From NCBI GenBank assembly GCA_964572155.1, contig CAZNDZ010000001.1:143300-207299 (forward strand): DNA of 64,000 nucleotides. The letters run 5' to 3'. Under the pieces are notes generated by a model. That model was given only the letters and a program-made list of their open reading frames with translations. It was not told the DNA's origin and did no database searches. Both the position numbers and the translations under genes were made by a program. Origin of the DNA: an uncultured Planctomycetales bacterium. Lineage in GTDB: Bacteria > Omnitrophota > Gorgyraeia > Zapsychrales > Fredricksoniimonadaceae. How positions within the stretch are numbered: the first letter of the stretch is position 1; each line of letters begins with the position of its first letter. Positions 1 through 64,000 of this stretch are shown one piece after another.

Positions 1-143
1 AACGCTTCGCTATTCTTCAAAAAATCTTCATCAAAGTGCTCTAAGATATACCCATACGTCCGCGCATAGGGTAAGAATTTATTCTTGATATAAGAAAATG
101 CGGCTTCCGTTTTGGGATATTGTTTAAGAAGAGTTGTGGAAAT
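1..143 (-). CDS. hypothetical protein, first 47 codons only (gene runs off the window start)
   Basis: ATG at 143 on minus strand opens MISTTLLKQYPKTEAAFSYIKNKFLPYARTYGYILEHFDEDFLKNSEA with no stop before position 1; divergent from the carrier-protein gene; too short for the ORF track. Confidence 0.25.
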   Translation of the reverse strand, partial: MSTTLLKQYPKTEAAFSYIKNKFLPYARTYGYILEHFDEDFLKNSEA

Positions 144-204
144 CATAAGAAAATTATTGTAACATGAAAATCATCTTTGAAACTAGCAAAAATACGGAGA
201 AAAA

Positions 205-504
205 ATGACTGAAACATTAACAAAAATCCAAGAAGCTGTGTATCAAGCCTTAGACAGCATCAATGAAACCTTACCACCAGAAAGCCAACTGGCAAAATCG
301 CCAACCACCCCGCTTTATGATACATATGGATCAACGGATTCTTTGGTTCTCACCATGTTGATTGTTGCCATCGAACAAAACGTTGAACAAAAACTTGGTA
401 AACCAATATCGCTTATCGGAGAAAATGTTTTTGCCGCTGAAAACAATGCCTTAACCAATGTCGATTCCCTGTGTAATTATATCGCCAAGATCTTAGCTAA
501 ATAG
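205..504 (+). CDS. acyl/peptidyl carrier protein (ACP / DltC-like)
   Basis: 99 aa; GGAG 8 nt upstream of ATG; phosphopantetheine attachment motif GSTDSLVLTMLIVAIEQ. Confidence 0.65.
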   Translation: MTETLTKIQEAVYQALDSINETLPPESQLAKSPTTPLYDTYGSTDSLVLTMLIVAIEQNVEQKLGKPISLIGENVFAAENNALTNVDSLCNYIAKILAK

Positions 505-505
505 T

Positions 506-739
506 TTAAGGACTGGCCATAAATGGCCTTTGAAAATCTTCCGCTGTTGTTCCATGTCGTTTTAGATAAAGTTCGTACACGGCTTTATCTTTTTCATTTT
601 GAAAAAAACCATTATACACAATCCCCAATAAATATTTACCGCGCTTGATAAAACATTCTTGAAAATCAATCGATCGGGCTAATATTAGCCCGACGATCAA
701 AAACAAGAATATGTTGCGATATAGAATTTTTTGTATCAT
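506..739 (-). CDS. small hypothetical membrane protein (77 aa if started at ATG 739)
   Basis: ATG at 737-739 overlaps the TGA of the upstream 681-aa gene as ATGA (translational coupling); one predicted TM helix IFLFLIVGLILA; ORF-track start at 814 is probably too far upstream. Confidence 0.3.
   Translation of the reverse strand: MIQKILYRNIFLFLIVGLILARSIDFQECFIKRGKYLLGIVYNGFFQNEKDKAVYELYLKRHGTTAEDFQRPFMASP
515..535. terminator. hairpin GGCCAT-aa-ATGGCC followed by TTTGAAAAT between convergent genes
   Basis: perfect 6-bp inverted repeat plus T-rich tail immediately after the carrier-protein stop codon. Confidence 0.3.
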
Positions 740-2781
740 TTCTTCTGCTTTAACATGATAGCTGTAAGGATTAAGAATATCAACAGCGTCGCGGTGGTCA
801 GCAAATAAATCCATTGCCCACCGGGTGGTTGATACTTAAATTCAATCGTGTGTTTCCCTGCCAGCACCCACACACCTTTAAAAGCACCGCTGGCTTTGAT
901 GAGTTCGGCTTTCTGCCCATCGACCTTCGCTTGCCAATGCTGGGTATAGGCATCGTTATACACCAACAATTTTGTTTTAGGTAGATCCACGTTAAAGACA
1001 ACACGGTTGACATCAAAATGCGTCACTTTCACTTGCGAATTTTCTTGGGTTATCACTTGTCCTGCAGATACTAAATCATCATACAAATAAACTTTATATT
1101 TGGCGTATTGAGCCAAGGCCGCATCACCTAATTGCTTGGAGAGCATAAACACCCAACGTGCTGCGGCTTGCGGGTAACCGACTACCGCCGGCGCATCTTG
1201 CATGCTCATGGCATACCAAAAATCTTCATAGGGCACAAATTGATAAATGCGACACGTGCTCGATGCTGGATTGTCTGGACGCACCCATCCAAATTGTGGC
1301 GTTACATGCGCATTTGGCAAATCACATTTGAATTCAACGGCATTTTTTGCATAGGCTTGGATAATAAAGATGGGCTGTATCATGCACAAACACACCAACG
1401 GCCACAAAATGGCTTTTTTCATGAAACCTAAATAATACACGATAAAAAATATTGCACTCAATGCCAGAGTAACCCACATCACAGGCATCGTGCCTCCCAA
1501 AAATTTAAGATAAACACCTATCCCTACATGCGCAACCATAACGCCGACGATGGCTAATTTCTTTGAACTAAACGTATCGGTTTTAAATGCCAACAATGAC
1601 TGTAATTGCTTTAACGCAAAGACGATCGCCAGCGGGATTAAAAATGCGCCTAGGAAAAATAAGTTGCGGAAATATTTAAAAAAGAAAACATGGTCATATA
1701 AAAATCGGTGCACTGGCGCGGCACTCCCTAAACCAATCAACCCAATCCCTGTCATCATCCCGACGATCAACACATTGATGCGGTCACACCTTAAGAACAG
1801 CGACAAAACCATCAACACGTACATAAAAAATGGCACAAAAAATAAGGAGTCACTGCCAAATGTGATCTTATCTAGATGAGCAAACAAGTACCCAACGTCG
1901 AAACGCTCACCTAAGCCACCACTGCGTGCAATCTCTTCATAGAGCATGCCACCTTGATGGCTGATCGTGCGGTCATAACATTCTTGAGTCGTCGTATATT
2001 GACAGTGGCGCCCTGGGGATACCGCATCTCCGGAGGCGTCTAACATTTTATACGCCAACAAAGGCCCAGCGGCGATGATAACACCAATCAGACATAATAA
2101 CGTTAAAGGCACATGTGATAATTTAAACCGCAGTGAATTTAGAATAAATTGCCACGATGCTTTGGGAAATAACAGCACAACCCCCAACACAAAAACAAAC
2201 ACAACCGACAAAAAGTAAAATGGTAAATACGACGATACAGCGATCATGAGCGCGTAGGTCAACCCCAGAAAATTACCTCGGGTTTGCTCCGCTTTAAAAC
2301 GCAGTAAGAATAGAAAGAATAGGATGGTTGGTACTAAAATTTCAATAAAGGTAAATTGTGTAAAGATGCTAAGCCCCAAACTTGAAAATAATAGGGCGAT
2401 GTAGCCTATGTAAGCTAACTGCTTATCTTTCAGTAAGGTTTTAAGCAAAAAGTAAAAACCTAAACACCCACACCAAAAATACGCCACCATATAAACGGCA
2501 AAAGCAACATTGTAAGTTACGCCACAGATTTTTAATAATGGCATCAAGAGCGTCACGGGATTGAAAAGATTACAGATGGACAATGCGTAAAATGGATGAC
2601 CTAGGCTAACAAAGGGATCCCACAGCGGGACAACGCCATTAAAAAGGTTATTAAAATAAAACTTGGCGACCCCATAAATGGTGTTGGTGTCCATATTAAA
2701 GGGAATGGCACCGGTGATGAAATCTTTAACCAAGAAAATCCAAATGAATAATGGAAGGCAGAATTTTAATGCATTACGCAT
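736..2781 (-). CDS. polytopic membrane protein, YfhO-like / GT-C-fold glycosyltransferase-like (inference)
   Basis: 681 aa; more than 12 hydrophobic helices; C-terminal soluble domain followed by a terminal TM helix IYLLTTATLLIFLILTAIML, as in YfhO-type proteins. Confidence 0.55.
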   Translation of the reverse strand: MRNALKFCLPLFIWIFLVKDFITGAIPFNMDTNTIYGVAKFYFNNLFNGVVPLWDPFVSLGHPFYALSICNLFNPVTLLMPLLKICGVTYNVAFAVYMVAYFWCGCLGFYFLLKTLLKDKQLAYIGYIALLFSSLGLSIFTQFTFIEILVPTILFFLFLLRFKAEQTRGNFLGLTYALMIAVSSYLPFYFLSVVFVFVLGVVLLFPKASWQFILNSLRFKLSHVPLTLLCLIGVIIAAGPLLAYKMLDASGDAVSPGRHCQYTTTQECYDRTISHQGGMLYEEIARSGGLGERFDVGYLFAHLDKITFGSDSLFFVPFFMYVLMVLSLFLRCDRINVLIVGMMTGIGLIGLGSAAPVHRFLYDHVFFFKYFRNLFFLGAFLIPLAIVFALKQLQSLLAFKTDTFSSKKLAIVGVMVAHVGIGVYLKFLGGTMPVMWVTLALSAIFFIVYYLGFMKKAILWPLVCLCMIQPIFIIQAYAKNAVEFKCDLPNAHVTPQFGWVRPDNPASSTCRIYQFVPYEDFWYAMSMQDAPAVVGYPQAAARWVFMLSKQLGDAALAQYAKYKVYLYDDLVSAGQVITQENSQVKVTHFDVNRVVFNVDLPKTKLLVYNDAYTQHWQAKVDGQKAELIKASGAFKGVWVLAGKHTIEFKYQPPGGQWIYLLTTATLLIFLILTAIMLKQKK

Positions 2782-2805
2782 AGTAAAGATGATATCATAG
2801 CACCC

Positions 2806-4413
2806 GTGTTCAACTCAAAAAAATCTACCCTGATTTGTTTTTTTCTACTCACTGTCCTGTGCGGCATTGTGATTCATTTACCCTATCACAATTTCCAAAG
2901 CTTTGTGTCGCAAGGTGATCATGGCCGTGATTTATACGCGGCGGCGGCTGTTTTACGTGGTGAGATGCCCTACAAAGATTTCTGGTGGGTGTATGGCCCC
3001 CTCATGCCGTATTATTACGGCTTATTCTTTAAAATCTTCGGCATTCATGTGCCTAGCATCTTGCTTGGTAAAATGATCCTCAATATCGGTGCTGGCTTAT
3101 GCATCTTTATGGCTGTCACCCGCTTCTTTTCCCCCATCGCAGGTTTTGTCGCTGGCCTTTGGTTTTTGGTGTATCACGCGGATTTCTTTTTTACCTATAA
3201 TCATGCTGGCGGCATCCTCTTACTCGTCGCTGCCATCTGGATGCATTGGTCTTACATTAAAACACAGCAATTTAAATATGCGGCATTGTCCTTGCTCATC
3301 GTTGGCGCCTTAGGTCTTGTTAAGATCAACTTTGCTATCACAACGCTTATCATGGGTATTTTAACAATCCTGATTACCCGCCGCCTTAATAACAAAAGCA
3401 TTGATACAGGTGAAAAAACATTCTACGCGCTTTCTATATTAGGGTTGCCGTTATTTTGGTTTGGGATTTATAGCATTTTTGTCCAAGGACTCACCATCAA
3501 TGAAATTCGCCAATGCTTACCTTACTTAGGTGGGGATGAACCTTACAATAATTTAGGGCCCCTGCAAACTATCCCGCAATTGATTACGATCATCCTTAAT
3601 AATATCCGCTCAACATGGATTAGTTTTGGGCTTTGTGTGTTGATATTGTTATCCACTATGAAAACATTGCTCGACTTAACAAAATCCAAAGACAAAACCC
3701 TAATGCTCATCATCGGTTACGCACTTTTGTTCTACGCGTTTAACTTGCATGAGTTTATTAAAAGCGGTGTGTTTTATCGGATGTTTTGGTCTCAACCATT
3801 CACCGTCCTTTTAACCTTTATCATGATTGCATCCGCCATCCAAAGCCTTGCCAAGCCCATCCGATTTATCGTGTGGTCTGTATTGTGTGTCATTGCCGCC
3901 ACCTCCGCGTGGCAAACAACAACATTTATCAATTCATATAAAACACCCGCGCATTATTTAGGCAGTAGCCGCGGCCAAGTTTACATCACCAACGACAGCA
4001 ATTGGCTGCAAACGGTGGTACTCACAACCAAGCAATTAAACATCAATTTTAAGAAGGACGAACTATTCTTAGCCTTACCGTATGATTGCCTCTATTACTA
4101 CTTAACCGATAAGAAAACACCGACGCGCCAATTAATCTTTTTTGACCATATTAAAATACCTTTGGAACAAGAAGGCCGCATCATTCAAAGCCTTGAACAA
4201 CAAAAAATTGCAGGTGTATTACTATCAAGCAGACATTCAGCAAAAGAACCTGGGCTTGGCACCATGGGCGTTACCTATTGCCCGATGATGGCGCAATACA
4301 TCAACACCAACTTCACGCCTTACGCCAAAATTGGTGACTGGATTAATGAACCTGGTTGGGCGTGGAATCATGGCACCTATATTTTCAAACGCAAAGAAGT
4401 CCCTCATGAATAA
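2806..4413 (+). CDS. polytopic membrane protein, paralog A of a tandem pair (putative GT-C glycosyltransferase-like)
   Basis: 535 aa; N-terminal TM then conserved QGDHGRDLY..LRGEMPYKDFWWVYGPLMPYY; C-terminal block LALPYDCLYYYLTDKKTPTRQLIFFDHIKI shared with the next gene. Confidence 0.6.
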   Translation: MFNSKKSTLICFFLLTVLCGIVIHLPYHNFQSFVSQGDHGRDLYAAAAVLRGEMPYKDFWWVYGPLMPYYYGLFFKIFGIHVPSILLGKMILNIGAGLCIFMAVTRFFSPIAGFVAGLWFLVYHADFFFTYNHAGGILLLVAAIWMHWSYIKTQQFKYAALSLLIVGALGLVKINFAITTLIMGILTILITRRLNNKSIDTGEKTFYALSILGLPLFWFGIYSIFVQGLTINEIRQCLPYLGGDEPYNNLGPLQTIPQLITIILNNIRSTWISFGLCVLILLSTMKTLLDLTKSKDKTLMLIIGYALLFYAFNLHEFIKSGVFYRMFWSQPFTVLLTFIMIASAIQSLAKPIRFIVWSVLCVIAATSAWQTTTFINSYKTPAHYLGSSRGQVYITNDSNWLQTVVLTTKQLNINFKKDELFLALPYDCLYYYLTDKKTPTRQLIFFDHIKIPLEQEGRIIQSLEQQKIAGVLLSSRHSAKEPGLGTMGVTYCPMMAQYINTNFTPYAKIGDWINEPGWAWNHGTYIFKRKEVPHE

Positions 4414-5971
4414 AAATAAAATCTTTCTGATTCTGATCATCGCCGTAGTGTTTTTGATGGGTATTTATAAACTAAATTATTACCCGCAACTCTCCCAAGG
4501 TGATCATGGACGAGATTTATATTCTGCTCAAGCTGCGTTGCGTGGCGAACTGCCTTACAAAGATTATTGGTGGGTCTATGGGCCTATCATGCCCTATTAT
4601 TTTGCTGTATTTTATAAGATTGCAGGATCAAGCATCGTCGGATTTCTACTTGGAGACCTTGTATTAAAAACAGCGGCGGCTGCCTTTTTTTATTTAGCCT
4701 GCGCACAATTTATCCCTGCGTTTGTTGCTTTTATCGGCGCTATTTGGTTTGCTCAATCTCAACCCGATTTCTTTTTTACTTTTAATCACGCGGGCGGCAT
4801 AACAACGGAATTATTTATCCTCTTCTGCCTTTTTGCCTTTATTAAAAACCGTACGCCCAAGTATTTATGGATGTGTTTGCCTGCCATCTTGATTTATTGC
4901 TGCATTAAAATCAATTTTGGCCTAGCGGCATTTGTCGTCGTGCTGTTAACAGCCGCTTGTTGCAAATTCAAAGAGAAGAAATTCTATATCGCAAGCGCGA
5001 TAACGATCGGTCTTGTGGCGTTGATCTATGGACTCTTATTACAGGGGCTTAGCATCGAAGAAATTCGCCAATGCCATCCCTATTTTGGCGATGACCAGCC
5101 TCATCATTTTCCGCCCAGCATGACAATTCCTTATTATTTCATGCAACACTGGCTAACCTTCGTGCATGGCCCGATCAATATGATCATGGGCCTTATCTTG
5201 CACAGCGCAACATTGATTGTCATCGTGCGTGTACTGCTTAAAAAAATCGAACCCAAGGATCAACAGCTGCTTTTTTCAGCTCTTGGCCTTTTAGCTGTGT
5301 TCTTTATTATTAATTTTCATGAATTCGTCGTCAGCGGCGTGTGGTATCGCACCTATTGGTCTTTGCCGTTTTTATTTGTGTTTCATTTCTTGATGATGTG
5401 GCAGGCATTTCGTATTTTCCCAGCCTTGGTGCGCGGGATCATCTGGGCGGCATTTGGAAGTTTGTTTGTCTTAAATATCTTAGCGGGCTTCTTTACAACA
5501 CAATCACAAAAGATCCCACCACGATTATTAACCTCCGTGCACGGTCAAATATATTTAGGCAATGAAATGGAATGGACACAGACCGTCAACACCGTCACAG
5601 ACTACTTAAATAAAAACCTTAAAAAGGACGAGACATTTTTTGCCCTGCCCTACGATGACATTTATTATTATTTAACAAACAAAAAAAGCCCGTCTAGGAT
5701 GCTCATCTTCTTTGATCACATTAAAATATTACCTGCGCAAGAAGTTGCCATCATCAAAGAATTAGAACAAAACAACGTGGCCTATGTGCTCATGTCGAAC
5801 CGCATCGCCTCAAGCGAACGTGGTCTTGGGATATTCGGAAAAACCTACTGTCCTTTAATTGCCGCCTACATCAATCAAAAATTCACACCTGTCGCACGAC
5901 AAGGCGGTGATTGGCAAAAAGAACCTGGTTGGGGTAATAATCACGGGGTTTTGATTTTAAAGCGAAGGTAA
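4406..5971 (+). CDS. polytopic membrane protein, paralog B of the tandem pair
   Basis: ATG at 4406 overlaps the upstream stop (ATGAATAA); the protein from MNKNKIFLILII shares QGDHGRDLY..LRGELPYKDYWWVYGPIMPYY and LPYDDIYYYLTNKKSPSRMLIFFDHIKI with paralog A; the ORF-track start at 4331 lies inside the upstream gene. Confidence 0.6.
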   Translation: MNKNKIFLILIIAVVFLMGIYKLNYYPQLSQGDHGRDLYSAQAALRGELPYKDYWWVYGPIMPYYFAVFYKIAGSSIVGFLLGDLVLKTAAAAFFYLACAQFIPAFVAFIGAIWFAQSQPDFFFTFNHAGGITTELFILFCLFAFIKNRTPKYLWMCLPAILIYCCIKINFGLAAFVVVLLTAACCKFKEKKFYIASAITIGLVALIYGLLLQGLSIEEIRQCHPYFGDDQPHHFPPSMTIPYYFMQHWLTFVHGPINMIMGLILHSATLIVIVRVLLKKIEPKDQQLLFSALGLLAVFFIINFHEFVVSGVWYRTYWSLPFLFVFHFLMMWQAFRIFPALVRGIIWAAFGSLFVLNILAGFFTTQSQKIPPRLLTSVHGQIYLGNEMEWTQTVNTVTDYLNKNLKKDETFFALPYDDIYYYLTNKKSPSRMLIFFDHIKILPAQEVAIIKELEQNNVAYVLMSNRIASSERGLGIFGKTYCPLIAAYINQKFTPVARQGGDWQKEPGWGNNHGVLILKRR

Positions 5972-5976
5972 GAAAA

Positions 5977-6050
5977 CGGGGCCGACGAGACTTGAACTCG
6001 CGGTCTTCAGCGTGACAAGCTGATGTGTTAACCAACTACACCACGGCCCC
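5977..6050 (-). tRNA. tRNA-Asp (anticodon GTC)
   Basis: reverse complement GGGGCCGTGGTGTAGTTGGTTAACACATCAGCTTGTCACGCTGAAGACCGCGAGTTCAAGTCTCGTCGGCCCCG folds as a cloverleaf; anticodon loop TTGTCAC; CCA not encoded. Confidence 0.85.
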
Positions 6051-6102
6051 AATAAGATTTCCAATTGTACCAAAGGTTGAGGTGATGTCAACCTAAAATT
6101 TT

Positions 6103-6693
6103 CTAACGGAATTTTGGGCTGATCAGCCCCAAGCTTATAACCATCTTAAAACCGTCTTGCACACTCCAACCTGGATCAATCACGCTCTTGGATTCTGCCA
6201 AATAAACAAAGCCGATCACAGGATGTGCCATCGGAATATAAACTTTATACCACTCTTGGCCACTATCTTTATCCATCACCTTACCTGCTAAAAATGCAAT
6301 GCTATATTGCTTGTTATTAGGATAATTGACCAAGACGGTCTTCTTGTAAACATCCCCGCCTTTTTTGCCTAAGATATCGCTAATCTGACGGGCTAATAAA
6401 TAAATTTGTCTAATAAATGGAATGCGCGCTGTGATGCGATCAAATATCTTTAACATGCGACGCCCTATAACATTAGTAACAACATATCCAATAAATAACA
6501 ATACAAACAAAAGGATAATAATACCAAGCCCCGGTATTTGGCGAACATCGAAATATTGATCTAGGAACACGACCACACGATGATCAATTAAATGTAATAA
6601 TAACTTAACAACAATAAAACAGAGAAGTAGTGGGATGATGGCAAACATGCCACGGATGATGTTGGTGCGAATATGAAGGAAGAAATTTTGCAT
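6103..6693 (-). CDS. DUF502 family membrane protein
   Basis: 196 aa; two N-terminal TM helices; conserved blocks IPFIRQIYLLARQISD, KTVLVNYPNNK and VYIPMAHPVIGFVYL typical of DUF502/COG2928. Confidence 0.75.
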   Translation of the reverse strand: MQNFFLHIRTNIIRGMFAIIPLLLCFIVVKLLLHLIDHRVVVFLDQYFDVRQIPGLGIIILLFVLLFIGYVVTNVIGRRMLKIFDRITARIPFIRQIYLLARQISDILGKKGGDVYKKTVLVNYPNNKQYSIAFLAGKVMDKDSGQEWYKVYIPMAHPVIGFVYLAESKSVIDPGWSVQDGFKMVISLGLISPKFR

Positions 6694-6711
6694 GTGAAGA
6701 GGTGAAGAAAA

Positions 6712-6764
6712 TGGGCGGTGAAGGAATTGGTGCCCCGACCTCTGTCGGGGTCATCCCCCCGCCC
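6712..6764 (-). other. tRNA-like fragment / pseudo-tRNA carrying a copy of the tRNA-Val 3' end
   Basis: minus-strand GGGCGGGGGGATGACCCCGACAGAGGTCGGGGCACCAATTCCTTCACCGCCCA; its last 22 nt equal the 3' end of the tRNA-Val 119 bp downstream; contains a 7-bp hairpin CCCCGAC/GTCGGGG. Confidence 0.4.
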
Positions 6765-6830
6765 TATAAACTGTTCCTAATCGTCACAGTTTATAAACAG
6801 GGCTCCCTTCAATTCCTTAAGAAATTAAAA

Positions 6831-6904
6831 TGGGCGGTGAAGGAATTGAACCCTCAGCCTATTGAATGTAAGTCAATTGCTCTAACCAATTGAGCTAACC
6901 GCCC
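6831..6904 (-). tRNA. tRNA-Val (anticodon TAC)
   Basis: reverse complement GGGCGGTTAGCTCAATTGGTTAGAGCAATTGACTTACATTCAATAGGCTGAGGGTTCAATTCCTTCACCGCCCA; anticodon loop CTTACAT; 5' end overlaps the stop of the permease gene by about 10 nt. Confidence 0.85.
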
Positions 6905-8349
6905 GAAAATTTACGCTGTAGCTTACTATTAAATCGTCCATATGTAAAGTAGATGATTAATCCGATGGCAAGCCAGATGATTAGGCGCCACCATGTTTCG
7001 CCGTCTAATGATGTCATCATGGCTAAACAAACGATGATGCCAAGGAAGGGAAAAAGTGGAAAACATGGCGTACGATAGGGTCTTGGGAGCAATGGTTGTG
7101 AATAACGTAACACCATAACGCCGGCGCAGACGATGATAAATGCCAGTAAGGTGCCGATCGATGTCATGTGGCCTAATTTTGAAATGGGGAAAAACCCGGC
7201 AAAAAAGCTAACGAAGAACATGAATAATAAATTCGAACGCCATGGCGTACGCCATGTGGGGTGAATATCAGAAAATAATTTTGGTAATAGCCCGTCGCGG
7301 GACATCGAATAAAAGATACGGGATTGGCCTAAGAGCATGACTAAGATGACCGACGTAAAACCTGCGATGATGCCACCCTTGATCATCAATTGTAACCATG
7401 GGTATGGGGTTAAATTAATCGCAGTGGCAACGGGCGCGGCATCCCCCTTCATGTCTTGATAATTAACCATGCCAGTTAAGACTGACGAGAACGCTAAATA
7501 AATTAAAGTGCAAATAGCCAACGAACCTAAGATGCCAATAGGAACATCTTTTTGGGGATTGCGAGATTCTTGAGCGGTGGTTGAAACTGTATCAAAGCCA
7601 ATGTAGGCAAAAAAGATAATCCCTGCGGCGCGCATGATGCCTGATATACCAAATTCACCGAAATGACCTGTGTTTGGTGGGATGAATGGAACATAATTAT
7701 TTGGATTGATGTAATGAATCCCGACAGCAACAAACGCTAAAACAACGGCTAGCTTGATCACAACAATGATCGAATTAACCCACGCAGATTCTTTGATACC
7801 TATCATCAATAATATAGACACAGCAACGATGATGAGCATGGCAGGAATGTTCACAATACCATGCCCGATCGTCCCATCGGCCAAGGTGATCGTATCAAAG
7901 GGGCACGCTGTAAATTGTGCTGGCAAGTGAATGCCAAAATCGCTAAGCAATGAACCAACATAACGCGACCAACTAACTGCGACAACCGACGAGGCAACCG
8001 CATATTCTAAGACCAAGTCCCAACCAATGATCCACGCGACAAACTCACCCATGGTTGCATAGGTGTATGTATAGGCGCTTCCAGCGACAGGGATCATAGA
8101 AGCCAATTCGCTATAACACATGCCTGCAAATGCACAGCCAATGGCCGCAACCATAAATGATAAAACCACCGCAGGGCCAGCATTCTCGGCAGCGGCAATA
8201 CCCGTTAAAGAAAATAAACCTGCACCAATGATTGCGCCTATGCCAAGTGATACCAAACTCCATGAACCAAGCGTGCGTTTAAGGGTATGCTCGCCGGACG
8301 TTGAATCTGCAATCATTTGATCAATAGGTTTTTTGGCAAAAAGGTTCAT
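6895..8349 (-). CDS. APC-family amino acid permease
   Basis: 484 aa; 12 TM helices; N-terminal signature SLVSLGIGAIIGAGLFSLTGIAAAENAGPAVVLSF. Confidence 0.85.
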   Translation of the reverse strand: MNLFAKKPIDQMIADSTSGEHTLKRTLGSWSLVSLGIGAIIGAGLFSLTGIAAAENAGPAVVLSFMVAAIGCAFAGMCYSELASMIPVAGSAYTYTYATMGEFVAWIIGWDLVLEYAVASSVVAVSWSRYVGSLLSDFGIHLPAQFTACPFDTITLADGTIGHGIVNIPAMLIIVAVSILLMIGIKESAWVNSIIVVIKLAVVLAFVAVGIHYINPNNYVPFIPPNTGHFGEFGISGIMRAAGIIFFAYIGFDTVSTTAQESRNPQKDVPIGILGSLAICTLIYLAFSSVLTGMVNYQDMKGDAAPVATAINLTPYPWLQLMIKGGIIAGFTSVILVMLLGQSRIFYSMSRDGLLPKLFSDIHPTWRTPWRSNLLFMFFVSFFAGFFPISKLGHMTSIGTLLAFIIVCAGVMVLRYSQPLLPRPYRTPCFPLFPFLGIIVCLAMMTSLDGETWWRLIIWLAIGLIIYFTYGRFNSKLQRKFSGG

Positions 8350-9062
8350 CCAATTTCCTCCAAAATGTTAATTGCCGCTTGCTTTGGATTTTTGTCTGCA
8401 ACAATGGGACGGCCTATGACCAGAAAATTGCTGCCACTTGCCAGCGCTATCGCCGGCGTTGCCACGCGTTTTTGATCCCCCACATCAGCGCCTGCAGGAC
8501 GAATGCCTGGGGTGACAATGATAAAATCTTTTCCTAAAGCTTTGCGCACCATGGCAGCTTCTTCGACGGATGCAACGATACCATCTAGGCCGCATGCCTT
8601 GGCTAATGTGGCACGCTCTAAAACAATTTGATCCAAATTATCTGTCTTGGCTTGACTGGTTAACACGGTCACACCGACGATCAAAGGCCTTTGTACGCCA
8701 AGCAAGGCGGCTTGCTCTTTAGCCGCTTGTGCGGCTGCCTTTAACATTTCTTCCCCACCTTGGGTATGCACCGTCATCATAAATAAGGGTGCAAAATTTC
8801 TATCTTGGTTTGGAGAAACGCTTAAACTAACGGCGCTTTTAACGGCACTAGCAACGGTGTTTGGAATATCATGGAATTTTAAATCAAGAAAAACCTTTTT
8901 ACCTTTAGCTTGAACATAACGCGTAACAAAAGGTCCATAGGCGGTAAATAATTGCGAGCCAATTTTAAAAATGTCAATGTGGTCCGATAACTCATCGATT
9001 AACTTTTGAGCTTTTTCAAAGGTGTCCACATCAAGGGCCACCATCAAGGGATTCGTTTTCAT
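8346..9062 (-). CDS. pyrF: orotidine 5'-phosphate decarboxylase
   Basis: 238 aa; MVALDVD..KIGSQLF..DLKFHDIPNTV active-site blocks. Confidence 0.9.
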   Translation of the reverse strand: MKTNPLMVALDVDTFEKAQKLIDELSDHIDIFKIGSQLFTAYGPFVTRYVQAKGKKVFLDLKFHDIPNTVASAVKSAVSLSVSPNQDRNFAPLFMMTVHTQGGEEMLKAAAQAAKEQAALLGVQRPLIVGVTVLTSQAKTDNLDQIVLERATLAKACGLDGIVASVEEAAMVRKALGKDFIIVTPGIRPAGADVGDQKRVATPAIALASGSNFLVIGRPIVADKNPKQAAINILEEIG

Positions 9063-9964
9063 CGCTGTACACTTCCAATCAAATCTTTAATGTCGTTGAT
9101 GTTATGTTCTTTCATATATGCCTCAATGCCCTCGAGCACTTCCATCGGTGCACGGGGATTAACAAAGTTCATGGTACCAACCGCCACCATTGACGCGCCA
9201 GCAATGATAAACTCAAGCGCATCTTGAGCGCTGGCAATGCCACCCATGCCAATGATGGGGATCTTAACGCGATTATAAACCTTATGGACCATGGCAACAG
9301 CGATCGGGCGAATGGCAGGACCTGATAGGCCACCGGTAAAATTACCAATCTTTGATCGACGGGTTTTAATGTCAATCGCCATCGCCGTAAAGGTGTTGAC
9401 CAAGCTCACCGCATCGGCGCCACCTTGCTCTGCAGCTAAAGCAATGTCACTAATGTCAGTGACATTGGGCGATAATTTGGCAATGACAGGAAATTTTGAA
9501 ACACCTTTGATGGCTTTTAACAAACTTTCCGTCGCTTGTGGATCTTGGGCGACCAAGGTCTTATGATTTAAGTTGGGGCATGACAGGTTAAGCTCAACAG
9601 CTGTGATACCTTCTTGAGAATTAATCTTTTCAATGATGCCCATGAATTGCTCGGGGGAATGGCCAAGGACGCTCACAATAAGCGGTACGCCGATCTTCTT
9701 AAATGATGGCAATTTATCTTTGATAAACCCGTCGATACCTGGGTTTTCAATCCCAATCGCATTAATCATACCCGACGGGGTTTCAACAATGCGCACCGGC
9801 TTATTGCCCACTTGCGCGGCAAAGGTCACGGTTTTGGGGATAATCGCGCCTAAATGTTTTACTTCTTCTAAATTAAAATATCGTTCCGCATGGCCAAAGG
9901 TACCTGAAGCCACGGTCACGGGATTTTTAAATTGGGCATTGCCTATCTTAATTGAAATATTCAT
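9059..9964 (-). CDS. pyrD: dihydroorotate dehydrogenase (class 1B) catalytic subunit
   Basis: 301 aa; NPVTVASGTFG..ETPSGMINAIGIENPG..LSCPN motifs. Confidence 0.9.
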   Translation of the reverse strand: MNISIKIGNAQFKNPVTVASGTFGHAERYFNLEEVKHLGAIIPKTVTFAAQVGNKPVRIVETPSGMINAIGIENPGIDGFIKDKLPSFKKIGVPLIVSVLGHSPEQFMGIIEKINSQEGITAVELNLSCPNLNHKTLVAQDPQATESLLKAIKGVSKFPVIAKLSPNVTDISDIALAAEQGGADAVSLVNTFTAMAIDIKTRRSKIGNFTGGLSGPAIRPIAVAMVHKVYNRVKIPIIGMGGIASAQDALEFIIAGASMVAVGTMNFVNPRAPMEVLEGIEAYMKEHNINDIKDLIGSVQR

Positions 9965-10740
9965 TAGTGAAATTTAACCTCATCCAACGGGAACGCTGGC
10001 CCGTCATAACATACTGTCTTAAATCCTTTGGTTGTTTCAATCGAACAACCCAAACATGCTCCTAACGCACAGGCCATGATTTCTTCGCAAGCGGCTTGCC
10101 CTTGCAATTGATGTTTGCCGGCAAATTCTTGAACGGCCTTCATCATGGGGTTTGGACCACAGGTATAGAGAAATGTGTTTTTAGGATTAACGTCGATCTT
10201 ATCAAACAAACCGCTCACGCGTCCTTTAAAACCAACAGAACCATCGTCGCTGGCTATATGCACTCGAACACCTAGTTCCTTAAAATCTGTTAAAGGATAA
10301 ACATGCGCGCGTGTCCGCCCACCGTAAATTAAGGTAAGGTCATATTTTAATTCTTTAAGTGCGTCCGACAAAATAAGCATGGGAGCAACCCCGATACCTC
10401 CGGCAATCATCACGACCTTTTTAATACCTGCAGGTGGTAAAACAAACGGCGTGCCTAAAGGACCTAAAACATCCAAGGTGTCGCCTTTTTTCTTTAATGA
10501 CAAGATCTTGGTGCCTGGACCTTTGACATCATAAAAGATGGAGACATATTTTTGTGCCCGATACACGCTAAATGGTCGACGGAAGAATGGTTCAAAGCCT
10601 GTTTCATTGGTGCGGATGTGCACAAATTGACCGGCCTTTACTTCTTGGGCAAGTTGCGGCGCATTAAATGTTAAGCGCCAATATTGCGGACACAATTTTT
10701 CGTTGCTGACAACCGTATAAATGTTTTGTATTTTTTCCAT
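9964..10740 (-). CDS. pyrK: dihydroorotate dehydrogenase electron-transfer subunit
   Basis: 258 aa; FAD/NAD-binding fold RPFSV..GGIGVAPM; C-terminal 2Fe-2S cysteine cluster CACALGACLGC. Confidence 0.85.
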   Translation of the reverse strand: MEKIQNIYTVVSNEKLCPQYWRLTFNAPQLAQEVKAGQFVHIRTNETGFEPFFRRPFSVYRAQKYVSIFYDVKGPGTKILSLKKKGDTLDVLGPLGTPFVLPPAGIKKVVMIAGGIGVAPMLILSDALKELKYDLTLIYGGRTRAHVYPLTDFKELGVRVHIASDDGSVGFKGRVSGLFDKIDVNPKNTFLYTCGPNPMMKAVQEFAGKHQLQGQAACEEIMACALGACLGCSIETTKGFKTVCYDGPAFPLDEVKFH

Positions 10741-10760
10741 AAGAAATTTAGTATATCAAA

Positions 10761-11564
10761 TTACCTTTGGCATTTCTTGCAATAAAATGTACTTCTTCCT
10801 GCCTGCACAATACGGACAATGGGTGTTTTACAGACGGTGCAAGGCTCATTGTCCCTCGCATAAACCTGTATGGCCTTATTGAAATTTCCTTTTTGCCCAG
10901 CCCCGTCACGGTAATTACGCATGGAAGAACCGCGCAAATCAATGGCATGTTGCAAAACATCCCGTGTCTTCTTTAAGAGCAGTGGTATTTCTGTTTTTCG
11001 AATCTGTTGTGCAGCCCTAGTTGGATTGATCTTGCTTTGAAACAAGATTTCACTGGCGTAAATATTACCAATACCAGCGACGAAGACATGATCCAGTAGG
11101 ACGCTTTTAATTGGGCGCGATGTCTTTTTTAAACATGCGCCTATGTAATTTTCATTAAACCCTTGTTCAAATGGCTCGGGTCCCAACAGACTAAAGTGTT
11201 TGATCTCTTTGAGATCCTTAACCACACGCAGCTGCCCAAAGACACGTTGATCGTTATATAAAAGTTTGGTTTTATCGAGGCTGAAATGAATGTGGCTATG
11301 TTTATCGGCTTGGCCGTTTACAACCAGCTGGCCTGTCATCATGACTTGCACAACAAGGAATTCACCACCGCTTAAGACAAAAACCAACGCTTTTCCTCGT
11401 CGACGAATCGCTTCAATAGTCTGACCTTTTAAACGATTAACAAAATCTTTTGTGGGTTGACGCAAGACACGATCATCTTTCACATCAATTGAAATAATGC
11501 GTTGGCCTTGGATGGTTTTTTCTAAATCACGTCGAATGGTCTCTACTTCAGGTAGTTCAGGCAT
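10761..11564 (-). CDS. mutM: formamidopyrimidine-DNA glycosylase
   Basis: the canonical N-terminus MPELPEVETIRRDL must follow the initiator Met (catalytic Pro2), so the start is at 11564, not the ORF-track 11591; C-terminal zinc finger CTVCKTPI..FYCKKCQ. Confidence 0.9.
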   Translation of the reverse strand: MPELPEVETIRRDLEKTIQGQRIISIDVKDDRVLRQPTKDFVNRLKGQTIEAIRRRGKALVFVLSGGEFLVVQVMMTGQLVVNGQADKHSHIHFSLDKTKLLYNDQRVFGQLRVVKDLKEIKHFSLLGPEPFEQGFNENYIGACLKKTSRPIKSVLLDHVFVAGIGNIYASEILFQSKINPTRAAQQIRKTEIPLLLKKTRDVLQHAIDLRGSSMRNYRDGAGQKGNFNKAIQVYARDNEPCTVCKTPIVRIVQAGRSTFYCKKCQR

Positions 11565-12030
11565 GTTGTAATTTCTTGATGATCTTCTCAATTTTTTCTT
11601 GAGCTTCGTCTAAATTCTTAACCTCAATCATCCCATTGATCTTCCAATTACCTAAATCAATGACGGGACGGCCATAGACCAGCGCATAACAAATTTCAGA
11701 ATTGGTGCCATAGCTGCCCGGTAAAGCAATGACAATGTCGGCGGCACAGGCAACAATGACGTTACGGGAATACCCGATCGACGTCGGCAGGGCAATATCT
11801 ATATACGGGTTCGCATCCGCTTTATCTTTGCCTGGCAAAATGCCAATCGTTAATCCGCCGGCTTTCTGAGCACCCTCTGCCGCAGCTTCCATCGCCCCAC
11901 CCAAACCACCGCAAATTAAAATGCAATCAAGTGAAGCAATCATCCGCCCAACCTTCATGGCTAAATCTTCAACCTTGACGCTAATGGAACTACCACCTAT
12001 AACCGAAATCGTAATCTTCTGTTTTCTCAT
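11557..12030 (-). CDS. TIGR00725 / LOG-family Rossmann-fold protein
   Basis: 157 aa; ISVIGGSS..GGLGGAMEAAAEGAQKAGGLTIGILPG signature. Confidence 0.65.
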   Translation of the reverse strand: MRKQKITISVIGGSSISVKVEDLAMKVGRMIASLDCILICGGLGGAMEAAAEGAQKAGGLTIGILPGKDKADANPYIDIALPTSIGYSRNVIVACAADIVIALPGSYGTNSEICYALVYGRPVIDLGNWKINGMIEVKNLDEAQEKIEKIIKKLQHA

Positions 12031-12060
12031 ATCTACTTTCTAAAATTAAAGACCAACAAA

Positions 12061-12132
12061 CGCGCCCGGCGGGACTCGAACCTGCATCGACAGCTCCGGA
12101 GGCTGTTGCCTTATCCATTAGGCCACGGGCGC
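12061..12132 (-). tRNA. tRNA-Arg (anticodon CCG)
   Basis: reverse complement GCGCCCGTGGCCTAATGGATAAGGCAACAGCCTCCGGAGCTGTCGATGCAGGTTCGAGTCCCGCCGGGCGCG; anticodon loop CTCCGGA; embedded inside the pyr operon. Confidence 0.8.
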
Positions 12133-12137
12133 AAAAA

Positions 12138-13415
12138 TTATGCCTTATAGACAACTTTCCCGCCGCAAATCGTGGCACATACGTGACCTTTTAATGTCCA
12201 TCCGATAAAAGGAGAGTTTTTTGACTTTGAAACAAAGCCTTCTTTGGTGACGACCCACTCTTTATCTTCGTCGATGATGGCAATATCGGCATCCATCCCC
12301 TCTTTGATCGTGCCTTTGTTGGTTAACCCAACAATGCGGGCTGGTGCGGTCGACATTTTCTCAACTAATTTTGGTAAATCAATGTGTCCTGGTTTTACTA
12401 GTTCTTTGATCGTTAAACCTAGTGAGGTTTCTAAACCAATCAACCCAAACGGCGCTCCGTCGAAACCAACTTCTTTGTCTTCATTGGTATGCGGCGCATG
12501 GTCGGTGACGATGCAATCGATCGTGCCATCGACAATCCCTGCAATGATGGCATCCACGTCAGATTGCGCACGTAGCGGCGGATTAACTTTTGTCGATGTA
12601 TCAAAACCTGCACAGGCCTCGTCGGTTAATGCAAAATGATGTGGGCACGCTTCAGCGGTTACTTTAATCCCTTGGGCCTTAGCCTGACGGATGAGTTCAA
12701 TCGAACGCTTGAGCGACATATGACACAAGTGCACCCGTGCATCTAAATAATTGGCAATCTCAATGTCGCGCGCAACCGTGACCGTTTCTGCAATTCCTGG
12801 GTCGCCTTTTAAACCAATGCGCGTGGAAACTTCACCTTCATTCATGACACCTCCAGCGGTAAGCAAAGGATCTTGGCAATGTTCGATGATCAAAAGATCT
12901 AACATCTTGGCATATTCCATGGCCAGACGAAATAAGCGGCTATTGAGGACCGATTTGCCATCATCAGAAAGCGCCAAACATCCTGCCGCCTTAAGCTCTG
13001 ACATATCGGTTAACTCGCCGTCATTTTGACCCTTGGTGATGGCGCCAATAGGATAAACATTGCATAAACCAACTCGCCGGGCTTCGCGAATAATGAATTC
13101 AACAACCATCGCATTATCGGTCACAGGTGTTGTATTTGGCATGCAAAAAATTGACGTAAACCCACCTTTGACAGCCGCTTTCGATCCTGTTTCAATGGTT
13201 TCTTTATCCTCACGCCCAGGTTGGCGCAAGTGCACATGGATATCAATGAGGCCCGGTAAAACTTTTCTATCTTTAGCATCGACAATCTCATGCTTGTCAT
13301 TGGCAATCGCAGGGGCAATTTTTACAATCTTGCCGTCTTCGCATAAAATATCTTGGGGCTTATCCCAAATCTTATCGCTGTTAACAATCGTTGCATTCTT
13401 AATCAGTAATCCCAT
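12138..13415 (-). CDS. pyrC: dihydroorotase
   Basis: metal-binding DIHVHLRQPG and downstream His/Asp blocks; preferred start is ATG at 13415 (MGLLIKNATIV), giving a TAAtATG junction with pyrB; the ORF-track start at 13436 is a TTG. Confidence 0.9.
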   Translation of the reverse strand: MGLLIKNATIVNSDKIWDKPQDILCEDGKIVKIAPAIANDKHEIVDAKDRKVLPGLIDIHVHLRQPGREDKETIETGSKAAVKGGFTSIFCMPNTTPVTDNAMVVEFIIREARRVGLCNVYPIGAITKGQNDGELTDMSELKAAGCLALSDDGKSVLNSRLFRLAMEYAKMLDLLIIEHCQDPLLTAGGVMNEGEVSTRIGLKGDPGIAETVTVARDIEIANYLDARVHLCHMSLKRSIELIRQAKAQGIKVTAEACPHHFALTDEACAGFDTSTKVNPPLRAQSDVDAIIAGIVDGTIDCIVTDHAPHTNEDKEVGFDGAPFGLIGLETSLGLTIKELVKPGHIDLPKLVEKMSTAPARIVGLTNKGTIKEGMDADIAIIDEDKEWVVTKEGFVSKSKNSPFIGWTLKGHVCATICGGKVVYKA

Positions 13416-13416
13416 A

Positions 13417-14920
<1,504 letters not shown>

Positions 14921-14978
14921 GAAACGTTAATCGAATTACAAAACTATAACATCCTTTCTTAAAATGCGCAAGTACCCC

Positions 14979-15006
14979 TTGCCTTATTGTGATTATGTTT
15001 TATACT
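14979..15006 (+). promoter_or_regulatory. sigma70-like promoter TTGCCT-16nt-TATACT placed for a leaderless transcript
   Basis: the -10 hexamer ends 6 nt before the ATG at 15013 and no SD precedes it, consistent with leaderless initiation. Confidence 0.3.
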
Positions 15007-15012
15007 TTAACT

Positions 15013-16254
15013 ATGAGACCACGTATCCTAATAGGACTACTTGCAGCAACCACCATTCCTCTCATTGCCTACGCCGGCACCTTAACCATGACTACCTATT
15101 ACCCAGCACCAACCGGTAATTACGACGTCCTAAACGCCAGCTCAATCGGCATCGGCACGGTCACAACCCGAGACAGACTAACTGTCGCTGGCTCTGGAAC
15201 TGGATATGCAGTAATCGGAGGATTAACCGGTTGTGGTTCAAATGTTACTGGTATTCAATTGAATGGCTCAGCGCTTACCTGTAATGACCATAATATGTCT
15301 ATGAATGGCAATAACCTAAGAATAAATAGGCCCAGTACTGGCACCATTATATTTAGACATGATAACAGCACTCAAATGACGCTCGATGCTACTGGAAACC
15401 TCGGTATTGGCATAACACCAACTAGTTTATTGCATGTAAACGGCGCTTCCAACCTTGTTGGTGCTGTAACCATGGGAAGCACTGCCAGTATTGCTGGAGC
15501 TGCAACCATCACAGGAGCTACCACACTTAATGGGGTTACAACGCTCAACAATAGCACAACTGCCAATAGTAATTTTACTGTTGCAGCTGGTGGTTTATCC
15601 GTTAATGCAGGTGTTGCAACCACCTTAAGCGGACCAGCCACCGCAGCAAATGGATTAACCGTTAGCGCAGGTGGTCTTGCAGTTACAGGTGCTACATCAA
15701 TAACTGGCAATACAACCATCACAGGCAATGCAAGCGTGTCTGGCACAACCACCCATACAGGTGCAACAACCTTAACAGGCGGCATTAACGGTGGCGCTAC
15801 TGTTAATACTGGAAATCTTACAGTAACTGTAGGTAATCTTGCTGTTAACGCTGGCAACCTCACGGTTGGCGGCACATCAACATTTACAGGCGCTTCTACA
15901 ATAAATAACAGTCTAACGGTAACTGGCAATGTGTCTGCCAATGGATTTTTCTATTCTTCTGACAAGCGCTTAAAAACACAGGTACAACCCATTTTCGACC
16001 CAATAGAAAAAGTAAAACAGCTCAAAGGTGTCACGTTCCGTTGGAAAAAAGATCGCAAGAAGTCTGTCGGTATCATTGCCCAAGATGTTGAAAAAGTATT
16101 TCCCGAACTTGTCCATACTGACAAACAAGGCATGAAATCTGTCGCATACCCTAACCTCATTGGCCTCTTGATTGAGACCACCAAAGAACAACAAAAACAA
16201 ATCGATGCGCTCAAAAAAGAAGTTGCCCAATTGCGCAAAGAGATAAAAAGGTGA
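15013..16254 (+). CDS. secreted phage tail-fibre-like protein with C-terminal intramolecular-chaperone (peptidase S74) domain
   Basis: signal peptide MRPRILIGLLAATTIPLIAYA|G; long G/T/N/A-rich beta-helix-type repeats (TGATTLTGGINGGATVNTGNLTV...); C-terminal SDKRLK autocleavage motif followed by VGIIAQDVEKVFPELV and a coiled coil. Confidence 0.75.
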   Translation: MRPRILIGLLAATTIPLIAYAGTLTMTTYYPAPTGNYDVLNASSIGIGTVTTRDRLTVAGSGTGYAVIGGLTGCGSNVTGIQLNGSALTCNDHNMSMNGNNLRINRPSTGTIIFRHDNSTQMTLDATGNLGIGITPTSLLHVNGASNLVGAVTMGSTASIAGAATITGATTLNGVTTLNNSTTANSNFTVAAGGLSVNAGVATTLSGPATAANGLTVSAGGLAVTGATSITGNTTITGNASVSGTTTHTGATTLTGGINGGATVNTGNLTVTVGNLAVNAGNLTVGGTSTFTGASTINNSLTVTGNVSANGFFYSSDKRLKTQVQPIFDPIEKVKQLKGVTFRWKKDRKKSVGIIAQDVEKVFPELVHTDKQGMKSVAYPNLIGLLIETTKEQQKQIDALKKEVAQLRKEIKR

Positions 16255-16258
16255 CGAT

Positions 16259-16284
16259 AAAAAGGTGACAGTCACCTTTTTATG
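16259..16284. repeat. REP-like palindrome AAAAAGGTGACAGTCACCTTTTTAT, also an intrinsic-terminator hairpin for the tail-fibre-like gene
   Basis: perfect palindrome with U-run on the plus strand; a partial direct copy AGATAAAAAGGTGAC sits immediately upstream at 16241-16255; inverted partner at 17054-17082. Confidence 0.6.
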
Positions 16285-16290
16285 TTAAAT

Positions 16291-16319
16291 TTGACAAATT
16301 TGCTTTTGTCTTTTAATAT
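16291..16319 (+). promoter_or_regulatory. sigma70-like promoter TTGACA-17nt-TAATAT upstream of the RAYT gene
   Basis: consensus -35 and a good -10 with 17-nt spacer; AGGA SD before the ATG at 16399. Confidence 0.35.
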
Positions 16320-16398
16320 TTAAATGCGCTTTAAATCCCCCTTTAAAGTGCTTTATTTTTAAATCTAAACTCCCCCTTACAAAATCCTAGGAATAAAC

Positions 16399-17058
16399 AT
16401 GCCACGTCGCGCCCGCATTGTTCTACCCGGTTACTTTCATCACGTAACTCAACGAGGAAACTATCAGCAAAATGTATTCTTAAGCAATCAAGATCGAGCA
16501 GTATATTTAAAATACATTGATGAAAATGCTCAAAAATATGGTCTGAACATTTATGCTTTTTGCTTAATGGACAATCACGTACACTTTATTGTGACCCCTA
16601 TAAGCAAAGATTCACTTTCAAATACTTTTCGTGTCGCTCATCAACGATATGCTTTGTATGTAAATAAAAGAGGTCGACAATTGGGGCACCTATGGCAATC
16701 TCGTTTCTACTCCTGCATCTTATTAGGAGAACACATTGCCCGCGCTATTCGTTACGTAGAACGTAACCCAGTACGAGCAGGATTGGTAAATAAACCGGAA
16801 GATTTCTTATGGTCTAGCGCTCGATCACATTTTGGGAAAAGATATAGAATAATATCCTTAACTGATATCCCAAAATATATTACTGTTGAATCTTGGAAGA
16901 AATACCTTACAAGTGAAGATGCGCCTGAAGATTTGCAAGAAATACGAGCTAATACACTTCAAGGAAAAGCTTTTGGAAATGTAAACTCCATTGAAATTCT
17001 AGAGAAACAAATTGATAGAAATTTAGTGTTTTGCCCTCAAGGAAGACCTAAAAGATAA
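16399..17058 (+). CDS. REP-associated tyrosine transposase (RAYT, IS200/IS605-like Y1 HUH transposase)
   Basis: 219 aa; MPRRARIVLPGYFHHVTQRGN, HUH motif NHVHFIV, catalytic-Tyr block RYVERNPVRAGLV. Confidence 0.8.
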   Translation: MPRRARIVLPGYFHHVTQRGNYQQNVFLSNQDRAVYLKYIDENAQKYGLNIYAFCLMDNHVHFIVTPISKDSLSNTFRVAHQRYALYVNKRGRQLGHLWQSRFYSCILLGEHIARAIRYVERNPVRAGLVNKPEDFLWSSARSHFGKRYRIISLTDIPKYITVESWKKYLTSEDAPEDLQEIRANTLQGKAFGNVNSIEILEKQIDRNLVFCPQGRPKR

Positions 17059-17082
17059 AAAGGTGACTGTCACCTTTTTACC
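17054..17082. repeat. REP-like palindrome GATAAAAAGGTGACTGTCACCTTTTTACC, inverted partner of 16259-16284
   Basis: identical to the upstream palindrome except the central base (A vs T), as expected for an inverted copy; overlaps the RAYT stop codon. Confidence 0.6.
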
Positions 17083-17737
17083 TTTTTATTAAGACGACAA
17101 ACTCACCCTTGGGTGGGTGTTTTAAAAAATGTGCCTGCAGTTCTTTGGCGGTCCCCTGCTTGACCTCTTCAAACATCTTGGTTAGTTCCCGAGCGCAAAC
17201 GACCGTGGCATCTTCTAAAACTTCTTCAATGTCTTTCAAGGTCTTTTCAATGCGGTGCGGCGATTCATAAAAGATGGCGGTGCCGTCAAAATCTTTGAGC
17301 GTTTCCAATACCTTGCGCCTTGCGCCTGATTTAACGGGCAAAAACCCTTCAAAAATAAAACGATGCGCTGGTAAACCCGACGCTGTTAGGGCCATAATGG
17401 CAGCACATGGGCCTGGGAGTACTTCGATCTTAATGCCTTCGGCGAGCGCAGCTTGAATCAACGGATAGCCTGGGTCACTAATGCCTGGTGTTCCTGCGTC
17501 GCTGACCAACGCCACCTTCTTACCCTCTTTTAACTTTGCGATGATGTCTTTGGTCTTAATGGCTTGATTGTGTTCGAAAAAACTAATCAAGGGTTTTGAA
17601 ATTTGATACGCATCGAGCAAGATTTTAGTGTGGCGCGTATCTTCTGCGGCAATATAATCCACGTCTTTTAATGTTTCTAAAGCACGCAGCGTAATGTCTT
17701 TTAAATTTCCGATGGGGGTTGCAACGATATACAGCAT
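17078..17737 (-). CDS. rsmI: 16S rRNA (cytidine1402-2'-O)-methyltransferase
   Basis: 219 aa; MLYIVATPIGNLKDITLRALETL..AAEDTRHT signature. Confidence 0.9.
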   Translation of the reverse strand: MLYIVATPIGNLKDITLRALETLKDVDYIAAEDTRHTKILLDAYQISKPLISFFEHNQAIKTKDIIAKLKEGKKVALVSDAGTPGISDPGYPLIQAALAEGIKIEVLPGPCAAIMALTASGLPAHRFIFEGFLPVKSGARRKVLETLKDFDGTAIFYESPHRIEKTLKDIEEVLEDATVVCARELTKMFEEVKQGTAKELQAHFLKHPPKGEFVVLIKR

Positions 17738-19566
17738 TATTCAACCGTGACAGATTTAGCCAAGTTGCGGGGTTGGTCGACGTCGCAGCCGCGTTTGACC
17801 GCCACATAATAAGCCATCAATTGCAAGGGCAAAACAACCAACAATGGGGATAATATCTCGTCGATCAAAGGCACTTCCAAACAATAATCCGCATCTTTTT
17901 GCACATGTTTGTCGCCTTTAGACACAACAGCAATGACGGTACCTTTGCGGGCTTTGATCTCTTGGATATTGGAAACCATTTTTTCATACACATGTGATTG
18001 CGGTGCGATGCAAACAACAGCGCGGTATTCATCAATCAAGGCAATAGGCCCATGCTTCATTTCACCGGCAGCATAGCCTTCGGCAGGGATATATGAAACT
18101 TCTTTGAGCTTTAACGCACCCTCGAGGGCAGATGGGAAATTCACATTGCGTCCTAAAAATAGGAAGCAACCAAAATGAGAATTGGCTTCCGCAACTTTTT
18201 GAATCTTGGCGCGTTGATCTAAAATGGTTTTATATAATGCGGGTACTGCCGCAAGCGATTTCAATGTTTTCTTGGCATTAACCGACGACAATGTGCCGCG
18301 GGCTTGGCCTAAATGTATGGTTAGCAAATACATCATGAGCAATTGCGCGGTGTAGGCTTTGGTGGATGCCACGCCAATTTCAGGACCGGCATGTGTATAC
18401 AAAATCCCATCCGCCTCACGCGCCAAGGATGATCCGATCACATTGCAGATAGCAACAATGGTCGCACCCCGACGTTTGGCTTCCTTTACAGCAGCCAATG
18501 TATCGGCCGTCTCACCAGACTGGCTGATCGCAATGATCAAGGTGTTTTTATCGACGATGGGGTTGCGGTAACGAAATTCGCTGGAGGTATCCACCTCGAC
18601 GCTGATACGCGCCATTTCTTCTAAGGCATATTTCGCAACCATCCCTGCATGATACGCGGTACCACAAGCCACAATGCCAACTTTACGAAATGCTTGTATT
18701 TTTTTAACCGAAAGATCTAAACCTTCCAGATTTAATTTCCCATTCTTTAATCGCAAGTCCAGCATATTCTGAACAACAGTTGGCTGTTCGTGAATTTCTT
18801 TGAGCATGAAATGTGCAAAGCCGTTTTTCTTAGCCGCTTCAACCGAGAATGCGACGGTGTCTACCTTGTAGGCTGCCTTCTTGCCGTCAAACGTTGAAAT
18901 GGCAATATCGCCTTTTTTAATCACGGCCATTTGACCATCTTTTAAATAAATCACCCGACGGGTGCGTTCGATGATGGCGGGGACATCGGAGGCAATATAA
19001 TTGCCTTCATCACTTAAACCAATGATCAACGGCGAACCAACACGCGCGGCAATCAATGTATCAGGATGATATTTGCAAATGATGCCAACTGCAAAAGCAC
19101 CTTGCAATTCATTTAATGTCTGACGCACGGCCAAGGCAAAATCACCTTTATAATGCGTCGCTAATAAATGAGCAATGACTTCAGTGTCTGTTTGAGAGAC
19201 AAACTTTACGCCTTTTTTAACTAGCTTGGTTTTAATCTCTAAATAATTTTCGATAATGCCGTTATGAACAACGGCAAATTGATGCTTGGTATCTGTATGC
19301 GGATGGGAATTAATGTCGCTTGGGCCCCCATGGGTTGCCCAGCGGGTATGGCAAATGCCAATCGGGGCAAAAGGCAGTGGTTCTTTGGATAAAACCCCCT
19401 CTAGCGCGCTTATTTTCCCCTTGGATTTGCGGACAAACAAAAGGGCGTCGCTATTTAACACAGCGACGCCACTAGAATCGTAACCACGGTATTCGAGTCT
19501 TTTAAGGCTGTCTAACAAGATTGGTGTTGCATTCGCACCACCGATAAAGCCTACGATACCGCACAT
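17737..19566 (-). CDS. glmS: glutamine--fructose-6-phosphate aminotransferase
   Basis: 609 aa; N-terminal MCGIVG nucleophile, HTRWATHG, two SIS domains (ISQSGETADTL), C-terminal KSVTVE. Confidence 0.95.
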   Translation of the reverse strand: MCGIVGFIGGANATPILLDSLKRLEYRGYDSSGVAVLNSDALLFVRKSKGKISALEGVLSKEPLPFAPIGICHTRWATHGGPSDINSHPHTDTKHQFAVVHNGIIENYLEIKTKLVKKGVKFVSQTDTEVIAHLLATHYKGDFALAVRQTLNELQGAFAVGIICKYHPDTLIAARVGSPLIIGLSDEGNYIASDVPAIIERTRRVIYLKDGQMAVIKKGDIAISTFDGKKAAYKVDTVAFSVEAAKKNGFAHFMLKEIHEQPTVVQNMLDLRLKNGKLNLEGLDLSVKKIQAFRKVGIVACGTAYHAGMVAKYALEEMARISVEVDTSSEFRYRNPIVDKNTLIIAISQSGETADTLAAVKEAKRRGATIVAICNVIGSSLAREADGILYTHAGPEIGVASTKAYTAQLLMMYLLTIHLGQARGTLSSVNAKKTLKSLAAVPALYKTILDQRAKIQKVAEANSHFGCFLFLGRNVNFPSALEGALKLKEVSYIPAEGYAAGEMKHGPIALIDEYRAVVCIAPQSHVYEKMVSNIQEIKARKGTVIAVVSKGDKHVQKDADYCLEVPLIDEILSPLLVVLPLQLMAYYVAVKRGCDVDQPRNLAKSVTVE

Positions 19567-19576
19567 ATCAAATGTT

Positions 19577-19831
19577 TTATTTTGTTGCTACTGGTTTGAT
19601 ATTGATTAACGTGATCACTCTTTTGTAGCCGTTTTTCTTTCTGGTGAAATATACTTCACCGTCGACAGCTGCGGTCAGAGAACTTAAACCGTTCACGTTA
19701 ATGCCTGGTTTCCAGATTTGACCTTGACGGGTTAACACGGTACCTGATTTGACCTTTTGGCCACCAGAAACCTTGACCCCGCGCGTTTCACTATAATATT
19801 TACTTGTTATACCACCTACACGACCACCCAT
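19577..19831 (-). CDS. rpmA: 50S ribosomal protein L27
   Basis: 84 aa; RGVKVSGGQKVKSGTVLTRQ..GINVNG..AAVDGEVYF matches the L27 core; SD GGGAGG 5 nt upstream; no rplU upstream. Confidence 0.8.
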   Translation of the reverse strand: MGGRVGGITSKYYSETRGVKVSGGQKVKSGTVLTRQGQIWKPGINVNGLSSLTAAVDGEVYFTRKKNGYKRVITLINIKPVATK

Positions 19832-19867
19832 AAATGCCTCCCTGAAAGTCTCTTTAAGAAAGGCAAT

Positions 19868-19896
19868 ACTATACCTCAGGAAGGCTTTTTTGGCAA
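19868..19896 (-). promoter_or_regulatory. sigma70-like promoter TTGCCA-17nt-TATAGT upstream of rpmA
   Basis: read on the minus strand directly after the stop of the DsbA-like gene; near-consensus hexamers and spacing. Confidence 0.4.
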
Positions 19897-20715
19897 CTAT
19901 AATTTATCGATGATCTCTTTGTAGCCAGCCGCATCACGAACCATGGCTTTTTTGCCATTGATAAAGAATGTTGGGGTGCCGCGCACATCACTGGACTCAA
20001 CTAACTTAGCATCTTCGACCAATATCGCTTCATATTTGGCATCATTATTCTTAAAGTCTGAAACCAACCGGCTATGATTTAACCCAATCTTCTGAGCATA
20101 CTCTTTGATCTTTGCATCAGAAACATCAGCGCCATTATCCATTAAGATCTCCATCATTTCTTTATACTTTCCTTGTTCGCTAGCTGCAAATGCCAACTTG
20201 GCAGCAGGACGTGCATTAGGATGAAAAGGAAGGGGGAAATTCTTTATAACCAAACGTACTTTATCTGGATAATTTTTTAGAGTTTCTTTAATTGCTGGAT
20301 AAAAGCGCCCACAAAAAGGACATTGCAAATCTGTAAACATCACAAGCGTGACAGGCGCATCTTTCTTTCCAATGATCACCGAATTACCGACGGGAATATC
20401 ATACACTTTATTCATATCTTCCGCTGGTGGTTGTTGTTGTGGAGGCATTTGGGGCTGTGCTGGTTGACGCGCTGCGGCGGCAATGCTATCGGCCTTAGAA
20501 ATTAATTTCTGCAAGATCACTTGTTGCTCATCAACTTTACTACTTAAATCTTTAACGGACTTTTGTAACTCTTCTTGACCCGTTGTAACTTCTTTTAATG
20601 CCATATAAATTGGTGCATTCGCATTGCTAACCGTATTATTAATACCTAATAGTAGACTTACGCCTGCTAAAACACCCACTAAAACTGAAAGCACCACGGT
20701 AAAGATGTTGTTCAT
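19897..20715 (-). CDS. DsbA-family thiol:disulfide oxidoreductase with N-terminal membrane anchor
   Basis: 272 aa; N-terminal TM, coiled-coil and P/Q-rich linker, then thioredoxin fold with CPFC active site. Confidence 0.75.
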   Translation of the reverse strand: MNNIFTVVLSVLVGVLAGVSLLLGINNTVSNANAPIYMALKEVTTGQEELQKSVKDLSSKVDEQQVILQKLISKADSIAAAARQPAQPQMPPQQQPPAEDMNKVYDIPVGNSVIIGKKDAPVTLVMFTDLQCPFCGRFYPAIKETLKNYPDKVRLVIKNFPLPFHPNARPAAKLAFAASEQGKYKEMMEILMDNGADVSDAKIKEYAQKIGLNHSRLVSDFKNNDAKYEAILVEDAKLVESSDVRGTPTFFINGKKAMVRDAAGYKEIIDKL

Positions 20716-20728
20716 ACGGTTCTCCTGG

Positions 20729-21559
20729 TTATAAATCTACTTTCCCATAACGCTCAATGATAAATTTAACATCATCCCATCGTCGATGACTTTTAAAAAC
20801 GCCTATGATGAGGGTGCGCCCATTTTTTTGCACAGAACCAATAAAACATGACTGGGCTTGTTTGGTAAACCCTGTCTTACCAACCACATCCATTTTCCAA
20901 TTCAACAACAAGGCACGGTTATGTGTCTTTAAAAAATGCCGCCGCCCATCTTTGGAATAAATGATGCGATATTTATAAGTTATTATCCTGTTAAAAACTG
21001 GGTTTTTCAAGGCTTCTTGCATTATTTTTGCCATGTCTTTGGCTGTGGTGTATTGAACAGATGTTGATGGCAATCCCGATGGATTGCTAAAACACGTGCG
21101 TGTTGCCCCCAATTGACGGGCGCGATTATTCATCATGGCGACGAAATTATTTTGAGTCCCGCCAACAGCCTCTGCCAACACATTGGCGGCATCATTAGCA
21201 GACTTTAGAAGAATGGCAAATAATAGATCCCTAACGCGATATTGTTCGCCAGCCCTTAATCCAAGTTTTGTTTCTTGAACCTGTGTGGCTTTTTGAGAAA
21301 CGGTGACCAATTGATCTAATGGCAATTTCTCCAAAACCAACAATGCCGTCATGACTTTGGTTGTGCTGGCTGGATAAATCGGACGATCAGCATTCTTCTG
21401 ATAAAGCATTTTATTGGCTGTGGCATCCCACAAAAGTGCCGATGTTGCATAGACGGCTGGGCGTTTATATTTTTTCTTTTTATGTTTGCGGGCAGAAAAA
21501 CCATCTGATGGGAAAGCGACAAGCAGAATCAGAAAACAAGCAATAATCCGTCTTAGCAT
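20729..21559 (-). CDS. D-alanyl-D-alanine carboxypeptidase (peptidase S11, PBP5-like)
   Basis: signal peptide MLRRIIACFLILLVAFPSDGFSA; SxxK (ASTTK), SxN (SAND) and KTG (GKTGFT) motifs; start taken at ATG 21559. Confidence 0.8.
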   Translation of the reverse strand: MLRRIIACFLILLVAFPSDGFSARKHKKKKYKRPAVYATSALLWDATANKMLYQKNADRPIYPASTTKVMTALLVLEKLPLDQLVTVSQKATQVQETKLGLRAGEQYRVRDLLFAILLKSANDAANVLAEAVGGTQNNFVAMMNNRARQLGATRTCFSNPSGLPSTSVQYTTAKDMAKIMQEALKNPVFNRIITYKYRIIYSKDGRRHFLKTHNRALLLNWKMDVVGKTGFTKQAQSCFIGSVQKNGRTLIIGVFKSHRRWDDVKFIIERYGKVDL

Positions 21560-22485
21560 ACCACGCTCTTGGCCGCCGCCTCGCGGACACATTCAATGGC
21601 TTGAGCTATGCCAGGGGTGGGCATTTGCATGCTCCCTTGGGCTAATCCAATATGCCAACCTTGTGGAATTTTTACAATCGATATGCGCACATGTTGCACC
21701 AAATCTTCGTCATGAACCAAAACGTAGACGAGACCGCGCTGCTGCGCAGCATCAAATAAATAATCTTTGAACACTACCGCACATGTGCCGTTTGAAAAAT
21801 CGGTCATGCTAAAATGGTCGGGGTCAAATTGAGGTAATGTATGGTGTTGAATAGCTGTGCCTTCTTTTAATGGGATATCTGCATGTTCTTGTTTCGTCAA
21901 TAACAGCTCATAAAAATCTTGTTGCCCGCCCTCTTGCCACTTGCGCTCAAACTTGGTGCCGTAATTTGCGCCGATGACGGTTTCTTTTAAATCAAAACCA
22001 CTGCCTGGCACTTGCTCTTTGATCCATTGGGCATACGCTTTAAAATCCGTCACAACTTTTAAAGCCCCGCCATCTTGTAAACGGCTATTGGCTAGACGTA
22101 AAAAATCCGTTTGCAGCAACCGGTGTTTGATATCGGACTTCTTGGGCCACGGTGCTGGAAACAGACAATGAATAAACGCGAGACTTTTAGGTGTAAATAA
22201 ATACTCTAATGCTGGGCGCACATCTACGCGCATCACCCGCGCATTACAATGCTCAACACGACTTAACTTGCGCAAGCTGCGCGCCACACGTTCGCAATAA
22301 ACTTCAAAACCCACATAATTGATATTTGGATTTTCCGTCGCTATGCGGGCTAAATATTCGCCATTGCCAATGCCGATTTCAACTTCTAGAGCTTTGTCAT
22401 TTCCAAAAACTTTTTTCCAATCAACGGGCCGCTCTTGGGACGCATGGTCCAAAAAAGGTTTTAGGGAAACATACAACGGTTTCAC
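21553..22485 (-). CDS. trmB: tRNA (guanine-N7)-methyltransferase with C-terminal extension
   Basis: 310 aa; SAM-MTase block LEVEIGIGNGEYL..NYVGFEV plus TrmB-type downstream blocks. Confidence 0.75.
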   Translation of the reverse strand: MKPLYVSLKPFLDHASQERPVDWKKVFGNDKALEVEIGIGNGEYLARIATENPNINYVGFEVYCERVARSLRKLSRVEHCNARVMRVDVRPALEYLFTPKSLAFIHCLFPAPWPKKSDIKHRLLQTDFLRLANSRLQDGGALKVVTDFKAYAQWIKEQVPGSGFDLKETVIGANYGTKFERKWQEGGQQDFYELLLTKQEHADIPLKEGTAIQHHTLPQFDPDHFSMTDFSNGTCAVVFKDYLFDAAQQRGLVYVLVHDEDLVQHVRISIVKIPQGWHIGLAQGSMQMPTPGIAQAIECVREAAAKSVVC

Positions 22486-22907
22486 TTTAACTTATCCCAA
22501 CCCTTTGCGGTCAATACGCCTTGGCAGAATTTTAATGGCATTAATTCAGCATCACTAACTACACCGTCGGGAATAACCACAGACGTGACATAATATTCAA
22601 CGGTGCATTTACCCTTAGCTTCTTCTACGTCGCTTGTTTTATAAGGATTATTTAATGTGACAGGTGCAGGTGAACCTTGTGCAGCATTTAAATTGGTATA
22701 ACCAATGATAATCGTCTGTCCCATGATGTCATGAACTTGTTGTAACGTCATGCCAACTGTGACCTTTTTTAATGCGCTTTGATTTAGCTCATAGGTGCCT
22801 GTTGTCGCTGCGGCAACAGGATTGTAGCCTTCATTCATCGCACAACCAGAGGTCAAGATACACAAAAATGATATTAAAATAAACTTTAACATGTGGCTAT
22901 TATACAT
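22482..22907 (-). CDS. lipoprotein, BamE/SmpA-OmlA-like
   Basis: 141 aa; lipobox LTSG|C; KVTVGMTLQQVHDIMGQ resembles the BamE motif. Confidence 0.45.
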   Translation of the reverse strand: MYNSHMLKFILISFLCILTSGCAMNEGYNPVAAATTGTYELNQSALKKVTVGMTLQQVHDIMGQTIIIGYTNLNAAQGSPAPVTLNNPYKTSDVEEAKGKCTVEYYVTSVVIPDGVVSDAELMPLKFCQGVLTAKGWDKLK

Positions 22908-22930
22908 AATCTTGAAGGATGAACAATAGA

Positions 22931-23644
22931 TTAAATTTCGGCTTGCAGATAAGCTTTGCGACGCTCAGGGCTTAATCGTTCAATGCTGTAACGCAGCATC
23001 ACACGCGGCATTTTTTTATAGTTGCGGCACAGATAATCTTCCATAATATCCATCCCAACGCGCTTGCCAACCTCACGCAACATCCAGCCAGCGGCCTTAT
23101 GAATTAACTCTTGGTCGTCTTTGAGGAGCATGCTGGCAACGGTTAATGTGGGTTCTTTTTTACCTTGGCGGATGGTGTGAAAACAGGCGACGATCGCGAT
23201 GCGACGCTTCCACAGGCTCTTGGAACGCGCAAGTTTTAAAAGAACTTCGTGATTCTTATGATTCAAATAAGCGCCAACAATTTGATAGGCGCTGGCATCG
23301 ACCAAATCCCAATTGTTAATGCGTGGCGCTTTCTTTAAATAGAATTGATAAATCGCTTTACGTTGTTTTTCGGTGCCTTTATTAAACTGCGCAACTAAAA
23401 TCAAGATCGCCGTTAAGCGTTCTTCATGAATATGACTATCTAAGAGCGTGCCAATGTCTTTAAGCGACAGATGCAAATATTTTGATGCAATGGTGCGCTG
23501 TACAGGAACCGTGACCCCAATAAAAACATCGCCATGCCCATATTCCCCCTTGCCTGTCTTAAAAAATTTCTGGGAAATAATGGCCCGCGCCGGATTTGAC
23601 TTAGTCTTAAGATCTTTACGTAATTGAGCGACGTCATTTAGCAT
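22931..23644 (-). CDS. DNA alkylation repair protein (AlkD/AlkC-like HEAT-repeat glycosylase family)
   Basis: 237 aa; NNWDLVD motif and helical-repeat pattern of PF08713. Confidence 0.7.
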   Translation of the reverse strand: MLNDVAQLRKDLKTKSNPARAIISQKFFKTGKGEYGHGDVFIGVTVPVQRTIASKYLHLSLKDIGTLLDSHIHEERLTAILILVAQFNKGTEKQRKAIYQFYLKKAPRINNWDLVDASAYQIVGAYLNHKNHEVLLKLARSKSLWKRRIAIVACFHTIRQGKKEPTLTVASMLLKDDQELIHKAAGWMLREVGKRVGMDIMEDYLCRNYKKMPRVMLRYSIERLSPERRKAYLQAEI

Positions 23645-23675
23645 ATTGACATGAATTATGCCATAAGAGTTTGCG

Positions 23676-26600
23676 CTATGCTCGCGCTTTTCTCTTTTTC
23701 TTTAACTTGCTCATGCGTTGTGCCGCTCTGCCCCTTGTCACAACACCAAGCAATGGGTGGTAGGATTCTTTATAAAGCTTTATAAATACCTCTTGGACGA
23801 TTTTTGGGATCGGCAAACTGACGATAAAATCTAATCGTCGGTTAATCTTCTCTAGCCAATCTTTTGCGGAGCGATCCATACGTGGCGTTAAATTTGAGAC
23901 GGAATCTGCCACCTTAATCACACCCAATGCAGCTAATAATAATCTGAGCGTCTCTTTGTCTTGAACTTGTCGAACGCGTTTGCGCATGGCATGTATAAAA
24001 TCCGCATCGGTTTCGCCGTTGCGTTTGGTGACGACATCAATCATGAATACAATTTCTTTAGCCGATGCAGCCTCTACTTGACTTAATAATCCTTCTAGAT
24101 TTGCTTTTGATTGTTCTAAGGTTTCACCAAAAGCAACTTCTTTAATCCTTGCTTCAACCCAATCATGCAATAATGCCGTGGACAAAGCCACATCCAAACG
24201 CACATGCAAATCATTTAAATATCGAAGTAATGGTCGATTATTAAGGACGATTTCCATAACACCCAACAAATGGAAAATATAAGGATGTCCGTCAGAGCGC
24301 TTCTCATCTTTATGCTGTTCATACGCAATGTCGAAAGCTTTAAGAATTAATGGCATATTGATATCTTGATCATACGCATAAGCCCTTGCCAATAAACGAT
24401 CAAACCATTCTCTAAAATACACAGCCACATACGCATCATATTGACGTTCATACGCATAAATAGGGATGTTGCTTAATCCCATGAAAGTTAAATCCACATG
24501 ATCCGAATACCTTTGTGTGAACTCAGGAATCTCATTGAACCATTTTTGGGCGGTTGTAATCAACATGCCTTTAGGATGAATCCATTGCACCAAGCGGTTG
24601 GCCACCAGAACGGTTGCCATGGGCTTGTTGGGATCTTGTTGGGCTTCCACCTTAAATTCCACCGCTTGCATCATAATCAGATCAAACTTTGTGCCATTAA
24701 TAGGGGCGTAATCTTCAATGCGCTCTTCTTGGAATTCAAAATATGCTTTGTACTTTTCTTGCAACTCAACGTGGTTAATGTCCGCGAATGCAAAGAAATG
24801 GTCGATGATCTTCTGTGTCTCTGTTGGAATAAAACGTTTTGCCGCATTGGTCTTGAAATATTCCAAATTGTACCTGCCACGCTTTGCAATGTTTAAGTCT
24901 TCTGGATTCGGATCAAATACTGTGATCTTAAAATTTTCTGGTGTTAACAGTTGGCCGCCCCATAATTCTGGATGAGCACGATTATCTTCTATGATATAAA
25001 CCAAAGCACGTACGGCATTAACAGCAGAAGGTTGTGTTAATTGACGCAGGTAAATGTCTAAAATATCAAGCCGCCCGCGTTGATTAAATAATTGTCTTAA
25101 ATTTGGGATGGATTTCTTAATCAATGTTACAGCACCGCTGTTGGATTTAAATAACTCGATCTTGTAACGAATGACCATGTTCTTAAAATAAGAAACATGT
25201 TGGTTGGCTTGTGCGCGAATTTGTGGGTATGTTCTTCCACCTTGTTCATTGTAGTAAATGGCAAATATTTCGTAGACGAGTGTTTGCTCTAGAACCATGC
25301 GATTTTTTAACGCTGCCGGAAATAAGATAACAACATAAATATGTTTATGCTTTGCAGCAAATCTGGTGTTCATGGCATAAAGCGTATTGCCATCTCCGAC
25401 GCGACGAGTCCACTCATCTTGCATTTTCTTATCAGCTTGCACAATCACCAATTCATTGCCTTCATTCTGGCCTTCTAGCATTTGAACCAAAACTTCTGGC
25501 GCTTTCATTTCATGAAAGAATTCTTCTATTTTTCCTCGAACATCTACATAATTTCGATCTGTCTTTAACAGACGTAATTCATGTTTAACTAAATTTAAAA
25601 TCTTTCCTCTATTAAAAAAAAGAAAATCATGCGCCTCTTTTAAACCTGCTTCATCTAACGGCAACAATGTCCGTGCAGGGTCAACGGACTTATTTTTTCT
25701 AATGTCTCGGCCAAGTGATATGAAATATGCATGAATCACACCACCAATTGCAGCGAGTGCCCAGCCATTTGATTTTGTAACAACAAAGATCGTTGTGCCT
25801 GGGAACAGAAAAGAACCTGGAAAAAATATTTTGTAGATGATGGTGCTTATCGCTAAAAATCCTGCGGCAACAACGAGTCTAGCTAAAGTTACATTGTATG
25901 CCCTTGGCCCTAGTCTATTTTGAATGATGTCAAAGGCTTGCTTACGAATCCACGCAAAAACTAAATAACTTGCGACGCTGCTACCAAATAATACGATCGT
26001 GGCTCCAAAACTATAAAGCATATTGTCATAGATTGGCCCAGACCCGAGGCTCATTAAATTCGCGATGATAAACGTCCAAATAGCTGTCTCTTTAATTGAC
26101 CTAAAATCTAAAATTTCATAACGTTCACGAGCTGTTGGATTTGAATGATTCACAAATGATGTGGCAACCAAGTTGCCAATATCTTCATTAACCTGATGGG
26201 ATAAACCTAAGATCGCACCTGCTTCATGCGCAATTGAATTTAAGATGTCTTTTTTATCTTTGTTGCGTTGTGGCATGAGAACGATGACGTTATATTGAGC
26301 ATCTTTAAAGCTAACCGGCAAATGGAATGCGGATATTTTAGGAGCGGCTACGTTACGCAAACGGTTGAGCCAAACTTTAATGTCATGCTTTAATTGCGCC
26401 GGTGCATTGATAACAATGGTGTGTTTATTGCGCAATAAATCGATCATGCGACCGATATTATCATTGTAACTAGAGTAGTTCTTTTTTAATTGCTCTAGTT
26501 GAGCAATTGTCTCTAAGATTTCTTTTTCATATGTTTGCGTCCCAGGGGCATTGTTTAAAACTGCCTCTAGGGCAAGCTCGATGCTGGGTACATATTTCGC

Positions 26601-29600
26601 AATGATCTTCCTTAACGATTGACGCTGTTGCTTTGTCATTTCCCAGGAACTACGTGCAACATCCTTAGCGTTATCTTTTAGTAAGAAGACTTCTTTATCT
26701 TTAAGACCAAAGATATGACTGACAGACCCTACATATTCTTGAGGCGTATTAAACTCTTTACCGCTTAATACAACCAAAAAGAATGTGAAAAGCTGATGAT
26801 TTGTTTTGAAATTAAGTTTGGCGATCTCTGTTTCCAGGCCCGTTTTTCTATCGCTTTCACGACGTAGATATAGTAAATATGGGATCGACCTCTTTAATAC
26901 AGCCATGGCAAAAATAAATTTCGCTGAGTGGCGCAACTGAAGCCTTGGGGCAAGTTGAAAATATTCTGCGTAAAGCGTCACCATTAAGAATAACAAGTCA
27001 TCATTCTTATAACCTTCAAAATCGATGCGATATCCAACCGCTTCATAGACAATCCCGCCGATATCATTGCCAACAGGAATTCTAATTGGAACACCTTCTG
27101 GCCAAGCAATTTTAAAAACCTTTAAATACTGCGCCTTAATCCATTGTTGTTTTGCTGCAACTTTTTCTCTTAAAGTAGGCTCTGGTGAATATACAATCGG
27201 CTGCGTCTTGATTGGAACAAAAATGCTTTTTGATGACTTGATTGGATCAATGATCACAGGGTCTTGCATATAATGTAACCATGCATGCGCTATAAACACA
27301 ACCAACGCTTCAATCCCAAACACATACAATGGTATTTTTTGTTGAAAGATAATACCTAAAACAATAAAGAGCCAAACAACCACATTCACCATATTTTTCC
27401 ATGTTGCTTTTGAAATGACTTCCGATGAACCTTCGATGCCAATCACTCGATCTAAATTGGAAAGCTTCATTAAACGTCGCTGGGCTTTAATCGCTGCCTT
27501 TTCTGTTGGTTGCTGTTCATGAGCGATAACATGGGCAATGAAACGCAAGGCTTGAGCTTGTGTTAAACCAAGCCTGTTGGTTAAAATATAATAGATAACG
27601 TCTTGAGGCTCTTCGTTATTTCTAACCGTGATCATCCATTTCCACGTCGTAACATATTGACCGTTAATCTTAACTGTTTTGCTTTGGGCAATCACACCTT
27701 GGGGCAGCATCGCATGTTCTTCTAAAAACTCTTTTAATGCTCTTGTCCATTTCGCTAAATCTCTAAATTGTTTAGCGCGCAGAACATCACGCTCTTGTGA
27801 AGCCGCTTTATCTTGTTCAAGGTCTGACCAATTGTGATGACTATCTTGAGATGTATTGTCGTTATATAACCATGGGAACATGTAACGGCTAAATCTTTCC
27901 CATGAACCTAATGACTGCAAATACTTCTCTCTTGCAATCTGGTTGATATCTTGAATGCTGGAACGGATCAACATAGCCACTTCATCATCAAAATACCGAC
28001 CCAAAATCAATCTGCGATACGGCGTCATCCATATCTCATTTAATTTAAATTTAATGTCTTCCCTATATTCAAAAGCCCATACAATACCCGCAACATAAGA
28101 TTCACCTGTTCTTGTATTCACAACTTGAGCAATGAGATTCTTTTGCAAATCACTGTTAATCATATCCCACGCTTCAGTGGCATTTAATTCTTGTGAGCTT
28201 GCTCGTAACCATATGTCTGGATAAAGTGTTGGTATGGTAAACGCGTCAGCGAGCGTCATGCTGCGGACAACCAAAACCGAATCATTCTCAGAGATAAAAT
28301 TATGCACCCGAATATGGGGCGTATTCATGATGTAATGGCTGCCAGTCTGATCATCTCTTAGGTTAAAAATATCTTTAAGCGTGACATCGATGCTCACCAT
28401 TTTTTTCTTGTCTAACGCTAATTCATGAAACCATGCGACTTGTGCGGCCAAGGCTAAGGATTCTGTTGGCTGTGCTTCGTGGCGTTTGATGTTTTCTAGA
28501 ATTTCGTATGCTCTTTGTTGTGGGAATTGCTCTAACAATAAGGCTCTGACGGTTGCTTCACCGTTTTCAAAAACAGCATTCCATTGAATCTTACCCGCTT
28601 CATGTTTCGCAAAATCAAAATGACGTAATTCACTGGCTGTTCCACGAACTCGTCCTAGACGGAGCAATTGGATGATGAAATCTTTCAAATCTTTTTCAAG
28701 CGTTGAAAAGCCTTCATAAGCAACTGTATCATTGCGGTACTTCATCTTTGCTTCGGCCATCCCTGCAATCGAAATCGCGTGACCTGCTTTCTTGGGTAAA
28801 CGAACAATGATTTGATAATAATCATCTTTTTTATTTCTGTAATCATCGACCCTAACCATAAAGCGTGGTGATTGTGTGATTAAGACAATGCGCTGCAATT
28901 TTCCTAATTCAAATGTGCGGGACAACCATCGCCCAAGCCAATATAAACGCCCATTGATGAGTTGCAATTTTCTGACCGTCAATAATGCATCCAAACGTTG
29001 CTCTCGGGTTTGAAAGTCTAATATATAAACTCGTTTTGTGTTAGGTAATGGATAAATCATCGACACGCCGCGACGTTCATCACCCCGTGAACTAAAGAAA
29101 TATCCATCATTAAACTTAGCCGCACCAAAAACTTCATGAAAACCAATTGCGGATTCAGGGCTATGGGTCATTAAAAATTCCACATTAGAATCTTGCATGG
29201 CCAACGCTTTGATATTGGTGATCAACAGCTTAGATAGATCTTTAGGGAAGTGGCTTCCATAATATGCCTTGCGATCTTTTGACACGCCTTTTAGATATGG
29301 GATACCGGTGCTGTGTGGGACAATGGCATTGCCATTAGGATCAAAGTTGTTTCGTACTTTCTGAATCGATTCCCAAATGGTTCCCTTCACATCACTTGAT
29401 TCAATTTTTGCTAACAGCAAATCATCCAACATAACTTTTGTCGTCCAGATAACAGAGCCCAAATAAGCACCTGAACCATTTTGTGCAACTTCAGCAACTA
29501 ACTGACCTTCAGGGTTCTTTAAAATCATGCCCCAAGCTTGATGGGCATCAAAGATATCTGACGGTGTTGTCATCCAAATGTCCTGTTGTAATGCAGCAAC

Positions 29601-32600
29601 AGGCAATGCGTCACTTAATGTCATGTGACGGATGATAACAACTTCGAAAACACCATCTTTGGTGCGATTGTAAATGCGCACATAAGGCTTATCGCTTTCA
29701 TATGCCTTGGGATCATCACCTTCTTGCAATTCATAAATGGAACGTTGAACGACTTCAATCGTTGCTTGACGACGACGATCTTGAGCTAATCGCTTAACTA
29801 GCAACTTTTGCGCTAAAATAGCGCGTTCTTCCGTCGACTCTGCTTCATGCACCCTAATGTGTTCTAAGATCTCGAATGCTCGATTGGCTGGGAAAACTTC
29901 GAGGAGCAACTTTAAAACCGTAGCTTCACCATTTTCAAATGCCGGATTCCAAACAATATTACCAAAATCATGGCGGGCAATTTCAAAAACACGTAATTCT
30001 TGCGGTGATCCTCGAATACGGCCGGTATCTTGGAGATATTGCAAGAACACCGTCAAATCCTTTACAAGATCAACAAATCCTGCCTTTTGCATGCCTTCAA
30101 TGGTCATGGGATGATCTTGATGTCGTTTGATGTATTTGATACCATCCGCGTCGACATTTTTAGCCGATATGAATTCAAAGATGGCTGCAAGCCCATGTAA
30201 ACCTGCCATTGCAAAAAGCGTATACTTTACAAAAACGGATATCACCCCAGCGGCTAGCAGCGATAGAATCGGCGCCGCACTTAATATAGAGTCAACCATG
30301 ATATACGGCGTGATCAAGGCTGCGACTGTAACAGGTTCAACATATAACCCTGCCGCAGCCAATAATAAGGCCGCAACAGCACTGGCAAAAAATCCAAACA
30401 AGAACGTTACGCCACTCACACCGTCGATACGACCTTCGTGAAAATTTACTCTGACTTTCTGTCCAAACATCAATGCCCCAAGCAAATGCCCAAACTCATG
30501 CCATGCGATGACGCCGGTATATTTCAATAAGTTTCTGACGCTCGACGATAAACCAAATGGCAATTGGTCGGTCCAAAGCAAAAGACCAAGATAGGCAGTT
30601 CCTGCAAAAACCTTGGTTCTTATAAAACCATTTAGATCCAACTGTTCGAGCCCATTGCCTTCGAATACTTTTGGATGCAAATATATTTGATGTGCTTGAG
30701 TTTTTCCAATCACGCTGCTGGCCGTAACCCATGTGATCAGAAATTTATTACTGGGATTGATCCAAGCAATTTTGAGGGGATCGATGGCTTTATTTGTTAA
30801 GAACTTTAATGTTTCTGGACTTAAAGCCTTCATGAAACGTTGACGTTCGACGTCATTTAATTCTCTTGGTAAATCGGTGCCAAAGTATTGCTCAACTTGA
30901 ACACCTAAGTTTTTTCCGTTCTCTAGAAGTGAGCGAATGAAATCAACTTGGCGTTTGATGTGTTTCACTGGATCAACCTGATAAAACTCTCCCACCACAG
31001 TGACTAAGCGTTGGGCAATTTGAATAGCATTCAAGTAACCTAAATCATCAAGTTGTTGATTCACAAAGATGAAGATAAATTCATCACCGCGATCCTTAAC
31101 ACCCTGCCATTGCGCCTTCATCGCTAAACCAACAGACTTAAATTCACCGTCCATTTTTCCGGCACTGGCCAACACATTTTTTAAACGCGCTGCCACATCA
31201 GGACGGCCTTGCGTTAAGCGATCTATCGATGCTTTAGATAGCGCCGTTAAATCAATTAATATGACACGATTATTGCGCAGCATGTCGGCCAACAAGTTCC
31301 CCATGGATAAACGTGGTTCTTTCGCTTCTCTAATATTAATGGTTTGATCCGGATGAGTTTGTAAGAAGTCGACCGCGAGTGTCGCAGCAAAATGATTCGG
31401 CTTTAATGTATGGTCTACATGGTTAGAAAACACAACACTATAGAGTTGCTTGAAGATATTGCGATAAACACCACTGTAACCATAACGCATTTGTGCTTGA
31501 TCGCTATCATATTGCAAGCCAACGTATGTATCGACAGATCTGTTTTGTTGATCTTTTTCAAAATCTCTAAACACAGCATCTAACTCATACTCAGCTTGCC
31601 TTTGTTCTTCTTCTAGCATCAAGGTTAAAATGGTGTTGCGGGCATATTCATCATCGGAAACAGCGCCTAAAATATCTAAGCCATCATATAAATGTTGTAA
31701 TTCAACAAAGTTTTCTGGTTTGCCTGTGAAATGATTTAAGGTAACATCAATGGCTTGTTGCTCATTTTCTCCTAACGCTTCATGTCCTAATATTTCATGT
31801 CGCAAAACATCTTTAAGCACCGCCAAAAATTTCGTGCTGCTGCGTTCATTCGTATTAAACGGCGGCAACATGGACATGGGGATCACATTAAGCAAAACGC
31901 GTCGGGTTTTAAAATCATACTGAGCTAAAATTTCTTTTGGAACAGCATTGGTAATTACAATGTTGTTCATGCGGCTAACAGGTAATGACAACCCTTCAAG
32001 TGCGGCTCGCACATAGGCTTGCTGACGGGCCAATAATTCATCGCCAGATGTAAATTTATCGGTGTCCAAACGGTGATGCCAAAAATCAAAACGTGATGGG
32101 TAATCAGATTTAATTTCAACAGGTGGCGTTCCAATGACGTCGACGATTTGGCCAGATGAAACTGGTTTTGGTGAACGGGTTGTATAGACTTTGGTCTGAC
32201 TGGTTGAATTCCAAGGATTGTAACGCCAGAAGGTGATCAAACGATCCAAGCCCTCTGGTTCAACCAAGGCCACTTCACTAAATGTTAAGACAAACATCTT
32301 TTGCACGGCCACCATATTGATTAACCCGTCATACATGATGCCGTATAATTTACGCACGTCACTAGATGCATCTCTAAAATCAACATCGCCTAAATGAATG
32401 TGATGATCCGTGACGTTGGAATTCTTACTATGGTCCGTCGCTTCTTCATTCGCTACTCTTAAGCCAGTGGTAAATACTTCAGCGCCGCCAGTAAATAAAT
32501 CACGGTAGCTCCACCCTGTTAATATCCCTTTGGTTTGCTTGGCAGTGGTTGCCACGTTGGCGGCGCGTTGAGGATCAATGGGTAAGAAGAAAAATGCCTT

Positions 32601-35600
32601 TGTACCACGTCTGACGCCACTTAAGAATCTAGCACCAAAATGGTCTTCGGCATTACCACCATGTTCAGCCACTTCTTGGGATGCGTGTGCAGTAGCATGC
32701 AATTTGCGTACTAAGATTTCTAAGAGTTGATGATAGGCTGATTCAGCACCGATCGCAAAGGTTGGCATTCCCAAACGATCCCACAGTGGATGATTCTTAA
32801 AGTAACGCATGACAATCGTAAAGCCATATAAGTTAAACAAGAACAACAATGTTTCAATGGTAACCGCAACAATGTTTAAATTCATGCCAAAAATAACGCC
32901 CGTGATAAACAGTTTGTTCCAAATCAACGCAGGGATAGAGAAGTTTAAAATTAAATATGAAACATTAAAAACCTTCCCCCACATAACTTCTTTAATACGC
33001 CACGCTAAATAATGTGCTTTCTCATTTATTGTTGCACTAACTGTTGATTCAATCGTTAATCCTTTATGATCAACTCCTAGAACTTGTTCGATTTTTTTGA
33101 GCGCATCATTGCGCAGGCGCATCAAATGTCTAAAGCCTTCTTTATTGATTTCCATCATGAAGCGGTACTGACGGCTATATTTTTGACGCATGCCGCGATG
33201 CAAGAACACGGCTAATTCGTTAACCAACCAAATCAATGCTGTTGTATCGACCGTTGATGCTTCAGAAATGCGGATATTCGCATCGGTGATAAACAAACGG
33301 CGACTAAATGGGGCCCCATCGCTAAAGCGTTGACCAATGCCCTTGGCCATGATGGTGTCAGGGCGATTATTTAAAACAAAAACACGCCCTGGAAACATGC
33401 TTTGCAACTTACCAACACCCGCTAAGGTTGGGAATGTTTGCCCTGAATCACTGATCGCAAAAAATATCGTTCTACGGGTCGCACCGTATTCGCGAGGATC
33501 ATCAACGAGCTTGTTCGACGAAATCGCTGAGATATTTAAATATGGGAAAATGACCTCTAATATTTCCTTAAGTTTTTCGCCCACCCATTGTGATTTTTCA
33601 AAACCTGTGATGATCAAATGTCGTTTCTCAAAATCAGCGATCTTATTCTTATGTATCTTTTCATGGAAATGACCATTGATCGCATCAACAAAGGCATTCA
33701 TGGCATTTTTGCTATCGTGTTCCCAATCCCAATCATTACGTACTTTGTTAAATGAGCTATTTAAGTAAGCTAAAATATTACGGCTAAGCACAAGCACCCA
33801 TGCGCTCAACTCTTTATCAAATTCTTTGGAAAGAGCATTTAAATCGATTGCTTGATCTAATTGTCCTGTTTGTGATAACTCATCGATTTTGTCCGAAACA
33901 AACTTTTCAGCCATCCCATAGAAGTAATCCTCTAATAAGGATTTTCCTTCAACAGCGTCCATCATGTCGGTGACAAACTTTTCGCGTGCTGACTCATCAA
34001 CCAACCCTACCTGATTACGCGCGAAGCGTTCGATCAACGTTAAAAATTTAGGTCTAAGTGTTGAAAAGCCCGTTGTGCGGCTTTTGATTTCATTTTCAAT
34101 AAATAGCGCTTCTAACATGGCCAACAGGTCTTGGGCGCTTTGATGGTTTAATGATGCTGGATTACTGAAACTATTGGTGATGCCAAGCAAAACACGGGCT
34201 GTATCTTCCATGTCAAACTTCACATAATTCTTAACACCAGCATAATCAACGAGCGGACGGTAGAACTGATTGTTTTCATTGAGCGACATCAAATTGTTAA
34301 AGAATTCATTCCCTGAAATCTCACGGCCTATATTCATGTTATAAACACTGACTTGGAAACGTCCATCCGCATACATGTTAAGATCTGCCACTTCACCTTT
34401 TCCGGTAATGTCCATGTCATAACGCTTGGTCAAATATCCTTTAGAACCATATTTGACTTGTAAGACCAATGATTCAGAAGCAAAACCGAAGAACTTTTCT
34501 TTCGTGTTAAAACCAAATGAGATGGCTTGATCGCGTGTAAAGAATGAAAGGCCATTGTTGAGTGAAGTGCGCACCACAACACCGAAGCTGCCTTCAGCGC
34601 GTTGTGCAAAGGCACGTGTGGCACGGTAACGATCATTGATAAAGAATGCGCGCAACACCCCTTCGACAAACACATCTAATTGTTGTGCATCTAAATGCCA
34701 ATTTCTAACGATTGCCGCTGCATTTTGATCCGCCAATAAAGCCTTAGTGATATCTTGGCGTAATTGATTTAAGCGCTCGCGTTGCTTTAACTTGACTGCA
34801 TCATCCGTCTGGTCAACTTCAACCCAAAGATCAGACAATGTTCTTCGTGGCTTATTAGCATTGAATTTAGAAATAGCTGCGGCATGTTGTTTAAAGATGT
34901 TGTCAATAACGCCAGCGATCGTGTTGCGGTCTTTGATGGATAAAGCCGTATTATCTTTAGCGACGGCTTCCAATGGCTTTTTGCCATTAAAAATATCTTG
35001 AGGTGTTTTAATAACATTTAAAATCCATGAGTTAATGACCGCAGATGTAAACATGCCTTGATTAAAGAATAATCGCACTGCACCGGAGGCTGGTGGAGAA
35101 TCGCCTGGGGTTTCGTCGGCAAACGGATAATCAAAAGGCTTCTTTACTTGTTCAACATGAAAGACATTCTTTAATAATTGGCGCAATTCATCATTATCGA
35201 TCTTACGCCCTAAAATATCAAAATAATCAAAATCCCCGTTATGAGTGATGGCCACAATCACCGTCTCAGTAGTCTTAACCAAGGCGCCTTGCGCATCAAA
35301 CGACCATACTTCAACATTTAATTCAACAAAGTCAACGTGAGGATGCGAAGCATTTGGCTTTGCTTTACCCGCCGTTGCAAAACGCACGTGACCAGATAAC
35401 AAATTGACGCCCAAGACTCCCTTTGCACCTTGCTTAATCATATGAATTACTTTTTTGGCCCAAGCACGTTCCATGACATCAGCAAGCAGAGGTCGTTTGC
35501 CTTTCATGGCTTTTAACATCAACATGCCATACCCACCTGTCGCATCACGGAAAGATTGGATCATACCTGCTGTTTGACCACCGCGGATGGTGATCATGGT

Positions 35601-38600
35601 CAATTGATTGCGTCTTGCTTCAACCGCCCAATCAGGATTGATTTCTGGTTCGAGTGAATTATCAATCCAACCAAAACCAAAGTTACCGCACTTAACCTCC
35701 TCATCGTAAACGTTATTTAAAACGTCTGTGATAAATGACAAAATAGTCGTAACCAAAAATCCAAAAACCATTGGAAAACTTACAAACGATACCCAAGAAA
35801 TAAAACCAAGATATCCCATCAATGAAACCATCAACAGTGTCAGATTTGATACAAACCCTGCCAATCGAACGCTCCAAGTCGCTGGTACGCGCGCATGAGG
35901 TTGAGCTTTGAAATATCCAACTACTGGTATTGCAGCAAATAATATTTGAGCTGGTGTTAGATTTCCTAGTAGATTGCTTTTATTTAGAAACTTACGGTCT
36001 TCGGTCACACCAGCTGCGAATGTATGCGCGGCTTCATTAACCACAAATCCTAAGACCAAGCTCACTCGAAAAACAATTATCCCAAGTAATGCCTGTATCC
36101 AACCACCACTCATGCCAATGCTTAGAATATTCAATAAATCTAATACCTTTAAATACCGATTAGGATTTAAAACTCCTGCTCCTCTATCATTATCCATCCC
36201 CAACCGCATGCCGCCTTGTGGCACGCCGGTTGAGCGGTCAATGATTTGAGCTGCTTCTCCCTCGCTGCTTAGAATTGCTTGCTCTGAAACTAACAATGTT
36301 GATCTTTCTTCATCATGAGTCAAGCGATGGGCGCGTAATTGCGCTAAATATGGGTCATTGTCATAAACAAATTTTTCGACGAATTGAATATGCTGATCAA
36401 ATGCATTTAAGTATTGAATGTAGGGAATGGTTCTAAAGCGGAAAACTTGGTCATTGCTTAATTGTGGTTCTTTGATGCTAGCGACTTCGTCAAACAAGAT
36501 AATTTTCAAATCTTGCGGTGGCGCACGTAATAACGCATTCATGTTTAAGTGAATCTCATTTAAACGCACCGTCGCAAAATATTTCAGACCATTGTTCACG
36601 CGAATACGAGGAGCAAAACCATTTAATTGTTCTCTGATAAAAGGCAGGACATGCTGATCAATAAATCGCAGTTCCACTGCTGTCGGCGCTCGCGGCTTGG
36701 CGTTGTGGTCAACTAATTCATCTTTTAAACGCAAAGGATAATTCTTTGCTTGATTCTTCTGAAATACTGATTCAAATCCATATGCAATGGAAATATGGAT
36801 GGGTTGGGAATTTTCCTTTGAAAATACACGACCAATGCCTTCTTGGAGACCTTCAAAATAGCTATTGATAGGGCTTGGTAAATCAGAGATTCCTCGAGAT
36901 GATAACAAGCTCTTTAATGTTCTGCCTGTCCTTAACATGACCAATGGAATGATAAAGTCACCTACAATATGTAAACTTCTAATCGGCATAACTTCTAGAA
37001 AACGATCATGCAGTTCATTTGAGTTTGGATCTTTAAAAAATAACGCTTGTTGTGCATCGATCCAATCCCGTGCATCTTTTATGCTGTACCCTAAAACATT
37101 TGTTAATACGCTAACTAACTTGTGAACCTGAGATTCAACACTAAACCATGCGCCTGACCGAATATACGCTTTTAATAAAATGTCGTAATCGCTCTCTCTT
37201 ACCCACTCAAATATTTTCTGAACATTGGATATGAATCTAACTTCTCGCTCTGTTGTATTAAAAGCAATGCGCATGAAACCTGTAAATGCTGGAAATTGTT
37301 CTAAGCCTAAATTGGCATAATCATATCGATTGAAGATATTATTACCCGCTAAAACTTTCTCAATCCTCTTGGCAAATACCAAATGATCATCAACAAACGG
37401 CTCAACCACCGCAACAGCCTCAAGTGTTCTTAAATCTTGAACAAGTACTCCCATTTTTTGGTTATTGGTGTCTTCTAAAGACATTTTCTGTGACGATAAA
37501 ACAATCTCACCTTCACGGCGTAATGGTCCTGTTAAAAATTGATCTCCAAAGGCCATATACAAAGCAGGTCTATCTGCATCATACATATCCAACAATGCTT
37601 CTTTAAGCGCATATAAGAACATGTCATCTCTGGCTGTAAAAACACCCTCCGAACCTTCTAACAATGACTTCGATAATAATGGCAATGTGAAATTTTCTTT
37701 TCTTAAACTTTCATTGATTGCTTCAAACATTTCCTTATCTTGAGCATCACCTGCTAATAATACAAGTCTACGTGTTTGGGTAATTGGCAAATCGAAGCGC
37801 GCCGCATCAATGAAATCTTCCCCATAAACTCTAAAACCTTCAGAAGGATTGTTTTTCGCGTATTTCCATAACTCGCTCAGCGTGGTTGATCTTCCTAAAT
37901 AATCTAAGGACATGAGAAACGGCCATAAACTGCCTCGTCCTACTTCCGTTGGCATAAAAATAATTGGGGTTTTATACAAGCTGGTTGATCGCATCATCAA
38001 ATATTCTTTTGAAGCACGAACAACATCCTGATCGTTTTCAACTGAGAAGATAATCATGTCGAGTGGGCTTGAATTGCTTTGTATATATCTTAAAGCATCC
38101 ATTTTCTTGCCCCACTGCAGCTGTTTAAAATAATCCCTTGTAAAAATGTGCTTCGCTCTTCCGATAAATATATTATTTAATTCCTCTTCAATGAACCTAA
38201 AACGACGTTCTACTAAATCAATGTCAGCTAATAACCCGGATTTGTTCTTCAATATGAATGGCAAATAATTAACTAAAACACCTGCACTGATCACCAATAA
38301 ACTTAATGTGGTCATTAATGTGAATCCTGTAAAAAATGCAAGATTTGTAAACATGATCGCTATGCCTAGGGGCACAAGAATTCTTCGACCAATCTGACTA
38401 TGACGCCAATAACGTTCAATAGAGAAATCTGTATCTTTCTCTTCTCCGCCTTCTAGCTTCTTCCCATCCTTGATAGAAATAAGTAATGCAGACCACTGTA
38501 TCAAAAATTCACTTGTTGATTCTTTATAAAGCCCAGGAATAAAACCATTGCTCTGATCATGAATCTTCTTAATTTGTTCTAGCGCTGACTGAATATACTT

Positions 38601-41600
38601 GTTTCCATTATAATCCAACCCCGTATGCCATGATCTTGCAAACTTCGTCCCATAACGCTGATAAAGATCTGCCAAATATTGACCTCTCGCAGATTTCCCA
38701 AAAAACTTAGGTATTGCATAATTAAACACACGGCGTGCAGAATAAATAGCCTCTAGCCCACCTAAGATATTATTGATCAATTGCCTTGTTTCTTGAATAA
38801 TCAGCAAAGCAAATGCTAAAACTTCTTTAAGCTCATCTGAGTCATCAGTTTTTGCTTGTTGATAAATGAAGTCCGTTATGATCTTATTTATCGATTTCTG
38901 TAGTTGGCTGTATGTACTCTTATATCTGACGACATTATCAGCAACCTTAATGGGGGAAGAAAAATTCTCTAGACGAATGATAAAAATAATCGTATTGAGA
39001 ACATTAGAGATTTCATCTGTCGTAAAGTATCTATCTTTTACATCTGTTTTCTTTTCTTTGATTTCAATAATCTGACTTAAATAATCCAACGCTTCTTGAA
39101 TCAACGTATCTTTATCTTTAGGTGTTTCAGAACGACCATTAGTCGTTGTACTCTGATTGACATTATTCTGACGATTATTTTCAATGTTTTTAATGGTGCG
39201 CACAAATGAGGATTTTGTTTCAACGGCTTGTGCCTGGTCAATTGATGCTTTAGGCTCATCATGCATCACAACAGAAATACTAGCCAATTCATTATTTGGA
39301 TCAAACGCAAATTCTTCCACAGGTGCTTGAGGTGCGGGTTTTGGTCCGTTAGATTTACGCTTGCCACCTCGAGGACCACGGCCATTGTTGCCCGTAATTT
39401 TGCGAATTAATCTTCTTAATAAGAAGTAAATGATCGCAACAACGGCTCCTGCGCCTGCAAAGCCAGCGGCAATTTCAGCAGCGCGTTGTGGCCATGTTAA
39501 GGTGTTTGATACATCATAAATGGTTTTCCAGTTAGCAACTTTGAAATCAAAGGTCTTATAAAACGTCTCCATCTCCAAAACGCGGTCGTTATAAAATTTC
39601 TTGTCGCCGTGTTCCAAAATTGGCAGCCATTTCCAAATCACATCATCAATTTTATCTTTATCATTTGCTCTTTGAATGGCCTGTTTGATTTCTTCTTCGA
39701 CAGCTGTATTCTTAAGCGGTGTATTGGTGTCTCTTACATTAAGTAGTTCTTTTAATTCTTGCTCGGCCAAACGTGCTGGTAAGGCATATTTATAATAGCT
39801 GTCGACCTTAGCCCAGTTTTCATTGAGTACCGCTGATTTCTCAACAACAGCCACAAGTTTTTGAACTAAAGGTTTATCTTGAACTGTAGGGCCAAAGTTT
39901 TCAAAGAGAGGTCGGACATGTAATATTTCCGCTGCGAGCAAAGCATTATTAAGATTTGAATTTTCTGTGACATTGATGCGGCGTTGCATTTCATCCGCCA
40001 AGATGCGCAAGGCATCACCATCTTTAGACGTTGCTAGAATTCGTAATGCTAAAAGCACTTCATCATTATTTGCTTTTGGATCCGCCAAAACTTCTTTTGC
40101 GATCTTTAAACGAATATCCACGGCATTATTTTGTGCATTGGCGCGCGTATTTTCAAACTGTGCCAAAGCCCATAAGACCTTGTCTCTTAAGACAGGATCT
40201 TTGAACTTTTCAGCTATCATATAAACCGCCAATGGATTACTCTTCCCCTTAAATTTAACTGGGTCGCGTTGTTCATCATAGTGATCAGACACGAGCGTCA
40301 TGATGGCATATTCACTATTTAAAACATCCGCCCCAAACAACCATTGATTAATCAAAGCCGTACGTGATCCTGTTGATTGAGCATACGTTAACGCGCTGCT
40401 GCAAACTGCTAAAGCAGAATCCATACGTTTATGGAAATCATGGATGTTAATCGTCATCTGGCTAAAGAACCGACGGGTTGCATCCTCATAATTAACTCTT
40501 GGTATCGGCCGACTTAAATTGATCAATGTTCTGGCGCGTAAAGGCTTGTCTTCAACAAGATTACTAAAGGTGCTTTGTTTGTACCCATAAGGCACAATAG
40601 CCCTAACCTTATCATGAAGGGTTGCATCAATTTCGGACATCAAGTTGATGGTCAACCATTCTTTGCCAATGCTTAATGGATCATTTTTGATTTTGTTTAA
40701 TTTATTCTGTGCCAAGAAATCTGGTTCAAGACCAGCAGCCATTTGCTTATATGCTTTAACAGCTGCAACAGCTAACTCTTGATAAAATTTCTGAGCAATA
40801 ACATCGCGGGTATCAATTGGATATTGTTCATTAAGATTCTCAATGACCGCGCGCAATGCACCCGCAGCTTGTGTGTTGTTTTGTAATTTACCTAAAGCAT
40901 CGATTGCGGCTTTGCGTGCAGGAACAAATTCATTTTTATCGTTAGCACGTTCGCCTAAGAATGTCACAATCGCATCATCCAAAGGCAATGTCTTCCATAA
41001 GCCTGCTTCTAATACAGACCCTAATGCCCCAATCATCGCCGTCTTATCATTATTTTCCGTTGTCTTCTTGGCCACATCAAAGACATTGATCACATCAACT
41101 GTCTTTGGATCAATGTTAACGATCAACCCTGTGCTTAACGTAACTTTTGATGCCGCGGGAACATTAGTAGAATCACGTAAGTTGCGCATGGCGCTCATTT
41201 GTGTTTGTAATAATAATTCTTTGCTTTGGCCTTGTGCCACGGTTGGTCGTTGTGGCAAGGCACGCAATTGACGATCAATCTGATCACGGACGACATTTTG
41301 ATCGAGTATTCTAAAGATAGATTTAACCTTGGTGATATGTGCTGACAATGATCCGGAATTAAACAAGGTCACATTAACCGCATCTTCTAAGATAAACTCG
41401 ATTAATGGTCTTACAAAAACTGGACTTTGCACATTTGCAGGGTTTAATTTTTCAAAGGTCATTAAAGCAATCGTGAATTTCTTGTGCGTTAATGCATCGG
41501 TTAAAATTTGTTGGGCATATTCATTATTGGTTTGAAGCAAGAAATCTACAATGGCTGCGGCTAACGCTGGATCAACGTTCTCTTCCTTTAATACAGCTGC

Positions 41601-44600
41601 TTGCTTGATCAATGAATTGTTATCGGCGGTATAAATGGAACCTACAACAACTGGGTCGATGTTAAGTGCGGCCTTAAACAAATTCATCTTGATCGTTGGG
41701 TTTGGATTTTCCATGGCCTTAGCTAATAAATTCAACATGCTTGGGGCAATGCGTTCTTGTGCCAATGTTTCTGAGGCGGCTAATCTAGCATTCATGGATT
41801 TGGAGCCATCTAATAAGATCTCAAAGGCATTGATGACATCTTCGGAGGCTGGATTACGTATATCTTGCAAAGCTAAGGCAATATCTTTTTCACCCTTCGC
41901 CCATGCTGCACGGATGGCTGCATCTAATTGCGCGTTAACAAAAGCGGTCTTGGGTAAAATATTGCGCAACGTCTTAATGCGTCCCATGACTTCGCGATAT
42001 GTCGATACGTCGGTGATGCTCCCTAAATGTAAGTCTCTGGCATTATTCACAAGCGTAGGGATTGCTGATGAGATCATACCTGATCCAGCAGCGGCATTGG
42101 CTATGGCTTCTTCTGCAGCCCGGCGGATGATGACATTGGCATCACCGGCATATTTGCCAATCACGGCTTGTGCATTGGTGTCTAACATAGAATTTAGCAA
42201 ATCAATGAGCACAACCATCGTCTCAGGATTATCTTTGAAGCGATCCATGGCCCCTTGCACTGCAGGTAATAACTTATCGTTGATCCCTTGGTATAAACGT
42301 GGCTTTAAATTAATTTGTTTAGCGGCGATCGCATAGGTCTTGATGCTCTCTGGATCCATTTCATTCTTGAAGCGTTCAACCAAGACTTCAACAGGGATGA
42401 TCACATTATTTTTTGTTGCGAGCAACAAGGCGCCAAATTCGCGTTCATGATTTTGGTTGGTGCTTAAATTGATCAAACGTTGCAATTGATCGCCAGATGC
42501 TGCGGCATTGTCCTTGGCAAATTGTGCATACCCTGTTTCTAATGCTTTTAAACGTGCTTCTAAAATTGGAGCGGCTGCTTGTAACGTTACATCTTTGCCT
42601 GCAGGGATGATGTTGAGCTTCTTTTTGATCTCAGCGATCAATCGTTCCACGTTCTTTGGATCTTTGCTCATGACCTTCTCTAATAACAGTAAATATTGGC
42701 GTGCCAATTGATCTGGGCCCTTAGCCACAATAGCTTTTTCAACTTCATTTTCAATCCTGCTTAAAGAATAATTGGAGCGATTGATTAAATAGGCTAAGGC
42801 GTCGATGATATGTTCTCTATAACCATCCCATATGCCTTGTTGAATGCTATTTTCTGAAGACTTGATTGAAAGCATCAGATCAAATAATGGGTCGATGGCG
42901 GTTTCATTTTCTAAAGCCTTCGCGGCTGTTGCTGCTGTTAAATATAATAACCATTCATCGTCTTTAACATTGCCACGATTAGCCTGTAAAACCTTGGTGA
43001 TGAAATCATGCAAACGCTTATCGCTGCTTAAACCCGCACCAGCAATGGCTGCTAAACGCACGCGGTTATTTGGACTATTTAACCCAAGCTGCTCAACCAT
43101 ATCAAAACCACGGAAATTATTCTTAATACCATCTTGTGATTGAACCAACCGGGCCCAGGTTTCAATGCCTAAGATCTGATTGTGTTCTACTTCTCGCGGT
43201 AAATTCTCAGCGATGCGGTTGATAATGTCAGCAATGGTTGGATTCCCAAAGGCATTGCCATTTAAGAAATAACTTAAAACTTGATTACCCTTGTTCGATT
43301 TATCCGCGACTAAAACCTTGGATGCCAAAATCAAATGTTGATATGCACGTGCACGTAAAACTGCTGGGTCATCACGCAAACGCCAGAATTCATCATAACC
43401 ACGTTCTAGAACACCAAATATTGTTTCTGTAGACAAAACTTCGAATGACTTCGCCTTCGAAACCAAATCAACAATCCCAGACCCTGTTCCATACGAAACT
43501 GGCTTAGTTGCAACGGGGCCTACAAAATAGGTACTTTGATAAGCCACTTTAATGGTCTCTGGTGTTACAACGCCTCTATCATTAAGGCGTTTTAACGCAT
43601 CCGCTTTTTGTGTATTTGTGCTGTTAGTATTTATGAGCACTTGAACGTCACTATCTAGATTTTGCTTTGTTGCTTGGCGCGTTTGTTGTGTTACAAAAGA
43701 TGCGCCGCCGCGTTGTGCATACGTGTTGGTTGATACTAACGCTGTCATTGCTCCAACTAAGATGGCTGCAGCAATAAATGATGTGAAGTTACCTGCCCCG
43801 TCAGTAAAGTCTTTCACGATATCATGGGCTTGATCGTCACCAACAATGCTTCTTAATTCAACAAGTAAGTCGCGCTTGATTTGTTCGATGGCGTCATTGG
43901 CTTTATTAAAATCTACCTGTGCGCCTTGGACGGGTTGTTTGCTTACGTCTGACAAGATCAAATAGGCTTGGGCAATGATTAATGCACGTAATTGAACTGC
44001 ATACGGTGCATCAAACTGGGTTGGTGCAAAATATTGCCCTTCGAGGATGGTTGCTTTCAAGCCACGGCTTAAAACGAATAGGTCTTCAAAGGTAACATCT
44101 TGATTATTTAAAAAGTCATTGATCAGTTTTTCTGGTGAGCCAATGTGTTCTAAAATAAACGCATTTATTTCATCTCCACCTTGCAAGCCATTGACACTTG
44201 CAATCTCTTGTCCAAGCTTTTTAAGCAAAACTTCAAACGCAGCGGCATTAAATGACACATAATTTGGTAAAAGCGTTTTCTTGGCAACATCAATAAAACC
44301 GTCGGACAAGGCATTAACACGCGCAACCAAGGTGTTTGGCTTGCGACCAAAGTAAAAAGCACGAATGGCATCATAAATTTCTTGGAAGCGCAACGGTTCA
44401 ACAACTGGCTCATCAAATGCTTGATCGAACAGAGATTCAAAAGTCTCGACGACTGGTTCTGGCGCAACCGTTGGTTCGTCCATCAACTTACGAACATCTA
44501 ACAATTGTTCTAACGTTTCTAGCCATTCTGCTTCAACAGTAAATCCAAGCGTATTGTTTGAAATAAACTCAAGGTAGCCTTCCAAGACAGCCGTTGGTTC

Positions 44601-47600
44601 TCTTAAGAAGAATTCTTTTTCGGCATTACGTGCGTCTGCTTCGTTGCCGCCAAACACGTGTGTTAACTCATGCACTAAAACAATTCTCAAGAAGCTTTCA
44701 AACGTATCTAAAGCATCAAACACCTTCACATCAATGAACATTGCCTGATCGCGTACTTCGCCGACATAAGGATTGTTTGAAACAATACGTAAGTTATTCA
44801 AAATATTTTGTAAATCTTCGTTAGAAACATCCCTCACACTTTCAATAGCAGCTCTAACATATGCTCTGCCTGCATCTTCTAATGGATATTCTTCTTGGGC
44901 GCCTTCGATGCTGAAACGACCTGGGTATGGGTTGACTGACTTAATCGCTGCAATCTTGAGGCGTAACGCTGTGATCCTCCCTCGGATCTTCATGCGCTTT
45001 TCACTGCTTAATTCTTGTCGATTCATGACAGTTTCTACAAGAATAAGTGTTAACTTATTGCTAAGCGTTGATACAGCTTTTGTGTCTGATTTAGCATCAA
45101 GCAACTTCGTCTCAATACTATCTAACGCATGGGCTATCTTTTCTTCTAATGTTGCGCCTTCCTCTGGAGGCAATGTTGGTCCCCAACCCGTCGATATTTC
45201 CCAGTTCGGATTGGTGTCTTTAAACTCAACTTCTTCTTTATTGCCCCTATATTTTCTAACACCAAGAATTGTTATCAAGATGGCTAAGGCTGCAGCGATG
45301 ATTTCTAAATATAAAATTAATACAAAATGAATGTCATTTTCAAGTTTCTCACCCTTGATATGTGCGCTATCTACCAGAGCGCGCAATTCTAATTCTCGTT
45401 TCACTGATGGCTCAACGACTTGGACGGGCTGTGGTGTTTCTTCTTTTACTGCTGGGATGACAATTCTTTCTTTGACTGGTACGCGGACAATTTGATTGGG
45501 ATGAATGATATTTGGATCTTTGAAATCCCCTCGGATATCCGTATATTTAGCCACATTGAATCGAGCCGCAATCTTGCTTAATGAATCGCCTGGGCGGACC
45601 GTATAATCAATATAGGTGGTGCGTTCAAAGAAGCGTGTTTCTTGAGCATATGCGGGTGTTACAAAGAAGTTCGCCGCGATGGCAAAGACGCTAATCGCCA
45701 ATAATCCAACCATTGTCGTTAATGTTGCTTTGCCGGATTGTTTTGGATCATTGTTTAAAGCAGCTCTTTTCTTGGCTAATTCTGCTCTTAATTTATCTTT
45801 AAGGTAATCTTTATATTCTTGGCCTAGATCTGGATCTAAAGAAGCTGCTGCTTGTGCTTGTGCTATTTCTGCTTTCAATAATTCTGTATCTGCGGCAACG
45901 ACCCTGGCTTCATCATTAATTTTTTGGACAGTGACATCTGTATCATTACGGCTAGCAACAATTGCTTCTGCTCGCTCTGTCGCTTTTTCATCTGTTGCTT
46001 TTTCTTCAGCATCAAGATTTGCGCGTTGTTGTGTTTGCTTGCTTTGTGCTTTCATTCCTTCTAAAATGGCATGATTATTGTCTAATAACGCTTGCGCAAC
46101 TTGTCCTTCTTTTACTACTAATGCAACTTCTTCATCTGCTTGGTTTCGAATGGAGCCTAGCTTTACCTCAGTTTCATTCCTCGCAGCCACAATTGTTTCT
46201 GCTAACGCAGGTGCTTCTTGATGTGTTCTATCGACGATCGCTCGTGCGACTATTCCTGCCACTTGAACATCTCTTTCTTTTTCAATATCTGCAGGTTTTA
46301 CTAAAGAAAGTGTCAACATCAAAGGTTGGAATAAGTTAATTGGTTCTTGAGGGGCTGCTAAAAGTAGTGGGGCTCTTACTTTATTTGCTTGAGGAGCATC
46401 ATTTGTTGGCTGTGTTTCTGTCTTAGCTGCTGGCGCCACATCCAACATCATTTGTTTGCGTAATTGCTCAATCGCATCTTGTATACCTTGAATCATGTCC
46501 ATCGTTACGACTTGCGGTTGAACTGGAGCTTCAACGGGTTGTGACACCGCGACGGGTGGTGCGCGTGGAGCCACTTGTTCTGCGACAGGTGCCGCAACTA
46601 CAACAGGCGCAGGTTGTGCGACAGGTAAACGTACAGCAATTGGTTTACTAAATAATGTGTTTCTAAGTGAAATCCCTGTCGTTACAACAGTAGTTGGTAT
46701 CACAGGCGCTGTTGGTGCTTCTGCTTCAACAGATGCTTGAGGCACAGGTGCTACAGGTGCAGCTGGCTTTTTAGATTCTTCTGCTTGCACACTTGCTCTA
46801 ATCCTTGCGTCAATAGCTGCTAACCTCGCCGCTATCTCAGCGCTTCTATCTTGCTTCACTACAGGATGCACGACTGTTGCTGCAACTGCAGGAACAACGA
46901 CGATAGGCGCTACATCAACATTAGGTGCTTGAACTACAGGAACAACTGCACTCGACACAATAGGTGCTGATATAAATGGAATTGGTTTACTAAAGAATTG
47001 ATCTCTTCTCGTAAGCTTTGGCGCAACAACTGGTGCTGCTGGAGCTAAATCAACTGGAACAAACGCTTCTGTCAGATCAAAATCTAAATCAAGTTCACTT
47101 ACCTCAGGGCTAATGACGATGCCAGCAAGTTGCTCACGCGCATTTGTGCTTGCCATTAACATGAATGGTCCAACGCTTGCTAAGACATCAGTTACGATTG
47201 GTGCCGCTTCAACAGCATCAAATGCGTTTGGCAAATCTAAGTCTAAATCAAAATCAATATCTAAACTTTCAACTGTTGGTACTATTGGTTGACGATGCAA
47301 TGTAACATATAAGTAATTATTTTCTGACAACAACGCATCTAACTGTGTGCGTGTCGTTGCTGTTACTTGATCTAAATATACTTGTGGATCGATTGGTTCA
47401 GGTTCAAATGCGATTTGTGGTTCTGCTATTTCTAGGTCTATGACATTGCGAAGAGCTTTTACATCCATTGCTACGCTAATTTGCTCAATGATAGCAGCTG
47501 CAATTTTTCTTTGTTGGGCCACGGCAATCGCATAATCTTCATATGACGGAAGAGACAACATTTGTAACATTGCACGATTTTGTGCTCTAATTCTCAATGC

Positions 47601-50600
47601 TCTTCGCGTATTTAATTCACGTTCGATGATTTGCTCTGTTGTTTCATCAAATTCTTGATTTGTTGGCCTTTCTAATGGAGCTACATCCGCTAATGTTATG
47701 CCACTAATCGATGATTTTAAATCATGACCTACTTCCATGAGCATTTGCTTGAGTGGAGCGCGATATGTTACCCAGATCATGCGAATATTTCCTTCAATCG
47801 CAACATGGATCTCAATGCTTCCAAATGAAACAGTTACTTGTTCCCTTGTTATACGAACTTTTGTACCATCAACTTTGTAAACATAGATATTTAACCGCTT
47901 GCCTATCAAATCTAAAATGGCTTTAGCTACTTCTTCTTTATTTTCAACGTTCACATGCTCTACAATTATTTTAAAACCTTCGGCTGTCTTTCTAGCATCA
48001 ATTGTAACTTCACTAGAATCAACATTAGGTAATACATCCTCAACAGCACTCATGATTGCAGCATCTCTTCCATTTCTAAAATTAACAACTGCTCCAACAT
48101 GATTGGCTGCTTGCCCTAAACGATATGACCGATCACCCTTATCTAGTTTCATGGCCATAGGATCTTCGATGCTCAAATATCTTGTGTGTATGTCTTTTAA
48201 GGTTGAAACAAGCTTGCCCCAGATTGATTGTTCAACAGGTTCTACGTTCGTTACTTGATCATTTGCGCCTTCATCAAGCCATGCAAAATCTCCGTCATCT
48301 AAATCATTGTTGCGTGTAACAACTGGGTCACGTTTTGCCGCATCTGTTATTCCTTGCAAATCTTCTGCTAAAGTTACCTGCAATGTTGTTATCGGTGCTG
48401 CTTCAACAGGAGCGTCGACAACTGGATCGACAATAACTTGATCTTCTACCACAGCTGGTGCTTCTGGTTTAGCTGGGGCTGTTTCAACAATACCTAATTT
48501 TGCTTTCGTGTCCGCGCTTAATGGTTGTGCTGGTCCTAAGAATCTGCTTCTGCTCGACGGCTTTGGTGCAGCGGGAGCGGCTGCTTCTACTGGCGTTGAA
48601 TCAGCTTGTGTTGCTCCTGTGGTATTTTGCTTCGCTGCTTTAGCGGCGCGGAATCTTGCTGCGTAATCAACTTTATTGCTTAATAATGGCGTAACTTCGG
48701 CGACAGGTTCTTGAACGTCTTGAACTACAGGCGCACCGGAATTCTTCGCTGCTAATTCTGCGGCCCATTTAGCTGCGTAATTTACTTTGCCTTTATCTGG
48801 GGCTGGGGTAGCTTCCACTTTTTCTGCTGGGGCATCGAACGTCAATAGCAAAGGTGATTGTGAATCTTCTGCGAATCGACGGGTAAATACAACCGTAGGT
48901 TCGCTAATCACAACTTCTTTCACATATTGCAAATAATCTGCTGGTGTGACATTGAGCTTTAAATAGAAATTATTGTCGATGATGACGACTTCTTGGGTCT
49001 TTACTTGAATTCTATAATTTGTGTTGGTCGCTGTTTCAATGATTAAACCTGCGTCGATGATAGCTTGTTCTAATTGTGCGGCTAACCCTTCAGGTCTAAT
49101 GTTAACTGATCCGATGCGCACAAACACACCGTTGTTATTCTTAATCGTTAAGAAATTAAAACGGTTTTCAGTGTTCACAAAGGTTTGGTTAAACACTTGC
49201 CTTAAAATGTTTTGTGCATCTTTGGATAACTTAACAATACTACCCTTTGGCGTTTGAACACCCTTGGCTCTTGGTAATACCGTATTTGTGCGCGATGGTG
49301 TGACATTTACAGGAACGACGAGCGGGATAACATTACTTGGTGTTTCAACAGCAGCTTCCTTCTTTGCTTCAGGTGCTGTTGGTGTTTCTGGAACAAACGT
49401 AGCTTCATTAGCTGCGACTGTCTTGCGACGGAACTTGAATCCTGCTAACCAGGCGATGGCATTGGCAATGGCATTGTTTACAACTGCAAATGTTGGACCA
49501 GCCCTGACAGGCGTGTAAGTAATATTAATGCTCTTAATATTTTCAACAGCAATGTTGATGTGAATGCTGCCAAACGTGATCACGACATCTTTTGCTAACA
49601 CTCGAATGGTTGTGTTATTAAACGTCTTAGCAATAATTTTTAATTGATTGTTAAGCGCAGCATACAAAGCTTTGGTGATTTCATCTTGCTGGGCTTCTGT
49701 TAGTTGATTTGAGCTAATTTGAATCTTCACGAAATTACCCTTATCAGCTGTTTCAATGATCTTGGTTGTGATCTTACCAATTGCAACATTGGGCAACACA
49801 TCGTGAACAAATTTTTGAACGGATTTTAATGTCGTGCGGTTTAACGTAATTGATGAACGCGTTGGTTCACGTATTAAATCTAAGTTGTAAACTGGTGATG
49901 TTTTCTTTAATAAGCCTTTAAAGAAGGTGCTGGTCGCTATCACCGTCTGAATAAAAACAATATAGTAGACGCCCAATAAGACCAAGACTTCCATTGGACC
50001 TGAGAATTTATTAAAGAAGATATCTGCAAGCACTCTGCGCTTACCTGGCTTTGTATGATGATTATATGGATACGTTTCAAACTGTGTGATGTTCCAATCT
50101 AAACGTTCTAATGTCTTTTTGCTAAGCTTCGCTTCTGCGGCAACAACATCTTTTTCAACAGCGGCTAATTTCTTAGCAGCAAAGCCATTTAATTCCAAAT
50201 ACGCCTTGGCATTGGCTAATGATGTTTGAATGGCTTTGTAGTAGTCTTTGATTTGCGTCTGTTCAAATGTGGCTACAGCTTTTGATGCTTCTAATTTCTT
50301 ATCATCTAATTTATTGCTGGCCACATCAGCGACTTTCAAGACCATTGGCAATGGCGCGCGTCCGTATAATCTTGCGTGATGTGACGGATATTGATGGAAA
50401 TATTCTAATCCCTTAACGTGGTCGTTTGCAGGTTCGACAGCTTTACCAGCAACCATCACAAGTTTTTGTAAATCACGATCTGCTCGGCCTAACCCTAAGA
50501 CTTGCTCGACCTTTAATATCATGTCCATCAAACCCCAACCAAAAGCGATTACAGCATTCTTCGCATCAAAAACCCAATCTTTCCATGTGGTCTTGGGGTT

Positions 50601-53600
50601 AAACCAGAATGGTGCAACAACAGCCACAACAGGCATGAAGACAACGGGCGCCCATAAGATGAATTTCCAAGGATGAAGCCCGACGTAGAATAAGATGACC
50701 GCACTCCAGAATGCCCCTTGTTGGATCACATATGAACCATTGATATATGTTAATTTAACATCCTTATCTCTAAAGATATTCCCGCCCTTACCACCCGTAT
50801 TAATAAACTTCCCTAAACGGTTTGATGCTAAAAGCTTAATTGTCTCGTCATATTCCCAAACGCGATATAGATAGAATGTATACATTCTTGGCATAGACAT
50901 TAAAGTTGCCATGATGCCACGTAACCAACCTTTACCAAGGTCGTAGATATTATAGAATGCTAAACCATAGCTGATGGCTTGCGATAAGACCATGCCACCA
51001 ATCCATAATGCCAATGGCACGCCGCTAAATACGTTCCAATCAAACATCAAGATAAACACAACCAACCACTTGAAGTAGCGGTTGATCAAAACTTTCTTAA
51101 AGTAGAAGCCTACCCCGTCTAAAATGAAATTATTAACTAAGAATGTCCAGCTTACATATTTCGATTGAACCAATTCCATGAATGAACGACCAGAGGCAAT
51201 TTCAAGTGAATCGTATGACCATTTGCGCATTGGGTTTCTTGATTCACGGAATTGATATGGCCAACCCTTATCAACTTCGATGGCGCTTGCTCTGCCCGCA
51301 ACATAACCAAACAACATATAGCGAATGACCGTCATGAAATCTTCGGCAACATAAGAATCTGTTAAACCTTCTGAATGACGCAACGCTGCAACGCGTTCGA
51401 ATAATTTACCGTATGCACCAATGCCACCAAAAAGCATCTTGCCTTGTTGTGTATGGAAATAAAACGCATTTTCGCCAACCGGAATGATCTTACCGACAGG
51501 ACCTAAATTACGGGTGATCTCATGGTTAACAACCGGTGTTGTGACCGCTAAACTTTGATTGTAAGCATATTCTAAAACGTGTGAAACAACGCCTTCCATC
51601 CCAACATAGCTAACACGATGATCAGCGTCTAAGTTAAGCAAAACAGAACCCATGATATACGGCATGATCGCTGTCTTCTGATTCCACTTAGCCCCATGAT
51701 AATTCTCAGCCTTCTCAAAATCCGTGCTAAGCCCACCACCAAATAATCTGGCAGGTATAACGCGGTCATTAATAATCAACTCAAATAATTTTTTGTACAT
51801 CTCAGGACTATTCGAGATCTTTAAGAGATCATAGATTTGATCGAAAGCCTTATCTGCTAATTCAATCGGTCTGCTAACAACTTTCCCTTTAGCATCTCTT
51901 TGTAATGTAACTCTGTCTTTTGATGTATTCTCTACTAAGACTCCCTTATTGATTAATGCTTCCAAAATGCTAGGACCATTCTTAATCGCATTGAAATCCA
52001 TTTTAGAAACAGATGTGAAACTAATTTTCAACAAGCGATCAATGTGTTCAATTGTTGCACCTCTGATCACATGTCCTTCTTGATCTACAATTGCAGTCGA
52101 CGCATATTCTGTTTCGATCAAAACATCTACAATCTCACGTAATTTATCTTCTAAAATACTATTTAATTCATGAACTCCCATGAGCAAACGATTGATGACT
52201 CTGAATCTGCTTAAGGCCCATTGGGTTGGATTTGCGACGTCAAACATCTTGCCGTAATACGTATAAAGATCTTTGAGGACTGTTTGATTGCTCTTGGAAT
52301 TCGACCAGACAGTTGGTAATTGTGTATTCGCCCACAAGATAACGGCCTTATACGTTTCGTCAGAAATATTCTGTGGCACATACAATGGGTTATTAAGCAG
52401 CGCCAAGAACTCAGATTGCTCTTCTTTAGAAACCACATTGTAAACCATGGTTACAAAGAGTTCTTTCTTGTACTTAGCCAACATACCTAAACGATGCACA
52501 AGATCGATTGTGCTGTTATCTGCGGCGGCTTTGAGCAATTGATCTTTGACGAAGAAGAAATCTTCACCATAACCGGTGTTAACCACTGTAAATGAAGCTA
52601 CCTCTTCCTTAGTTAATGGTTCTAACCCTTTGTCCATGCGGTATTGATTATTAATGTATTTCATGACGCGCAATAAACCAAATTCACGCATGATAGGTTT
52701 ATGACCCGCCACTAACAATGGTGTGGATAAATCATTGATGAATTGATCAATGGCTGACTTTAACGTCGCTCTGTTTAAGAATGGTGTCACATAATCTACG
52801 TTTGGTCGTGCTAAATGATATCCGCGATCCTTGCTCGTCAATTCTTCAACAACATTGATAAATGACTGCAAGCGTTCTTCGCCGCGGGTCTTGTATGTTG
52901 CATTGCCGTATAAACCTGTGGTTGAATCGGTGAACAAATCAAAAAGCTTTGCTTTGATGGTCTTAATTTTTCTAATGTTATTAACTTCATAAATATTGTT
53001 GCGCCAATTATGACCAAACTCAGCGATGCCCATGGCTAAATAATTAAAGGAATAGAAACTTAACAACCATGTGCTGGCAAATAACAAATATGGGATACCC
53101 TTTAATATCATTTGAACAGCTTCAGGGATCGCCACAATGTACATTTGAATGCCTAAGATCCAATTAACACCAAAACTTGCAGCAATCAAGGCAGCTTGCG
53201 ACCATAAGATAATCTTGTAACCGCGCATCAAGACCTTTAGCTTATGATTATCTAAGTTGCTGTCCTTGCTCTTTACATACTTGACTAATAAAGCTTTAGC
53301 TACCATGCCAACTAAGATGGCGACGATGGTTCCAATCGAGCCAATCATAATGCCGGTTGGCACATCAATGAACTTGGAGATGCTTAAGAAATCTGCCGCT
53401 TTATACGCTAAAGTTGAGAAGTAAATGAATAACCCCGTCACAACCGTTAACAAGGTGATGTTGTTTAACTTGCGTTGAACTTCTTCATGCGTATCTAAAT
53501 ATAAATATGGGCTTTCAAATACACGTTTTGCAAATTGACGTGACGTGGCCAATAATATGGTTGGATTTACAAATAATCTCCAGTGAGACTGACGATTCTT

Positions 53601-56600
53601 AATGCTTTGCACACCATAAATGCTATCTATTAAATTTGCCAATCCTTTGACTGCAAAATTAATCTCATTTAATCGACGGGCAAAGGTTGCATCTTCTTTG
53701 GCGCGTTTTAATTGTTCTACTTCTTGTAATTGATCATTTCCAATTAAGGCTAAGAAGCGATTGACGGCTGCGTCGATCTTGGCTTTTTCTTGATCGTTAG
53801 CGACATGGTTCGTCTCAGGGAAGATTCCTTGCACATATCCAAACACATCGTTGTAAAGTTCTTCATTCAAGATTTGATGTTGATTTACAATCTTGTCGTT
53901 TGGATCACGACCTTTTTCTAACTTTTGTTGAACTTCTGTATTCAAGATGGCTTGGAAGATCTTGGTAAATCTTGAAACATAATCCATGACATCTTTGAGA
54001 GCTTGGGTTCTGGCTGCGCCGCTTAAATTAAGCGCTGGCATGATCTTGGTTTGCCATAACCAATCTTCTGCACGGCCTTGTCCTGTTAAACCAAACATGC
54101 CACGTTGTAAAACAGCCTTCATGAAATATGCTTTTTCGACGGAAATCACTTGCCCCGTTAACAATTTATTAATGTAAGGAGAGCTTTGTGTATGGTTTTC
54201 GATAGGATAAAGGTACAACCCTGAGGCGATATCCATGGCATCGAATTCTAAACGTTCTGGTAATAATTGCGTGTTGCGAATATTGTTTAAGAATGTGCTT
54301 CTTAATAAAACGCGTTGATCATTAAACTTAGCGCTAAATCCAAGATCTTGATCAATTTGATCCACAATCGCTTCAACGCGATTCATATAACCTGCAGATA
54401 CCATCGTTTTCTCGATAATCATCTTTAAGAAAATACCTGCAGCTTGGGATTTTGATACACGACCCACATAGCTTGCTGCTAACTTACCATTAAAGATCGC
54501 TGCCGTATCAATACCCAAATCACGTACCATATTTGTTACACCAATAACGCTTGGGCTCATTGGGTCTACATCACTTAAACGTGCAATCGCAGCAATCACT
54601 TGAGGCATGTTGCTCTTCAATTGTAAGTCTTTCAAGTCTTCATTGGTAAAGACATCTTTACTCTTATAGATATAACGACGATCTGAGGCTAATAAGCGCA
54701 TGGCGCGTGCAAAACGCGCTTGTACATAAATGCGTTTCAATAAACTACCGGACTTCATAACTAAACTTTGTAATTGATTGCTTAACGCAACAACTTGTTC
54801 ATAGTTTGCAAATGCACCATTCAAGCGACGTGCACGAATGATGAATGCGGCTTGAGCTTGAGTAAATCCTAAGCTTTCTAAATCTTTCAACCAGCTGGTG
54901 TTGATATTGAAACGCTTGCCATGCATTGCAAACCAGATCCTCGTACTTAACCATGGCGTGAATGCAACGAATAAGAACACCAGTCCACCAGCAGCCAACA
55001 TTAAATTGACAAAGCCTTCGACAAAGAACGAGGTCATTGTCTTTGGTGACGTACCAAGCTTGCCTTGGAAATCACCTTGCATGGTCATGAAGTTTGGTTG
55101 ATTGATAGGATTATTATCTTTATCTAAGAAGCTAAAACGCAAAGCTTGATTATTCTTTTCTCTTAAGATTTCATTAATGATGTCTTCTTGAGGACCCTTG
55201 AAGATGCGTTTGACCATTCCGATAGCGCTTGTTTCATTTAAGTCGACATCATTTAACACCGTATCATATGGATTCGTATCGACCTTGAAATTATCTTTTT
55301 GGACAATGCGTTTGCCGTTTAAGAATAATCCTATTTCTTTTCCATCGATATATTCATGGGTGAAGCGATCCCACCATGAAGCAACCTTCACGTCTGCTGA
55401 AATCAAGTGATAAACGTTGCCCTCTTTATCTGCATAAAGATAGTTATCAAATGAAGAGTATTGTTTTTCTTGGCCATCTTCGATGGCATTGGTATACAAC
55501 GGATAACCATAGCCGTCAAAGTCGAAGTAGTAGATGCGGCGTTTGCCGTCTTGGTAGCGGCGTTCTTCAAAATATAACCCTGTGCGCAAATCATAGGTGA
55601 TGGCTGAGTTTTCAACCTTAACCATGTTCTCTAATACAATCTTGTACTTAGCAATGTGCGCATTATTTTGATTTGGATCAAAGACGTATTGGGTTTCACG
55701 TAAGTGATTGTTAAAACCACGGATCTTTTTGTTCAAGATCACTTGGCCTGGGGATAAATCGTAAGGCACGTTTGATACCGCGCGTTCCCACCATTTAACA
55801 AAGCTGATTTCACCAGATGGGCCTTCAACAGCTAATGAGCGGTTTAATGGATCATTTGGAACTAAATATGTTTTAATGGCTGCTTTTTCAAAGTGTGCGA
55901 ATTTAGCACCGACAGGCATCAATGGGTATTCAACGATAACGTCGAGCGATGTTTCTGGATTAACATCGAAATATTCTTTCATTTGCTTCTTAAAGCCATT
56001 AAACAATTCACGAGCTTGAATCTTTGAACCATTTTCTTTCATAGGTTCCAATTCTTTGATCGCACCATATGACATGATCTTATAACTGTGAATTGGACTG
56101 CCTTCTGTTCTCCATTGTGTATTGATCTGAACGAATGTTCCTGGGTTCATGACATCTGGATCTTTGCGGATTTGGGCGAAGATAACACGAGCTAACGGAT
56201 CTCCCTTAATACGATAGGCAATTGAATTTAAGCCGTATGGACGTTTTTCAACAGCCATCTCAACCTCAATTTGTCCGTCAATGATGCCTAATTCTTTCGC
56301 AATGTCTTGGATACCATTCTTGAATTCCTGTGAGATGCTAGCTCTTAAAGCATCATTGGAATTTGTATTGTTCAAATATTCTTGAATCCTGCCTTCGACT
56401 TGTGGCAATGGTAAGGTGAAAATCTTGGCGCGAACATTGATTGTTTGATCATTGATCACAAATGAACTACCAACTAAGAACGCTCTAGCTGTGACAATAT
56501 CGCTATCTAAAATATTGCGTAATTGAGCATGGTATTCATTGCCTGCAACACCGCCATCTGGAAGTCTATCAAAACGTCCAAACTCAACACCAGAAATAGC

Positions 56601-59600
56601 GTCGATCGCAAACCATGCTTTAGGTTTACCTAAATGATCTTCTTCCGTTGTGATGCGTAAATTTGGCGTCTGATATTGAGCAAGAACGCCATTTAATTGC
56701 AATGTCTTATCTGATAACTTCGCTGTGCCAACAACCACGCTTTTATTTGCTGCTGTTAAAAGGTTTCCTAAACGATCAAACAAATAAACTCTATTATCAA
56801 GAATACGGTAATAGTAGATTGGGCGTTCTGCCTTGTCATTTGTTCCAATGATAGCCGTTCCAGTATATTCAAATACTCTATTGTTCTTATCACGCTGACC
56901 ATCGAAGTACCCTGGGTGATAATAGAATTCAATATTGATATCCCCTGCATCATTGATACCTATCACGCGTTGGGTTGCCCCATTTACAAGTTTCCTTGCA
57001 ATGATTTGGCTGTTTTCAATAACGCCTCTGATTGCAATCACATTCATCTTCACAGCTTGGGCGACATTGGCTAATACTGTGCCATCTTCGCTGAACTTGT
57101 ACACCGTCGATAACTTGCCTTTACCAATAAACTCGATTTCGTATGCATGCTTTTCTTCTGAAGATTTATAGATGTATGCCAAGATGCGATTGTCATTTAA
57201 GGAAACCAATTGACCCTTGATGGACTTGCCTTCATTTTCAATGTTCCAGATAAGCATCAGCGACGTGTTCTTCAATGCTTTAACTTCAACAGCGTCACCT
57301 TTGAGTCTAATATTTGGTTGCACAAGGGTGTATGTAACTTTCTCAGTCTTTACATCAACACGTTTAACCAAGGTGCCTGTTTTTTGGAAGCCATTGAATT
57401 CACCGTTATACTTCGTGCGATATAAATTAGCGGTCCATTCATAGTTAACCTTGCCATTCTTTAAGGTCATTTCAAATTCTTTATCTTGGAACAAATCTTC
57501 AAAAACAAACACACCAGGTTTCTTAGTTGGGTAAACATATGCAGACGTTGCGCCATTCGGGCTTAAGCGCACGATACGAACAACATTTTTGGTGTTAAAC
57601 GAGGTTTTTAATAAATCAACAACAGGAACAAAAACCGTTCCTTTGAGCTTACTGTCATATTGAACCAAGAAATTCTCATCCATGAATTGACCGATGCGCG
57701 CTTGAGCCATTGGGGACACGATTTCTTTGGCAATGATCATAGATGGTTGCTTAGCTGCATCTACATCGACGATCGCAACTAACACTTGTTTGCCTTTTTC
57801 GTCTTTGAATGCTTGCTTCTTTAAACCATTTTTAATCCATGCCACAAATTCTTGCTTAGTGACAAAACCCATCCACATTTCGCCTTGCTTATTGCGCTTC
57901 AACATATACGCAACATTCGCATCATTAGCTAACTTATTAAACGCTGCTAATGCACCCTTTGTATTGGCATTGACCAAGGCGGAATATTCTTCGACTTCGG
58001 CGCGGTATTTAGCTAATTCGGCTGTTTGGCCTTTGACGGTTAGGTCGATTAAGATTAATGAATCACTGTTTAATTGCTTGGCATCGTTAGGTAAGACCAC
58101 CATGGCGTCCCCGCTGCCTAAGTTCAAGCGTGCTTTGTAACCGCTCTTGGCATAGAAGTAATTGTCACCTTCTTTGGTGATGCCTGTTCCAACAAACTCT
58201 TCTGCTTTCATAAATTTCAACACGCGAATGGCTGGCTTTAAGGCATTGTAATCACTGACGCTGACTGCCTTTGGTAATTTACCGTCGGTGAATCTTGCTG
58301 TTGCATACGCTTCACCGCTGATCGCTGCTTGTTCTGCGAATGAAGCCTTGGATTGTAAGATGACAATCTCACCATTTAACGTGCGTAAATATTCTTGTGG
58401 CTTGGCTGCTGGGATGGTGCTTGTGGCAAACAATGGTTTTTCAGTTGTGTAAATGTCTCTTGGGATATTGATAAATAAATCCGACCCAATCTCTGCACGT
58501 CTGAACTTAAACGCATCATTAAAGACATTGTCTAAGTTATCTTTATTAATATCAAAGGGCTTAATGCTCGTGTCTGGTGTTAAACGATGGGACATGCTGA
58601 CATTTAATGACTTACCTGTTGGGTCAATCGTAATGCCTGCTTGAACGCGATTACCAAACACATCAAAGTTATATTCACCGCTAATGCTGTTCTTACCGTC
58701 GATAACATTGATCCTACCGCTGAAGTTATTGTAAGCAGCGTTTAATCCAAAGCGGCTTGAACCTGCTTCAACAGCGATGCGAACGTCTTTGACGTTGATA
58801 TCTGCACCAACGGAACCAAATGTTTTATATGCAATCCCACCAAAATGGCTTTCAGCTTCTCTATTTAAGAAGATCTTAAAGGCAACATCGGCTTCACCAG
58901 TTTTAATGCCGCCAAGTTCAACACCAGCGCGTGTGAAACCAATCGCATTAGCTGCTTGTAATGGGATGCTAGCACCAATTAATTGTTGGCCTGTGTAGAA
59001 ATCTGTGATTTGAACATTGCTCAATGACTTTGCCGTTGACCCTGCTAAGCCGCCTTCTAAAATCAACTTAAAGTTTTCTGCGATTTTATAATCAAAAGCC
59101 ATATGCAAGCCAGCTGTTCTTGTGCTGCTGGTGTTATTGACATTGCCACTGCCGTCAAAAATTATACCTGCCACAGAAATTGTGTATTTCTCGCCTTGCA
59201 TACCTAAGGCATTACCAATAACTTTGTAGGTACGTTGCACACCAATGCCTGCAGCGCCGAATTGTTGTTGGAACTGATCTTCTTTAATCAAGCCCACAAT
59301 CAATTCATTGACCAACTTCGCTTGGTTTTCAGTTAAGGTAATGCTCCAAATGCCATAGCGTTGATTGATGTGTTCGGCTTGCAAGGTGCCGACATACGCT
59401 GCTGAGTTACCAAAAATTTGATTTACAGCAAATTGATAGTCGGTATTACGGTTGCCGACGTTGGTTTGCTTGATCGCCATCTCAAGGAAGCTTTGTGGTG
59501 TTGTGCCGTTGATCGTGACGTTAATCGATTTACCATTTGGCATCAAGACGCTGCTTGGGCTGGTTGGTAACGCTGGCACTGTGCCATTATTTGCTTTAAT

Positions 59601-62600
59601 CACATCTTGAAGGGCGCGTGCTGCAGCTTCAACATTATCCTTCAAGGTAGCTGTCTTATCTTGGGCTGCTGTTAATTTTTGATTCTGTGCTGATTGCGCC
59701 ACAACCGCACGACCCCAATTACCTAAACCTGCCACAATACCACGATGAGGATCAGCCACGCCTATTCTTGCGACATATTGCTCTAACGCTTTTTGGATAT
59801 TCGCTAAGGTATATTCTGTATAGCTTTGATTATTTCCTAAAATCGACGATGTAAAGGTGACCAATTGGCTTAAGCTCTGTGCTTGCTCTCTTAAAAGGGC
59901 TATGTCATGGGTGATTAAAATGATCTTACGTGCTTTAACTTGCTCGGGTGTTTCGCCGGCTGGATTTTGATAGTACGCAGCGTCCTTAAGTAAATCTGGG
60001 ATTTGTTCGGTCGTGATAAAGGTGGCACGTTTTTGTAAATTAACGATTTGCGACTTCAAGGCTGGGATGAATTCAGCCTTCGTACTCGGATTATCAATGA
60101 TTGATTGGATATACTTGATGCTAAGTGGTATCGCAACATTGACTTGGAAATTTAAGTAAGCATTACCAGATACAATCTCGCTCTGAGCAACTACGGGGAC
60201 GGCGTTTGTCCAATCAGCAACAGTTTGCGTTGTAGTAAATGCCAAATTCAAAATCGATGCTGTTTCAACATTGATCTCTGTATAAAGCTGGCTAACCAAC
60301 TTCTTTTGAATCAAGCGTTCACGCATGAATTGTTGGCCAATACCACCACGTGTGGTCGCTTCAATATCCATGTTTGCTGCAACCTTAGCTGCAGGGATAA
60401 ATTGATCTCTTTCTTTAATGGATTTAACAATTAAACGCTCGATGATTTGTCGAACATCGCTGCTTACAGGAAGACTTGCATATACTTGGCGTTGTTGTGT
60501 TAAATATGCGATTTGGGCTGATAATTCGGGAACGCGTGTATCAAAATATGCCAATGATGCACGAGCACTTGCCGTTGATTCAAACAAGCCATCGATGTCA
60601 ATAACTTGATTGCCGACGACATAAATATTATATACGCGCAATACTTCCGCATAATCTGTCTGTGATTGTGCTGCTAAGGCATTTGCTGCCAAGCGATCAG
60701 ATGCCTTGAAACCTAATGCTTGAGGGATGGTTGCTGTGGCATTAGGCAAAGCATTGATCTTAACTAACTCCGCTTCTTTCGTATTGATTTGATCAATGAG
60801 CGCATTATAGTTTTGTTGACTAAATGGATCACTTAACCCTGTCGATGCCTTCTTATAATCTGCGATGACATCTGCTAAAGCGCCACGCACATCTTGTTGC
60901 GCTTTGTTTAAAAAGTTTTGGTAATACGTTTGCGCACTTGGTGTCAATTTATCAAGTGCTTGTTTTGCTGCTTGTTGCGCCACAAAATCTAAGATGGCCA
61001 TCGTCGCATCGGTTTGCACGTGGGCTTGGGCAGCGGCCTTAAGGATGGCGTTGACTGCGACATTCTTTGAAACATCGATGCCTGCTTGTGCATCCTTAAC
61101 AGCCTTCTCAATATTTAATGCTGCTTGATATTCTAAAACTGCTTGTGTGTATGCTTCTTTGCGCGCCAAAATTTCTTTATGTTGCGCTTCTGCCTTAATC
61201 TTTAAGGCATCTAATTCTTGACGGGTCTTACCATAAGTAAAGCTTGGCACGATGCCGTAATCTTTTTCCATCAATGGCAAGCTGTTTAAAATTACCAATT
61301 CACCCGTATCTGAGTTCTTGGTAAAGGCGATGTTTTTGCCTGTATCTTTGAGTGGTGACACATATTGAGCGCCTGTGCCTAAGACCATGAATTCTTTGCC
61401 TTCTTCTAAACCGAAGCCCTTGGTAATCACGCGTGGTGCGGGCAATCCAGCTTCTTTGGCCACATTCACCATATGCACAAAATCTTCACCCGCTATGCCG
61501 TATTGACGAATGAATTCATTAGCACTACCTTCTTCAACGGATTGAGCTGCCAATTCTAATTCGAGCATTTCTTTAGGACTGTAAATATTTTTGGTCTCAA
61601 GATTGCGATAGGTTTGACCAATCACAGTGCGATCTGCCTTGATCACAAGACCAACACGGCCAGCGTCTTGATATACTTCTGCACCCTTTGGCATCTTAAA
61701 AGAGATGGCTTTAACGATGGTGCTTTCGAACGTTTCATTTAATTCTACCGATTTAACATCTAACGTGGCTAATGGCACATCGAATTTATATGAAAACGCC
61801 AAGCCATTCATGGTGGCTTCGTTTAGCATCAAAATCTTTTTGCCTTGCATCATCACAACCACATTATCACCCTTTGATCCGTCGATGATAACGCTCACAT
61901 CTTTATGTTCACTTGGGACGGCGTCATAGACGCGAGCCAATTCATTGCGAATATTGGTATTCTTTAAACTTTCTGGGTTGTGCACAATACGCTCATTCTT
62001 GGCATTACGCACATTGCTTTCCACGACCGTTGAAACAACAACGGGTTGTTCCAAGGTTACGGCTGTTTTACCTTCGACGCTGTTTAATCCTTCTTGTGTG
62101 ACAACTCCTAACAACGTGGTTGGAGTCCAAATCACTGCTGCATTGGTTGTATTATTAAAGCTGAAACTATCTTTGATGGCTTCTGGTGAGAAGACGATCA
62201 TCTTAAGCGCTTGTTTGCCGCTTTCATATTTACCGACGGAAGCAACCCCTACATCAGCCCAGGTCTTTTTACCATTAACCAACATCAAACGTTCGCGCAT
62301 TGCAAATGGGGTTGTATCTTCATAATACAATTGATCAACGCGCATGGTTAACACATCAACCGTACCTGCTAGAACACGACGACCAAATTCATCATACCCC
62401 GTCTTTAAGGCTCTGACCTTGACGATATTTTCCATATCTAATAATGAAGGCACATATGAAACAACGCCTTCTGGATTCTTCACATAATTTTCATCGTGAT
62501 TCAATGCACGAAACGCTTCATAAATACCCTTGTTGGTCCCTGCTGCCAATTCTTTCTTGTTAATGATAAGCCCGCGGGTCATAAACATCTTGTTCACATA

Positions 62601-64000
62601 CGGCGCAAATTCTGGGTTCTTAATGGTGACAGGATCAACGTCTTGGACGACCATGACAAACACATAGTCGGTATTTTTATTTAATAATGCTGCACGACGA
62701 TACAAAATCTCTTGTGTACCCCAAACACGGTACACACCTTGTTTGACTTCAAAAGGCATCTTGGTATTTGGATCACCAAACAATACATTGCCAATGCCGC
62801 CAGCATAATTGCCTTGGGCATCTTGCTTGCCAAATAACTTTTCATCTAAGCCAATCGACTTAAGCGTCTTTACAGCTGTGCGTGGTACGACAGTCTCTAA
62901 CATCTCGCCTGCAAAAATATTGCGGTAGATATTCTCATTCGCTGCAACCCATTGATTGTTCTTATCTAATGCGGCGTCATACACGACTGGTTTGCTGTCG
63001 ATAATCAAGCGGCTGTTTAATTCTGGGACAGCGATGATTCGACCTGGATTATTTTCTTGTGATGCATCGGTATAAGCATTCTTTAAATTCATCACATCAT
63101 TACCCAACACCACGGCCCCAATTAAGGAAAGCTTGCGGCCAGATAAGATTTGAACAACTTCCGTGATCTTGGAATATTCGTTGGTAATCGTTGGCACAAA
63201 ACGCAATTGGCCAATCTTCAAATTCAAGAAAGGCAAGCCGTTTGCTGGAGCATTGCTTCCCGTTGTTAAGTTAAAGACAATGCTTGTGCCATTGACCTTG
63301 GTACCGGCCATGGCTTTGACAATATCTTCTTCGGCCATTTGTGCGGTGGTTTCTAAGAATTCCAATTGCTTCATCCATGCAATCTTTGCTTCATTGATTG
63401 CGCCCGTACGATCTTCAGGTTGTTGATTCAAAGCAACCTTTAACGCTTCAATAGCGGCATTGAGCTTATTTAACTCTGCTGTTGCAGCCTTTAAGTATTC
63501 TTCTTTTAAGGTGATATTACGGCTTAAGGCAACCAACACGTCGCGTTGTGCCTTTGTCGCAGATCTAACGGCGCTAGATACGCTCGGTCTTATAGCAGGA
63601 CGCGTTTTGGCTTGCGGATTCGATGAGGATGCGTAAAGATTCTTTGATTCTGGATTCAACGGGGTCCCAGCTTGATTTAAGCCCGTTGTGTTTATAGATA
63701 GCACCGAATTTGTTAATGAGGTAAATGTGAATTCTGTTGTTGGAGTCTCTTGCAGTGGCAATCCGAGAATCGTCTTCGCGGACGCTGACAACGTGTTGAA
63801 ACTTGAGTTCGCTGACCATGGTGCACCCCCATTTTGGTTAATAAAATCAATGATTAATAATTGCGCTTGTGTGAGATAAATCGGACTTGTTACAGCTGTT
63901 GCGCTAGATACTAAGGCATCTTCCACGAAGGTTTGTGAAAGACCTGCTTCGAAGCTACCCTTAGCTGGCGTTACGGTTGGATCAAAAGCGATGACAAACA
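23676..64000 (-). CDS. giant multi-domain, multi-pass membrane protein (more than 13,416 aa; 5' end beyond the window)
   Basis: single 40,251-nt open frame ending at TAG 23676-23678; the GTG at 63926 is only an ORF-finder start, since the frame stays open for 24 more codons to position 64000; recognisable protein motifs along the whole length. Confidence 0.9.
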   Translation of the reverse strand, partial: FVIAFDPTVTPAKGSFEAGLSQTFVEDALVSSATAVTSPIYLTQAQLLIIDFINQNGGAPWSANSSFNTLSASAKTILGLPLQETPTTEFTFTSLTNSVLSINTTGLNQAGTPLNPESKNLYASSSNPQAKTRPAIRPSVSSAVRSATKAQRDVLVALSRNITLKEEYLKAATAELNKLNAAIEALKVALNQQPEDRTGAINEAKIAWMKQLEFLETTAQMAEEDIVKAMAGTKVNGTSIVFNLTTGSNAPANGLPFLNLKIGQLRFVPTITNEYSKITEVVQILSGRKLSLIGAVVLGNDVMNLKNAYTDASQENNPGRIIAVPELNSRLIIDSKPVVYDAALDKNNQWVAANENIYRNIFAGEMLETVVPRTAVKTLKSIGLDEKLFGKQDAQGNYAGGIGNVLFGDPNTKMPFEVKQGVYRVWGTQEILYRRAALLNKNTDYVFVMVVQDVDPVTIKNPEFAPYVNKMFMTRGLIINKKELAAGTNKGIYEAFRALNHDENYVKNPEGVVSYVPSLLDMENIVKVRALKTGYDEFGRRVLAGTVDVLTMRVDQLYYEDTTPFAMRERLMLVNGKKTWADVGVASVGKYESGKQALKMIVFSPEAIKDSFSFNNTTNAAVIWTPTTLLGVVTQEGLNSVEGKTAVTLEQPVVVSTVVESNVRNAKNERIVHNPESLKNTNIRNELARVYDAVPSEHKDVSVIIDGSKGDNVVVMMQGKKILMLNEATMNGLAFSYKFDVPLATLDVKSVELNETFESTIVKAISFKMPKGAEVYQDAGRVGLVIKADRTVIGQTYRNLETKNIYSPKEMLELELAAQSVEEGSANEFIRQYGIAGEDFVHMVNVAKEAGLPAPRVITKGFGLEEGKEFMVLGTGAQYVSPLKDTGKNIAFTKNSDTGELVILNSLPLMEKDYGIVPSFTYGKTRQELDALKIKAEAQHKEILARKEAYTQAVLEYQAALNIEKAVKDAQAGIDVSKNVAVNAILKAAAQAHVQTDATMAILDFVAQQAAKQALDKLTPSAQTYYQNFLNKAQQDVRGALADVIADYKKASTGLSDPFSQQNYNALIDQINTKEAELVKINALPNATATIPQALGFKASDRLAANALAAQSQTDYAEVLRVYNIYVVGNQVIDIDGLFESTASARASLAYFDTRVPELSAQIAYLTQQRQVYASLPVSSDVRQIIERLIVKSIKERDQFIPAAKVAANMDIEATTRGGIGQQFMRERLIQKKLVSQLYTEINVETASILNLAFTTTQTVADWTNAVPVVAQSEIVSGNAYLNFQVNVAIPLSIKYIQSIIDNPSTKAEFIPALKSQIVNLQKRATFITTEQIPDLLKDAAYYQNPAGETPEQVKARKIILITHDIALLREQAQSLSQLVTFTSSILGNNQSYTEYTLANIQKALEQYVARIGVADPHRGIVAGLGNWGRAVVAQSAQNQKLTAAQDKTATLKDNVEAAARALQDVIKANNGTVPALPTSPSSVLMPNGKSINVTINGTTPQSFLEMAIKQTNVGNRNTDYQFAVNQIFGNSAAYVGTLQAEHINQRYGIWSITLTENQAKLVNELIVGLIKEDQFQQQFGAAGIGVQRTYKVIGNALGMQGEKYTISVAGIIFDGSGNVNNTSSTRTAGLHMAFDYKIAENFKLILEGGLAGSTAKSLSNVQITDFYTGQQLIGASIPLQAANAIGFTRAGVELGGIKTGEADVAFKIFLNREAESHFGGIAYKTFGSVGADINVKDVRIAVEAGSSRFGLNAAYNNFSGRINVIDGKNSISGEYNFDVFGNRVQAGITIDPTGKSLNVSMSHRLTPDTSIKPFDINKDNLDNVFNDAFKFRRAEIGSDLFINIPRDIYTTEKPLFATSTIPAAKPQEYLRTLNGEIVILQSKASFAEQAAISGEAYATARFTDGKLPKAVSVSDYNALKPAIRVLKFMKAEEFVGTGITKEGDNYFYAKSGYKARLNLGSGDAMVVLPNDAKQLNSDSLILIDLTVKGQTAELAKYRAEVEEYSALVNANTKGALAAFNKLANDANVAYMLKRNKQGEMWMGFVTKQEFVAWIKNGLKKQAFKDEKGKQVLVAIVDVDAAKQPSMIIAKEIVSPMAQARIGQFMDENFLVQYDSKLKGTVFVPVVDLLKTSFNTKNVVRIVRLSPNGATSAYVYPTKKPGVFVFEDLFQDKEFEMTLKNGKVNYEWTANLYRTKYNGEFNGFQKTGTLVKRVDVKTEKVTYTLVQPNIRLKGDAVEVKALKNTSLMLIWNIENEGKSIKGQLVSLNDNRILAYIYKSSEEKHAYEIEFIGKGKLSTVYKFSEDGTVLANVAQAVKMNVIAIRGVIENSQIIARKLVNGATQRVIGINDAGDINIEFYYHPGYFDGQRDKNNRVFEYTGTAIIGTNDKAERPIYYYRILDNRVYLFDRLGNLLTAANKSVVVGTAKLSDKTLQLNGVLAQYQTPNLRITTEEDHLGKPKAWFAIDAISGVEFGRFDRLPDGGVAGNEYHAQLRNILDSDIVTARAFLVGSSFVINDQTINVRAKIFTLPLPQVEGRIQEYLNNTNSNDALRASISQEFKNGIQDIAKELGIIDGQIEVEMAVEKRPYGLNSIAYRIKGDPLARVIFAQIRKDPDVMNPGTFVQINTQWRTEGSPIHSYKIMSYGAIKELEPMKENGSKIQARELFNGFKKQMKEYFDVNPETSLDVIVEYPLMPVGAKFAHFEKAAIKTYLVPNDPLNRSLAVEGPSGEISFVKWWERAVSNVPYDLSPGQVILNKKIRGFNNHLRETQYVFDPNQNNAHIAKYKIVLENMVKVENSAITYDLRTGLYFEERRYQDGKRRIYYFDFDGYGYPLYTNAIEDGQEKQYSSFDNYLYADKEGNVYHLISADVKVASWWDRFTHEYIDGKEIGLFLNGKRIVQKDNFKVDTNPYDTVLNDVDLNETSAIGMVKRIFKGPQEDIINEILREKNNQALRFSFLDKDNNPINQPNFMTMQGDFQGKLGTSPKTMTSFFVEGFVNLMLAAGGLVFLFVAFTPWLSTRIWFAMHGKRFNINTSWLKDLESLGFTQAQAAFIIRARRLNGAFANYEQVVALSNQLQSLVMKSGSLLKRIYVQARFARAMRLLASDRRYIYKSKDVFTNEDLKDLQLKSNMPQVIAAIARLSDVDPMSPSVIGVTNMVRDLGIDTAAIFNGKLAASYVGRVSKSQAAGIFLKMIIEKTMVSAGYMNRVEAIVDQIDQDLGFSAKFNDQRVLLRSTFLNNIRNTQLLPERLEFDAMDIASGLYLYPIENHTQSSPYINKLLTGQVISVEKAYFMKAVLQRGMFGLTGQGRAEDWLWQTKIMPALNLSGAARTQALKDVMDYVSRFTKIFQAILNTEVQQKLEKGRDPNDKIVNQHQILNEELYNDVFGYVQGIFPETNHVANDQEKAKIDAAVNRFLALIGNDQLQEVEQLKRAKEDATFARRLNEINFAVKGLANLIDSIYGVQSIKNRQSHWRLFVNPTILLATSRQFAKRVFESPYLYLDTHEEVQRKLNNITLLTVVTGLFIYFSTLAYKAADFLSISKFIDVPTGIMIGSIGTIVAILVGMVAKALLVKYVKSKDSNLDNHKLKVLMRGYKIILWSQAALIAASFGVNWILGIQMYIVAIPEAVQMILKGIPYLLFASTWLLSFYSFNYLAMGIAEFGHNWRNNIYEVNNIRKIKTIKAKLFDLFTDSTTGLYGNATYKTRGEERLQSFINVVEELTSKDRGYHLARPNVDYVTPFLNRATLKSAIDQFINDLSTPLLVAGHKPIMREFGLLRVMKYINNQYRMDKGLEPLTKEEVASFTVVNTGYGEDFFFVKDQLLKAAADNSTIDLVHRLGMLAKYKKELFVTMVYNVVSKEEQSEFLALLNNPLYVPQNISDETYKAVILWANTQLPTVWSNSKSNQTVLKDLYTYYGKMFDVANPTQWALSRFRVINRLLMGVHELNSILEDKLREIVDVLIETEYASTAIVDQEGHVIRGATIEHIDRLLKISFTSVSKMDFNAIKNGPSILEALINKGVLVENTSKDRVTLQRDAKGKVVSRPIELADKAFDQIYDLLKISNSPEMYKKLFELIINDRVIPARLFGGGLSTDFEKAENYHGAKWNQKTAIMPYIMGSVLLNLDADHRVSYVGMEGVVSHVLEYAYNQSLAVTTPVVNHEITRNLGPVGKIIPVGENAFYFHTQQGKMLFGGIGAYGKLFERVAALRHSEGLTDSYVAEDFMTVIRYMLFGYVAGRASAIEVDKGWPYQFRESRNPMRKWSYDSLEIASGRSFMELVQSKYVSWTFLVNNFILDGVGFYFKKVLINRYFKWLVVFILMFDWNVFSGVPLALWIGGMVLSQAISYGLAFYNIYDLGKGWLRGIMATLMSMPRMYTFYLYRVWEYDETIKLLASNRLGKFINTGGKGGNIFRDKDVKLTYINGSYVIQQGAFWSAVILFYVGLHPWKFILWAPVVFMPVVAVVAPFWFNPKTTWKDWVFDAKNAVIAFGWGLMDMILKVEQVLGLGRADRDLQKLVMVAGKAVEPANDHVKGLEYFHQYPSHHARLYGRAPLPMVLKVADVASNKLDDKKLEASKAVATFEQTQIKDYYKAIQTSLANAKAYLELNGFAAKKLAAVEKDVVAAEAKLSKKTLERLDWNITQFETYPYNHHTKPGKRRVLADIFFNKFSGPMEVLVLLGVYYIVFIQTVIATSTFFKGLLKKTSPVYNLDLIREPTRSSITLNRTTLKSVQKFVHDVLPNVAIGKITTKIIETADKGNFVKIQISSNQLTEAQQDEITKALYAALNNQLKIIAKTFNNTTIRVLAKDVVITFGSIHINIAVENIKSINITYTPVRAGPTFAVVNNAIANAIAWLAGFKFRRKTVAANEATFVPETPTAPEAKKEAAVETPSNVIPLVVPVNVTPSRTNTVLPRAKGVQTPKGSIVKLSKDAQNILRQVFNQTFVNTENRFNFLTIKNNNGVFVRIGSVNIRPEGLAAQLEQAIIDAGLIIETATNTNYRIQVKTQEVVIIDNNFYLKLNVTPADYLQYVKEVVISEPTVVFTRRFAEDSQSPLLLTFDAPAEKVEATPAPDKGKVNYAAKWAAELAAKNSGAPVVQDVQEPVAEVTPLLSNKVDYAARFRAAKAAKQNTTGATQADSTPVEAAAPAAPKPSSRSRFLGPAQPLSADTKAKLGIVETAPAKPEAPAVVEDQVIVDPVVDAPVEAAPITTLQVTLAEDLQGITDAAKRDPVVTRNNDLDDGDFAWLDEGANDQVTNVEPVEQSIWGKLVSTLKDIHTRYLSIEDPMAMKLDKGDRSYRLGQAANHVGAVVNFRNGRDAAIMSAVEDVLPNVDSSEVTIDARKTAEGFKIIVEHVNVENKEEVAKAILDLIGKRLNIYVYKVDGTKVRITREQVTVSFGSIEIHVAIEGNIRMIWVTYRAPLKQMLMEVGHDLKSSISGITLADVAPLERPTNQEFDETTEQIIERELNTRRALRIRAQNRAMLQMLSLPSYEDYAIAVAQQRKIAAAIIEQISVAMDVKALRNVIDLEIAEPQIAFEPEPIDPQVYLDQVTATTRTQLDALLSENNYLYVTLHRQPIVPTVESLDIDFDLDLDLPNAFDAVEAAPIVTDVLASVGPFMLMASTNAREQLAGIVISPEVSELDLDFDLTEAFVPVDLAPAAPVVAPKLTRRDQFFSKPIPFISAPIVSSAVVPVVQAPNVDVAPIVVVPAVAATVVHPVVKQDRSAEIAARLAAIDARIRASVQAEESKKPAAPVAPVPQASVEAEAPTAPVIPTTVVTTGISLRNTLFSKPIAVRLPVAQPAPVVVAAPVAEQVAPRAPPVAVSQPVEAPVQPQVVTMDMIQGIQDAIEQLRKQMMLDVAPAAKTETQPTNDAPQANKVRAPLLLAAPQEPINLFQPLMLTLSLVKPADIEKERDVQVAGIVARAIVDRTHQEAPALAETIVAARNETEVKLGSIRNQADEEVALVVKEGQVAQALLDNNHAILEGMKAQSKQTQQRANLDAEEKATDEKATERAEAIVASRNDTDVTVQKINDEARVVAADTELLKAEIAQAQAAASLDPDLGQEYKDYLKDKLRAELAKKRAALNNDPKQSGKATLTTMVGLLAISVFAIAANFFVTPAYAQETRFFERTTYIDYTVRPGDSLSKIAARFNVAKYTDIRGDFKDPNIIHPNQIVRVPVKERIVIPAVKEETPQPVQVVEPSVKRELELRALVDSAHIKGEKLENDIHFVLILYLEIIAAALAILITILGVRKYRGNKEEVEFKDTNPNWEISTGWGPTLPPEEGATLEEKIAHALDSIETKLLDAKSDTKAVSTLSNKLTLILVETVMNRQELSSEKRMKIRGRITALRLKIAAIKSVNPYPGRFSIEGAQEEYPLEDAGRAYVRAAIESVRDVSNEDLQNILNNLRIVSNNPYVGEVRDQAMFIDVKVFDALDTFESFLRIVLVHELTHVFGGNEADARNAEKEFFLREPTAVLEGYLEFISNNTLGFTVEAEWLETLEQLLDVRKLMDEPTVAPEPVVETFESLFDQAFDEPVVEPLRFQEIYDAIRAFYFGRKPNTLVARVNALSDGFIDVAKKTLLPNYVSFNAAAFEVLLKKLGQEIASVNGLQGGDEINAFILEHIGSPEKLINDFLNNQDVTFEDLFVLSRGLKATILEGQYFAPTQFDAPYAVQLRALIIAQAYLILSDVSKQPVQGAQVDFNKANDAIEQIKRDLLVELRSIVGDDQAHDIVKDFTDGAGNFTSFIAAAILVGAMTALVSTNTYAQRGGASFVTQQTRQATKQNLDSDVQVLINTNSTNTQKADALKRLNDRGVVTPETIKVAYQSTYFVGPVATKPVSYGTGSGIVDLVSKAKSFEVLSTETIFGVLERGYDEFWRLRDDPAVLRARAYQHLILASKVLVADKSNKGNQVLSYFLNGNAFGNPTIADIINRIAENLPREVEHNQILGIETWARLVQSQDGIKNNFRGFDMVEQLGLNSPNNRVRLAAIAGAGLSSDKRLHDFITKVLQANRGNVKDDEWLLYLTAATAAKALENETAIDPLFDLMLSIKSSENSIQQGIWDGYREHIIDALAYLINRSNYSLSRIENEVEKAIVAKGPDQLARQYLLLLEKVMSKDPKNVERLIAEIKKKLNIIPAGKDVTLQAAAPILEARLKALETGYAQFAKDNAAASGDQLQRLINLSTNQNHEREFGALLLATKNNVIIPVEVLVERFKNEMDPESIKTYAIAAKQINLKPRLYQGINDKLLPAVQGAMDRFKDNPETMVVLIDLLNSMLDTNAQAVIGKYAGDANVIIRRAAEEAIANAAAGSGMISSAIPTLVNNARDLHLGSITDVSTYREVMGRIKTLRNILPKTAFVNAQLDAAIRAAWAKGEKDIALALQDIRNPASEDVINAFEILLDGSKSMNARLAASETLAQERIAPSMLNLLAKAMENPNPTIKMNLFKAALNIDPVVVGSIYTADNNSLIKQAAVLKEENVDPALAAAIVDFLLQTNNEYAQQILTDALTHKKFTIALMTFEKLNPANVQSPVFVRPLIEFILEDAVNVTLFNSGSLSAHITKVKSIFRILDQNVVRDQIDRQLRALPQRPTVAQGQSKELLLQTQMSAMRNLRDSTNVPAASKVTLSTGLIVNIDPKTVDVINVFDVAKKTTENNDKTAMIGALGSVLEAGLWKTLPLDDAIVTFLGERANDKNEFVPARKAAIDALGKLQNNTQAAGALRAVIENLNEQYPIDTRDVIAQKFYQELAVAAVKAYKQMAAGLEPDFLAQNKLNKIKNDPLSIGKEWLTINLMSEIDATLHDKVRAIVPYGYKQSTFSNLVEDKPLRARTLINLSRPIPRVNYEDATRRFFSQMTINIHDFHKRMDSALAVCSSALTYAQSTGSRTALINQWLFGADVLNSEYAIMTLVSDHYDEQRDPVKFKGKSNPLAVYMIAEKFKDPVLRDKVLWALAQFENTRANAQNNAVDIRLKIAKEVLADPKANNDEVLLALRILATSKDGDALRILADEMQRRINVTENSNLNNALLAAEILHVRPLFENFGPTVQDKPLVQKLVAVVEKSAVLNENWAKVDSYYKYALPARLAEQELKELLNVRDTNTPLKNTAVEEEIKQAIQRANDKDKIDDVIWKWLPILEHGDKKFYNDRVLEMETFYKTFDFKVANWKTIYDVSNTLTWPQRAAEIAAGFAGAGAVVAIIYFLLRRLIRKITGNNGRGPRGGKRKSNGPKPAPQAPVEEFAFDPNNELASISVVMHDEPKASIDQAQAVETKSSFVRTIKNIENNRQNNVNQSTTTNGRSETPKDKDTLIQEALDYLSQIIEIKEKKTDVKDRYFTTDEISNVLNTIIFIIRLENFSSPIKVADNVVRYKSTYSQLQKSINKIITDFIYQQAKTDDSDELKEVLAFALLIIQETRQLINNILGGLEAIYSARRVFNYAIPKFFGKSARGQYLADLYQRYGTKFARSWHTGLDYNGNKYIQSALEQIKKIHDQSNGFIPGLYKESTSEFLIQWSALLISIKDGKKLEGGEEKDTDFSIERYWRHSQIGRRILVPLGIAIMFTNLAFFTGFTLMTTLSLLVISAGVLVNYLPFILKNKSGLLADIDLVERRFRFIEEELNNIFIGRAKHIFTRDYFKQLQWGKKMDALRYIQSNSSPLDMIIFSVENDQDVVRASKEYLMMRSTSLYKTPIIFMPTEVGRGSLWPFLMSLDYLGRSTTLSELWKYAKNNPSEGFRVYGEDFIDAARFDLPITQTRRLVLLAGDAQDKEMFEAINESLRKENFTLPLLSKSLLEGSEGVFTARDDMFLYALKEALLDMYDADRPALYMAFGDQFLTGPLRREGEIVLSSQKMSLEDTNNQKMGVLVQDLRTLEAVAVVEPFVDDHLVFAKRIEKVLAGNNIFNRYDYANLGLEQFPAFTGFMRIAFNTTEREVRFISNVQKIFEWVRESDYDILLKAYIRSGAWFSVESQVHKLVSVLTNVLGYSIKDARDWIDAQQALFFKDPNSNELHDRFLEVMPIRSLHIVGDFIIPLVMLRTGRTLKSLLSSRGISDLPSPINSYFEGLQEGIGRVFSKENSQPIHISIAYGFESVFQKNQAKNYPLRLKDELVDHNAKPRAPTAVELRFIDQHVLPFIREQLNGFAPRIRVNNGLKYFATVRLNEIHLNMNALLRAPPQDLKIILFDEVASIKEPQLSNDQVFRFRTIPYIQYLNAFDQHIQFVEKFVYDNDPYLAQLRAHRLTHDEERSTLLVSEQAILSSEGEAAQIIDRSTGVPQGGMRLGMDNDRGAGVLNPNRYLKVLDLLNILSIGMSGGWIQALLGIIVFRVSLVLGFVVNEAAHTFAAGVTEDRKFLNKSNLLGNLTPAQILFAAIPVVGYFKAQPHARVPATWSVRLAGFVSNLTLLMVSLMGYLGFISWVSFVSFPMVFGFLVTTILSFITDVLNNVYDEEVKCGNFGFGWIDNSLEPEINPDWAVEARRNQLTMITIRGGQTAGMIQSFRDATGGYGMLMLKAMKGKRPLLADVMERAWAKKVIHMIKQGAKGVLGVNLLSGHVRFATAGKAKPNASHPHVDFVELNVEVWSFDAQGALVKTTETVIVAITHNGDFDYFDILGRKIDNDELRQLLKNVFHVEQVKKPFDYPFADETPGDSPPASGAVRLFFNQGMFTSAVINSWILNVIKTPQDIFNGKKPLEAVAKDNTALSIKDRNTIAGVIDNIFKQHAAAISKFNANKPRRTLSDLWVEVDQTDDAVKLKQRERLNQLRQDITKALLADQNAAAIVRNWHLDAQQLDVFVEGVLRAFFINDRYRATRAFAQRAEGSFGVVVRTSLNNGLSFFTRDQAISFGFNTKEKFFGFASESLVLQVKYGSKGYLTKRYDMDITGKGEVADLNMYADGRFQVSVYNMNIGREISGNEFFNNLMSLNENNQFYRPLVDYAGVKNYVKFDMEDTARVLLGITNSFSNPASLNHQSAQDLLAMLEALFIENEIKSRTTGFSTLRPKFLTLIERFARNQVGLVDESAREKFVTDMMDAVEGKSLLEDYFYGMAEKFVSDKIDELSQTGQLDQAIDLNALSKEFDKELSAWVLVLSRNILAYLNSSFNKVRNDWDWEHDSKNAMNAFVDAINGHFHEKIHKNKIADFEKRHLIITGFEKSQWVGEKLKEILEVIFPYLNISAISSNKLVDDPREYGATRRTIFFAISDSGQTFPTLAGVGKLQSMFPGRVFVLNNRPDTIMAKGIGQRFSDGAPFSRRLFITDANIRISEASTVDTTALIWLVNELAVFLHRGMRQKYSRQYRFMMEINKEGFRHLMRLRNDALKKIEQVLGVDHKGLTIESTVSATINEKAHYLAWRIKEVMWGKVFNVSYLILNFSIPALIWNKLFITGVIFGMNLNIVAVTIETLLFLFNLYGFTIVMRYFKNHPLWDRLGMPTFAIGAESAYHQLLEILVRKLHATAHASQEVAEHGGNAEDHFGARFLSGVRRGTKAFFFLPIDPQRAANVATTAKQTKGILTGWSYRDLFTGGAEVFTTGLRVANEEATDHSKNSNVTDHHIHLGDVDFRDASSDVRKLYGIMYDGLINMVAVQKMFVLTFSEVALVEPEGLDRLITFWRYNPWNSTSQTKVYTTRSPKPVSSGQIVDVIGTPPVEIKSDYPSRFDFWHHRLDTDKFTSGDELLARQQAYVRAALEGLSLPVSRMNNIVITNAVPKEILAQYDFKTRRVLLNVIPMSMLPPFNTNERSSTKFLAVLKDVLRHEILGHEALGENEQQAIDVTLNHFTGKPENFVELQHLYDGLDILGAVSDDEYARNTILTLMLEEEQRQAEYELDAVFRDFEKDQQNRSVDTYVGLQYDSDQAQMRYGYSGVYRNIFKQLYSVVFSNHVDHTLKPNHFAATLAVDFLQTHPDQTINIREAKEPRLSMGNLLADMLRNNRVILIDLTALSKASIDRLTQGRPDVAARLKNVLASAGKMDGEFKSVGLAMKAQWQGVKDRGDEFIFIFVNQQLDDLGYLNAIQIAQRLVTVVGEFYQVDPVKHIKRQVDFIRSLLENGKNLGVQVEQYFGTDLPRELNDVERQRFMKALSPETLKFLTNKAIDPLKIAWINPSNKFLITWVTASSVIGKTQAHQIYLHPKVFEGNGLEQLDLNGFIRTKVFAGTAYLGLLLWTDQLPFGLSSSVRNLLKYTGVIAWHEFGHLLGALMFGQKVRVNFHEGRIDGVSGVTFLFGFFASAVAALLLAAAGLYVEPVTVAALITPYIMVDSILSAAPILSLLAAGVISVFVKYTLFAMAGLHGLAAIFEFISAKNVDADGIKYIKRHQDHPMTIEGMQKAGFVDLVKDLTVFLQYLQDTGRIRGSPQELRVFEIARHDFGNIVWNPAFENGEATVLKLLLEVFPANRAFEILEHIRVHEAESTEERAILAQKLLVKRLAQDRRRQATIEVVQRSIYELQEGDDPKAYESDKPYVRIYNRTKDGVFEVVIIRHMTLSDALPVAALQQDIWMTTPSDIFDAHQAWGMILKNPEGQLVAEVAQNGSGAYLGSVIWTTKVMLDDLLLAKIESSDVKGTIWESIQKVRNNFDPNGNAIVPHSTGIPYLKGVSKDRKAYYGSHFPKDLSKLLITNIKALAMQDSNVEFLMTHSPESAIGFHEVFGAAKFNDGYFFSSRGDERRGVSMIYPLPNTKRVYILDFQTREQRLDALLTVRKLQLINGRLYWLGRWLSRTFELGKLQRIVLITQSPRFMVRVDDYRNKKDDYYQIIVRLPKKAGHAISIAGMAEAKMKYRNDTVAYEGFSTLEKDLKDFIIQLLRLGRVRGTASELRHFDFAKHEAGKIQWNAVFENGEATVRALLLEQFPQQRAYEILENIKRHEAQPTESLALAAQVAWFHELALDKKKMVSIDVTLKDIFNLRDDQTGSHYIMNTPHIRVHNFISENDSVLVVRSMTLADAFTIPTLYPDIWLRASSQELNATEAWDMINSDLQKNLIAQVVNTRTGESYVAGIVWAFEYREDIKFKLNEIWMTPYRRLILGRYFDDEVAMLIRSSIQDINQIAREKYLQSLGSWERFSRYMFPWLYNDNTSQDSHHNWSDLEQDKAASQERDVLRAKQFRDLAKWTRALKEFLEEHAMLPQGVIAQSKTVKINGQYVTTWKWMITVRNNEEPQDVIYYILTNRLGLTQAQALRFIAHVIAHEQQPTEKAAIKAQRRLMKLSNLDRVIGIEGSSEVISKATWKNMVNVVVWLFIVLGIIFQQKIPLYVFGIEALVVFIAHAWLHYMQDPVIIDPIKSSKSIFVPIKTQPIVYSPEPTLREKVAAKQQWIKAQYLKVFKIAWPEGVPIRIPVGNDIGGIVYEAVGYRIDFEGYKNDDLLFLMVTLYAEYFQLAPRLQLRHSAKFIFAMAVLKRSIPYLLYLRRESDRKTGLETEIAKLNFKTNHQLFTFFLVVLSGKEFNTPQEYVGSVSHIFGLKDKEVFLLKDNAKDVARSSWEMTKQQRQSLRKIIAKYVPSIELALEAVLNNAPGTQTYEKEILETIAQLEQLKKNYSSYNDNIGRMIDLLRNKHTIVINAPAQLKHDIKVWLNRLRNVAAPKISAFHLPVSFKDAQYNVIVLMPQRNKDKKDILNSIAHEAGAILGLSHQVNEDIGNLVATSFVNHSNPTARERYEILDFRSIKETAIWTFIIANLMSLGSGPIYDNMLYSFGATIVLFGSSVASYLVFAWIRKQAFDIIQNRLGPRAYNVTLARLVVAAGFLAISTIIYKIFFPGSFLFPGTTIFVVTKSNGWALAAIGGVIHAYFISLGRDIRKNKSVDPARTLLPLDEAGLKEAHDFLFFNRGKILNLVKHELRLLKTDRNYVDVRGKIEEFFHEMKAPEVLVQMLEGQNEGNELVIVQADKKMQDEWTRRVGDGNTLYAMNTRFAAKHKHIYVVILFPAALKNRMVLEQTLVYEIFAIYYNEQGGRTYPQIRAQANQHVSYFKNMVIRYKIELFKSNSGAVTLIKKSIPNLRQLFNQRGRLDILDIYLRQLTQPSAVNAVRALVYIIEDNRAHPELWGGQLLTPENFKITVFDPNPEDLNIAKRGRYNLEYFKTNAAKRFIPTETQKIIDHFFAFADINHVELQEKYKAYFEFQEERIEDYAPINGTKFDLIMMQAVEFKVEAQQDPNKPMATVLVANRLVQWIHPKGMLITTAQKWFNEIPEFTQRYSDHVDLTFMGLSNIPIYAYERQYDAYVAVYFREWFDRLLARAYAYDQDINMPLILKAFDIAYEQHKDEKRSDGHPYIFHLLGVMEIVLNNRPLLRYLNDLHVRLDVALSTALLHDWVEARIKEVAFGETLEQSKANLEGLLSQVEAASAKEIVFMIDVVTKRNGETDADFIHAMRKRVRQVQDKETLRLLLAALGVIKVADSVSNLTPRMDRSAKDWLEKINRRLDFIVSLPIPKIVQEVFIKLYKESYHPLLGVVTRGRAAQRMSKLKKKRKARA
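23757..24344 (-). other. C-terminal Rel/SpoT-type HD (ppGpp-hydrolase-like) domain (aa ~13195-13390)
   Basis: SDGHPYIFHLLGVMEIV, ALLHDWVEA (HD codons at 24162-24167) and IKVADSVSNL match SGEPYIxHPLxVA, AALLHDvvED and IKLADRLHNM of RelA/SpoT N-terminal domains. Confidence 0.6.
30147..30659 (-). other. S2P/M50-like intramembrane metalloprotease-like region (aa ~11090-11260)
   Basis: VIAWHEFGHLLGALMFGQKVRVNFHEGRIDG resembles RseP [24 protein letters not shown]; HEFGH codons verified at 30486-30500; followed by several TM helices, with a possible Asp-in-helix at IMVDSIL. Confidence 0.5.
33147..33659 (-). other. SIS (sugar isomerase) domain, GlmS-like (aa ~10090-10260)
   Basis: RTIFFAISDSGQTFPTLAG and RISEASTVDTT align with the GlmS blocks NTLIIAISQSGETADTLAA and EIGVASTKAYT. 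Confidence 0.6.
34977..35690 (-). other. class-II (Ntn) glutamine amidotransferase-like domain with internal Cys nucleophile (aa 9413-~9650)
   Basis: KCGNFGFGW..IRGGQTAGM..GHVRFATAGKAKPNASHPHVD..VIVAITHNGDFDYFD aligns with glmS [49 protein letters not shown]; Cys codon gca at 35688-35690 checked. Confidence 0.6.
39627..43679 (-). other. HEAT/PBS-lyase-like alpha-solenoid region of the giant protein (aa ~6750-8100)
   Basis: about 1,300 aa of recurring helical units such as KAAIDALGKL, AAGALRAVIENL, LRILADEMQ, EEAIANAA. Confidence 0.4.
44658..44672 (-). other. zincin HEXXH site (LVHELTHVFGG) inside the giant protein (aa 6419-6423)
   Basis: reverse complement of ctcatgcac...gtgttaactcatg located at 44658-44672; acidic residues follow (NEAD, EKE). 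Confidence 0.55.
45477..45611 (-). other. LysM peptidoglycan-binding domain inside the giant protein (aa ~6106-6150)
   Basis: YTVRPGDSLSKIAARFNV...IHPNQIVRVP; confirmed on DNA as the reverse complement of ggcgattcattaagcaagattgcggctcgattcaatgtggc. Confidence 0.7.

Follow-up and report, generated by a model that had tools for sequence, protein, structure and literature searches.

The locus described here poses a simple question: why does the 3′ end of a tRNA-Val gene occur a second time, just beyond the tRNA and in front of a gene encoding a DUF502 membrane protein? The duplication could be a scar of integration, the residue of a second tRNA gene or part of a sequence maintained by selection. 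We analysed the repeat in a stretch of 64,000 nucleotides (hereafter the window) and in related lineages, which are denoted by L numbers. The features are listed in Table 1.

The 22-mer AAAATGGGCGGTGAAGGAATTG occurs twice in the 64-kb window and nowhere else, even when up to three mismatches are allowed. None of 100 dinucleotide-preserving shuffles produced a match, so that the chance expectation is 0. An earlier sequence-only reading of this DNA had proposed the 22-bp duplication, which is confirmed; it had also advised a search for further copies, and no third copy was found in the window. The placement of the tRNA by ARAGORN and Rfam identifies the copy at 6827-6848 as the last 18 nt of tRNA-Val and four trailer bases. 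This copy is thus the tRNA 3′ end on the opposite strand, as had been stated. No comparable repeats accompany tRNA-Arg or tRNA-Asp in the window. The 5′ end of tRNA-Val overlaps the stop codon of an upstream amino-acid permease gene (6895-8349) and the tRNA sequence is the same in L002, L004 and L010.

Table 1. Features of the tRNA-Val to DUF502 region, numbered from the first base of the window.
Feature	Position	Strand	Description
tRNA-Val(UAC)	6831-6904	minus	ARAGORN; Rfam tRNA, 74.1 bits; CCA not encoded
Repeat copy 1	6827-6848	minus	tRNA-Val C56 to discriminator A73 (18 nt), then trailer TTTT
Whole module	6712-6830	minus	119 nt, from the first base past tRNA-Val to the discriminator-like A of the fragment
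Anti-T segment	6808-6818	minus	AAGGAAUUGAA; 5′ strand of P1; found by inverted-repeat search
Conserved junction	6800-6807	minus	GGGAGCCC; purine-rich; directly after anti-T
P2 hairpin	6765-6795	minus	10-bp stem, UAUAAACUGU / ACAGUUUAUA; 11-nt loop, GACGAUUAGGA
Fragment	6712-6764	minus	53 nt: GGGCGG, G-run, P3, CAC and an 18-nt copy of the tRNA 3′ end
P3 hairpin	6733-6750	minus	7 bp, CCCCGAC-AGAG-GTCGGGG (RNA: CCCCGAC-AGAG-GUCGGGG)
Repeat copy 2	6708-6729	minus	CAAUUCCUUCACCGCCCA, then UUUU; 3′ strand of P1, followed by the tail CGCCCA
Spacer	6694-6711	minus	18 nt, pyrimidine-rich; fragment to DUF502 start codon
DUF502 membrane-protein gene	6103-6693	minus	Pfam PF04367, E = 1.4e-23; downstream of the module
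tRNA-Asp	5976-6051		follows the DUF502 gene

The repeats bracket a module that sits between tRNA-Val and the DUF502 gene, with 97 nt between the two copies. Repeat copy 2 forms part of a 53-nt fragment with acceptor-like ends and a hairpin, just as the sequence-only reading had it, and the initial GGGCGG of this fragment is the 5′ acceptor strand of tRNA-Val itself. That reading missed two further parts, the anti-T segment and the 10-bp P2 hairpin. The 11 nt of anti-T (AAGGAATTGAA on the minus strand) are perfectly complementary to the T-loop and the 3′ strand of the T-stem of the tRNA. Nine of these bases, AAGGAATTG, also complement CAATTCCTT in the fragment; written as RNA, the same pairing is AAGGAAUUG with CAAUUCCUU. 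The loop of P2 is conserved and rich in purines, with the consensus GACGA..AG.A. No Shine-Dalgarno sequence is present in the spacer that precedes the DUF502 start codon.

Several simple accounts of the module were set aside. The plus-strand ORF at 6702-6893 had been dismissed as spurious and we agree; it runs antisense to the tRNA and module, and relatives carry 1-2-nt indels within its span. Its database relatives are limited to the call made in its own genome and a single ORF whose match is confined to the stretch antisense to the tRNA. A small conserved ORF in the module was also rejected, since L002 has CTG in place of the ATG at 6754 and the frame is interrupted by indels. A scan of four lineages (the window, L002, L004 and L013) yielded no consensus match to a promoter-like site on the sense strand inside the module, and an internal promoter was rejected on this basis. 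Rfam 15 returned only tRNAs for the window region, L004, L007 and L013; in the absence of any other match, a T-box or other riboswitch class was discarded.

We found the same module in five Candidatus Omnitrophota lineages, whose DUF502 proteins are only 49-78% identical. A search of genomes with a DUF502 alignment gave three loci, a set that does not include the genome of the window itself. The fragment is present in the window, L002, L004-6, L007 and L013. The order tRNA-Val, DUF502, tRNA-Asp, on one strand, is shared by the window, L002, L004-6, L010, L013 and L018, and tRNA-Val directly precedes DUF502 in L017. In L007, only the 3′ part of tRNA-Val is left, and two extra genes lie before DUF502, which is ~2 kb away; the module is intact. 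Third codon positions of DUF502 are 41-44% identical between the window and its relatives, and are therefore saturated. Over the same distances, the module-containing spacer from tRNA to ATG is 93% (L002) or 84% (L004) identical to that of the window. Despite the saturation of synonymous sites between the genomes, identity is 84-93% for the 97-nt interior and for the fragment itself, and the module can still be clearly aligned to those of L007 and L013, the latter having a DUF502 protein of 49% identity. Divergence of the module broadly rises with divergence of the host.

Some parts do not vary at all. The ends of the fragment, including the CGCCCA tail of repeat copy 2, are invariant among lineages, and the two repeat copies are 100% identical to each other in every one. 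Anti-T is kept in all six of the lineages that retain a trailer. The tRNA-derived block begins at C56 in 5/5 lineages, and this shared start suggests a single origin of the module. In L013 the tRNA ends CGAGTCCTACACCGCCCA, compared with CAATTCCTTCACCGCCCA in the window, and the fragment carries all three differences. The L013 anti-T is GUGUAGGAC, in which two compensating changes match the altered T-stem. Judged from the sequences compared, the copy stays identical, and anti-T stays complementary, to the resident tRNA-Val even after the tRNA has changed.

These observations bear on the idea, raised previously, of a decayed tandem tRNA. According to this account, loss of the D and anticodon arms, and of half the T arm, turned a second, downstream tRNA-Val into a functionless pseudogene. 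In its favour, the fragment has the acceptor-strand sequence GGGCGG on its 5′ side and the last 18 nt of tRNA-Val on its 3′ side, as a tRNA gene would. However, no relative has two intact tRNA-Val genes; each has one, or one partial copy. Lineages down to 49% DUF502 identity share the truncation and its C56 boundary, and the fragment is invariant where neutral sites are saturated. Its interior is a hairpin that is itself maintained, and anti-T and P2 are left unexplained. The account is unsupported because the fragment has no tRNA covariance-model score: positions 6712-6764 do not match RF00005 at E <= 10 and ARAGORN reports no tRNA there. Hence, a decayed tandem gene is rejected as highly improbable.

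We analysed the fold of the module with RNAalifold, using five lineages. The consensus is a three-way junction of P1, P2 and P3, in which P1 pairs anti-T with the tRNA-derived 3′ strand, i.e. the copy of the last 18 nt. This junction is the minimum-free-energy fold, or near it, in L004, L007 and L013. In the consensus fold 92% of cells are paired, compared with 35-50% when the partners are slid, and six pairs have changed on both sides, compared with 0-1 for slid partners. P2 has 100% of cells paired over six lineages and compensatory double changes in 5/10 pairs. P1 has two double changes, both from L013. P3 is variable in sequence, with double changes at two pairs; its stem is the same in L013, and L004 and L007 have other, longer hairpins at this place. 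Thus, compensatory changes are seen in all three helices, which also include a U-G wobble. The covariation set comprises five full, mutually related sequences, so these counts are no more than suggestive in statistical terms. Of 190 cells, 175 fit pairing on the tRNA-sense strand and 162 fit pairing on the opposite strand, and stem sequences vary while the loop and the junction purines stay fixed.

The strand preference is relevant to whether the hairpins act at the DNA level, be it as an operator bound by a protein or as single-stranded DNA folded like attC sites or IS200/IS605 ends. The two 10-bp arms of P2 are exact inverted copies separated by 11 bp, and a gene for an IS200-like Y1 transposase is encoded ~10 kb away (16399-17058), both of which would suit such an element. 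Against this, G-U pairs are tolerated, the sense strand fits better, and the stems change around a fixed loop and fixed junction purines. Moreover, the module lacks the terminal features of IS200/IS605 elements and is single copy, both in the 64-kb window and at each related locus. A DNA-level role is accordingly very unlikely. A dispersed repeat of the MITE or REP-like type was rejected, there being one copy in the window and one per related locus; a covariance model of the module likewise gave one match per locus.

Not every possible pairing shows covariation. The GGGCG and CGCCC strands can pair in 5/5 lineages but are invariant, and so offer no covariation in support. An A at position 6 in L004 and L007 disrupts the sixth acceptor-like pair. 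The G-run has two mutually exclusive partners, one alternative being an extension of P2, and folds with forced pairing gave two competing structures within ~4 kcal/mol for the window and L002. Could the module be a terminator or attenuator? A GGGCGG...CCGCCC stem around P3, followed by AUUUU, would stop or throttle read-through into DUF502 from the tRNA, taken to be strongly transcribed, with P1 and the base of P2 set against the acceptor-like stem as the alternative pairings of a switch. The exclusive partners of the G-run and the closeness in energy of the two structures are in keeping with this, and a long G+C-rich stem precedes a U-run in the window, L002 and L007. Conversely, a terminator scan found none inside the module in the window, L002, L004 or L013. 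No U-run follows the fragment in L013 (CAUUAAAGGG), and in L004 there is just UUCUUUAU, which continues into AUG. Why the 3′ strand must equal the tRNA is also left unexplained. We consider a terminator or attenuator to be quite unlikely.

Relatives without the module were found. Precise empty sites are present in L017 and L018, where the tRNA is followed by 15-17 nt and then ATG. The spacer at 6694-6711 corresponds to these 15-17 nt, and the flank of the empty site is homologous to the sequence after the fragment in module-bearing genomes. The proteins of L018 and L013 are 85% identical, with 82% identity at third codon positions; L017 is a second case, to be compared with the clade of the window. 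L010 is truncated, such that only anti-T and P2 are kept and the fragment is absent. One further clade apparently lacks the module, although this is deduced only from a translated ORF. Collapse of repeats during assembly was rejected as the cause of the empty sites; the repeats, at 18-29 nt, are shorter than the k-mers commonly used in assembly, and the empty-site contigs belong to different organisms, each with its own substitutions. As far as can be told from these genomes, the module is dispensable, having been lost cleanly or partly in some lineages.

A search for empty sites in relatives had been suggested with an integration scar in mind, and the sites in L017 and L018 are what such a scar predicts. 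In this explanation, the repeats are an att pair left when an element entered the segment of tRNA-Val from T-loop to 3′ end, either as an old scar or as a mini-element with no cargo. The latter would be essentially a joined attP, comparable to a cis-mobilisable element, inserted and excised by an integrase encoded elsewhere and with recombination-arm sequence as its interior. The geometry is right: each repeat comprises 18 tRNA nt from the T-loop and 0-11 trailer nt, around unique DNA, as a tRNA-targeting integrase would leave. The empty sites occur in close relatives (L018 compared with L013, and L017 with the window clade) and the repeat copies are identical throughout. Mobile DNA typically shows the combination seen here, a patchy distribution with high conservation. 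In addition, tRNA-Val is demonstrably an integration target in the clade, since a genuine integrase junction, with an adjoining int gene, is found in L007; that junction lies at the anticodon loop.

Other results oppose an att pair. No integrase or recombinase was found in the 64-kb window; the sequence-only reading had recommended looking for integrase genes in the genome. Pfam identified none in 16 ORFs of the window, except for the IS200-like Y1 transposase; the scan omitted three pyrimidine genes (8346-10740) and the giant ORF. A tblastn search of the window with the integrase of the clade itself gave matches at chance level only. Plasmid and phage searches for the module found nothing, and nor did scans of viral contigs with the 22-mer, the P2 core, the fragment pattern and the tRNA 3′ half. 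Three matches from a metagenome scan, for a tRNA 3′ end followed by the anti-T motif, were rejected as chance occurrences inside unrelated sequence. The module is single copy at each locus and its place is always the same, while its divergence broadly follows that of the host. The internal anti-T segment follows the host tRNA, which target duplication cannot explain. The tRNA 3′ strand and its inverted complement lie 13 to 32 nt apart; this range is incompatible with a fixed recombinase core but acceptable for an RNA loop. Complementary substitutions and the U-G wobble in helices likewise indicate RNA, not half-sites for a protein. Finally, excision cannot produce the partial deletion in L010, and the empty sites are equally well explained by deletion between direct repeats.

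An att pair is unlikely on balance. The part of the earlier scar proposal that stands is the geometry, together with the empty sites. The decaying remnant does not, since the interior is conserved, with compensatory changes, and the tRNA is tracked. Because the module is conserved over a saturated background, has compensatory changes and tracks the tRNA, it is not a decaying scar, and a neutral scar is rejected. The module may have originated by insertion at the tRNA T-loop.

We favour, with confidence somewhat above even, a selected and vertically inherited tRNA-derived RNA module of ~120 nt, situated on the tRNA strand between tRNA-Val and DUF502, and probably cis-acting. It would probably act on the tRNA-Val-DUF502 transcript, in processing, stability or control of expression. 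The module would be co-transcribed with tRNA-Val, and, once the tRNA 3′ end is cut, the downstream RNA would begin with the junction. P1 could be extended by the invariant GGGCG and CGCCC, giving a 17-bp helix that mimics the acceptor/T-stem stack of the tRNA. Such a helix would end in the same discriminator A, 8-35 nt before AUG, where relatives that lack the module have the end of the genuine tRNA. At this position, the enzymes of tRNA processing might cut a second time and so define where the mRNA begins. Identity with the tRNA may be kept by mimicry, or by local gene conversion or templated correction.

Several points run counter to the favoured reading. The module is dispensable, and this reading does not call for identity with the tRNA outside P1 unless mimicry or gene conversion is invoked. 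The module of L007 is intact despite the truncated tRNA and a DUF502 gene 2 kb away.

A more specific proposal is that the module is a bacterial counterpart of the t-element or mascRNA. Anti-T, GGGCG and the 3′ strand would then form a pseudoknotted mimic of the acceptor/T-stem for the enzymes of tRNA maturation, releasing an RNA of ~120 nt. Cleavage after the discriminator-like A would set the 5′ end of the DUF502 mRNA. The same cut would free a stable ~120-nt RNA carrying the tRNA-Val 3′ end, perhaps with CCA added. Selection for mimicry would force the copy to follow the tRNA sequence. We hold this proposal to be doubtful, with a small chance of being correct.

If the favoured reading is true, an uncultivated phylum would supply a well-defined candidate RNA motif that Rfam does not contain. 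The module would also be an instance, rare among bacteria, of a tRNA segment that was duplicated into an adjacent transcript region and has since kept pace with the tRNA. The locus could serve to ask whether bacterial mRNAs, like those of organelles, are punctuated by tRNA-like pieces, and whether short local repeats are kept identical by selection or templated correction. There is a caution for annotation: a duplicated tRNA 3′ end with empty sites mimics an att scar, and can be a conserved functional element.

How does the module compare with known systems? Integration into tRNA genes reportedly includes a T-loop sublocation, with an identity block that runs from the T-loop through the tRNA 3′ end. 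Like the attL/attR sites of tyrosine integrases, the module has a repeat that starts at T-loop C56 and extends past the tRNA 3′ end, unique DNA between the copies and empty sites in relatives. Unlike attL/attR islands, it has no integrase, a mere 97 nt between repeats and a structured interior with compensatory changes. Furthermore, its internal repeat complement co-varies with the tRNA, and the integrase junction of L007 is at the anticodon loop.

Among RNAs with tRNA-like parts, the animal mascRNA, which is made from MALAT1, is a related case. The t-elements of plant mitochondria are tRNA-like structures at mRNA ends that direct cleavage by RNase P and RNase Z (Forner et al. 2007, PMC1920247). 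They keep an intact T-arm motif, GGTTCRANYCC, and the cox1 example folds like a tRNA (PMC1920247). In common with t-elements, the module places tRNA-derived sequence with acceptor-like ends just upstream of an mRNA start, in a predicted transcript with real tRNAs, and its distance to AUG is that of the real tRNA in relatives. It differs in that the fragment starts at C56, without the T-stem 5′ strand and U54-U55, and its covariance score is nil.

The leuZ 3′ETS is said to act as a sponge for sRNAs in E. coli. Like the leuZ 3′ETS, the module is a conserved RNA directly downstream of a tRNA and is predicted to belong to the same precursor. Unlike it, the module is highly structured, is in part a tRNA copy and precedes a protein gene; support for a target in trans was not seen. 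Turnip yellow mosaic virus has a valine-accepting tRNA-like structure, in which the acceptor arm is built through a pseudoknot. If both GGGCG:CGCCC and P1 form, the module would resemble this structure, with one 3′ strand paired by two segments and ending in a discriminator A. By contrast, the module is internal to its transcript rather than 3′-terminal, has no mimic of the anticodon domain, and its pseudoknot pairs are invariant. Finally, the fragment is like a tRNA pseudogene or partial duplication in having both acceptor strands, 5′ and 3′, of the tRNA next to it. Unlike a pseudogene, it is constrained, follows changes in the tRNA and lies within a larger conserved fold.

The 22-mer AAAATGGGCGGTGAAGGAATTG occurs at exactly two sites in the window (6708-6729 and 6827-6848). 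A window-wide search found no third site, even with up to three mismatches, and shuffled sequences gave no match. ARAGORN and Rfam place tRNA-Val(UAC) as listed in the table. Hence, the copy at 6827-6848 is the last 18 nt of the tRNA (C56 to discriminator A73) and four trailer bases. The duplication of the tRNA-Val 3' end, the fragment and its hairpin, all described in the sequence-only reading, are thus present. That reading also called the plus-strand ORF 6702-6893 spurious. We agree; the ORF is antisense to the tRNA and module (the 119-nt segment 6712-6830) and is not conserved. The permease stop codon TAG falls in the first 10 nt of tRNA-Val (GGGCGGTTAG, 6895-6904). In the related locus L004, this stop sits just ahead of the tRNA.

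Features of the tRNA-Val region and its surroundings
Feature	Position	Strand	Note
Co-directional array	5976-14346	minus	three tRNA genes (Arg, Val, Asp), pyrimidine-biosynthesis genes, fpg, permease, DUF502
Three pyrimidine-biosynthesis genes	8346-10740 (reading frames)	minus	first in order
Amino-acid permease	6895-8349	minus	upstream of tRNA-Val
tRNA-Val(UAC)	6831-6904	minus	
tRNA-Val-to-DUF502 spacer		minus	137 nt
Linker	spacer start	minus	short, U/A-rich
Anti-T segment AAGGAAUUGAA	6818-6808	minus	11/11 nt complementary to tRNA T-loop and T-stem 3' strand
Purine-rich stretch GGGAGCCC	between anti-T and first hairpin	minus	
First hairpin	6795-6765	minus	10 bp
Fragment	6764-6712	minus	53 nt: GGGCGG, G-run, 7-bp hairpin (6750-6733), 18-nt copy
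DUF502 membrane-protein gene	6103-6693	minus	after spacer
Promoter-like site	6064-6091	minus	TTGACA, 16 nt, TACAAT, with TG; 11/12 matches
tRNA-Asp	5976-6051	minus	after DUF502
YfhO-like gene	736-2781		
Paralogous membrane proteins	2806-4413 and 4331-5971	plus	about 540 aa each; weak PMT_2 glycosyltransferase match
Peptidase_S74 protein	14989-16254	plus	421 aa; domain C-terminal
Y1 transposase	16399-17058	plus	219 aa; IS200-like domain
Giant gene	23676-63926	minus	single ORF, 13,416 codons

The anti-T segment is also complementary, at 9 of 11 nt, to the downstream tRNA-derived copy. The GGGCGG of the fragment is the 5' acceptor strand of tRNA-Val itself, and the fragment ends 18 nt before the ATG.

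Relatives were recovered using the DUF502 protein as anchor; they are metagenome or MAG contigs labelled Candidatus Omnitrophota. The order tRNA-Val, DUF502, tRNA-Asp is found in the window, L002, L004-L006, L010, L013 and L018. On the short contig L017, tRNA-Val lies immediately ahead of DUF502. The full module is present in the window, L002/L003 (DUF502 78% identical), L004-L006 (71%), L007 (65%) and L013 (49%). L010 (64%) has a partial module, with anti-T and first hairpin kept and the fragment absent. The empty sites envisaged in the sequence-only reading do exist: between the tRNA and the ATG lie 17 nt in L017 (70%) and 15 nt in L018. The latter is close to L013: their proteins share 85% identity and their third codon positions 82%, and their tRNAs are identical. 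Both short flanks are homologous to sequence 3' of the fragment in module-bearing relatives. In L017, a CCA lies directly 3' of the tRNA-Val gene (36-52, CCGCCCA-CCA-TTTT); a CCA is not encoded in any other lineage. Judging solely from a translated antisense ORF, one further clade probably has a different, A/T-rich spacer of ~127 nt.

At third codon positions, the DUF502 genes of the relatives share 41-44% identity with that of the window, which is saturation. Conversely, the module-containing spacer from tRNA to ATG is 93% identical to that of L002 and 84% to that of L004. Neutral decay of a scar or pseudogene is thus ruled out. The loops and junction of the module are still recognisable in L013.

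With the five full modules as input, RNAalifold gives a three-way junction. In helix P1, the anti-T segment is base-paired to the tRNA-derived 3' strand; the first hairpin, with a basal extension, makes up P2, and the second makes up P3. When sequences were folded singly, this junction had the minimum free energy in L004, L007 and L013, and was within ~4 kcal/mol of the minimum in the window and L002. Of all cells in the fold, 92% are paired; sliding the partners by one to three columns lowers this to 35-50%. Double-sided changes affect six pairs, compared with none or one in these slid controls. In P2, all cells are paired across six lineages (100%), compensatory double changes are seen at 5 of 10 pairs, and the loop GACGA..AG.A is fixed. 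The P3 hairpin is kept, yet its sequences are quite different in L004 and L007. On the tRNA-sense strand 175 of 190 cells pair, against 162 of 190 on the complement, with 18 G-U pairs. The counts come from five related sequences with three helices in agreement, and are suggestive support for the fold rather than proof. The module matches no Rfam family, and a covariance model built from it found one copy per locus and no others in the 138 kb searched.

The copy also tracks the resident tRNA. In 5/5 full-module lineages the tRNA-derived block starts at C56, is 100% identical to the tRNA, and reaches 0-11 nt into the trailer. Within this block, the L013 tRNA-Val differs from that of the window at three positions (CGAGTCCTACACCGCCCA versus CAATTCCTTCACCGCCCA). 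All three differences are in the L013 fragment, and its anti-T segment (GUGUAGGAC) has complementary changes at two of them. One tracked position is unpaired with anti-T in L013, so P1 pairing alone is insufficient to explain copy-tRNA identity. The source may be either direct selection for tRNA likeness or local homogenisation (gene conversion or templated inverted-repeat correction).

An ancient insertion at tRNA-Val could explain how the repeats originated, since they have the geometry of a T-loop-type att duplication and empty sites exist. However, we found no integrase in the window and no similarity in the phage, plasmid and viral collections searched. The module interior is constrained and structured, the tRNA 3' strand and its inverted complement lie 13 to 32 nt apart depending on the lineage, anti-T tracks the tRNA, and L010 is a partial deletion. 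Moreover, no recombinase is needed for the empty sites, which are explained by deletion between the direct repeats (18-29 nt). The sequence-only interpretation is partly supported: the repeat geometry, the empty sites and the spurious ORF stand, but a scar or decayed tRNA does not, and we reject the name remnant for the present state.

A genuine integration on the same tRNA, of a class different from the module repeat, is found in L007 (CAZFNI010000034.1, 1166-1837). Here, a 178-aa C-terminal tyrosine-integrase fragment, truncated by an IS (HTH_Tnp_1 and rve genes), lies with that IS directly upstream (~95 nt) of a tRNA-Val remnant starting in the anticodon loop (C32). The module downstream of this junction is intact. 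Two glycine-rich genes of no assigned function are inserted between it and DUF502. In the window, the Y1 transposase exceeds typical IS200 transposase length and might be a REP-associated enzyme; the vicinity of the tRNA showed no matching hairpin repeats. The adjoining Peptidase_S74 (endosialidase chaperone) domain is of a kind usual in phage tail fibres.

No promoter-like or terminator-like site was found on the sense strand inside the module in the four lineages scanned, and where the site is empty, 15-17 nt separate the tRNA from the ATG. Hence, DUF502 would most simply be expressed by read-through from tRNA-Val, with tRNA 3' processing generating the mRNA 5' end. In module-bearing genomes the discriminator-like A of the fragment is 8-35 nt ahead of the ATG, which restores the local context of the empty site. 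In the window clade the module might instead act as a terminator or attenuator, but the U-run is absent in L013. We prefer to read the module as an RNA element acting in cis within the tRNA-Val-DUF502 co-transcript. As such, it would give the downstream RNA a stable junction at its new 5' end, could offer a second tRNA-like 3' boundary, and may so affect processing, stability or expression.

The ends of the fragment may add to this structure. GGGCG at its 5' end can pair with CGCCC at its 3' end in every lineage; both are invariant, and so give no covariation support. If formed together with P1, this pairing would leave the continuous 3' strand CAAUUCCUUCACCGCCC paired over 17 nt by two separate segments. 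Such a putative pseudoknot would resemble the tRNA-Val acceptor/T-stem stack, ending in the discriminator A. The P2 extension predicted by RNAalifold is an alternative partner of the same G-run.

The pyrimidine genes of the surrounding array include aspartate carbamoyltransferase, dihydroorotase, dihydroorotate dehydrogenase and OMP decarboxylase. The near-consensus promoter-like site between the DUF502 stop and tRNA-Asp suggests that this tRNA has its own promoter. Beyond the array, the clearly paralogous, overlapping membrane-protein genes adjoin the YfhO-like gene and are also side by side in L002 and L004. The giant gene takes up nearly two thirds of the window.

The module represents a new tRNA-derived structured RNA of narrow distribution, for which we infer a functional role. 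Its closest described analogues are the plant mitochondrial t-elements (PMC1920247). These are defined by an intact T-arm, whereas the fragment does not have one.

Follow-up and report, generated by a model that had tools for sequence, protein, structure and literature searches.

A chromosomal Omnitrophota gene encoding a secreted S74 fibre-like protein, with a conserved promoter that predicts a leaderless mRNA

The window analysed here is a stretch of 64,000 nucleotides, in which one gene encodes a small secreted protein ending in an S74 intramolecular-chaperone domain (Table 1). The gene occupies a slot between pyrR-pyrB-pyrC and rsmI-glmS. Its neighbours are fpg, a SLOG-family gene, pyrC, pyrB, pyrR, an rsmI-type methylase gene, glmS and the genes for L27, a DsbA-like protein and a D-Ala-D-Ala carboxypeptidase (Peptidase_S11). 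The first-pass annotation had described no phage genes nearby and only a RAYT, and this was borne out. The neighbours are housekeeping genes, and no phage gene was found within about 10 kb on either side. The G+C content of the fibre gene (45.1%) is similar to that of its neighbours (46.7% and 45.7%).

Downstream of the fibre gene lies the RAYT-like transposase gene, which scores 78.1 bits with the NCBIfam model REP_Tyr_transpos, just under the 80-bit cut-off. A terminator-like palindrome directly past the fibre-gene stop codon also forms the left REP-like arm of the RAYT insertion, and an identical palindrome core is found on the far side of the RAYT (17059-17077). The stop codon itself is spanned by a 14-nt tandem duplication, GATAAAAAGGTGAC. 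Because the RAYT gene is missing from all of the orthologous loci, sequence comparison identifies it as a later insertion with no functional link to the fibre gene.

Table 1. Positions of the fibre gene, its promoter elements, its protein segments and the adjacent features in the window.
Feature	Position	Strand	Basis
-35-like hexamer TTGCCT of the fibre-gene promoter	14979..14984	+	TTGCCT or TTGCCA in all syntenic orthologues
-10 hexamer TATACT	15001..15006	+	16 nt past the -35 hexamer, 6 nt ahead of the ATG
ATG start codon and predicted transcription start (A = +1)	15013..15015	+	homologue N-termini, promoter geometry
Coding sequence, 413-aa secreted S74 fibre protein	15013..16254	+	stop codon 16252-16254
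Sec-type signal peptide, aa 1-21, MRPRILIGLLAATTIPLIAYA then G	15013..15075	+	read from sequence
Mature N-terminal tag, aa 22-40, GTLTMTTYYPAPTGNYDVL; candidate anchoring/sorting motif	15076..15132	+	orthologue conservation
Beta-rich module, aa 41-145; C74 and C90 conserved; ends in GNLGIGITPTSLLHV (capping-loop-like)	15133..15447	+	profile search
Stalk, aa 146-315, about 25 hexa/heptapeptide repeats (x-T-x-x-T-G type), presumed triple beta-helix	15448..15957	+	periodicity
Peptidase_S74 intramolecular-chaperone core, aa 316-378, SDKRLK with Ser316 and Lys321	15958..16146	+	Pfam PF13884
C-terminal long helix, aa 379-413, presumed trimerising coiled coil	16147..16251	+	model and 6f45 alignment
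Terminator-like palindrome ATAAAAAGGTGACAGTCACCTTTTTAT, directly past the stop codon; also left REP-like arm of the RAYT insertion	16257..16283	+	12-pair stem, then T run
RAYT-like Y1 transposase gene, adjacent to the fibre gene	16399-17058		Pfam Y1_Tnp

The deposited gene call (P0001) starts at the ATG at 14995 and gives a protein of 419 aa. The Met at 15013 matches the N-termini of the aligned homologues (MRQR.../MKQR...), and two orthologous loci, L003 and L007, carry an in-frame stop one codon 5' of this ATG, which excludes the longer form. Because this stop bars an earlier start in the two orthologues, the deposited call is probably six codons too long, and a protein of 413 aa is probably correct. 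The protein has five parts, which are a signal peptide, an N-terminal tag, a beta-rich module, a repeat stalk and the S74 domain.

The C-terminal part is the best defined. The first-pass annotation had recognised here a serine autocleavage motif and the chaperone domain typical of phage tail fibres, and a profile search and a structure comparison both agree. Pfam PF13884 matches aa 316-368 over profile positions 1-58 of 58 with E=1.5e-17 and 64 bits, well above the curated 22-bit cut-off. The SDKRLK motif occupies aa 316-321 (nt 15958-15975), and none of the 79 aligned relatives differs at S316, D317 or K321. The model of the C-terminal domain (aa 320-413) has a pLDDT of 94-98, and Foldseek aligned it with the ICA domain of MyRF (7dc3) with a TM of 0.72 and E=3.8e-4 (135 columns, 22% identity); 3gw6 was also matched. 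The long helix at the C-terminus (modelled at residues 379-412, pLDDT 96-98) can be aligned with its counterpart in the distal subunit of a phage long tail fibre (6f45). Consistently, 30 PHROG families were found at E<=1, tail proteins made up 20 of the best 25 listed, and two PHROG tail families span nearly the whole mature protein (aa 24-409 and 34-405).

The region between the signal peptide and the S74 domain had been described as about 300 aa of repeats. Repeats do exist, and they cover about 160 aa (146-305); residues 22-145 consist of the tag and a non-periodic module. The G/T/N/A/S content is 55% in aa 22-145 versus 76% in the repetitive aa 146-305, where the residue autocorrelation at lags 6, 7, 12 and 18 gave z values of 4.7, 3.2, 3.0 and 3.2. 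A tandem-repeat search of the stalk DNA gave no repeat, and the periodicity exists only at the protein level. In the monomer model the stalk consists throughout of short regular beta strands, and it ends at the predicted cleavage site. Its pLDDT is 55-80, and that of the N-terminal module is 45-65; both are thus modelled with modest or low confidence, and the trimeric beta-helix of the stalk is a presumption. A Foldseek search against BFVD aligned 330 columns to cyanophage 'baseplate wedge initiator' fibres. Between the stalk and the S74 domain, no domain was recognised that could serve as a ligand-binding tip.

No Pfam model matches the beta-rich module (aa 41-145). A profile of this region retrieved 18,969 cluster representatives at E<=1e-3, and proteins of 2,000-7,400 aa contain up to 45 copies of the unit of about 105 aa. 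The model of the tag and module has low confidence (pLDDT 64.6); with this model Foldseek found no significant match in the PDB, and weak matches to the shafts of Bdellovibrio MAT fibres reached E=0.02. The module, the tag and SDxRxK motifs are all absent from the giant 13,416-aa open reading frame of the window. A dedicated N-terminal anchor domain that includes aa 41-145 was considered and rejected, since this region is one copy of a widespread fibre module. Because the module is repeated in giant proteins, only aa 22-40 appear specific to the N-terminus.

The predicted Sec signal peptide, also noted at first pass, is supported by sequence features. Read by eye, MRPRILIGLLAATTIPLIAYA contains an n-region with two Arg, a hydrophobic core and A-x-A at -3/-1 (AYA|G), and the small-x-A|G cleavage site is conserved in 18 of the 19 tag-bearing relatives. 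The mature protein then begins with the highly conserved GTLTMTTYYPAPTGNY. The tag is the best-conserved segment among the orthologues (63-100% identity), and its consensus, with the cleavage site, is small-x-A | G-x-x-T-[LM]-T-T-Y-Y-P-[AS]-P-[TS]-G-N-Y. Residues Y29, Y30, P31, P33, G35 and Y37 are invariant in 12 family members, and the Tyr-Tyr pair always stands at residues 8 and 9 past the predicted signal-peptidase cut. Tag carriers are S74 fibres of 317-722 aa and also non-S74 proteins, namely the small, Cys-rich, secreted proteins of L097 and L098. A literature search with the tag string gave no match. The tag may be an undescribed surface-anchoring or sorting signal of Omnitrophota-type bacteria, with the fibre as one cargo of a new display system, but we regard this idea as speculative.

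Orthologues of the fibre gene occupy the same slot in at least five other Omnitrophota-type genomes or contigs (L002, L003, L004, L005 and L007). The relatives with the full architecture come from MAGs that are titled Ca. Omnitrophota or carry the machine-assigned name 'uncultured Planctomycetales', and the assignment to Omnitrophota follows from these titles. The orthologues have diverged to 39-47% protein identity with the reading frame intact and the ends conserved. The S74 domain keeps 46-79% identity, and the stalk is the most variable region, with 23-31% identity and indels of 49-153 residues. Conserved ends around a variable middle are what one would expect if a receptor-binding fibre kept its anchor and its chaperone fixed. 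The suggestion that this is a domesticated stand-alone gene gains from the shared slot, from the neighbour-like G+C and from a similarity to cultured phages that is confined to the S74 part.

Leaderless mRNAs are well known in bacteria, for example lambda cI transcribed from PRM and many genes of Actinobacteria and Deinococcus, and in the latter two groups the -10 box precedes the start codon by about 6-7 nt. The same geometry had been pointed out for the fibre gene, and its hexamers and ATG lie exactly where they had been placed (Table 1). As in the known cases, the -10 hexamer TATACT ends 6 nt before the ATG, and the intervening ttaact holds no Shine-Dalgarno (SD)-like purine run. The mRNA is expected to be leaderless because of this distance, and the A of the ATG at 15013 falls exactly on the canonical +1 position. 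Each of the six syntenic genes compared also begins with ATG, which fits the requirement of leaderless translation and is a further likeness to known leaderless mRNAs. Unlike those, the fibre family also has members with SD leaders, and the transcription start here is a prediction.

The hexamers match the consensus at 9 of 12 positions. Such a match alone is no better than chance, because 6 promoter-like sites were found in 2.9 kb and 5.7 were expected. The complete arrangement is more specific. TTGCCW-N16-TATACT-N6-ATG occurs once in the window, with 0.04 occurrences expected even when one mismatch is allowed, and among 98 loci each orthologous locus has the composite pattern exactly once, with no further occurrence. 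Both spacings (16 nt and 6 nt) and TATACT are 100% conserved in the six loci compared. The mean pairwise identity among the syntenic loci is 100% for the -10 and 94% for the -35, versus 44% within the spacer and 34% in the DNA immediately upstream. The footprint persists in L003 and L005, where pyrR is separated from the fibre gene by inserted genes. Ordinary SD leaders precede the genes of more remote members of the family (L010, L024 and L031), which suggests that the leaderless arrangement is confined to this clade and locus. When the 5'-terminal 50 nt of the predicted mRNAs were folded, their structure was weak but did not differ from that of shuffled sequences (z about 0), so that the 5' folding is uninformative.

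Transcription might instead begin further upstream, so that the hexamers are not a promoter and the mRNA carries a leader. Translation would then start at the SD-less ATG 15013 on an A/U-rich leader, at ATG 14995 or at GTG 14989. Roughly 8 of the 24 genes of the window have an SD, so that its absence is not unusual here and SD-independent initiation on leadered mRNAs must be common. The 9/12 promoter match at chance frequency, the public gene call beginning at ATG 14995 and the SD leaders of the distant members also fit this reading. However, the hexamers, the spacer length and the distance to the ATG stay constant while the bases between them and upstream have diverged, and the arrangement stays with the gene in L003 and L005 despite other upstream neighbours. 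An upstream start codon is excluded by the in-frame stop in L003 and L007. In addition, pyrR is only 130 bp away, and much of the gap is taken by the conserved divergent promoter and leader of pyrR (TTGCGC-17-TATAGT on the minus strand, as read from the sequence). A leadered mRNA therefore seems to us rather unlikely, and the leaderless mRNA is supported by the phylogenetic footprint, which is strong support short of proof for a predicted transcript start.

On sequence comparison, the closest known system is the S74 group of the mosaic adhesive trimer (MAT) fibres of Bdellovibrio bacteriovorus, e.g. Bd3182 (Caulton et al. 2024, PMC10769870), with homology limited to the S74 domain. [quoted passage not shown] Both systems are encoded by chromosomal non-phage genes and combine a signal peptide, a conserved N-terminal part, a beta-rich shaft and a C-terminal S74 domain with SDxxxK. 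Both also have conserved ends and a variable middle, and both come from bacteria for which attachment to other cells is assumed. Over its S74 region the protein shares 47% identity with the C-terminus of a B. bacteriovorus fibre of 1127 aa, and the capping-loop-like LGIGITPTSLL (aa 130-140) can be set against V-G-G/N-pi-x-x-P-x-x-x-L of the MATs. With monomer models of low to moderate confidence, Foldseek gave only weak matches, to Bd2133 (8ond) at E=0.02-0.09 and to Bd3182 (8onc) over 36 columns at 44% identity and E=1.7.

In contrast, the N-terminal parts are not homologous, the Bdellovibrio fibre reading SPDSFTYQGRI... where the protein here reads GTLTMTTYYPAPTGNY. When one Bdellovibrio fibre (Bd16, 1127 aa) was compared by BLASTP, only aa 300-412 aligned, and the best E for the N-terminal parts was 1.6. 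The protein here is shorter (413 aa versus 600-1,100 aa), has no distinct tip domain, belongs to a different phylum, is known from sequence alone and has a promoter geometry that predicts a leaderless mRNA. What appears new is the N-terminal tag, which is undescribed and differs from that of the MAT fibres.

The S74 chaperone/protease domain, the Ser-Lys dyad and the preceding, presumably beta-helical repeat stalk are shared with phage fibres and tailspikes, such as the K1F endosialidase CIMCD (3GW6), T5 pb1 (4UW8) and the T4-like long tail fibre distal subunit (6F45). Unlike these, the protein here carries a Sec signal peptide, has no N-terminal domain for attachment to a virion and is encoded outside a phage genome, and BLAST aligns only about its last third to proteins of cultured phages. 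The best match to a solved structure is the ICA domain of MyRF (7DC3), which works by a trimerise-then-autocleave mechanism, but MyRF is a eukaryotic transcription factor of the ER membrane, an unrelated context. A trimeric autotransporter adhesin was also considered and rejected; no YadA-type anchor was matched in Pfam, and the C-terminus is an S74 domain.

We think it probable that this is a chromosomal, vertically inherited Ca. Omnitrophota gene for a Sec-exported fibre-like protein, most likely a homotrimeric surface fibre or adhesin, and we propose that its transcript is leaderless. RNA polymerase would recognise the sigma-70-type TTGCCT-16-TATACT and start at the A of the ATG, giving a monocistronic leaderless mRNA of about 1.27 kb that would end at the hairpin at 16257-16283. 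SD-less translation would then yield a precursor whose 21-aa signal peptide directs Sec export and is probably cut after AYA. Outside the cytoplasm, three S74 domains (aa 316-413) would come together by their long helices and act as a template on which the repeat stalks fold into an intertwined triple beta-helix. Each chain would then cleave itself at Ser316 by the Ser316/Lys321 dyad and free a 98-aa chaperone fragment. Trimerisation and cleavage are proposed because both are established for the S74 domains of endosialidase, T5 pb1, MyRF and Bd3182. The mature chains of 294 aa (aa 22-315) would be held on the cell by the N-terminal tag, and the variable stalk or tip may touch the surface of another cell; such contact is suggested because Omnitrophota have been proposed to live attached, possibly as predators. 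The trimer, its cleavage, its display at the surface and the transcript start are all predictions, and a cell-surface adhesin of a known general kind is a plausible reading of the protein.

Other readings of the protein have to be weighed against this adhesin. An S74 domain behind a fibre-like stalk is typical of phage tail fibres, and a mobile-element gene, the RAYT, lies next door, so the gene could be a relic of a degraded prophage or tailocin with no cellular role. We consider this highly improbable. At least five other genomes have the gene at this chromosomal position, at 39-47% identity and with an intact frame, the RAYT is not in the orthologous loci, the G+C is like that of the neighbours, no phage genes lie within about 10 kb on either side, and virion fibres do not carry a conserved Sec signal peptide. 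Moreover, a scan of IMG/VR with exact peptide patterns found no relatives of the N-terminal part, and no BLAST record from cultured phages covers at least 80% of the query; only the S74 part, about the last third, is shared. A virion tail fibre gene within a phage structural or tail module was rejected on the housekeeping context, here and in the orthologues.

The protein might also be more than a passive adhesin, namely a secreted trimeric polysaccharide depolymerase that, like a tailspike or endosialidase, breaks down glycans on the surface of a host or prey cell. S74 was first described on endosialidases and is also found on other tailspike depolymerases, and Omnitrophota have been proposed to break down the cell walls of prey (bioRxiv 10.1101/2023.11.21.568195). 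Very weak Foldseek matches to phage hyaluronidases and depolymerase tailspikes (E>1) point the same way, but these enzyme fold matches are not significant, no catalytic domain was found outside the S74 region (Pfam, NCBIfam and PDB sequence search), and about 170 of the 294 mature residues are simple repeats of 6-7 residues, which makes an enzyme very unlikely. Somewhat less improbable, but still unlikely, is a structural part of the cell's own envelope or appendage, such as a coat fibre or pilus-associated piece with no recognition role. Small Cys-rich secreted proteins unrelated to the fibre carry the same tag, which points to a common destination and not to a common ligand, and the conserved position among housekeeping genes and the lack of a tip domain would also suit such a part. 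However, the fast divergence of the central region with its large indels is more typical of a protein facing a variable external partner, and the closest experimentally studied relatives are prey-binding fibres (PMC10769870).

A literature search for Omnitrophota together with S74 or tail fibre returned nothing, and the two main Omnitrophota papers describe no such fibres. If correct, the new start replaces a 419-aa annotation with one of 413 aa, and the conserved leaderless promoter offers a sharp and cheap prediction on translation initiation in Omnitrophota. These bacteria are uncultured, mostly ultra-small and suspected of attaching to or preying on other cells, and attention to their attachment has so far been on giant proteins and pili. 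As a candidate adhesin the S74 fibre is tractable, being small, conserved, easy to express and marked by a lineage-specific tag, and it would extend the 'MAT fibre' idea from Bdellovibrio to a second, unrelated lineage. If the tag is indeed a sorting signal, these ultra-small cells would use a tag-based display system for attaching to hosts or prey.

The window sequence at 14979-16254, read directly, contains a promoter-like element and one plus-strand ORF encoding the fibre protein. A mechanical ORF list opens this frame at GTG 14989 (421 aa), and the public call of the identical protein (P0001) starts at ATG 14995 (419 aa). In six close relatives, MRQR or MKQR is followed by a hydrophobic stretch, AYAG and the N-terminal tag, and the first Met aligns with ATG 15013. 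The orthologous loci L003 and L007 each have an in-frame stop one codon 5' of the equivalent ATG, which makes a longer form impossible there. The public call probably includes six codons too many. Translation from ATG 15013 gives a 413-aa product beginning with MRPRILIGLLAATTIPLIAYA followed by GTLT. By eye, MRPRILIGLLAATTIPLIAYA is predicted to be a standard Sec/signal-peptidase-I signal, with two Arg, a hydrophobic core and A-x-A before Gly, as the first-pass annotation had proposed. Compared with its relatives, the protein falls into six parts.

Features of the fibre gene and its product
Feature	Window position	Strand	Residues (aa)	Remark
-35-like TTGCCT	14979-14984	+		sequence read
-10 TATACT	15001-15006	+		16-nt spacer from TTGCCT
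ATG	15013	+		six bases (ttaact) between TATACT and ATG
Signal peptide (predicted)			1-21	read by eye
Tag GTLTMTTYYPAPTGNYDVL			22-40	highest conservation among orthologues
Beta-rich module, two conserved Cys, C-terminal end GNLGIGITPTSLLHV	15133-15447		41-145	
Stalk			146-315	6-7-residue periodicity
S74 core			316-378	
Terminal helix			379-413	AlphaFold model helix 379-412

The S74 domain claimed from the sequence was confirmed by Pfam: aa 316-368 align with the complete Peptidase_S74 profile (E=1.5e-17; 64 bits, cut-off 22). The SDKRLK motif occupies aa 316-321, and all 79 aligned relatives share Ser316, Asp317 and Lys321. From about residue 320 to the C-terminus, the long terminal helix included, the AlphaFold model reaches pLDDT 94-98. 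Among solved structures it is matched best by the MyRF ICA domain (7dc3, E=3.8e-4, TM 0.72), followed by the endosialidase chaperone 3gw6.

Between the tag and the S74 core lie two different regions. A 149-position N-terminal profile searched against 1.84 billion cluster representatives matched 18,969 proteins at E<=1e-3. Most of these, 2,000-7,400 aa in length, match positions 42-148 several times over, with a maximum of 45. This recurrence led us to reject aa 41-145, which matches no Pfam model, as a special anchor domain and to regard it as one copy of a widespread fibre-shaft unit. In the carriers (among them P0121-P0265, with lengths up to 7,453 aa), the module of about 105 aa is bounded by GNVGIGTxxPxxKLxV motifs, and an S74 motif forms the C-terminal end in about one third of the top profile matches. 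The stalk has about 25 short repeats, which the model shows as consecutive short beta strands; G, T, N, A and S make up 76% of aa 146-305, with residue periodicity at 6-7 (z=4.7, 3.2) and further peaks at lags 12 and 18. The repeats noted in the first-pass annotation thus stand, but not their total of about 300 aa, since about 124 aa are tag and module and about 160-170 aa are true repeats. Syntenic orthologues agree well in the tag, S74 core and terminal helix, while their stalks show 23-31% identity and insertions of 49-153 residues, giving total lengths of 413-559 aa. Receptor-binding fibres usually have conserved ends and a fast-changing middle, and the orthologue sequences fit this pattern.

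Tag identity among orthologues is 63-100%, and Y29, Y30, P31, P33, G35 and Y37 do not vary across 12 family members. In 18 of the 19 tag-bearing ORFs, Tyr-Tyr are residues 8 and 9 past the predicted cleavage site. All 15 tag-bearing proteins among the search results are short (317-614 aa) and carry a C-terminal SDxxxK. Scanning metagenomes for YYPAPTGN added two small, secreted, Cys-rich proteins that have the tag but lack the S74 domain (L097 2893-3537, L098 2078-2518). The tag matched no Pfam or NCBIfam model, and its motif string was found neither in a literature search nor on any IMG/VR contig. A fixed mature N-terminus common to different passengers suggests that the tag may serve in anchoring or sorting. 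On one 199.5-kb metagenome contig, Ga0105164_10000007, two copies of a 722-codon tag and S74 fibre ORF (L093 46697-53170, L094 146331-152804) lie about 100 kb apart in opposite orientation, with identical printed ORF excerpts.

The likeness to phage fibres raises the possibility of a phage relic. A PDB sequence search retrieved the T4-like long tail fibre distal subunit 6f45 (E=7.7e-8). In a PHROG search with 30 families at E<=1, tail proteins made up 20 of the 25 best listed, and phrog_18186 (aa 24-409) and phrog_8215 (aa 34-405) cover almost the entire mature protein. BFVD gave 330-column matches of the model to cyanophage "baseplate wedge initiator" fibre proteins. Matches to cultured phage genomes by tblastn (1,044 records) are limited to the last third of the protein, and none covers at least 80% of it. 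The locus speaks against a relic. The contigs of P0002-P0006 carry an orthologue in the same slot, with fpg, SLOG, pyrC, pyrB and pyrR (minus strand) on one side of the plus-strand S74 gene and an rsmI-type methylase, glmS, L27, DsbA-like and Peptidase_S11 (minus strand) on the other; at L002 the fibre gene is in two tandem copies. Pfam identifies the same housekeeping set in the window, in agreement with the earlier remark that phage genes are missing nearby, and the G+C content of the fibre gene (45.1%) matches that of the pyr genes (46.7%) and glmS (45.7%). The distant tag-bearing relatives P0008 and P0032 are not inside phage structural modules at the loci examined. Where records with the full architecture are titled, the title is that of a Candidatus Omnitrophota MAG (L009, L010, L024, L031) or a machine-assigned "uncultured Planctomycetales". 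The relic reading was rejected: the window protein is a bacterial, non-phage S74 fibre, and its gene, judged by context, is a resident chromosomal gene.

Almost two thirds of the window is taken up by an uninterrupted 13,416-codon ORF (23676-63926, minus strand), in which a scan found no fibre module, YYPxPxGxY tag or SDxRxK motif. Such giant ORFs have been described as a hallmark of Omnitrophota (PMC10066038; bioRxiv 10.1101/2023.11.21.568195); taken with the titled MAG records, this one makes Omnitrophota the probable lineage of the window.

At L004 and L007 the fibre gene and the methylase gene converge with directly abutting stop codons. Between these two stops the window has an 823-bp insert (16255-17077; the RAYT cassette as a whole is placed at 16255-17080) containing a RAYT-like transposase gene at 16399-17058 (Pfam Y1_Tnp; NCBIfam REP_Tyr_transpos, 78.1 bits against a cut-off of 80). 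The palindrome AAAGGTGACWGTCACCTTT is identical at both flanks (16261 and 17059), and its outer arms encode the final I-K-R-stop of both the fibre and methylase genes. A 14-nt tandem duplication, GATAAAAAGGTGAC twice at 16242-16269, spans the fibre gene stop, and the left palindrome with its T run looks like an intrinsic terminator. Because the RAYT gene is absent at every orthologous locus, its place beside the fibre gene is judged incidental. Toxin-antitoxin genes are inserted beside the fibre gene in relatives (L003 5582-5902, HepT-like; L005 7762-8264, PhdYeFM/YoeB; L090 8747-9390, NTP_transf_2 and HepT-like), which together with the window RAYT suggests that the fibre gene ends are a preferred landing site for small mobile modules.

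The first-pass annotation had also predicted a leaderless transcript, and the geometry it described is present in the sequence. If the -10 hexamer is set at -12 to -7, +1 falls exactly on the A of the start codon, and no SD fits in the six bases before it. Taken alone, agreement with the promoter consensus is weak (9 of 12 positions), and sites this good occur at chance frequency in the region, but conservation across loci strengthens the leaderless reading. TTGCCW-16 nt-TATACT-6 nt-ATG is exact in the window and in five orthologous loci (L002 first copy, L003, L004, L005, L007), with ATG as the start codon in all six. Mean pairwise identity is 100% in the -10 hexamer, 94% in the -35 hexamer and 70% in the six bases before the ATG, against 44% in the spacer and 34% further upstream. 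Each locus with a syntenic orthologue has the composite pattern a single time, and both strands of the 98 fetched loci are otherwise free of it; the window has it once, where chance would give 0.04 even with one mismatch allowed. At L003 and L005 the pattern stays with the fibre gene despite a HepT-like gene or two small ORFs inserted between that gene and pyrR. The missing SD is unremarkable alone, since only about one third of window genes have an SD-like sequence; pyrR, 130 bp away, has a clear GGAAGGA. Predicted mRNA 5' ends are weakly structured, no more weakly than shuffled sequences. Distant family members have GAGG/AAGGA at normal spacing (L010, L024, L031) or TATACT 46 nt upstream (L012), so leaderlessness would be confined to this clade and locus.

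Back to back with the fibre promoter is a conserved divergent one, TTGCGC-17-TATAGT (minus strand, 14971-14943), the -35 hexamers being 7 bp apart. In the pyrR leader (14881-14971, minus strand) the hairpin CCAGUUCAGAGAAACUGG adjoins the SD; its match to the Rfam PyrR binding site is below threshold (28.6 bits against 54, E=0.04). Elsewhere, divergent membrane-protein genes, YfhO-like (736-2781, minus strand) and PMT_2-like (2806-4413, plus strand, GTG start), lie 24 bp apart. The palindrome ATGATATCAT in the gap (2779-2808) can be read as an extended -10 (TGATATCAT) on both strands, each ending 7 nt before a start codon, and the pair may be back-to-back leaderless genes.

Bacterial annotation contains many S74 "tail fiber domain-containing" proteins, and leaderless mRNAs are a familiar phenomenon. 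Novelty lies in the Omnitrophota lineage, in the shortness of the protein, in an N-terminal tag with no earlier description and in a conserved promoter geometry of the leaderless type. Among studied systems, the MAT fibres of Bdellovibrio bacteriovorus come closest; members of this family have a signal peptide, a conserved N-terminal domain of about 130 aa and a long trimeric beta-helical shaft, ending in an S74 domain in 13 members and in other tips otherwise; cleavage was shown for Bd3182, and the predator carries the fibres on its surface, where they bind prey glycans (PMC10769870). As far as sequence tells, the overall logic is shared, whereas the window protein has a different N-terminal end and does not reach half the size. 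Between its S74 domain and that of a 1127-aa B. bacteriovorus fibre, the one fibre compared, identity is 47% (E=2e-29), but the alignment ends there, and the N-terminus of that fibre (SPDSFTYQGRI...) is unrelated to the tag. Because the parts outside S74 fail to align, the window protein was not assigned to the MAT family. When the stalk and module models were compared by Foldseek, the Bd2133 and Bd3182 shafts gave weak matches that are not significant (E=0.02-1.7); together with a capping-loop-like motif these matches are consistent with a related shaft. The overall interpretation of a secreted S74 tail-fibre-like protein was essentially right and the finding is real. The fibre gene would be a concrete, testable candidate for the attachment of these uncultured cells to others.

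Follow-up and report, generated by a model that had tools for sequence, protein, structure and literature searches.

The stretch of Omnitrophota DNA analysed here (64 kb, hereafter the window) carries a cassette of about 0.8 kb in which a RAYT-like (TIRYT-type) transposase gene is bracketed by two inverted hairpin repeats, and which lies precisely between the stop codons of two convergent chromosomal genes, a tail-fibre-like gene and rsmI. The block 16255-17077, with the last codons that the repeats contribute to the two neighbours, probably constitutes a "TIRtron", made up of a single-copy gene and its two cognate terminal inverted repeats. Its enzyme would be a HUH/Tyr endonuclease acting on single-strand DNA, of the TIRYT type (Group 1 RAYT, TnpAY1 subclass 2.1-like), the placement in subclass 2.1 coming from a comparison of motifs. 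The cassette is a fresh instance of an element type that is already described and little studied. It is present in one copy in the window, its GC content is 35-40% vs. 43-49% in the flanks, and the stop codons of all three genes (fibre-like, transposase and rsmI) are now supplied by repeat-derived DNA. The features of the locus are the following:

14989-16254, + strand: left neighbour, "tail-fibre-like" gene, with a C-terminal Peptidase_S74 chaperone domain (Pfam PF13884, 64 bits)
16241-16255: half-copy AGATAAAAAGGTGAC, as read from the sequence
16242-16255, + strand: outer partial copy of the left repeat, GATAAAAAGGTGAC, which is the first of two tandem 14-nt units
16256-16283, + strand: left (upstream) terminal inverted repeat
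16257-16283, + strand: left palindrome, ATAAAAAGGTGAC-A-GTCACCTTTTTAT, 27 nt, perfect, with 13-nt arms
16291-16319, + strand: promoter-like site, TTGACA, 17-nt spacer, TAATAT (10/12 match), 8 nt past the left repeat
16326-16378, + strand: leader, with a hairpin GCGCTTTAAATCCCCCTTTAAAGTGC whose loop is C5 (16326-16351), followed by a second CTCCCCC motif (16368-16378)
16399-17058, + strand: transposase gene (219 aa, Y1 HUH), with its TAA stop (17056-17058) inside the left arm of the right palindrome
17055-17080, + strand: right (downstream) terminal inverted repeat
17056-17080, + strand: right palindrome, TAAAAAGGTGAC-T-GTCACCTTTTTA, 25 nt
17080-17089, + strand: outer partial copy of the right repeat, ACCTTTTTAT
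17078-17737, − strand: right neighbour, rsmI (16S rRNA C1402 2'-O-methyltransferase, 219 aa; TIGR00096, 272 bits)

The two palindromes differ at the centre only, and the reverse complement of 17055-17080 equals 16258-16283 exactly over 26 nt. The two ends of the cassette are mirror images, with a tandem duplication at each, of 14 nt at the left end (16242-16255 and 16256-16269) and of the 8-nt unit ACCTTTTT at the right end (17072-17079 and 17080-17087). The sense strand of the left repeat reads GGTGACAG, i.e., the motif GGGGWSAS with one mismatch (7/8), a T for G at position 3. The left repeat folds as a hairpin (z about −5), and as RNA the palindromes fold with −15 to −20 kcal/mol (z −3.5 to −5.7); both are listed as terminator-like, with an A-tract, a stem and a T-tract, in a region where such sites are not in excess (7 vs. 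4.1 ± 2.3 in shuffles). A search of the window against Rfam returned only tRNAs at the gathering threshold and nothing credible within the cassette. The 13-mer GGTGACNGTCACC, allowing up to one mismatch, occurs at two sites in the 64 kb, namely the two palindromes (about 0.02 matches expected by chance; at least two in 0/100 shuffles), a 17-mer with up to three mismatches finds the same two sites only, and a full-text literature search for the 13-mer returned no relevant paper. The first-pass annotation, which had described two full palindromes differing at the central base, a half-copy at 16241-16255 and no further copies in the 64 kb, is confirmed on all three counts, the last of which covers little intergenic DNA because a single ORF of 13,416 aa fills about 63% of the window.

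The same annotation had both coding genes terminating inside the palindrome and sharing a tail, and here it needs amending. The transposase stop does lie in the right palindrome, but the last codons of the fibre-like gene (I-K-R) and its stop TGA (16252-16254) lie in the outer partial left repeat, and the full left palindrome begins 3 nt past that stop. A 15-mer is indeed common to the two gene ends, although the reading frame differs (...ATA AAA AGG TGA for the fibre-like gene vs. ...AGA TAA for the transposase gene), and a third gene, rsmI, also ends here: its stop (17078-17080, minus strand) falls within the right palindrome, in the right arm. This palindrome thereby carries two stops, those of the transposase (17056-17058) and of the convergent rsmI, and the last residues of RsmI (I-K-R) are encoded on the minus strand by the outer partial copy at 17080-17089. 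A truncation of rsmI by the insertion was considered and rejected, since homologues in the clade have 217-225 aa and 219 aa is a normal length.

Comparison with related loci shows the cassette to have been inserted precisely where the two convergent host genes meet stop to stop. In the Omnitrophota relatives L198 and L200-L203 synteny is kept and the cassette is absent; there the fibre-like gene and rsmI adjoin directly, stop to stop (0 nt apart), and the encoded ends read ...INSK*/...AIKK*, so that the earlier suggestion that the element had reshaped the 3' ends of its neighbours is borne out. The fibre-like gene is syntenic across relatives L198-L203 and is therefore a host gene rather than part of a prophage. 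At the same junction, L199 carries another mobile module, YoeB/YefM. L204 and L205, like the window, have the cassette at this site, and the left junction is the same. The transposases of L204 and of the window share 73% aa identity, with pN 0.167, pS 0.764 (saturated) and pN/pS of about 0.2; judged from these sequences, the gene is under purifying selection and the cassette has been kept at this site in at least two species-level lineages. In L204 the outer left partial copy is absent (a 14-nt alignment gap) and the fibre-like stop lies inside the full repeat, while at the right end the window is without 23 nt that in L204 code for a longer RsmI tail, NNDNAAGQ*. The L204 palindromes are imperfect, match in the inverted register only and have a central base G/C instead of A/T, and this register, together with the covariation of the central base, identifies the repeats as inverted and not direct copies, as had been proposed from the window. 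By RsmI and fibre protein identity the cassette-free L198 is closer to the window than L204 is, which requires either a loss or a second gain.

These comparisons bear on the view that the palindromes are ordinary host terminators or operators, older than the transposase gene and unrelated to it. Their terminator shape, their placement at the 3' ends of three genes and the occurrence of similar solo palindromes in intergenic positions in other Omnitrophota MAGs would agree with it, but the relatives without the gene are also without the palindromes, the two copies evolve in concert (centre A/T here, G/C in L204), and in 67 loci of many different lineages the gene is likewise enclosed by inverted repeats whose core has the same polarity (see below). 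The comparative data already contradict this view, which we regard as extremely improbable.

The product of the ORF 16399-17058 belongs to the RAYT branch of Y1 HUH enzymes, as the first-pass annotation had it. It matches Pfam Y1_Tnp with 52.1 bits (cut-off 23), and the residues that were to be checked, H60-V61-H62 (HUH) and the catalytic Y119, are invariant across 32 homologues, as is WQ..R. The score on the NCBIfam RAYT equivalog NF047646 is 78.1 bits, just short of the curated cut-off (80); each of the 32 family members matches this model (best E-value 9.9e-23), so that the family sits near the cut-off. By contrast, the IS200 equivalog NF033573 gives 20.6 bits vs. a cut-off of 55, and the protein is not IS200-like. 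A search of the PDB by single sequence gave no match and a profile search was needed, in which E. coli TnpA-REP (4ER8) came out best; the same structure is the top match in a fold search with the predicted model (pLDDT 89.9; E 3.9e-10, TM 0.74), and the predicted fold also matches TnpA of the IS608/ISDra2 type (Foldseek E 1e-6 to 1e-5). The motifs are NHVH, WQ, RYVERNP and WSS, with a tyrosine motif of the form Y..NP and not the IS200-type Y...Q. A conserved, helical C-terminal extension of about 80 residues, with three confidently predicted helices, ends in GRPK(K/R); Pfam models of C-terminal HTH domains (Bac_DnaA_C, HTH_23, HTH_28) found no match in the 32 members at E up to 1. Upstream of the gene, 16291-16319 is promoter-like and would be the putative transposase promoter, its −35 box and 17-nt spacing being kept in the L204 cassette. 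The leader that follows is 78% identical to that of L204 despite saturated synonymous sites, and has no match in Rfam.

Features of this kind have been described for TIRtrons, which carry inverted GGGGWSAS repeats at a fixed distance, some of them overlapping the 3' end of the gene and some self-complementary (Di Nocera et al., 2013, PMC3733652), and for TnpAY1 subclass 2.1, whose motifs are NHVH, W[EQ], YIELNP/Y[IV]HLNP and SS in the proximal tail, with a median length of 238 aa and, reportedly, C-terminal HTH-like domains (Bac_DnaA_C, HTH_23 or HTH_28) (Quentin et al., 2018, PMC6006769, motifs in Table 1). We take TIRtron/TIRYT to be equivalent to TnpAY1 subclass 2.1 and to Group 1 RAYT. The cassette resembles these elements in several respects: the Y1 HUH/Tyr protein exceeds E. 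coli TnpA-REP in length and shows NHVH, W[EQ], a tyrosine motif of the Y.E.NP type and the SS tail; terminal inverted repeats with a GGGGWSAS-like core lie at a fixed distance from the gene, whose 3' end is overlapped by the downstream one; and few copies go together with a wide taxonomic spread. The fit of the motifs is close, with YVERNP (R in place of L) and 219 aa in the window. The cassette differs in that the repeat is a perfect 25-27-nt palindrome with T for G at position 3 of the core, in that no HTH is detectable with Pfam, and in its host phylum, Omnitrophota; moreover, the available portions of PMC3733652, PMC6006769 and PMC5581495 say nothing about outer partial copies or about a donation of stops to the two neighbours.

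The first-pass annotation had instead recognised a REP/RAYT arrangement, of which the RAYT-like protein and the inverted hairpins stand. The corresponding alternative is a classical REPtron. On this view the enzyme is a RAYT of Group 2/3 type that has become domesticated, and the two palindromes beside its gene belong to a large REP/REPIN population which it keeps up throughout the genome; under the name of classical RAYT or REPtron fall TnpA-REP, Groups 2/3 of Bertels et al. and subclasses 2.2, 2.4, 2.5, 2.7 and 2.8, with the Class 2 signature Y---NP. The cassette shares with the E. coli REPtron (REP/BIME; 4ER8) the best profile and fold match, in which HUH, WQ.R and Y..NP align, and the 78.1 bits on the RAYT model; it also shares true hairpins that flank the gene in inverted orientation, and a chromosomal gene that is single copy in the window, syntenic, under purifying selection and in this respect housekeeping-like. 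In addition, some Planctomycetota MAGs have, among the matches listed, the same 19-mer in multiple copies, with REPIN-like doublets 50 bp apart. However, the GT[AG]G guide tetranucleotide (GTAG in E. coli) is absent from the foot of the hairpins, where there are A/T runs (GATAAAAAGG... and ...CCTTTTTAT), the score is below the cut-off of NF047646, and the protein has the C-terminal extension of about 80 residues. No dispersed REP or REPIN copies are seen in the window, even with three mismatches, nor are there copies of the palindrome in 67.6 kb of the relatives' loci except for the orthologous pair, and both the protein motifs and the core of the repeat match the TIRYT class. A REPtron is accordingly an improbable reading of the locus, and a TIRtron the preferred one.

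The wider family supports the assignment to a TIRtron. Among the 80 closest metagenomic family genes, about 72 loci served for a de novo inverted-repeat search and 52 for the analysis of layout; a bracketing inverted repeat is found in 67 of the roughly 72, and the G-rich core faces the gene, lying on the sense strand upstream, in 44/44 informative loci and in the opposite orientation in none. The cores in these relatives are AGGGACAG or GGGGACAG. In 39/52 loci the stop of the gene is inside the downstream repeat or within 6 nt of it, with an overlap in 19/52, and in 25/52 a TTGAC[AT] box is found no more than about 25 nt to the inner side of the upstream repeat. Outer partial ("stuttered") copies occur in 15/52 loci vs. 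2/52 for a matched inner control, and these outward copies end a few nt from the conserved G-rich core in 26/27 cases across the family. In the polarity of the core, the distances and the outer partial copies, the repeats in the window are laid out as is normal for the family. The exact 13-mer GGTGACNGTCACC is found beside almost none of the 80 genes; the de novo search showed that the repeats differ in sequence and share the core. That the repeats of the family are generally hairpins with covarying stems was rejected, as perfect arms of at least 6 are present in 10/52 loci only; the 25-27-nt palindrome of the window is the most self-complementary of the 52, and its repeats are perfect hairpin-forming palindromes by happenstance.

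Family members are also found on plasmids, with up to three copies per record. This would be in keeping with an active autonomous IS, a 0.8-kb unit that jumped recently into the junction and is still mobile as a whole, as would the absence of the cassette from the nearest relative L198 and from others, its GC content below that of the flanks, the presence of YoeB/YefM at the same junction in L199 and the description of Group 1 as the most IS-like RAYT group (Bertels et al., 2017, PMC5581495). Recent arrival is, however, at odds with the same site and left junction in a lineage with saturated synonymous divergence and a pN/pS of about 0.2. The resemblance to IS200/IS605 TnpA (IS608, ISDra2) extends to the Y1 HUH core fold and to end hairpins presumed to be recognition elements, but the cassette differs in having Y..NP instead of Y...Q and a score on the IS200 model far below its cut-off, in lacking tnpB, in being single copy in the window and syntenic across species, and in its ends, which are inverted copies of one sequence, whereas those of IS200/IS605 are in direct orientation, with two different subterminal hairpins on one strand. 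A recently inserted, still mobile IS is therefore very unlikely, more so than a REPtron.

How the enzyme of such a TIRtron may act can be outlined from the solved Y1 enzymes (IS608, ISDra2, E. coli TnpA-REP). By analogy with these, it would recognise the repeats as hairpins on single-stranded DNA, although, with most family repeats being non-palindromic, hairpin recognition may not be the general mode, and would nick and rejoin near the conserved G-rich core by means of Y119 and the HUH metal site. The protein may regulate its own promoter through the repeat beside the −35 box. As for termination, the A5-stem-U5 hairpins would probably serve the fibre-like gene, the transposase gene and rsmI as intrinsic terminators working in both directions, a predicted and plausible function, although the relatives in which the two genes abut do without a hairpin. 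More tentatively, the outward partial copies may be scars of the enzyme's own nick-and-rejoin activity, in which case a resident, vertically inherited TIRYT would repeatedly remodel its own borders and the core would be the cleavage site; we hold this to be rather doubtful.

As a feature of the genome, a TIRtron at this site is the kind of thing to be expected. TIRYT, or Group 1 RAYT, is nevertheless the largest and most widespread RAYT-like branch (more than 7,900 matches), and the papers found that name the class are genome surveys, with no biochemical work on it among them. The locus is a clean natural experiment, since an empty site in close relatives, an orthologous filled site and short perfect hairpins make it a handy substrate for testing what such enzymes cut. 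In it one can see how, in a small genome with packed convergent genes, such an element can take over their 3' ends and terminators. If the partial copies are indeed scars, the last codons, stops and terminators of both host neighbours would have been rewritten by the enzyme, and the locus would provide the first mechanistic handle on a large uncharacterised HUH branch.

The cassette, a unit of about 0.8 kb between the fibre-like gene and rsmI, is a real feature that was rightly spotted in the first-pass annotation, and the palindrome pair and half-copy described there are recovered on reading the sequence over 15600-17700. The left end reads ...AAA GAG ATA AAA AGG TGA C, followed by GATAAAAAGGTGAC A GTCACCTTTTTAT; here the 14-nt unit GATAAAAAGGTGAC stands twice in tandem (16242-16255 and 16256-16269), and the second copy serves as left arm in a perfect 27-nt palindrome (16257-16283). 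The right end, ...AAA AGA TAA AAAGGTGAC T GTCACCTTTTT ACCTTTTTAT, consists of a 25-nt palindrome (17056-17080) whose outer arm is partly repeated just after it. Three genes terminate at these ends:

Gene stops at the cassette ends
16252-16254, S74-domain fibre-like gene, inside the outer half-copy of the left repeat
17056-17058, 219-aa Y1 transposase gene, inside the left arm of the right palindrome
17078-17080, rsmI (convergent), inside the right arm of the right palindrome

The overlap of rsmI with the right repeat, whose outer partial copy encodes the I-K-R residues of RsmI, and the mirror symmetry of the cassette ends had been overlooked. That the 64 kb hold no further copy of the palindrome agrees with mismatch-tolerant scans, in which both GGTGACNGTCACC (≤1 mismatch) and a 17-mer (≤3 mismatches) matched the two cassette palindromes only (chance expectation about 0.02-0.08). 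Both hairpins fold readily as RNA or DNA (z of -3.5 to -6.6) and are scored terminator-like, a type of site that shows no enrichment in this region. The window also carries a giant gene, a single ORF of 13,416 aa (GTG start; 23676-63926, minus strand) that occupies ~63% of its length.

The source is placed in Candidatus Omnitrophota by its RsmI homologues, among which 219 aa is a normal length. In four relatives with 80-92% identical RsmI, the order glmS-rsmI→ ←fibre-pyrR-pyrB-pyrC is kept and both cassette and palindrome are missing at the junction. Since the stop codons touch in cassette-free relatives (TAA/TTA, TGA/TCA, TAA/CTA), the 823 nt between the stops in the window are an insertion, with a lower GC content (35-40% vs. 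43-49%). The convergent rsmI and S74 fibre-like stops are 0 nt apart in L198 (984/985), L200-L202 and L203 (5663/5664), and no terminator hairpin is found at this junction in the cassette-free relatives. A fifth relative, L199, has a YoeB/YefM toxin-antitoxin pair there (4127-4629), and the junction seems to receive small mobile modules repeatedly. The proposal that the element reshaped the 3' ends of its neighbours is supported by comparison with L198: the fibre-like gene ends in ATT AAA AAA TAA in L198 vs. ATA AAA AGG TGA in the window, rsmI in ...ATT AAT TCA AAA TAA vs. ...ATA AAA AGG TAA, and the repeat-arm sequence ATAAAAAGGT now closes both genes. As the ancestral ends were A-rich to begin with, little changed in the proteins (KK to KR; NSK to KR).

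L204 and L205 carry, at this very site, the closest homologue of the transposase (73% aa identity). In L204 the fibre-like gene ends in ...KDIKR*, with its TGA inside a full left repeat, and alignment with the window shows no 14-nt duplication; rsmI has a longer tail (...NNDNAAGQ*) ending 6 nt past the right repeat, and at that place 23 nt are missing from the window. The L204 repeats are imperfect palindromes, identical in the inverted register only, and their central base is G/C, that of the window A/T; the copies are therefore inverted, as first proposed, and undergo concerted evolution. Comparison of the two cassettes gives a pS of 0.76 (saturated) and a pN of 0.17, so the transposase gene is old at the site and under purifying selection, and its 116-nt leader, 78% identical, is also constrained. 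The leader contains a C5-loop hairpin and, after it, another CTCCCCC motif (16326-16378), as do the leaders of L204, L206, L118 and L135; it has no match in Rfam and may act in regulation, as RNA or as DNA. By protein identity the window is nearer to L198 (empty site; RsmI 94%, fibre 75%) than to L204 (RsmI 87%, fibre 72%); at the DNA level the two hardly differ in identity, and saturation has been reached at synonymous sites. The data fit one gain with a clean loss as well as two gains.

The 219-aa protein matches Pfam Y1_Tnp and scores slightly below the cut-off of the NCBIfam REP-associated tyrosine transposase model (78.1 bits vs. 80), and 20.6 bits vs. 55 with the IS200 model. Full-length relatives, about 220 aa long, number >7,900 in a database search. 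Among 32 aligned relatives H60-V-H62, W99-Q100-R102, Y119 (in RYVERNPVRA) and S139-S140 are invariant, which answers the call to check the HUH and Tyr residues. The profile of this alignment places E. coli TnpA-REP (4ER8) top in the PDB, with IS200-type enzymes lower; the AlphaFold model (pLDDT 89.9) likewise finds 4ER8 first (E 3.9e-10, TM 0.74), followed by IS608 and ISDra2 TnpA (1e-6 to 1e-5). Residues ~140-219, terminating in GRPKR, are a confidently predicted helical extension with no Pfam match.

For the layout, the comparison set was 80 metagenomic loci whose encoded relatives are 35-55% identical. The exact window palindrome is nearly missing from them; by de novo search, an inverted-repeat pair brackets the gene in 67 of the ~72 loci with enough flank.

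Repeat layout in 52 loci (window included), each with an exact repeat ≥13 nt
Sense-strand G-rich core (GGGAC, GGTGAC) confined to the upstream side: 44 loci, none with the reverse orientation
Distance to ATG from the upstream repeat: 39.5 nt (median); window about 116 nt
TTGAC[AT] immediately inside the upstream repeat: 25/52
Stop codon within the downstream repeat: 19/52
Stop codon ≤6 nt from the downstream repeat: another 20/52
Perfect hairpin arms ≥6: 10/52; window the extreme, 12

Partial copies of the outer arm, in direct orientation, sit immediately outside the repeats in 15 of the 52 loci (23 copies), vs. 2 loci for the inner control, so the half-copies of the window are a family trait, not a local oddity. 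Such copies form an outward stutter at the terminal repeats (in the window, 16242-16255 and 17080-17089). Nearly all (26/27) end -3 to +5 nt from the GAC of the GGGGWSAS core, and this clustering may mark the cleavage site. Structure, insertion, conservation and the regularities across the family follow from the data; by analogy with solved Y1 enzymes, the repeats would be recognised on single-stranded DNA, with nicking and rejoining near the G-rich core by Y119 and the HUH site; the repeat adjoining the -35 box may allow autoregulation, and the A5-stem-U5 hairpins could terminate transcription bidirectionally.

Beyond the window, the 19-mer AAAGGTGACNGTCACCTTT occurs at >115 loci among the matches listed in species-representative genomes (~17 expected by chance, by our own estimate). 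Among the matches listed, ten Omnitrophota MAGs have it once each, mainly between genes, and several Planctomycetota MAGs have multiple copies, one of them (Pirellulales) at least 15 loci. The Planctomycetota copies are often doublets 50 bp apart, centre A then T, and are a REPIN-like repeat family made from the window's palindrome (L010:2511-2579, L021, L030, L063, L075, L078, L091, L102). Inverted doublets of AAAGGTGAC(A/T)GTCACCTTT, exactly 50 bp apart, surround a second GC-rich hairpin. The identical 13-mer also brackets more distant Y1 homologues in a Robertmurraya genome and in Treponema, unclassified and Omnitrophota MAGs, and the compensated variant GGGGACNGTCCCC does so in a gammaproteobacterial MAG; four of the five have a sense-strand centre of A upstream and T downstream, as in the window, the exception being L071 (Omnitrophota). 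In the gammaproteobacterial locus (L065:5931-5943 and 6705-6717), GGGGAC(A/T)GTCCCC surrounds a full-length family member; relative to the window's palindrome, it has a compensated T-to-G/A-to-C change in both arms. Elsewhere, a 24-kb P. aeruginosa record (L212, NZ_CP116719.1) holds three members annotated 'transposase' (14239-14931, 16538-17230, 22170-22862), interleaved with short EndoU, deaminase, glutamine deamidase and non-specific endonuclease toxin-domain genes, an arrangement resembling an array of orphan toxin cassettes; on several metagenome contigs (L206:3743-4385, L207, L209) a 60%-identical member is directly followed by PhdYeFM-like antitoxin and PIN toxin genes.

RAYT-like genes flanked by terminal inverted repeats rather than GTAG REPs were named TIRtrons and TIRYTs (Di Nocera et al., 2013; PMC3733652). 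These repeats share GGGGWSAS and similar distances from the gene, at times overlap its 3' end or are self-complementary, and reach a moderate copy number in some genomes. Most TIRYTs are TnpAY1 subclass 2.1 (NHVH, W[EQ], YIELNP/Y[IV]HLNP, SS tail motif, median 238 aa), equivalent to Bertels' Group 1, for which no REPs were recovered (Quentin et al., 2018; PMC6006769); Group 1 is the largest, most widely distributed and most IS-like RAYT group (Bertels et al., 2017; PMC5581495). The available text of the two TIRYT-class papers contains no mention of outward-stuttering partial copies; our literature search returned no later work on TIRYTs and no paper with the 13-mer in context. The window protein (NHVH, WQ, YVERNP, WSS) and repeat core GGTGACAG, one mismatch away from GGGGWSAS, fit this class, whereas the GT[AG]G foot, curated score and dispersed population of a classical REPtron are absent or unproven. 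Of the REP/RAYT arrangement first proposed, the RAYT-like protein stands, with 4ER8 as best match, but the repeats and motifs fit the TIRtron type. The cassette is thus best filed as a new member of the TIRtron/Group 1 RAYT kind, not as classical REP/RAYT, and what is new for this kind is best given as the host phylum and the unusually perfect hairpin ends.

Follow-up and report, generated by a model that had tools for sequence, protein, structure and literature searches.

Omnitrophota are known to encode thousands of multi-transmembrane (TM) proteins of at least 10,000 aa, a described class of giants with scattered enzyme modules and HEAT repeats (West-Roberts 2023, 10.1101/2023.11.21.568195; Nielsen & Lui 2026, 10.64898/2026.06.07.730766). 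The lack of known cleavage points has been named as an obstacle (West-Roberts et al., 10.1101/2023.11.21.568195). Class-II glutamine amidotransferases (GATases), the second relevant system, are Ntn hydrolases that are activated by the autocatalytic removal of the residues preceding their nucleophilic Cys (PMC9140057). The gene described here belongs to the kind already catalogued in Omnitrophota and, as a mere giant ORF, is not new; the original prediction that it corresponds to no described family is out of date, since multi-TM giants with enzyme modules and HEAT repeats have been described in Omnitrophota. What is new is an embedded paralogue of GlmS whose chemistry predicts a specific cleavage site.

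The window, a 64,000-nucleotide stretch of DNA, carries the giant ORF on its minus strand (visible part 23676..64000), the strand on which all protein features given below also lie. From the first GTG at 63926 to the stop codon at 23676-23678, the frame (23676..63926) runs for 13,416 codons without interruption, and within these coordinates the other two frames of the minus strand contain 908 and 1,227 stops. A chance origin of such a frame is excluded (P about e^-900), as had been argued from its length. The GC content of the ORF (~0.41, predicted as about 40%) is uniform with that of the flanks. No stop is found upstream of the GTG, the frame stays open through base 64000, and the 5' end lies beyond the window. 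In a 94%-identical relative, L004, gene calling yields 12,870 plus 5,926 residues before the contig runs out within the gene, so the full length is no less than 18,796 codons (56 kb or more) and the gene is not the single 40-kb gene first proposed. The part of the gene N-terminal to the window amounts to at least 5,380 aa, and our domain searches cover the visible 13,416 aa. L004 comes from an independent assembly of another sample and is collinear with the window over 27.9 kb, across both module borders, its reading frame being uninterrupted except for one 1-nt deletion in a CCC run. The two sequences diverge by 3-9% at the DNA level and are separated by 13 indels, all of whole codons; dN/dS, calculated against this single relative over aa 4122-13416, has an overall value of 0.22, and most 500-codon windows do not exceed 0.2. 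By these sequence comparisons, the giant ORF is a genuine coding sequence under purifying selection and not a misassembly.

The surroundings of the gene are those of an ordinary chromosome, as predicted. An AlkD-like gene (PF08713, 2e-53) lies 31 bp from the giant ORF, and downstream there are eight co-directional housekeeping genes followed by an IS200-like ORF on the opposite strand; the gap and the co-directional order had been described correctly, with nine genes counted in place of eight. A canonical glmS is located 4 kb from the giant gene, and the nearest relatives of its product are almost all from Omnitrophota MAGs (57-64% identity). This one marker, which has no close species representative, points to an ultra-small bacterium of the Omnitrophota as the most likely host. 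A DsbA-like gene is also present near the giant gene. Synteny of the giant gene with glmS in other Omnitrophota was considered and rejected: the 80 loci held neither a large ORF nor a tblastn match. The N-terminal 600 aa gave no match in GTDB species genomes and JGI metagenomes, nor did the N-terminal 1,500 aa in an indexed protein search.

Recognizable domains were expected from end to end of the protein, but all analyses together assign only about 13% of its residues to any domain or feature. In a Pfam profile search of 1,250-aa tiles, LysM and HEAT_2 alone exceed the curated cut-offs; NCBIfam gives weak, sub-threshold matches only, and a PDB sequence search returns LysM, a faint RelA/SpoT match, and nothing else. 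A weak ComEA-like helix-hairpin-helix (54780..54920, aa 3003-3049; HHH_3 E=4e-4, below cut-off; NCBIfam ComEA E=0.037) directly follows the first hydrophobic helix (aa 2971-2989). The predicted LysM peptidoglycan-binding module is borne out (45477..45605, aa 6108-6150; Pfam 33.8 bits, cut-off 20.9) and sits in a ~110-aa loop between hydrophobic helices 6071-6089 and 6202-6220; its best HMMER stretch spans profile positions 1-18 of 43, the PDB match to the SafA LysM covers ~43 residues, and its PHROG match is an endolysin LysM. The proposed zincin is limited to a HELTH motif found by regular expression (44634..44708, aa 6419; Pfam Zincin_1 E=0.087). The HEAT repeats (40836..41030, aa ~7633-7697) fall within a block of 1,419 aa bounded by helices 6714-6732 and 8152-8170, and the alpha-solenoid assignment is upheld in part: HEAT_2 exceeds its Pfam cut-off when the 1,250-aa tile is searched (30.1 bits) and falls below it on a shorter piece (22.7 bits).

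Toward the C-terminus, an S2P/M50B-like HEFGH sequence (30180..30527, aa 11143; Peptidase_M50B E=0.0058, 16.8 bits, cut-off 26), located at the start of the hydrophobic cluster aa 11173-11255, retains the standing of a weak candidate. It was rejected as a duplicate of the HExxH membrane domain that precedes the amidotransferase (see below), with which only a 17-residue motif aligns. A SpoT/RelA-like HD domain (23889..24338, aa 13197-13346), near the very basic C-terminus, contains the motifs GHPYIFHLL, LLHDWVE, and IKVADSVSNL, and its predicted assignment appears weak but consistent (HD_4 E=0.0011, 19.1 bits, cut-off 27.2; NCBIfam SpoT E=0.001; PDB GTP pyrophosphokinase E=0.025). Tile-vs-tile BLASTP detects a single clear internal duplication (28077..30113; aa 11272-11494 vs 11716-11950, 31-45% identical), the remaining protein being non-repetitive. 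A variable cassette (25557..26789, aa ~12380-12790), which includes helices 12642-12702, is 24-45% identical to L004 between flanks that are 99-100% identical, with the frame kept. In the visible 13,416 aa, Pfam and NCBIfam detect no glycoside hydrolase, lytic transglycosylase, dockerin, SecA_DEAD, or peptidase C39/S8, and Pfam detects no glycosyltransferase, methyltransferase, glycosyl hydrolase, or NUDIX domain at E<=0.01. A repeat-built adhesin or an NRPS/PKS was rejected, as the protein is non-repetitive and has no adhesin, condensation, KS, or AT domains; it has only its size class in common with RTX/Bap-type adhesins and NRPS/PKS megasynthases, differing in its many TM clusters and in the absence of tandem repeats and of any of their domains. 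A defence-system or phage origin was likewise rejected, PADLOC giving no match and PHROGs only the endolysin LysM, both searched with aa 1-10,000.

Between aa 2971 and 12702, a crude hydropathy scan places about 14-15 clusters comprising 26-36 hydrophobic helices, in accord with the prediction of 13 or more TM clusters, and soluble blocks of 200-1,400 aa lie between these clusters. The LysM loop is probably periplasmic and the SpoT-like HD domain probably cytoplasmic. The chain would alternate between the two sides of the membrane, with the LysM loop and the HEAT block outside and the GlmS-like and SpoT-like HD modules inside. A Lys/Arg-rich stretch after helix 8152-8170 would fit an inside position when parity is counted from LysM as outside, the hydropathy scan being the sole source of helices for this topology.

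With 13,416 visible residues and this number of helices, the protein is of the length (at least 10,000 aa) and the TM content by which the Omnitrophota giants were catalogued. Its closest counterparts there are the Archaeovorin type of West-Roberts 2023 and the multi-enzyme and Pfam-dark classes of Nielsen & Lui 2026. It shares with them a probable Omnitrophota background, ~2 TM helices for every 1,000 aa (catalogued proteins of >= 10 kAA average 22), HEAT repeats, sugar-phosphate-enzyme-like content, a candidate HD domain, and a mostly unannotatable, singleton sequence. Full-length giants typically carry an N-terminal C39/S8 peptidase near a signal peptide. Unlike the catalogued giants, the visible part yields no SecA_DEAD, glycosyltransferase, methyltransferase, NUDIX, dockerin, or TSP3 domains, and its neighbours are housekeeping rather than secretion genes. 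For the Archaeovorin type, SecA_DEAD and SecA preprotein-binding domains give no Pfam match in the visible 13,416 aa, and from the set of glycosyltransferase, methyltransferase, glycosyl hydrolase, peptidase, NUDIX, and HEAT domains only HEAT_2 is found in this part; for the Dockerin type (West-Roberts 2023), dockerin and TSP3 repeats give no Pfam match, and the protein is non-repetitive. Neither West-Roberts 2023 nor Nielsen & Lui 2026 mentions a GlmS paralogue whose Ntn Cys is internal, an almost complete exclusion of cysteine, or a cassette that varies between strains.

A complete GlmS-fold module (32142..35690, aa 9413-10595) was delimited using AF2, Foldseek, hhalign, and a family profile, in agreement with the GlmS-like GATase plus SIS originally predicted. 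It consists, in order, of an Ntn glutaminase, helical insertions, the first SIS domain (aa ~10100-10294), a hydrophobic helical hairpin (aa 10295-10377), and the second SIS half. The MSA-based AF2 model (pLDDT 86.2, pTM 0.87) matches E. coli GlmS (2j6h_A) in Foldseek over the whole 608-aa enzyme (E=9.4e-15, TM 0.74). Upon alignment to GlmS by hhalign (98.6-98.8% probability), K9412 falls on Met1 and C9413 on Cys2, and the family profile searched against the PDB places GFAT/GlmS at the top (E~1e-6), with the family Cys on Cys1. Across 61 family members, C9413 (codon 35688..35690), G9414, R9448, G9449, H9513, R9515, N9563, G9564, D9565, and D9609 are invariant, and T9518 is kept in 60; the equivalents of GlmS Cys1, Arg26, Arg73, Asn98-Gly99, and Asp123 are thus all invariant, with Thr76 at 60/61. 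The S-x-S-G-x-T phosphate loop of the first SIS domain is kept at 88-98% in the family. On the strength of alignment and structural model, the catalytic residues and the alpha-beta-beta-alpha fold of a class-II amidotransferase are present. The double-SIS fold is present in the Foldseek match, but the second SIS half aligns by fold only and gives no sequence alignment, so that counterparts of the GlmS isomerase catalytic residues (Glu488, His504, and Lys603) are no more than putative.

The differences from GlmS are considerable. Identity is about 11%, the module contains ~590 aa of insertions including the hydrophobic helical hairpin, and a membrane domain lies ahead of it, in the giant protein as part of the 9,412 or more residues on its N-terminal side. 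The module scores under all Pfam and NCBIfam cut-offs (TIGR01135 and PRK00331: 17.8 and 13.4 bits, cut-offs 381 and 418). As a canonical glmS lies nearby, the embedded module is a paralogue, and by its sequence a distant one rather than an equivalog. The membrane domain before the amidotransferase (35694..36101, aa 9276-9411; family alignment, domain HMM 91.7 bits) carries HExxH in a helix in most family members, and NExxH in the window protein and in P0002, its closest relative in the family.

Counted by cluster representatives, the family has 469 members or more; most are stand-alone proteins of 1,000-2,800 aa, and the stand-alone homologues are found on long contigs. At two syntenic loci, the stand-alone homologue adjoins amt-glnK-GSIII, behind a GAF-ANTAR regulator. 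The match of the window protein to the loci holding P0002 and P0005 is confined to aa 9226-10761, and the rest of the giant protein has no match among 150 family proteins. The locus scan used a 7-sequence alignment, the full 37-sequence alignment being too divergent. A homologous locus, L087, looks like a chain of ORFs; it is no evidence of natural gene splitting, because three of its junctions are scaffold gaps (runs of N). A word-indexed search with the GlmS-like module had returned 1 match, and an exhaustive search returned 469, so that 468 distant relatives had been missed. Since the exhaustive search covers one 1,150-aa stretch (aa 9300-10450) and the remainder was searched by word index, the picture of a mosaic of otherwise unique sequence may in part reflect a limit of search sensitivity.

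The giant ORF is almost devoid of cysteine, with 2 observed among 13,416 residues against about 188 expected (P~1e-77), and this exclusion is uniform over all 40 kb. One of the two is the Ntn nucleophile, Cys9413, and in P0002 the single Cys in 3,022 aa is likewise the nucleophile. In the AF2 model, order begins exactly at Cys9413 and the preceding residues are disordered. Three homologues begin with MCGNFGF directly after an upstream stop, and in most family members the Cys is internal, with 130-1,230 residues ahead of it. Because an Ntn enzyme requires a free N-terminal Cys, we infer cleavage before Cys9413, presumably autocatalytic and between K9412 and C9413, and with such a cut the ORF would be a mosaic polyprotein precursor. 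The bond K9412|C9413 also fits the specificity of trypsin, the corresponding bond in the relative strain is N|C, and a cut here would expose an N-terminus reading CGNFGFGW. As in Ntn-hydrolase precursors (MEROPS C44, class-II amidotransferases with propeptides), residues precede the nucleophilic Cys and the structured domain begins at it. The class-II propeptides known so far are short, with a few to tens of residues and not thousands, whereas the putative propeptide here would comprise 14,800 aa or more of membrane protein.

We therefore favor, with a probability of roughly 60%, a reading in which the window holds the 3'-terminal 40 kb of a gene that spans 56 kb or more, arose by fusion, and encodes a membrane-anchored mosaic, cleaved as a polyprotein and acting in amino-sugar chemistry of the envelope. 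The gene would have formed by in-frame fusion of membrane-protein genes, yielding an inner-membrane-anchored, non-repetitive mosaic of unrelated modules, each with its own hydrophobic anchor. The chain would cut itself between K9412 and C9413, as the amidotransferase requires a free alpha-amino Cys, and the pieces would remain co-localized via their anchors. At the cell surface, the assembly may then carry out amino-sugar or cell-envelope chemistry, which would accord with the part in host or prey interaction that has been suggested for giants of this class. More tentatively, and at somewhat under even odds, Omnitrophota giant ORFs of this type may be fused polyproteins in which the cut at this bond frees a membrane-tethered, active GlmS paralogue, the cysteine exclusion being a signature of how they are made or exported.

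The chain could also remain uncut, as a single membrane-stitched scaffold in which the internal-Cys GlmS-like module works as it stands or serves as a sensor of glutamine or sugar phosphate or as a pseudoenzyme. An internal Cys is the norm in this family, with 130-1,230 residues ahead of it in most members, which makes an uncleaved mode of action possible, and the amt-glnK-GSIII and GAF-ANTAR genes beside the stand-alone homologue could fit nitrogen sensing. However, a mere binding module would not need the full Ntn catalytic set, invariant in 61/61 members, nor does this reading sit well with the homologues that begin Met-Cys like real GlmS or with the retention of Cys9413 despite extreme cysteine exclusion. 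The free alpha-amine is, moreover, required by Ntn chemistry (PMC9140057), and we regard an uncleaved chain as rather unlikely.

More improbable still is an exported, cell-wall-targeting effector of predation or attachment (Archaeovorin-type), with a mostly extracellular chain that binds and degrades the envelope of a host or prey and enzyme-like modules that act outside. Such a role has been proposed in the literature for Omnitrophota giants, LysM and HEAT repeats are present, and the strain-variable cassette suggests an exposed interaction surface. Proteins that pass through or fold in an oxidizing compartment typically avoid cysteine, and the exclusion seen here, with a DsbA-like gene nearby, would also be consistent with export. 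But the visible 13,416 aa hold no glycoside hydrolase, lytic transglycosylase, dockerin, SecA_DEAD, or C39/S8, the neighbours are housekeeping and not T2SS or pilus genes, and GlmS- and SpoT-type modules act on cytoplasmic substrates (glutamine, Fru-6-P, nucleotides); the proposal is less an alternative to the polyprotein reading than a partial overlap with it. An assembly artefact or a decaying pseudogene, that is, misjoined genes or a long functionless ORF, merits hardly any weight. The original prediction had named misassembly as what would overturn it, and the separate GlmS-like genes elsewhere, the one frameshift in L004, and the chain-like L087 locus might seem to argue for it; yet three of the L087 junctions are runs of N, the independent assembly is collinear over 27.9 kb and both module borders, the frame survives 3-9% DNA divergence and 13 whole-codon indels with a dN/dS of 0.22, and uniform cysteine exclusion over 40 kb speaks for a single evolutionary unit.

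Giant multi-TM genes are now recognized as common in Omnitrophota, and this locus offers three handles on them: a module whose structure is confident, whose catalytic mechanism is identifiable, and whose predicted cleavage site is defined by sequence; stand-alone homologues for comparison, some beginning exactly at that site; and the easily scored signature of 2 cysteines in 13,416 residues, one of them catalytic. It also shows how severely word-indexed searches can undercount relatives in the case of such giants (1 vs 469), so that their label as dark matter may be partly an artefact of methods. If the polyprotein reading is true, no giant bacterial protein would have had a cleavage point defined before this one, and the homologues would constitute a family, both new and widespread, of GlmS-like amidotransferases that are processed and anchored in the membrane.

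The giant ORF runs uninterrupted for 13,416 codons on the minus strand (23676..63926; residues are numbered from the first GTG at 63926), and because 908 and 1,227 stops fall in the strand's other two frames across this interval, a chance origin is excluded, as had been argued from the sequence. Its GC content (~0.41) is uniform and equals that of the flanks. Upstream of the first GTG there is no stop and the frame is open as far as base 64000, so that the gene is cut by the window; the original prediction of a real ORF holds, but the gene is not complete in the window, since its 5′ end lies beyond the edge. An indexed protein search returned a single match, P0001, a 94% identical protein of 5,926 aa encoded on a 56.5-kb contig (L004) from a different sample. 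Gene calling on this contig yields 12,870 residues, truncated by the contig start, followed by the 5,926 residues, implying a full gene of at least 18,796 codons with at least 5,380 N-terminal residues absent from the window. The two calls are separated by the loss of one nucleotide from a CCC run (L004 ~9991, corresponding to giant aa ~7490 and window ~41455); this may reflect faulty assembly, or the gene may truly be divided into ORFs of 12,870+ and 5,926 aa. Over the 9,270 codons alignable between the window protein and this single relative, DNA identity is 91-99%, dN/dS (Nei-Gojobori) is 0.22 for the whole alignment, with most 500-codon windows at 0.02-0.2, and all indels (13/13) comprise whole codons. 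The giant ORF is a selected coding sequence whose continuity is backed by an independent assembly; given the low dN/dS, the whole-codon indels and that assembly, we discard the readings of the ORF as a misassembly or a pseudogene.

The same comparison reveals a variable cassette at aa ~12380-12790 (window 25557-26789), which contains two helices and retains only 24-45% amino acid identity between strains, with saturated dS, a preserved frame and sharp bounds to flanks that are 99-100% identical. This cassette is an allelic replacement, and its pattern suggests an exposed interaction surface. Over the rest of the gene, dS is mosaic (0.003-0.29), suggesting recombination among strains.

Within the giant ORF, the GlmS-like module (aa 9413-10595) lies far below curated GlmS cut-offs, and BLASTP and a custom GlmS HMM picked it up as two weak, collinear matches, with a full score of 10.0 where 200 shuffles reached 4.2 at most. 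Exhaustive, unindexed HMMER with aa 9300-10450 as query recovered 469 relatives at E<=1e-3, 84 of them at E<=1e-30, mostly 650-3,600 aa long, Pfam-negative and without names, many of them 25-44% identical to the module along most of its length. Ten residues are invariant in 61/61 aligned sequences (C9413, G9414, R9448, G9449, H9513, R9515, N9563, G9564, D9565 and D9609) and T9518 is conserved in 60/61, a set that includes the equivalents of GlmS Cys1, Arg26, Arg73, Thr76, Asn98-Gly99 and Asp123; the SIS phosphate loop (S10159, S10161, G10162, T10164) is present in 88-98% of sequences. Searched against the PDB, the family profile places GFAT/GlmS structures on top (E~1e-6), with the family Cys on Cys1, and when compared with a profile of 20 GlmS sequences, it reaches a probability of 98.8% (E=7.5e-17), the local alignment setting aa 9412-10247 on GlmS 1-424 with K9412 at Met1 and C9413 at Cys2. 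The AF2 model built with the family MSA (pLDDT 86.2, pTM 0.87) begins its ordered structure exactly at Cys9413 and contains a long hydrophobic helical hairpin at aa 10295-10377; Foldseek ranks full-length E. coli GlmS (E=9.4e-15; TM 0.74 when normalised to GlmS) and human GFAT-1 as its closest matches. Together, invariant residues, profiles, AF2 and Foldseek strongly confirm the predicted GATase plus SIS arrangement and identify the module as a distant GlmS paralogue. The second SIS half matches by fold only, and any isomerase chemistry is accordingly putative. The window also contains a canonical glmS with a full score (827 bits), at 17737-19566, 4 kb downstream of the giant.

The giant ORF contains 2 TGY codons where ~188 are expected (Poisson P~1e-77), compared with 1.4% Cys in neighbouring genes, and one of its two cysteines is C9413. 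Cysteine is similarly scarce in the strain relative (3 in 9,271 aa), in the large ORFs of locus L087 (0-0.3%) and in P0002, the closest homologue, encoded there (44% identity), whose single Cys in 3,022 aa is the catalytic one. In three metagenome loci, the homologue starts with MCGNFGF... right behind a stop codon, like canonical GlmS; in other loci, 130-1,230 residues of the ORF precede the catalytic Cys. As Ntn hydrolases (MEROPS C44), class-II amidotransferases need their nucleophile at the N-terminus, where it becomes exposed once the enzyme has autocatalytically removed the residues in front of it (PMC9140057). From this requirement, we predict a cut at K9412|C9413; the giant ORF would then be a polyprotein of at least two parts. 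The known propeptides of GATases are short.

The long GlmS-like proteins form a new, previously unnamed family of at least 469 cluster representatives (loci L085 10001-15547, L089 8001-14036 and L088 8001-14816, also L092, L095 and L121). Some members begin at Met-Cys, and many carry an N-terminal membrane HExxH domain; in most, this membrane-helix motif lies ~120 residues before the Cys, and it reads NExxH in the giant and P0002. Most family genes stand alone; they encode 1,000-2,800 aa, and the contigs bearing them reach 793 kb. Two loci are syntenic (GAF-ANTAR regulator, family gene, ~95-aa ORF, amt, glnB/K, GSIII, GATase), and in three loci an ORF of 92-100 aa comes after the family gene. 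The match between the giant and the loci of P0002 and P0005, another family protein, is confined to aa 9226-10761, and none of 150 family proteins matches any other part of the giant. P0002 sits within a run of large co-directional ORFs, but runs of ten N occur at 3/6 ORF boundaries of L087 (GCA_964480185.1; near 3595, 5082 and 9953), so this chain is partly an assembly artefact, and the ORFs there are in truth longer than their gene calls. The giant gene may have grown through in-frame fusion of membrane-anchored units, a pattern with which TM + HhH (ComEA-like) and TM-LysM-TM units are weakly compatible. A word-indexed search with a query containing the module found 1 match, missing 468 distant relatives among the 469 of unindexed HMMER; labelling the remainder of the giant as orphan is therefore unreliable.

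A Pfam scan of 1,250-aa tiles at curated cut-offs is passed by LysM (aa 6108-6150) and HEAT_2 (aa ~7650) only, with HHH_3 (aa ~3004) and HD_4 (C-terminus) below threshold. NCBIfam gives weak matches to GlmS (E=9e-4), SpoT (E=1e-3) and ComEA (E=0.037), a PDB sequence search yields LysM and a faint RelA/SpoT match and nothing else, and permissive domain-sized scans find M50B around HEFGH-11143 (E=0.006) and Zincin_1 at HELTH-6419 (E=0.087). A single ~220-aa internal duplication (aa 11272-11494/11716-11950) interrupts an essentially non-repetitive protein. With so few domains over threshold, the claim of recognisable domains from end to end is unsupported; the kinds of module originally listed were largely right, their coverage overstated.

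A Kyte-Doolittle scan finds 26 strict or 36 permissive hydrophobic helices in ~14-15 clusters from aa 2971 to 12702, and none within the first 2,970 or last 714 residues of the visible ORF. Since the LysM loop is flanked by two helices, LysM should be periplasmic. Counting parity from LysM would place the HEAT block (aa 6733-8151) outside, in accord with published HEAT localisation (West-Roberts et al., 10.1101/2023.11.21.568195). The Lys/Arg-rich stretch after helix 8152-8170 would lie inside. The GlmS-like and HD modules would likewise lie inside, their substrates being cytoplasmic.

The anticipated ordinary chromosomal context is borne out by housekeeping neighbours. Downstream follow AlkD (across the 31-bp gap already noted), a 141-aa ORF, TrmB-like, D-Ala-D-Ala carboxypeptidase, DsbA-like, L27, canonical GlmS and RsmI, and further on an IS200-like and a Peptidase_S74 ORF on the other strand, the pyr operon, Fpg and a BcaP-type transporter. 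The pair comprising the 421-aa Peptidase_S74 (endosialidase chaperone) ORF and the IS200/IS605 Y1-transposase-like ORF (14989-17058, plus strand) separates rsmI from the pyr operon and breaks the series of minus-strand housekeeping genes there. Envelope glycosylation genes occupy the far end of the window (736-5971): a YfhO-like membrane protein (736-2781, minus) and two overlapping large plus-strand ORFs (2806-4413 and 4331-5971), one PMT_2-like glycosyltransferase and one without a Pfam match. Canonical GlmS has its nearest relatives, at 57-64% identity, almost exclusively in Candidatus Omnitrophota MAGs, and the exact neighbour proteins occur on a 1,344,502-bp NCBI contig, at least 4% of which replicon the giant gene would fill.

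Omnitrophota genes reach 85,804 codons, and their full-length giants all contain numerous TM regions, most with SecA_DEAD domains, frequently with HEAT repeats and with sugar-phosphate enzyme domains (West-Roberts et al., 10.1101/2023.11.21.568195); a later catalogue lists 5,761 proteins of 10 kAA or more, 80% of them sequence singletons, and includes a 'multi-enzyme' architectural class (Nielsen & Lui, 10.64898/2026.06.07.730766). The giant ORF fits the pattern of these known Omnitrophota giant multi-TM proteins, and the view that it belongs to no described family is out of date. Neither paper mentions a GlmS paralogue with an internal Ntn Cys, the GlmS-like family or cysteine exclusion. What our analysis adds is a confidently identified GlmS paralogue with an internal Ntn Cys, from which a testable cleavage site is predicted, a new family of long GlmS-like proteins, and an extreme exclusion of cysteine.
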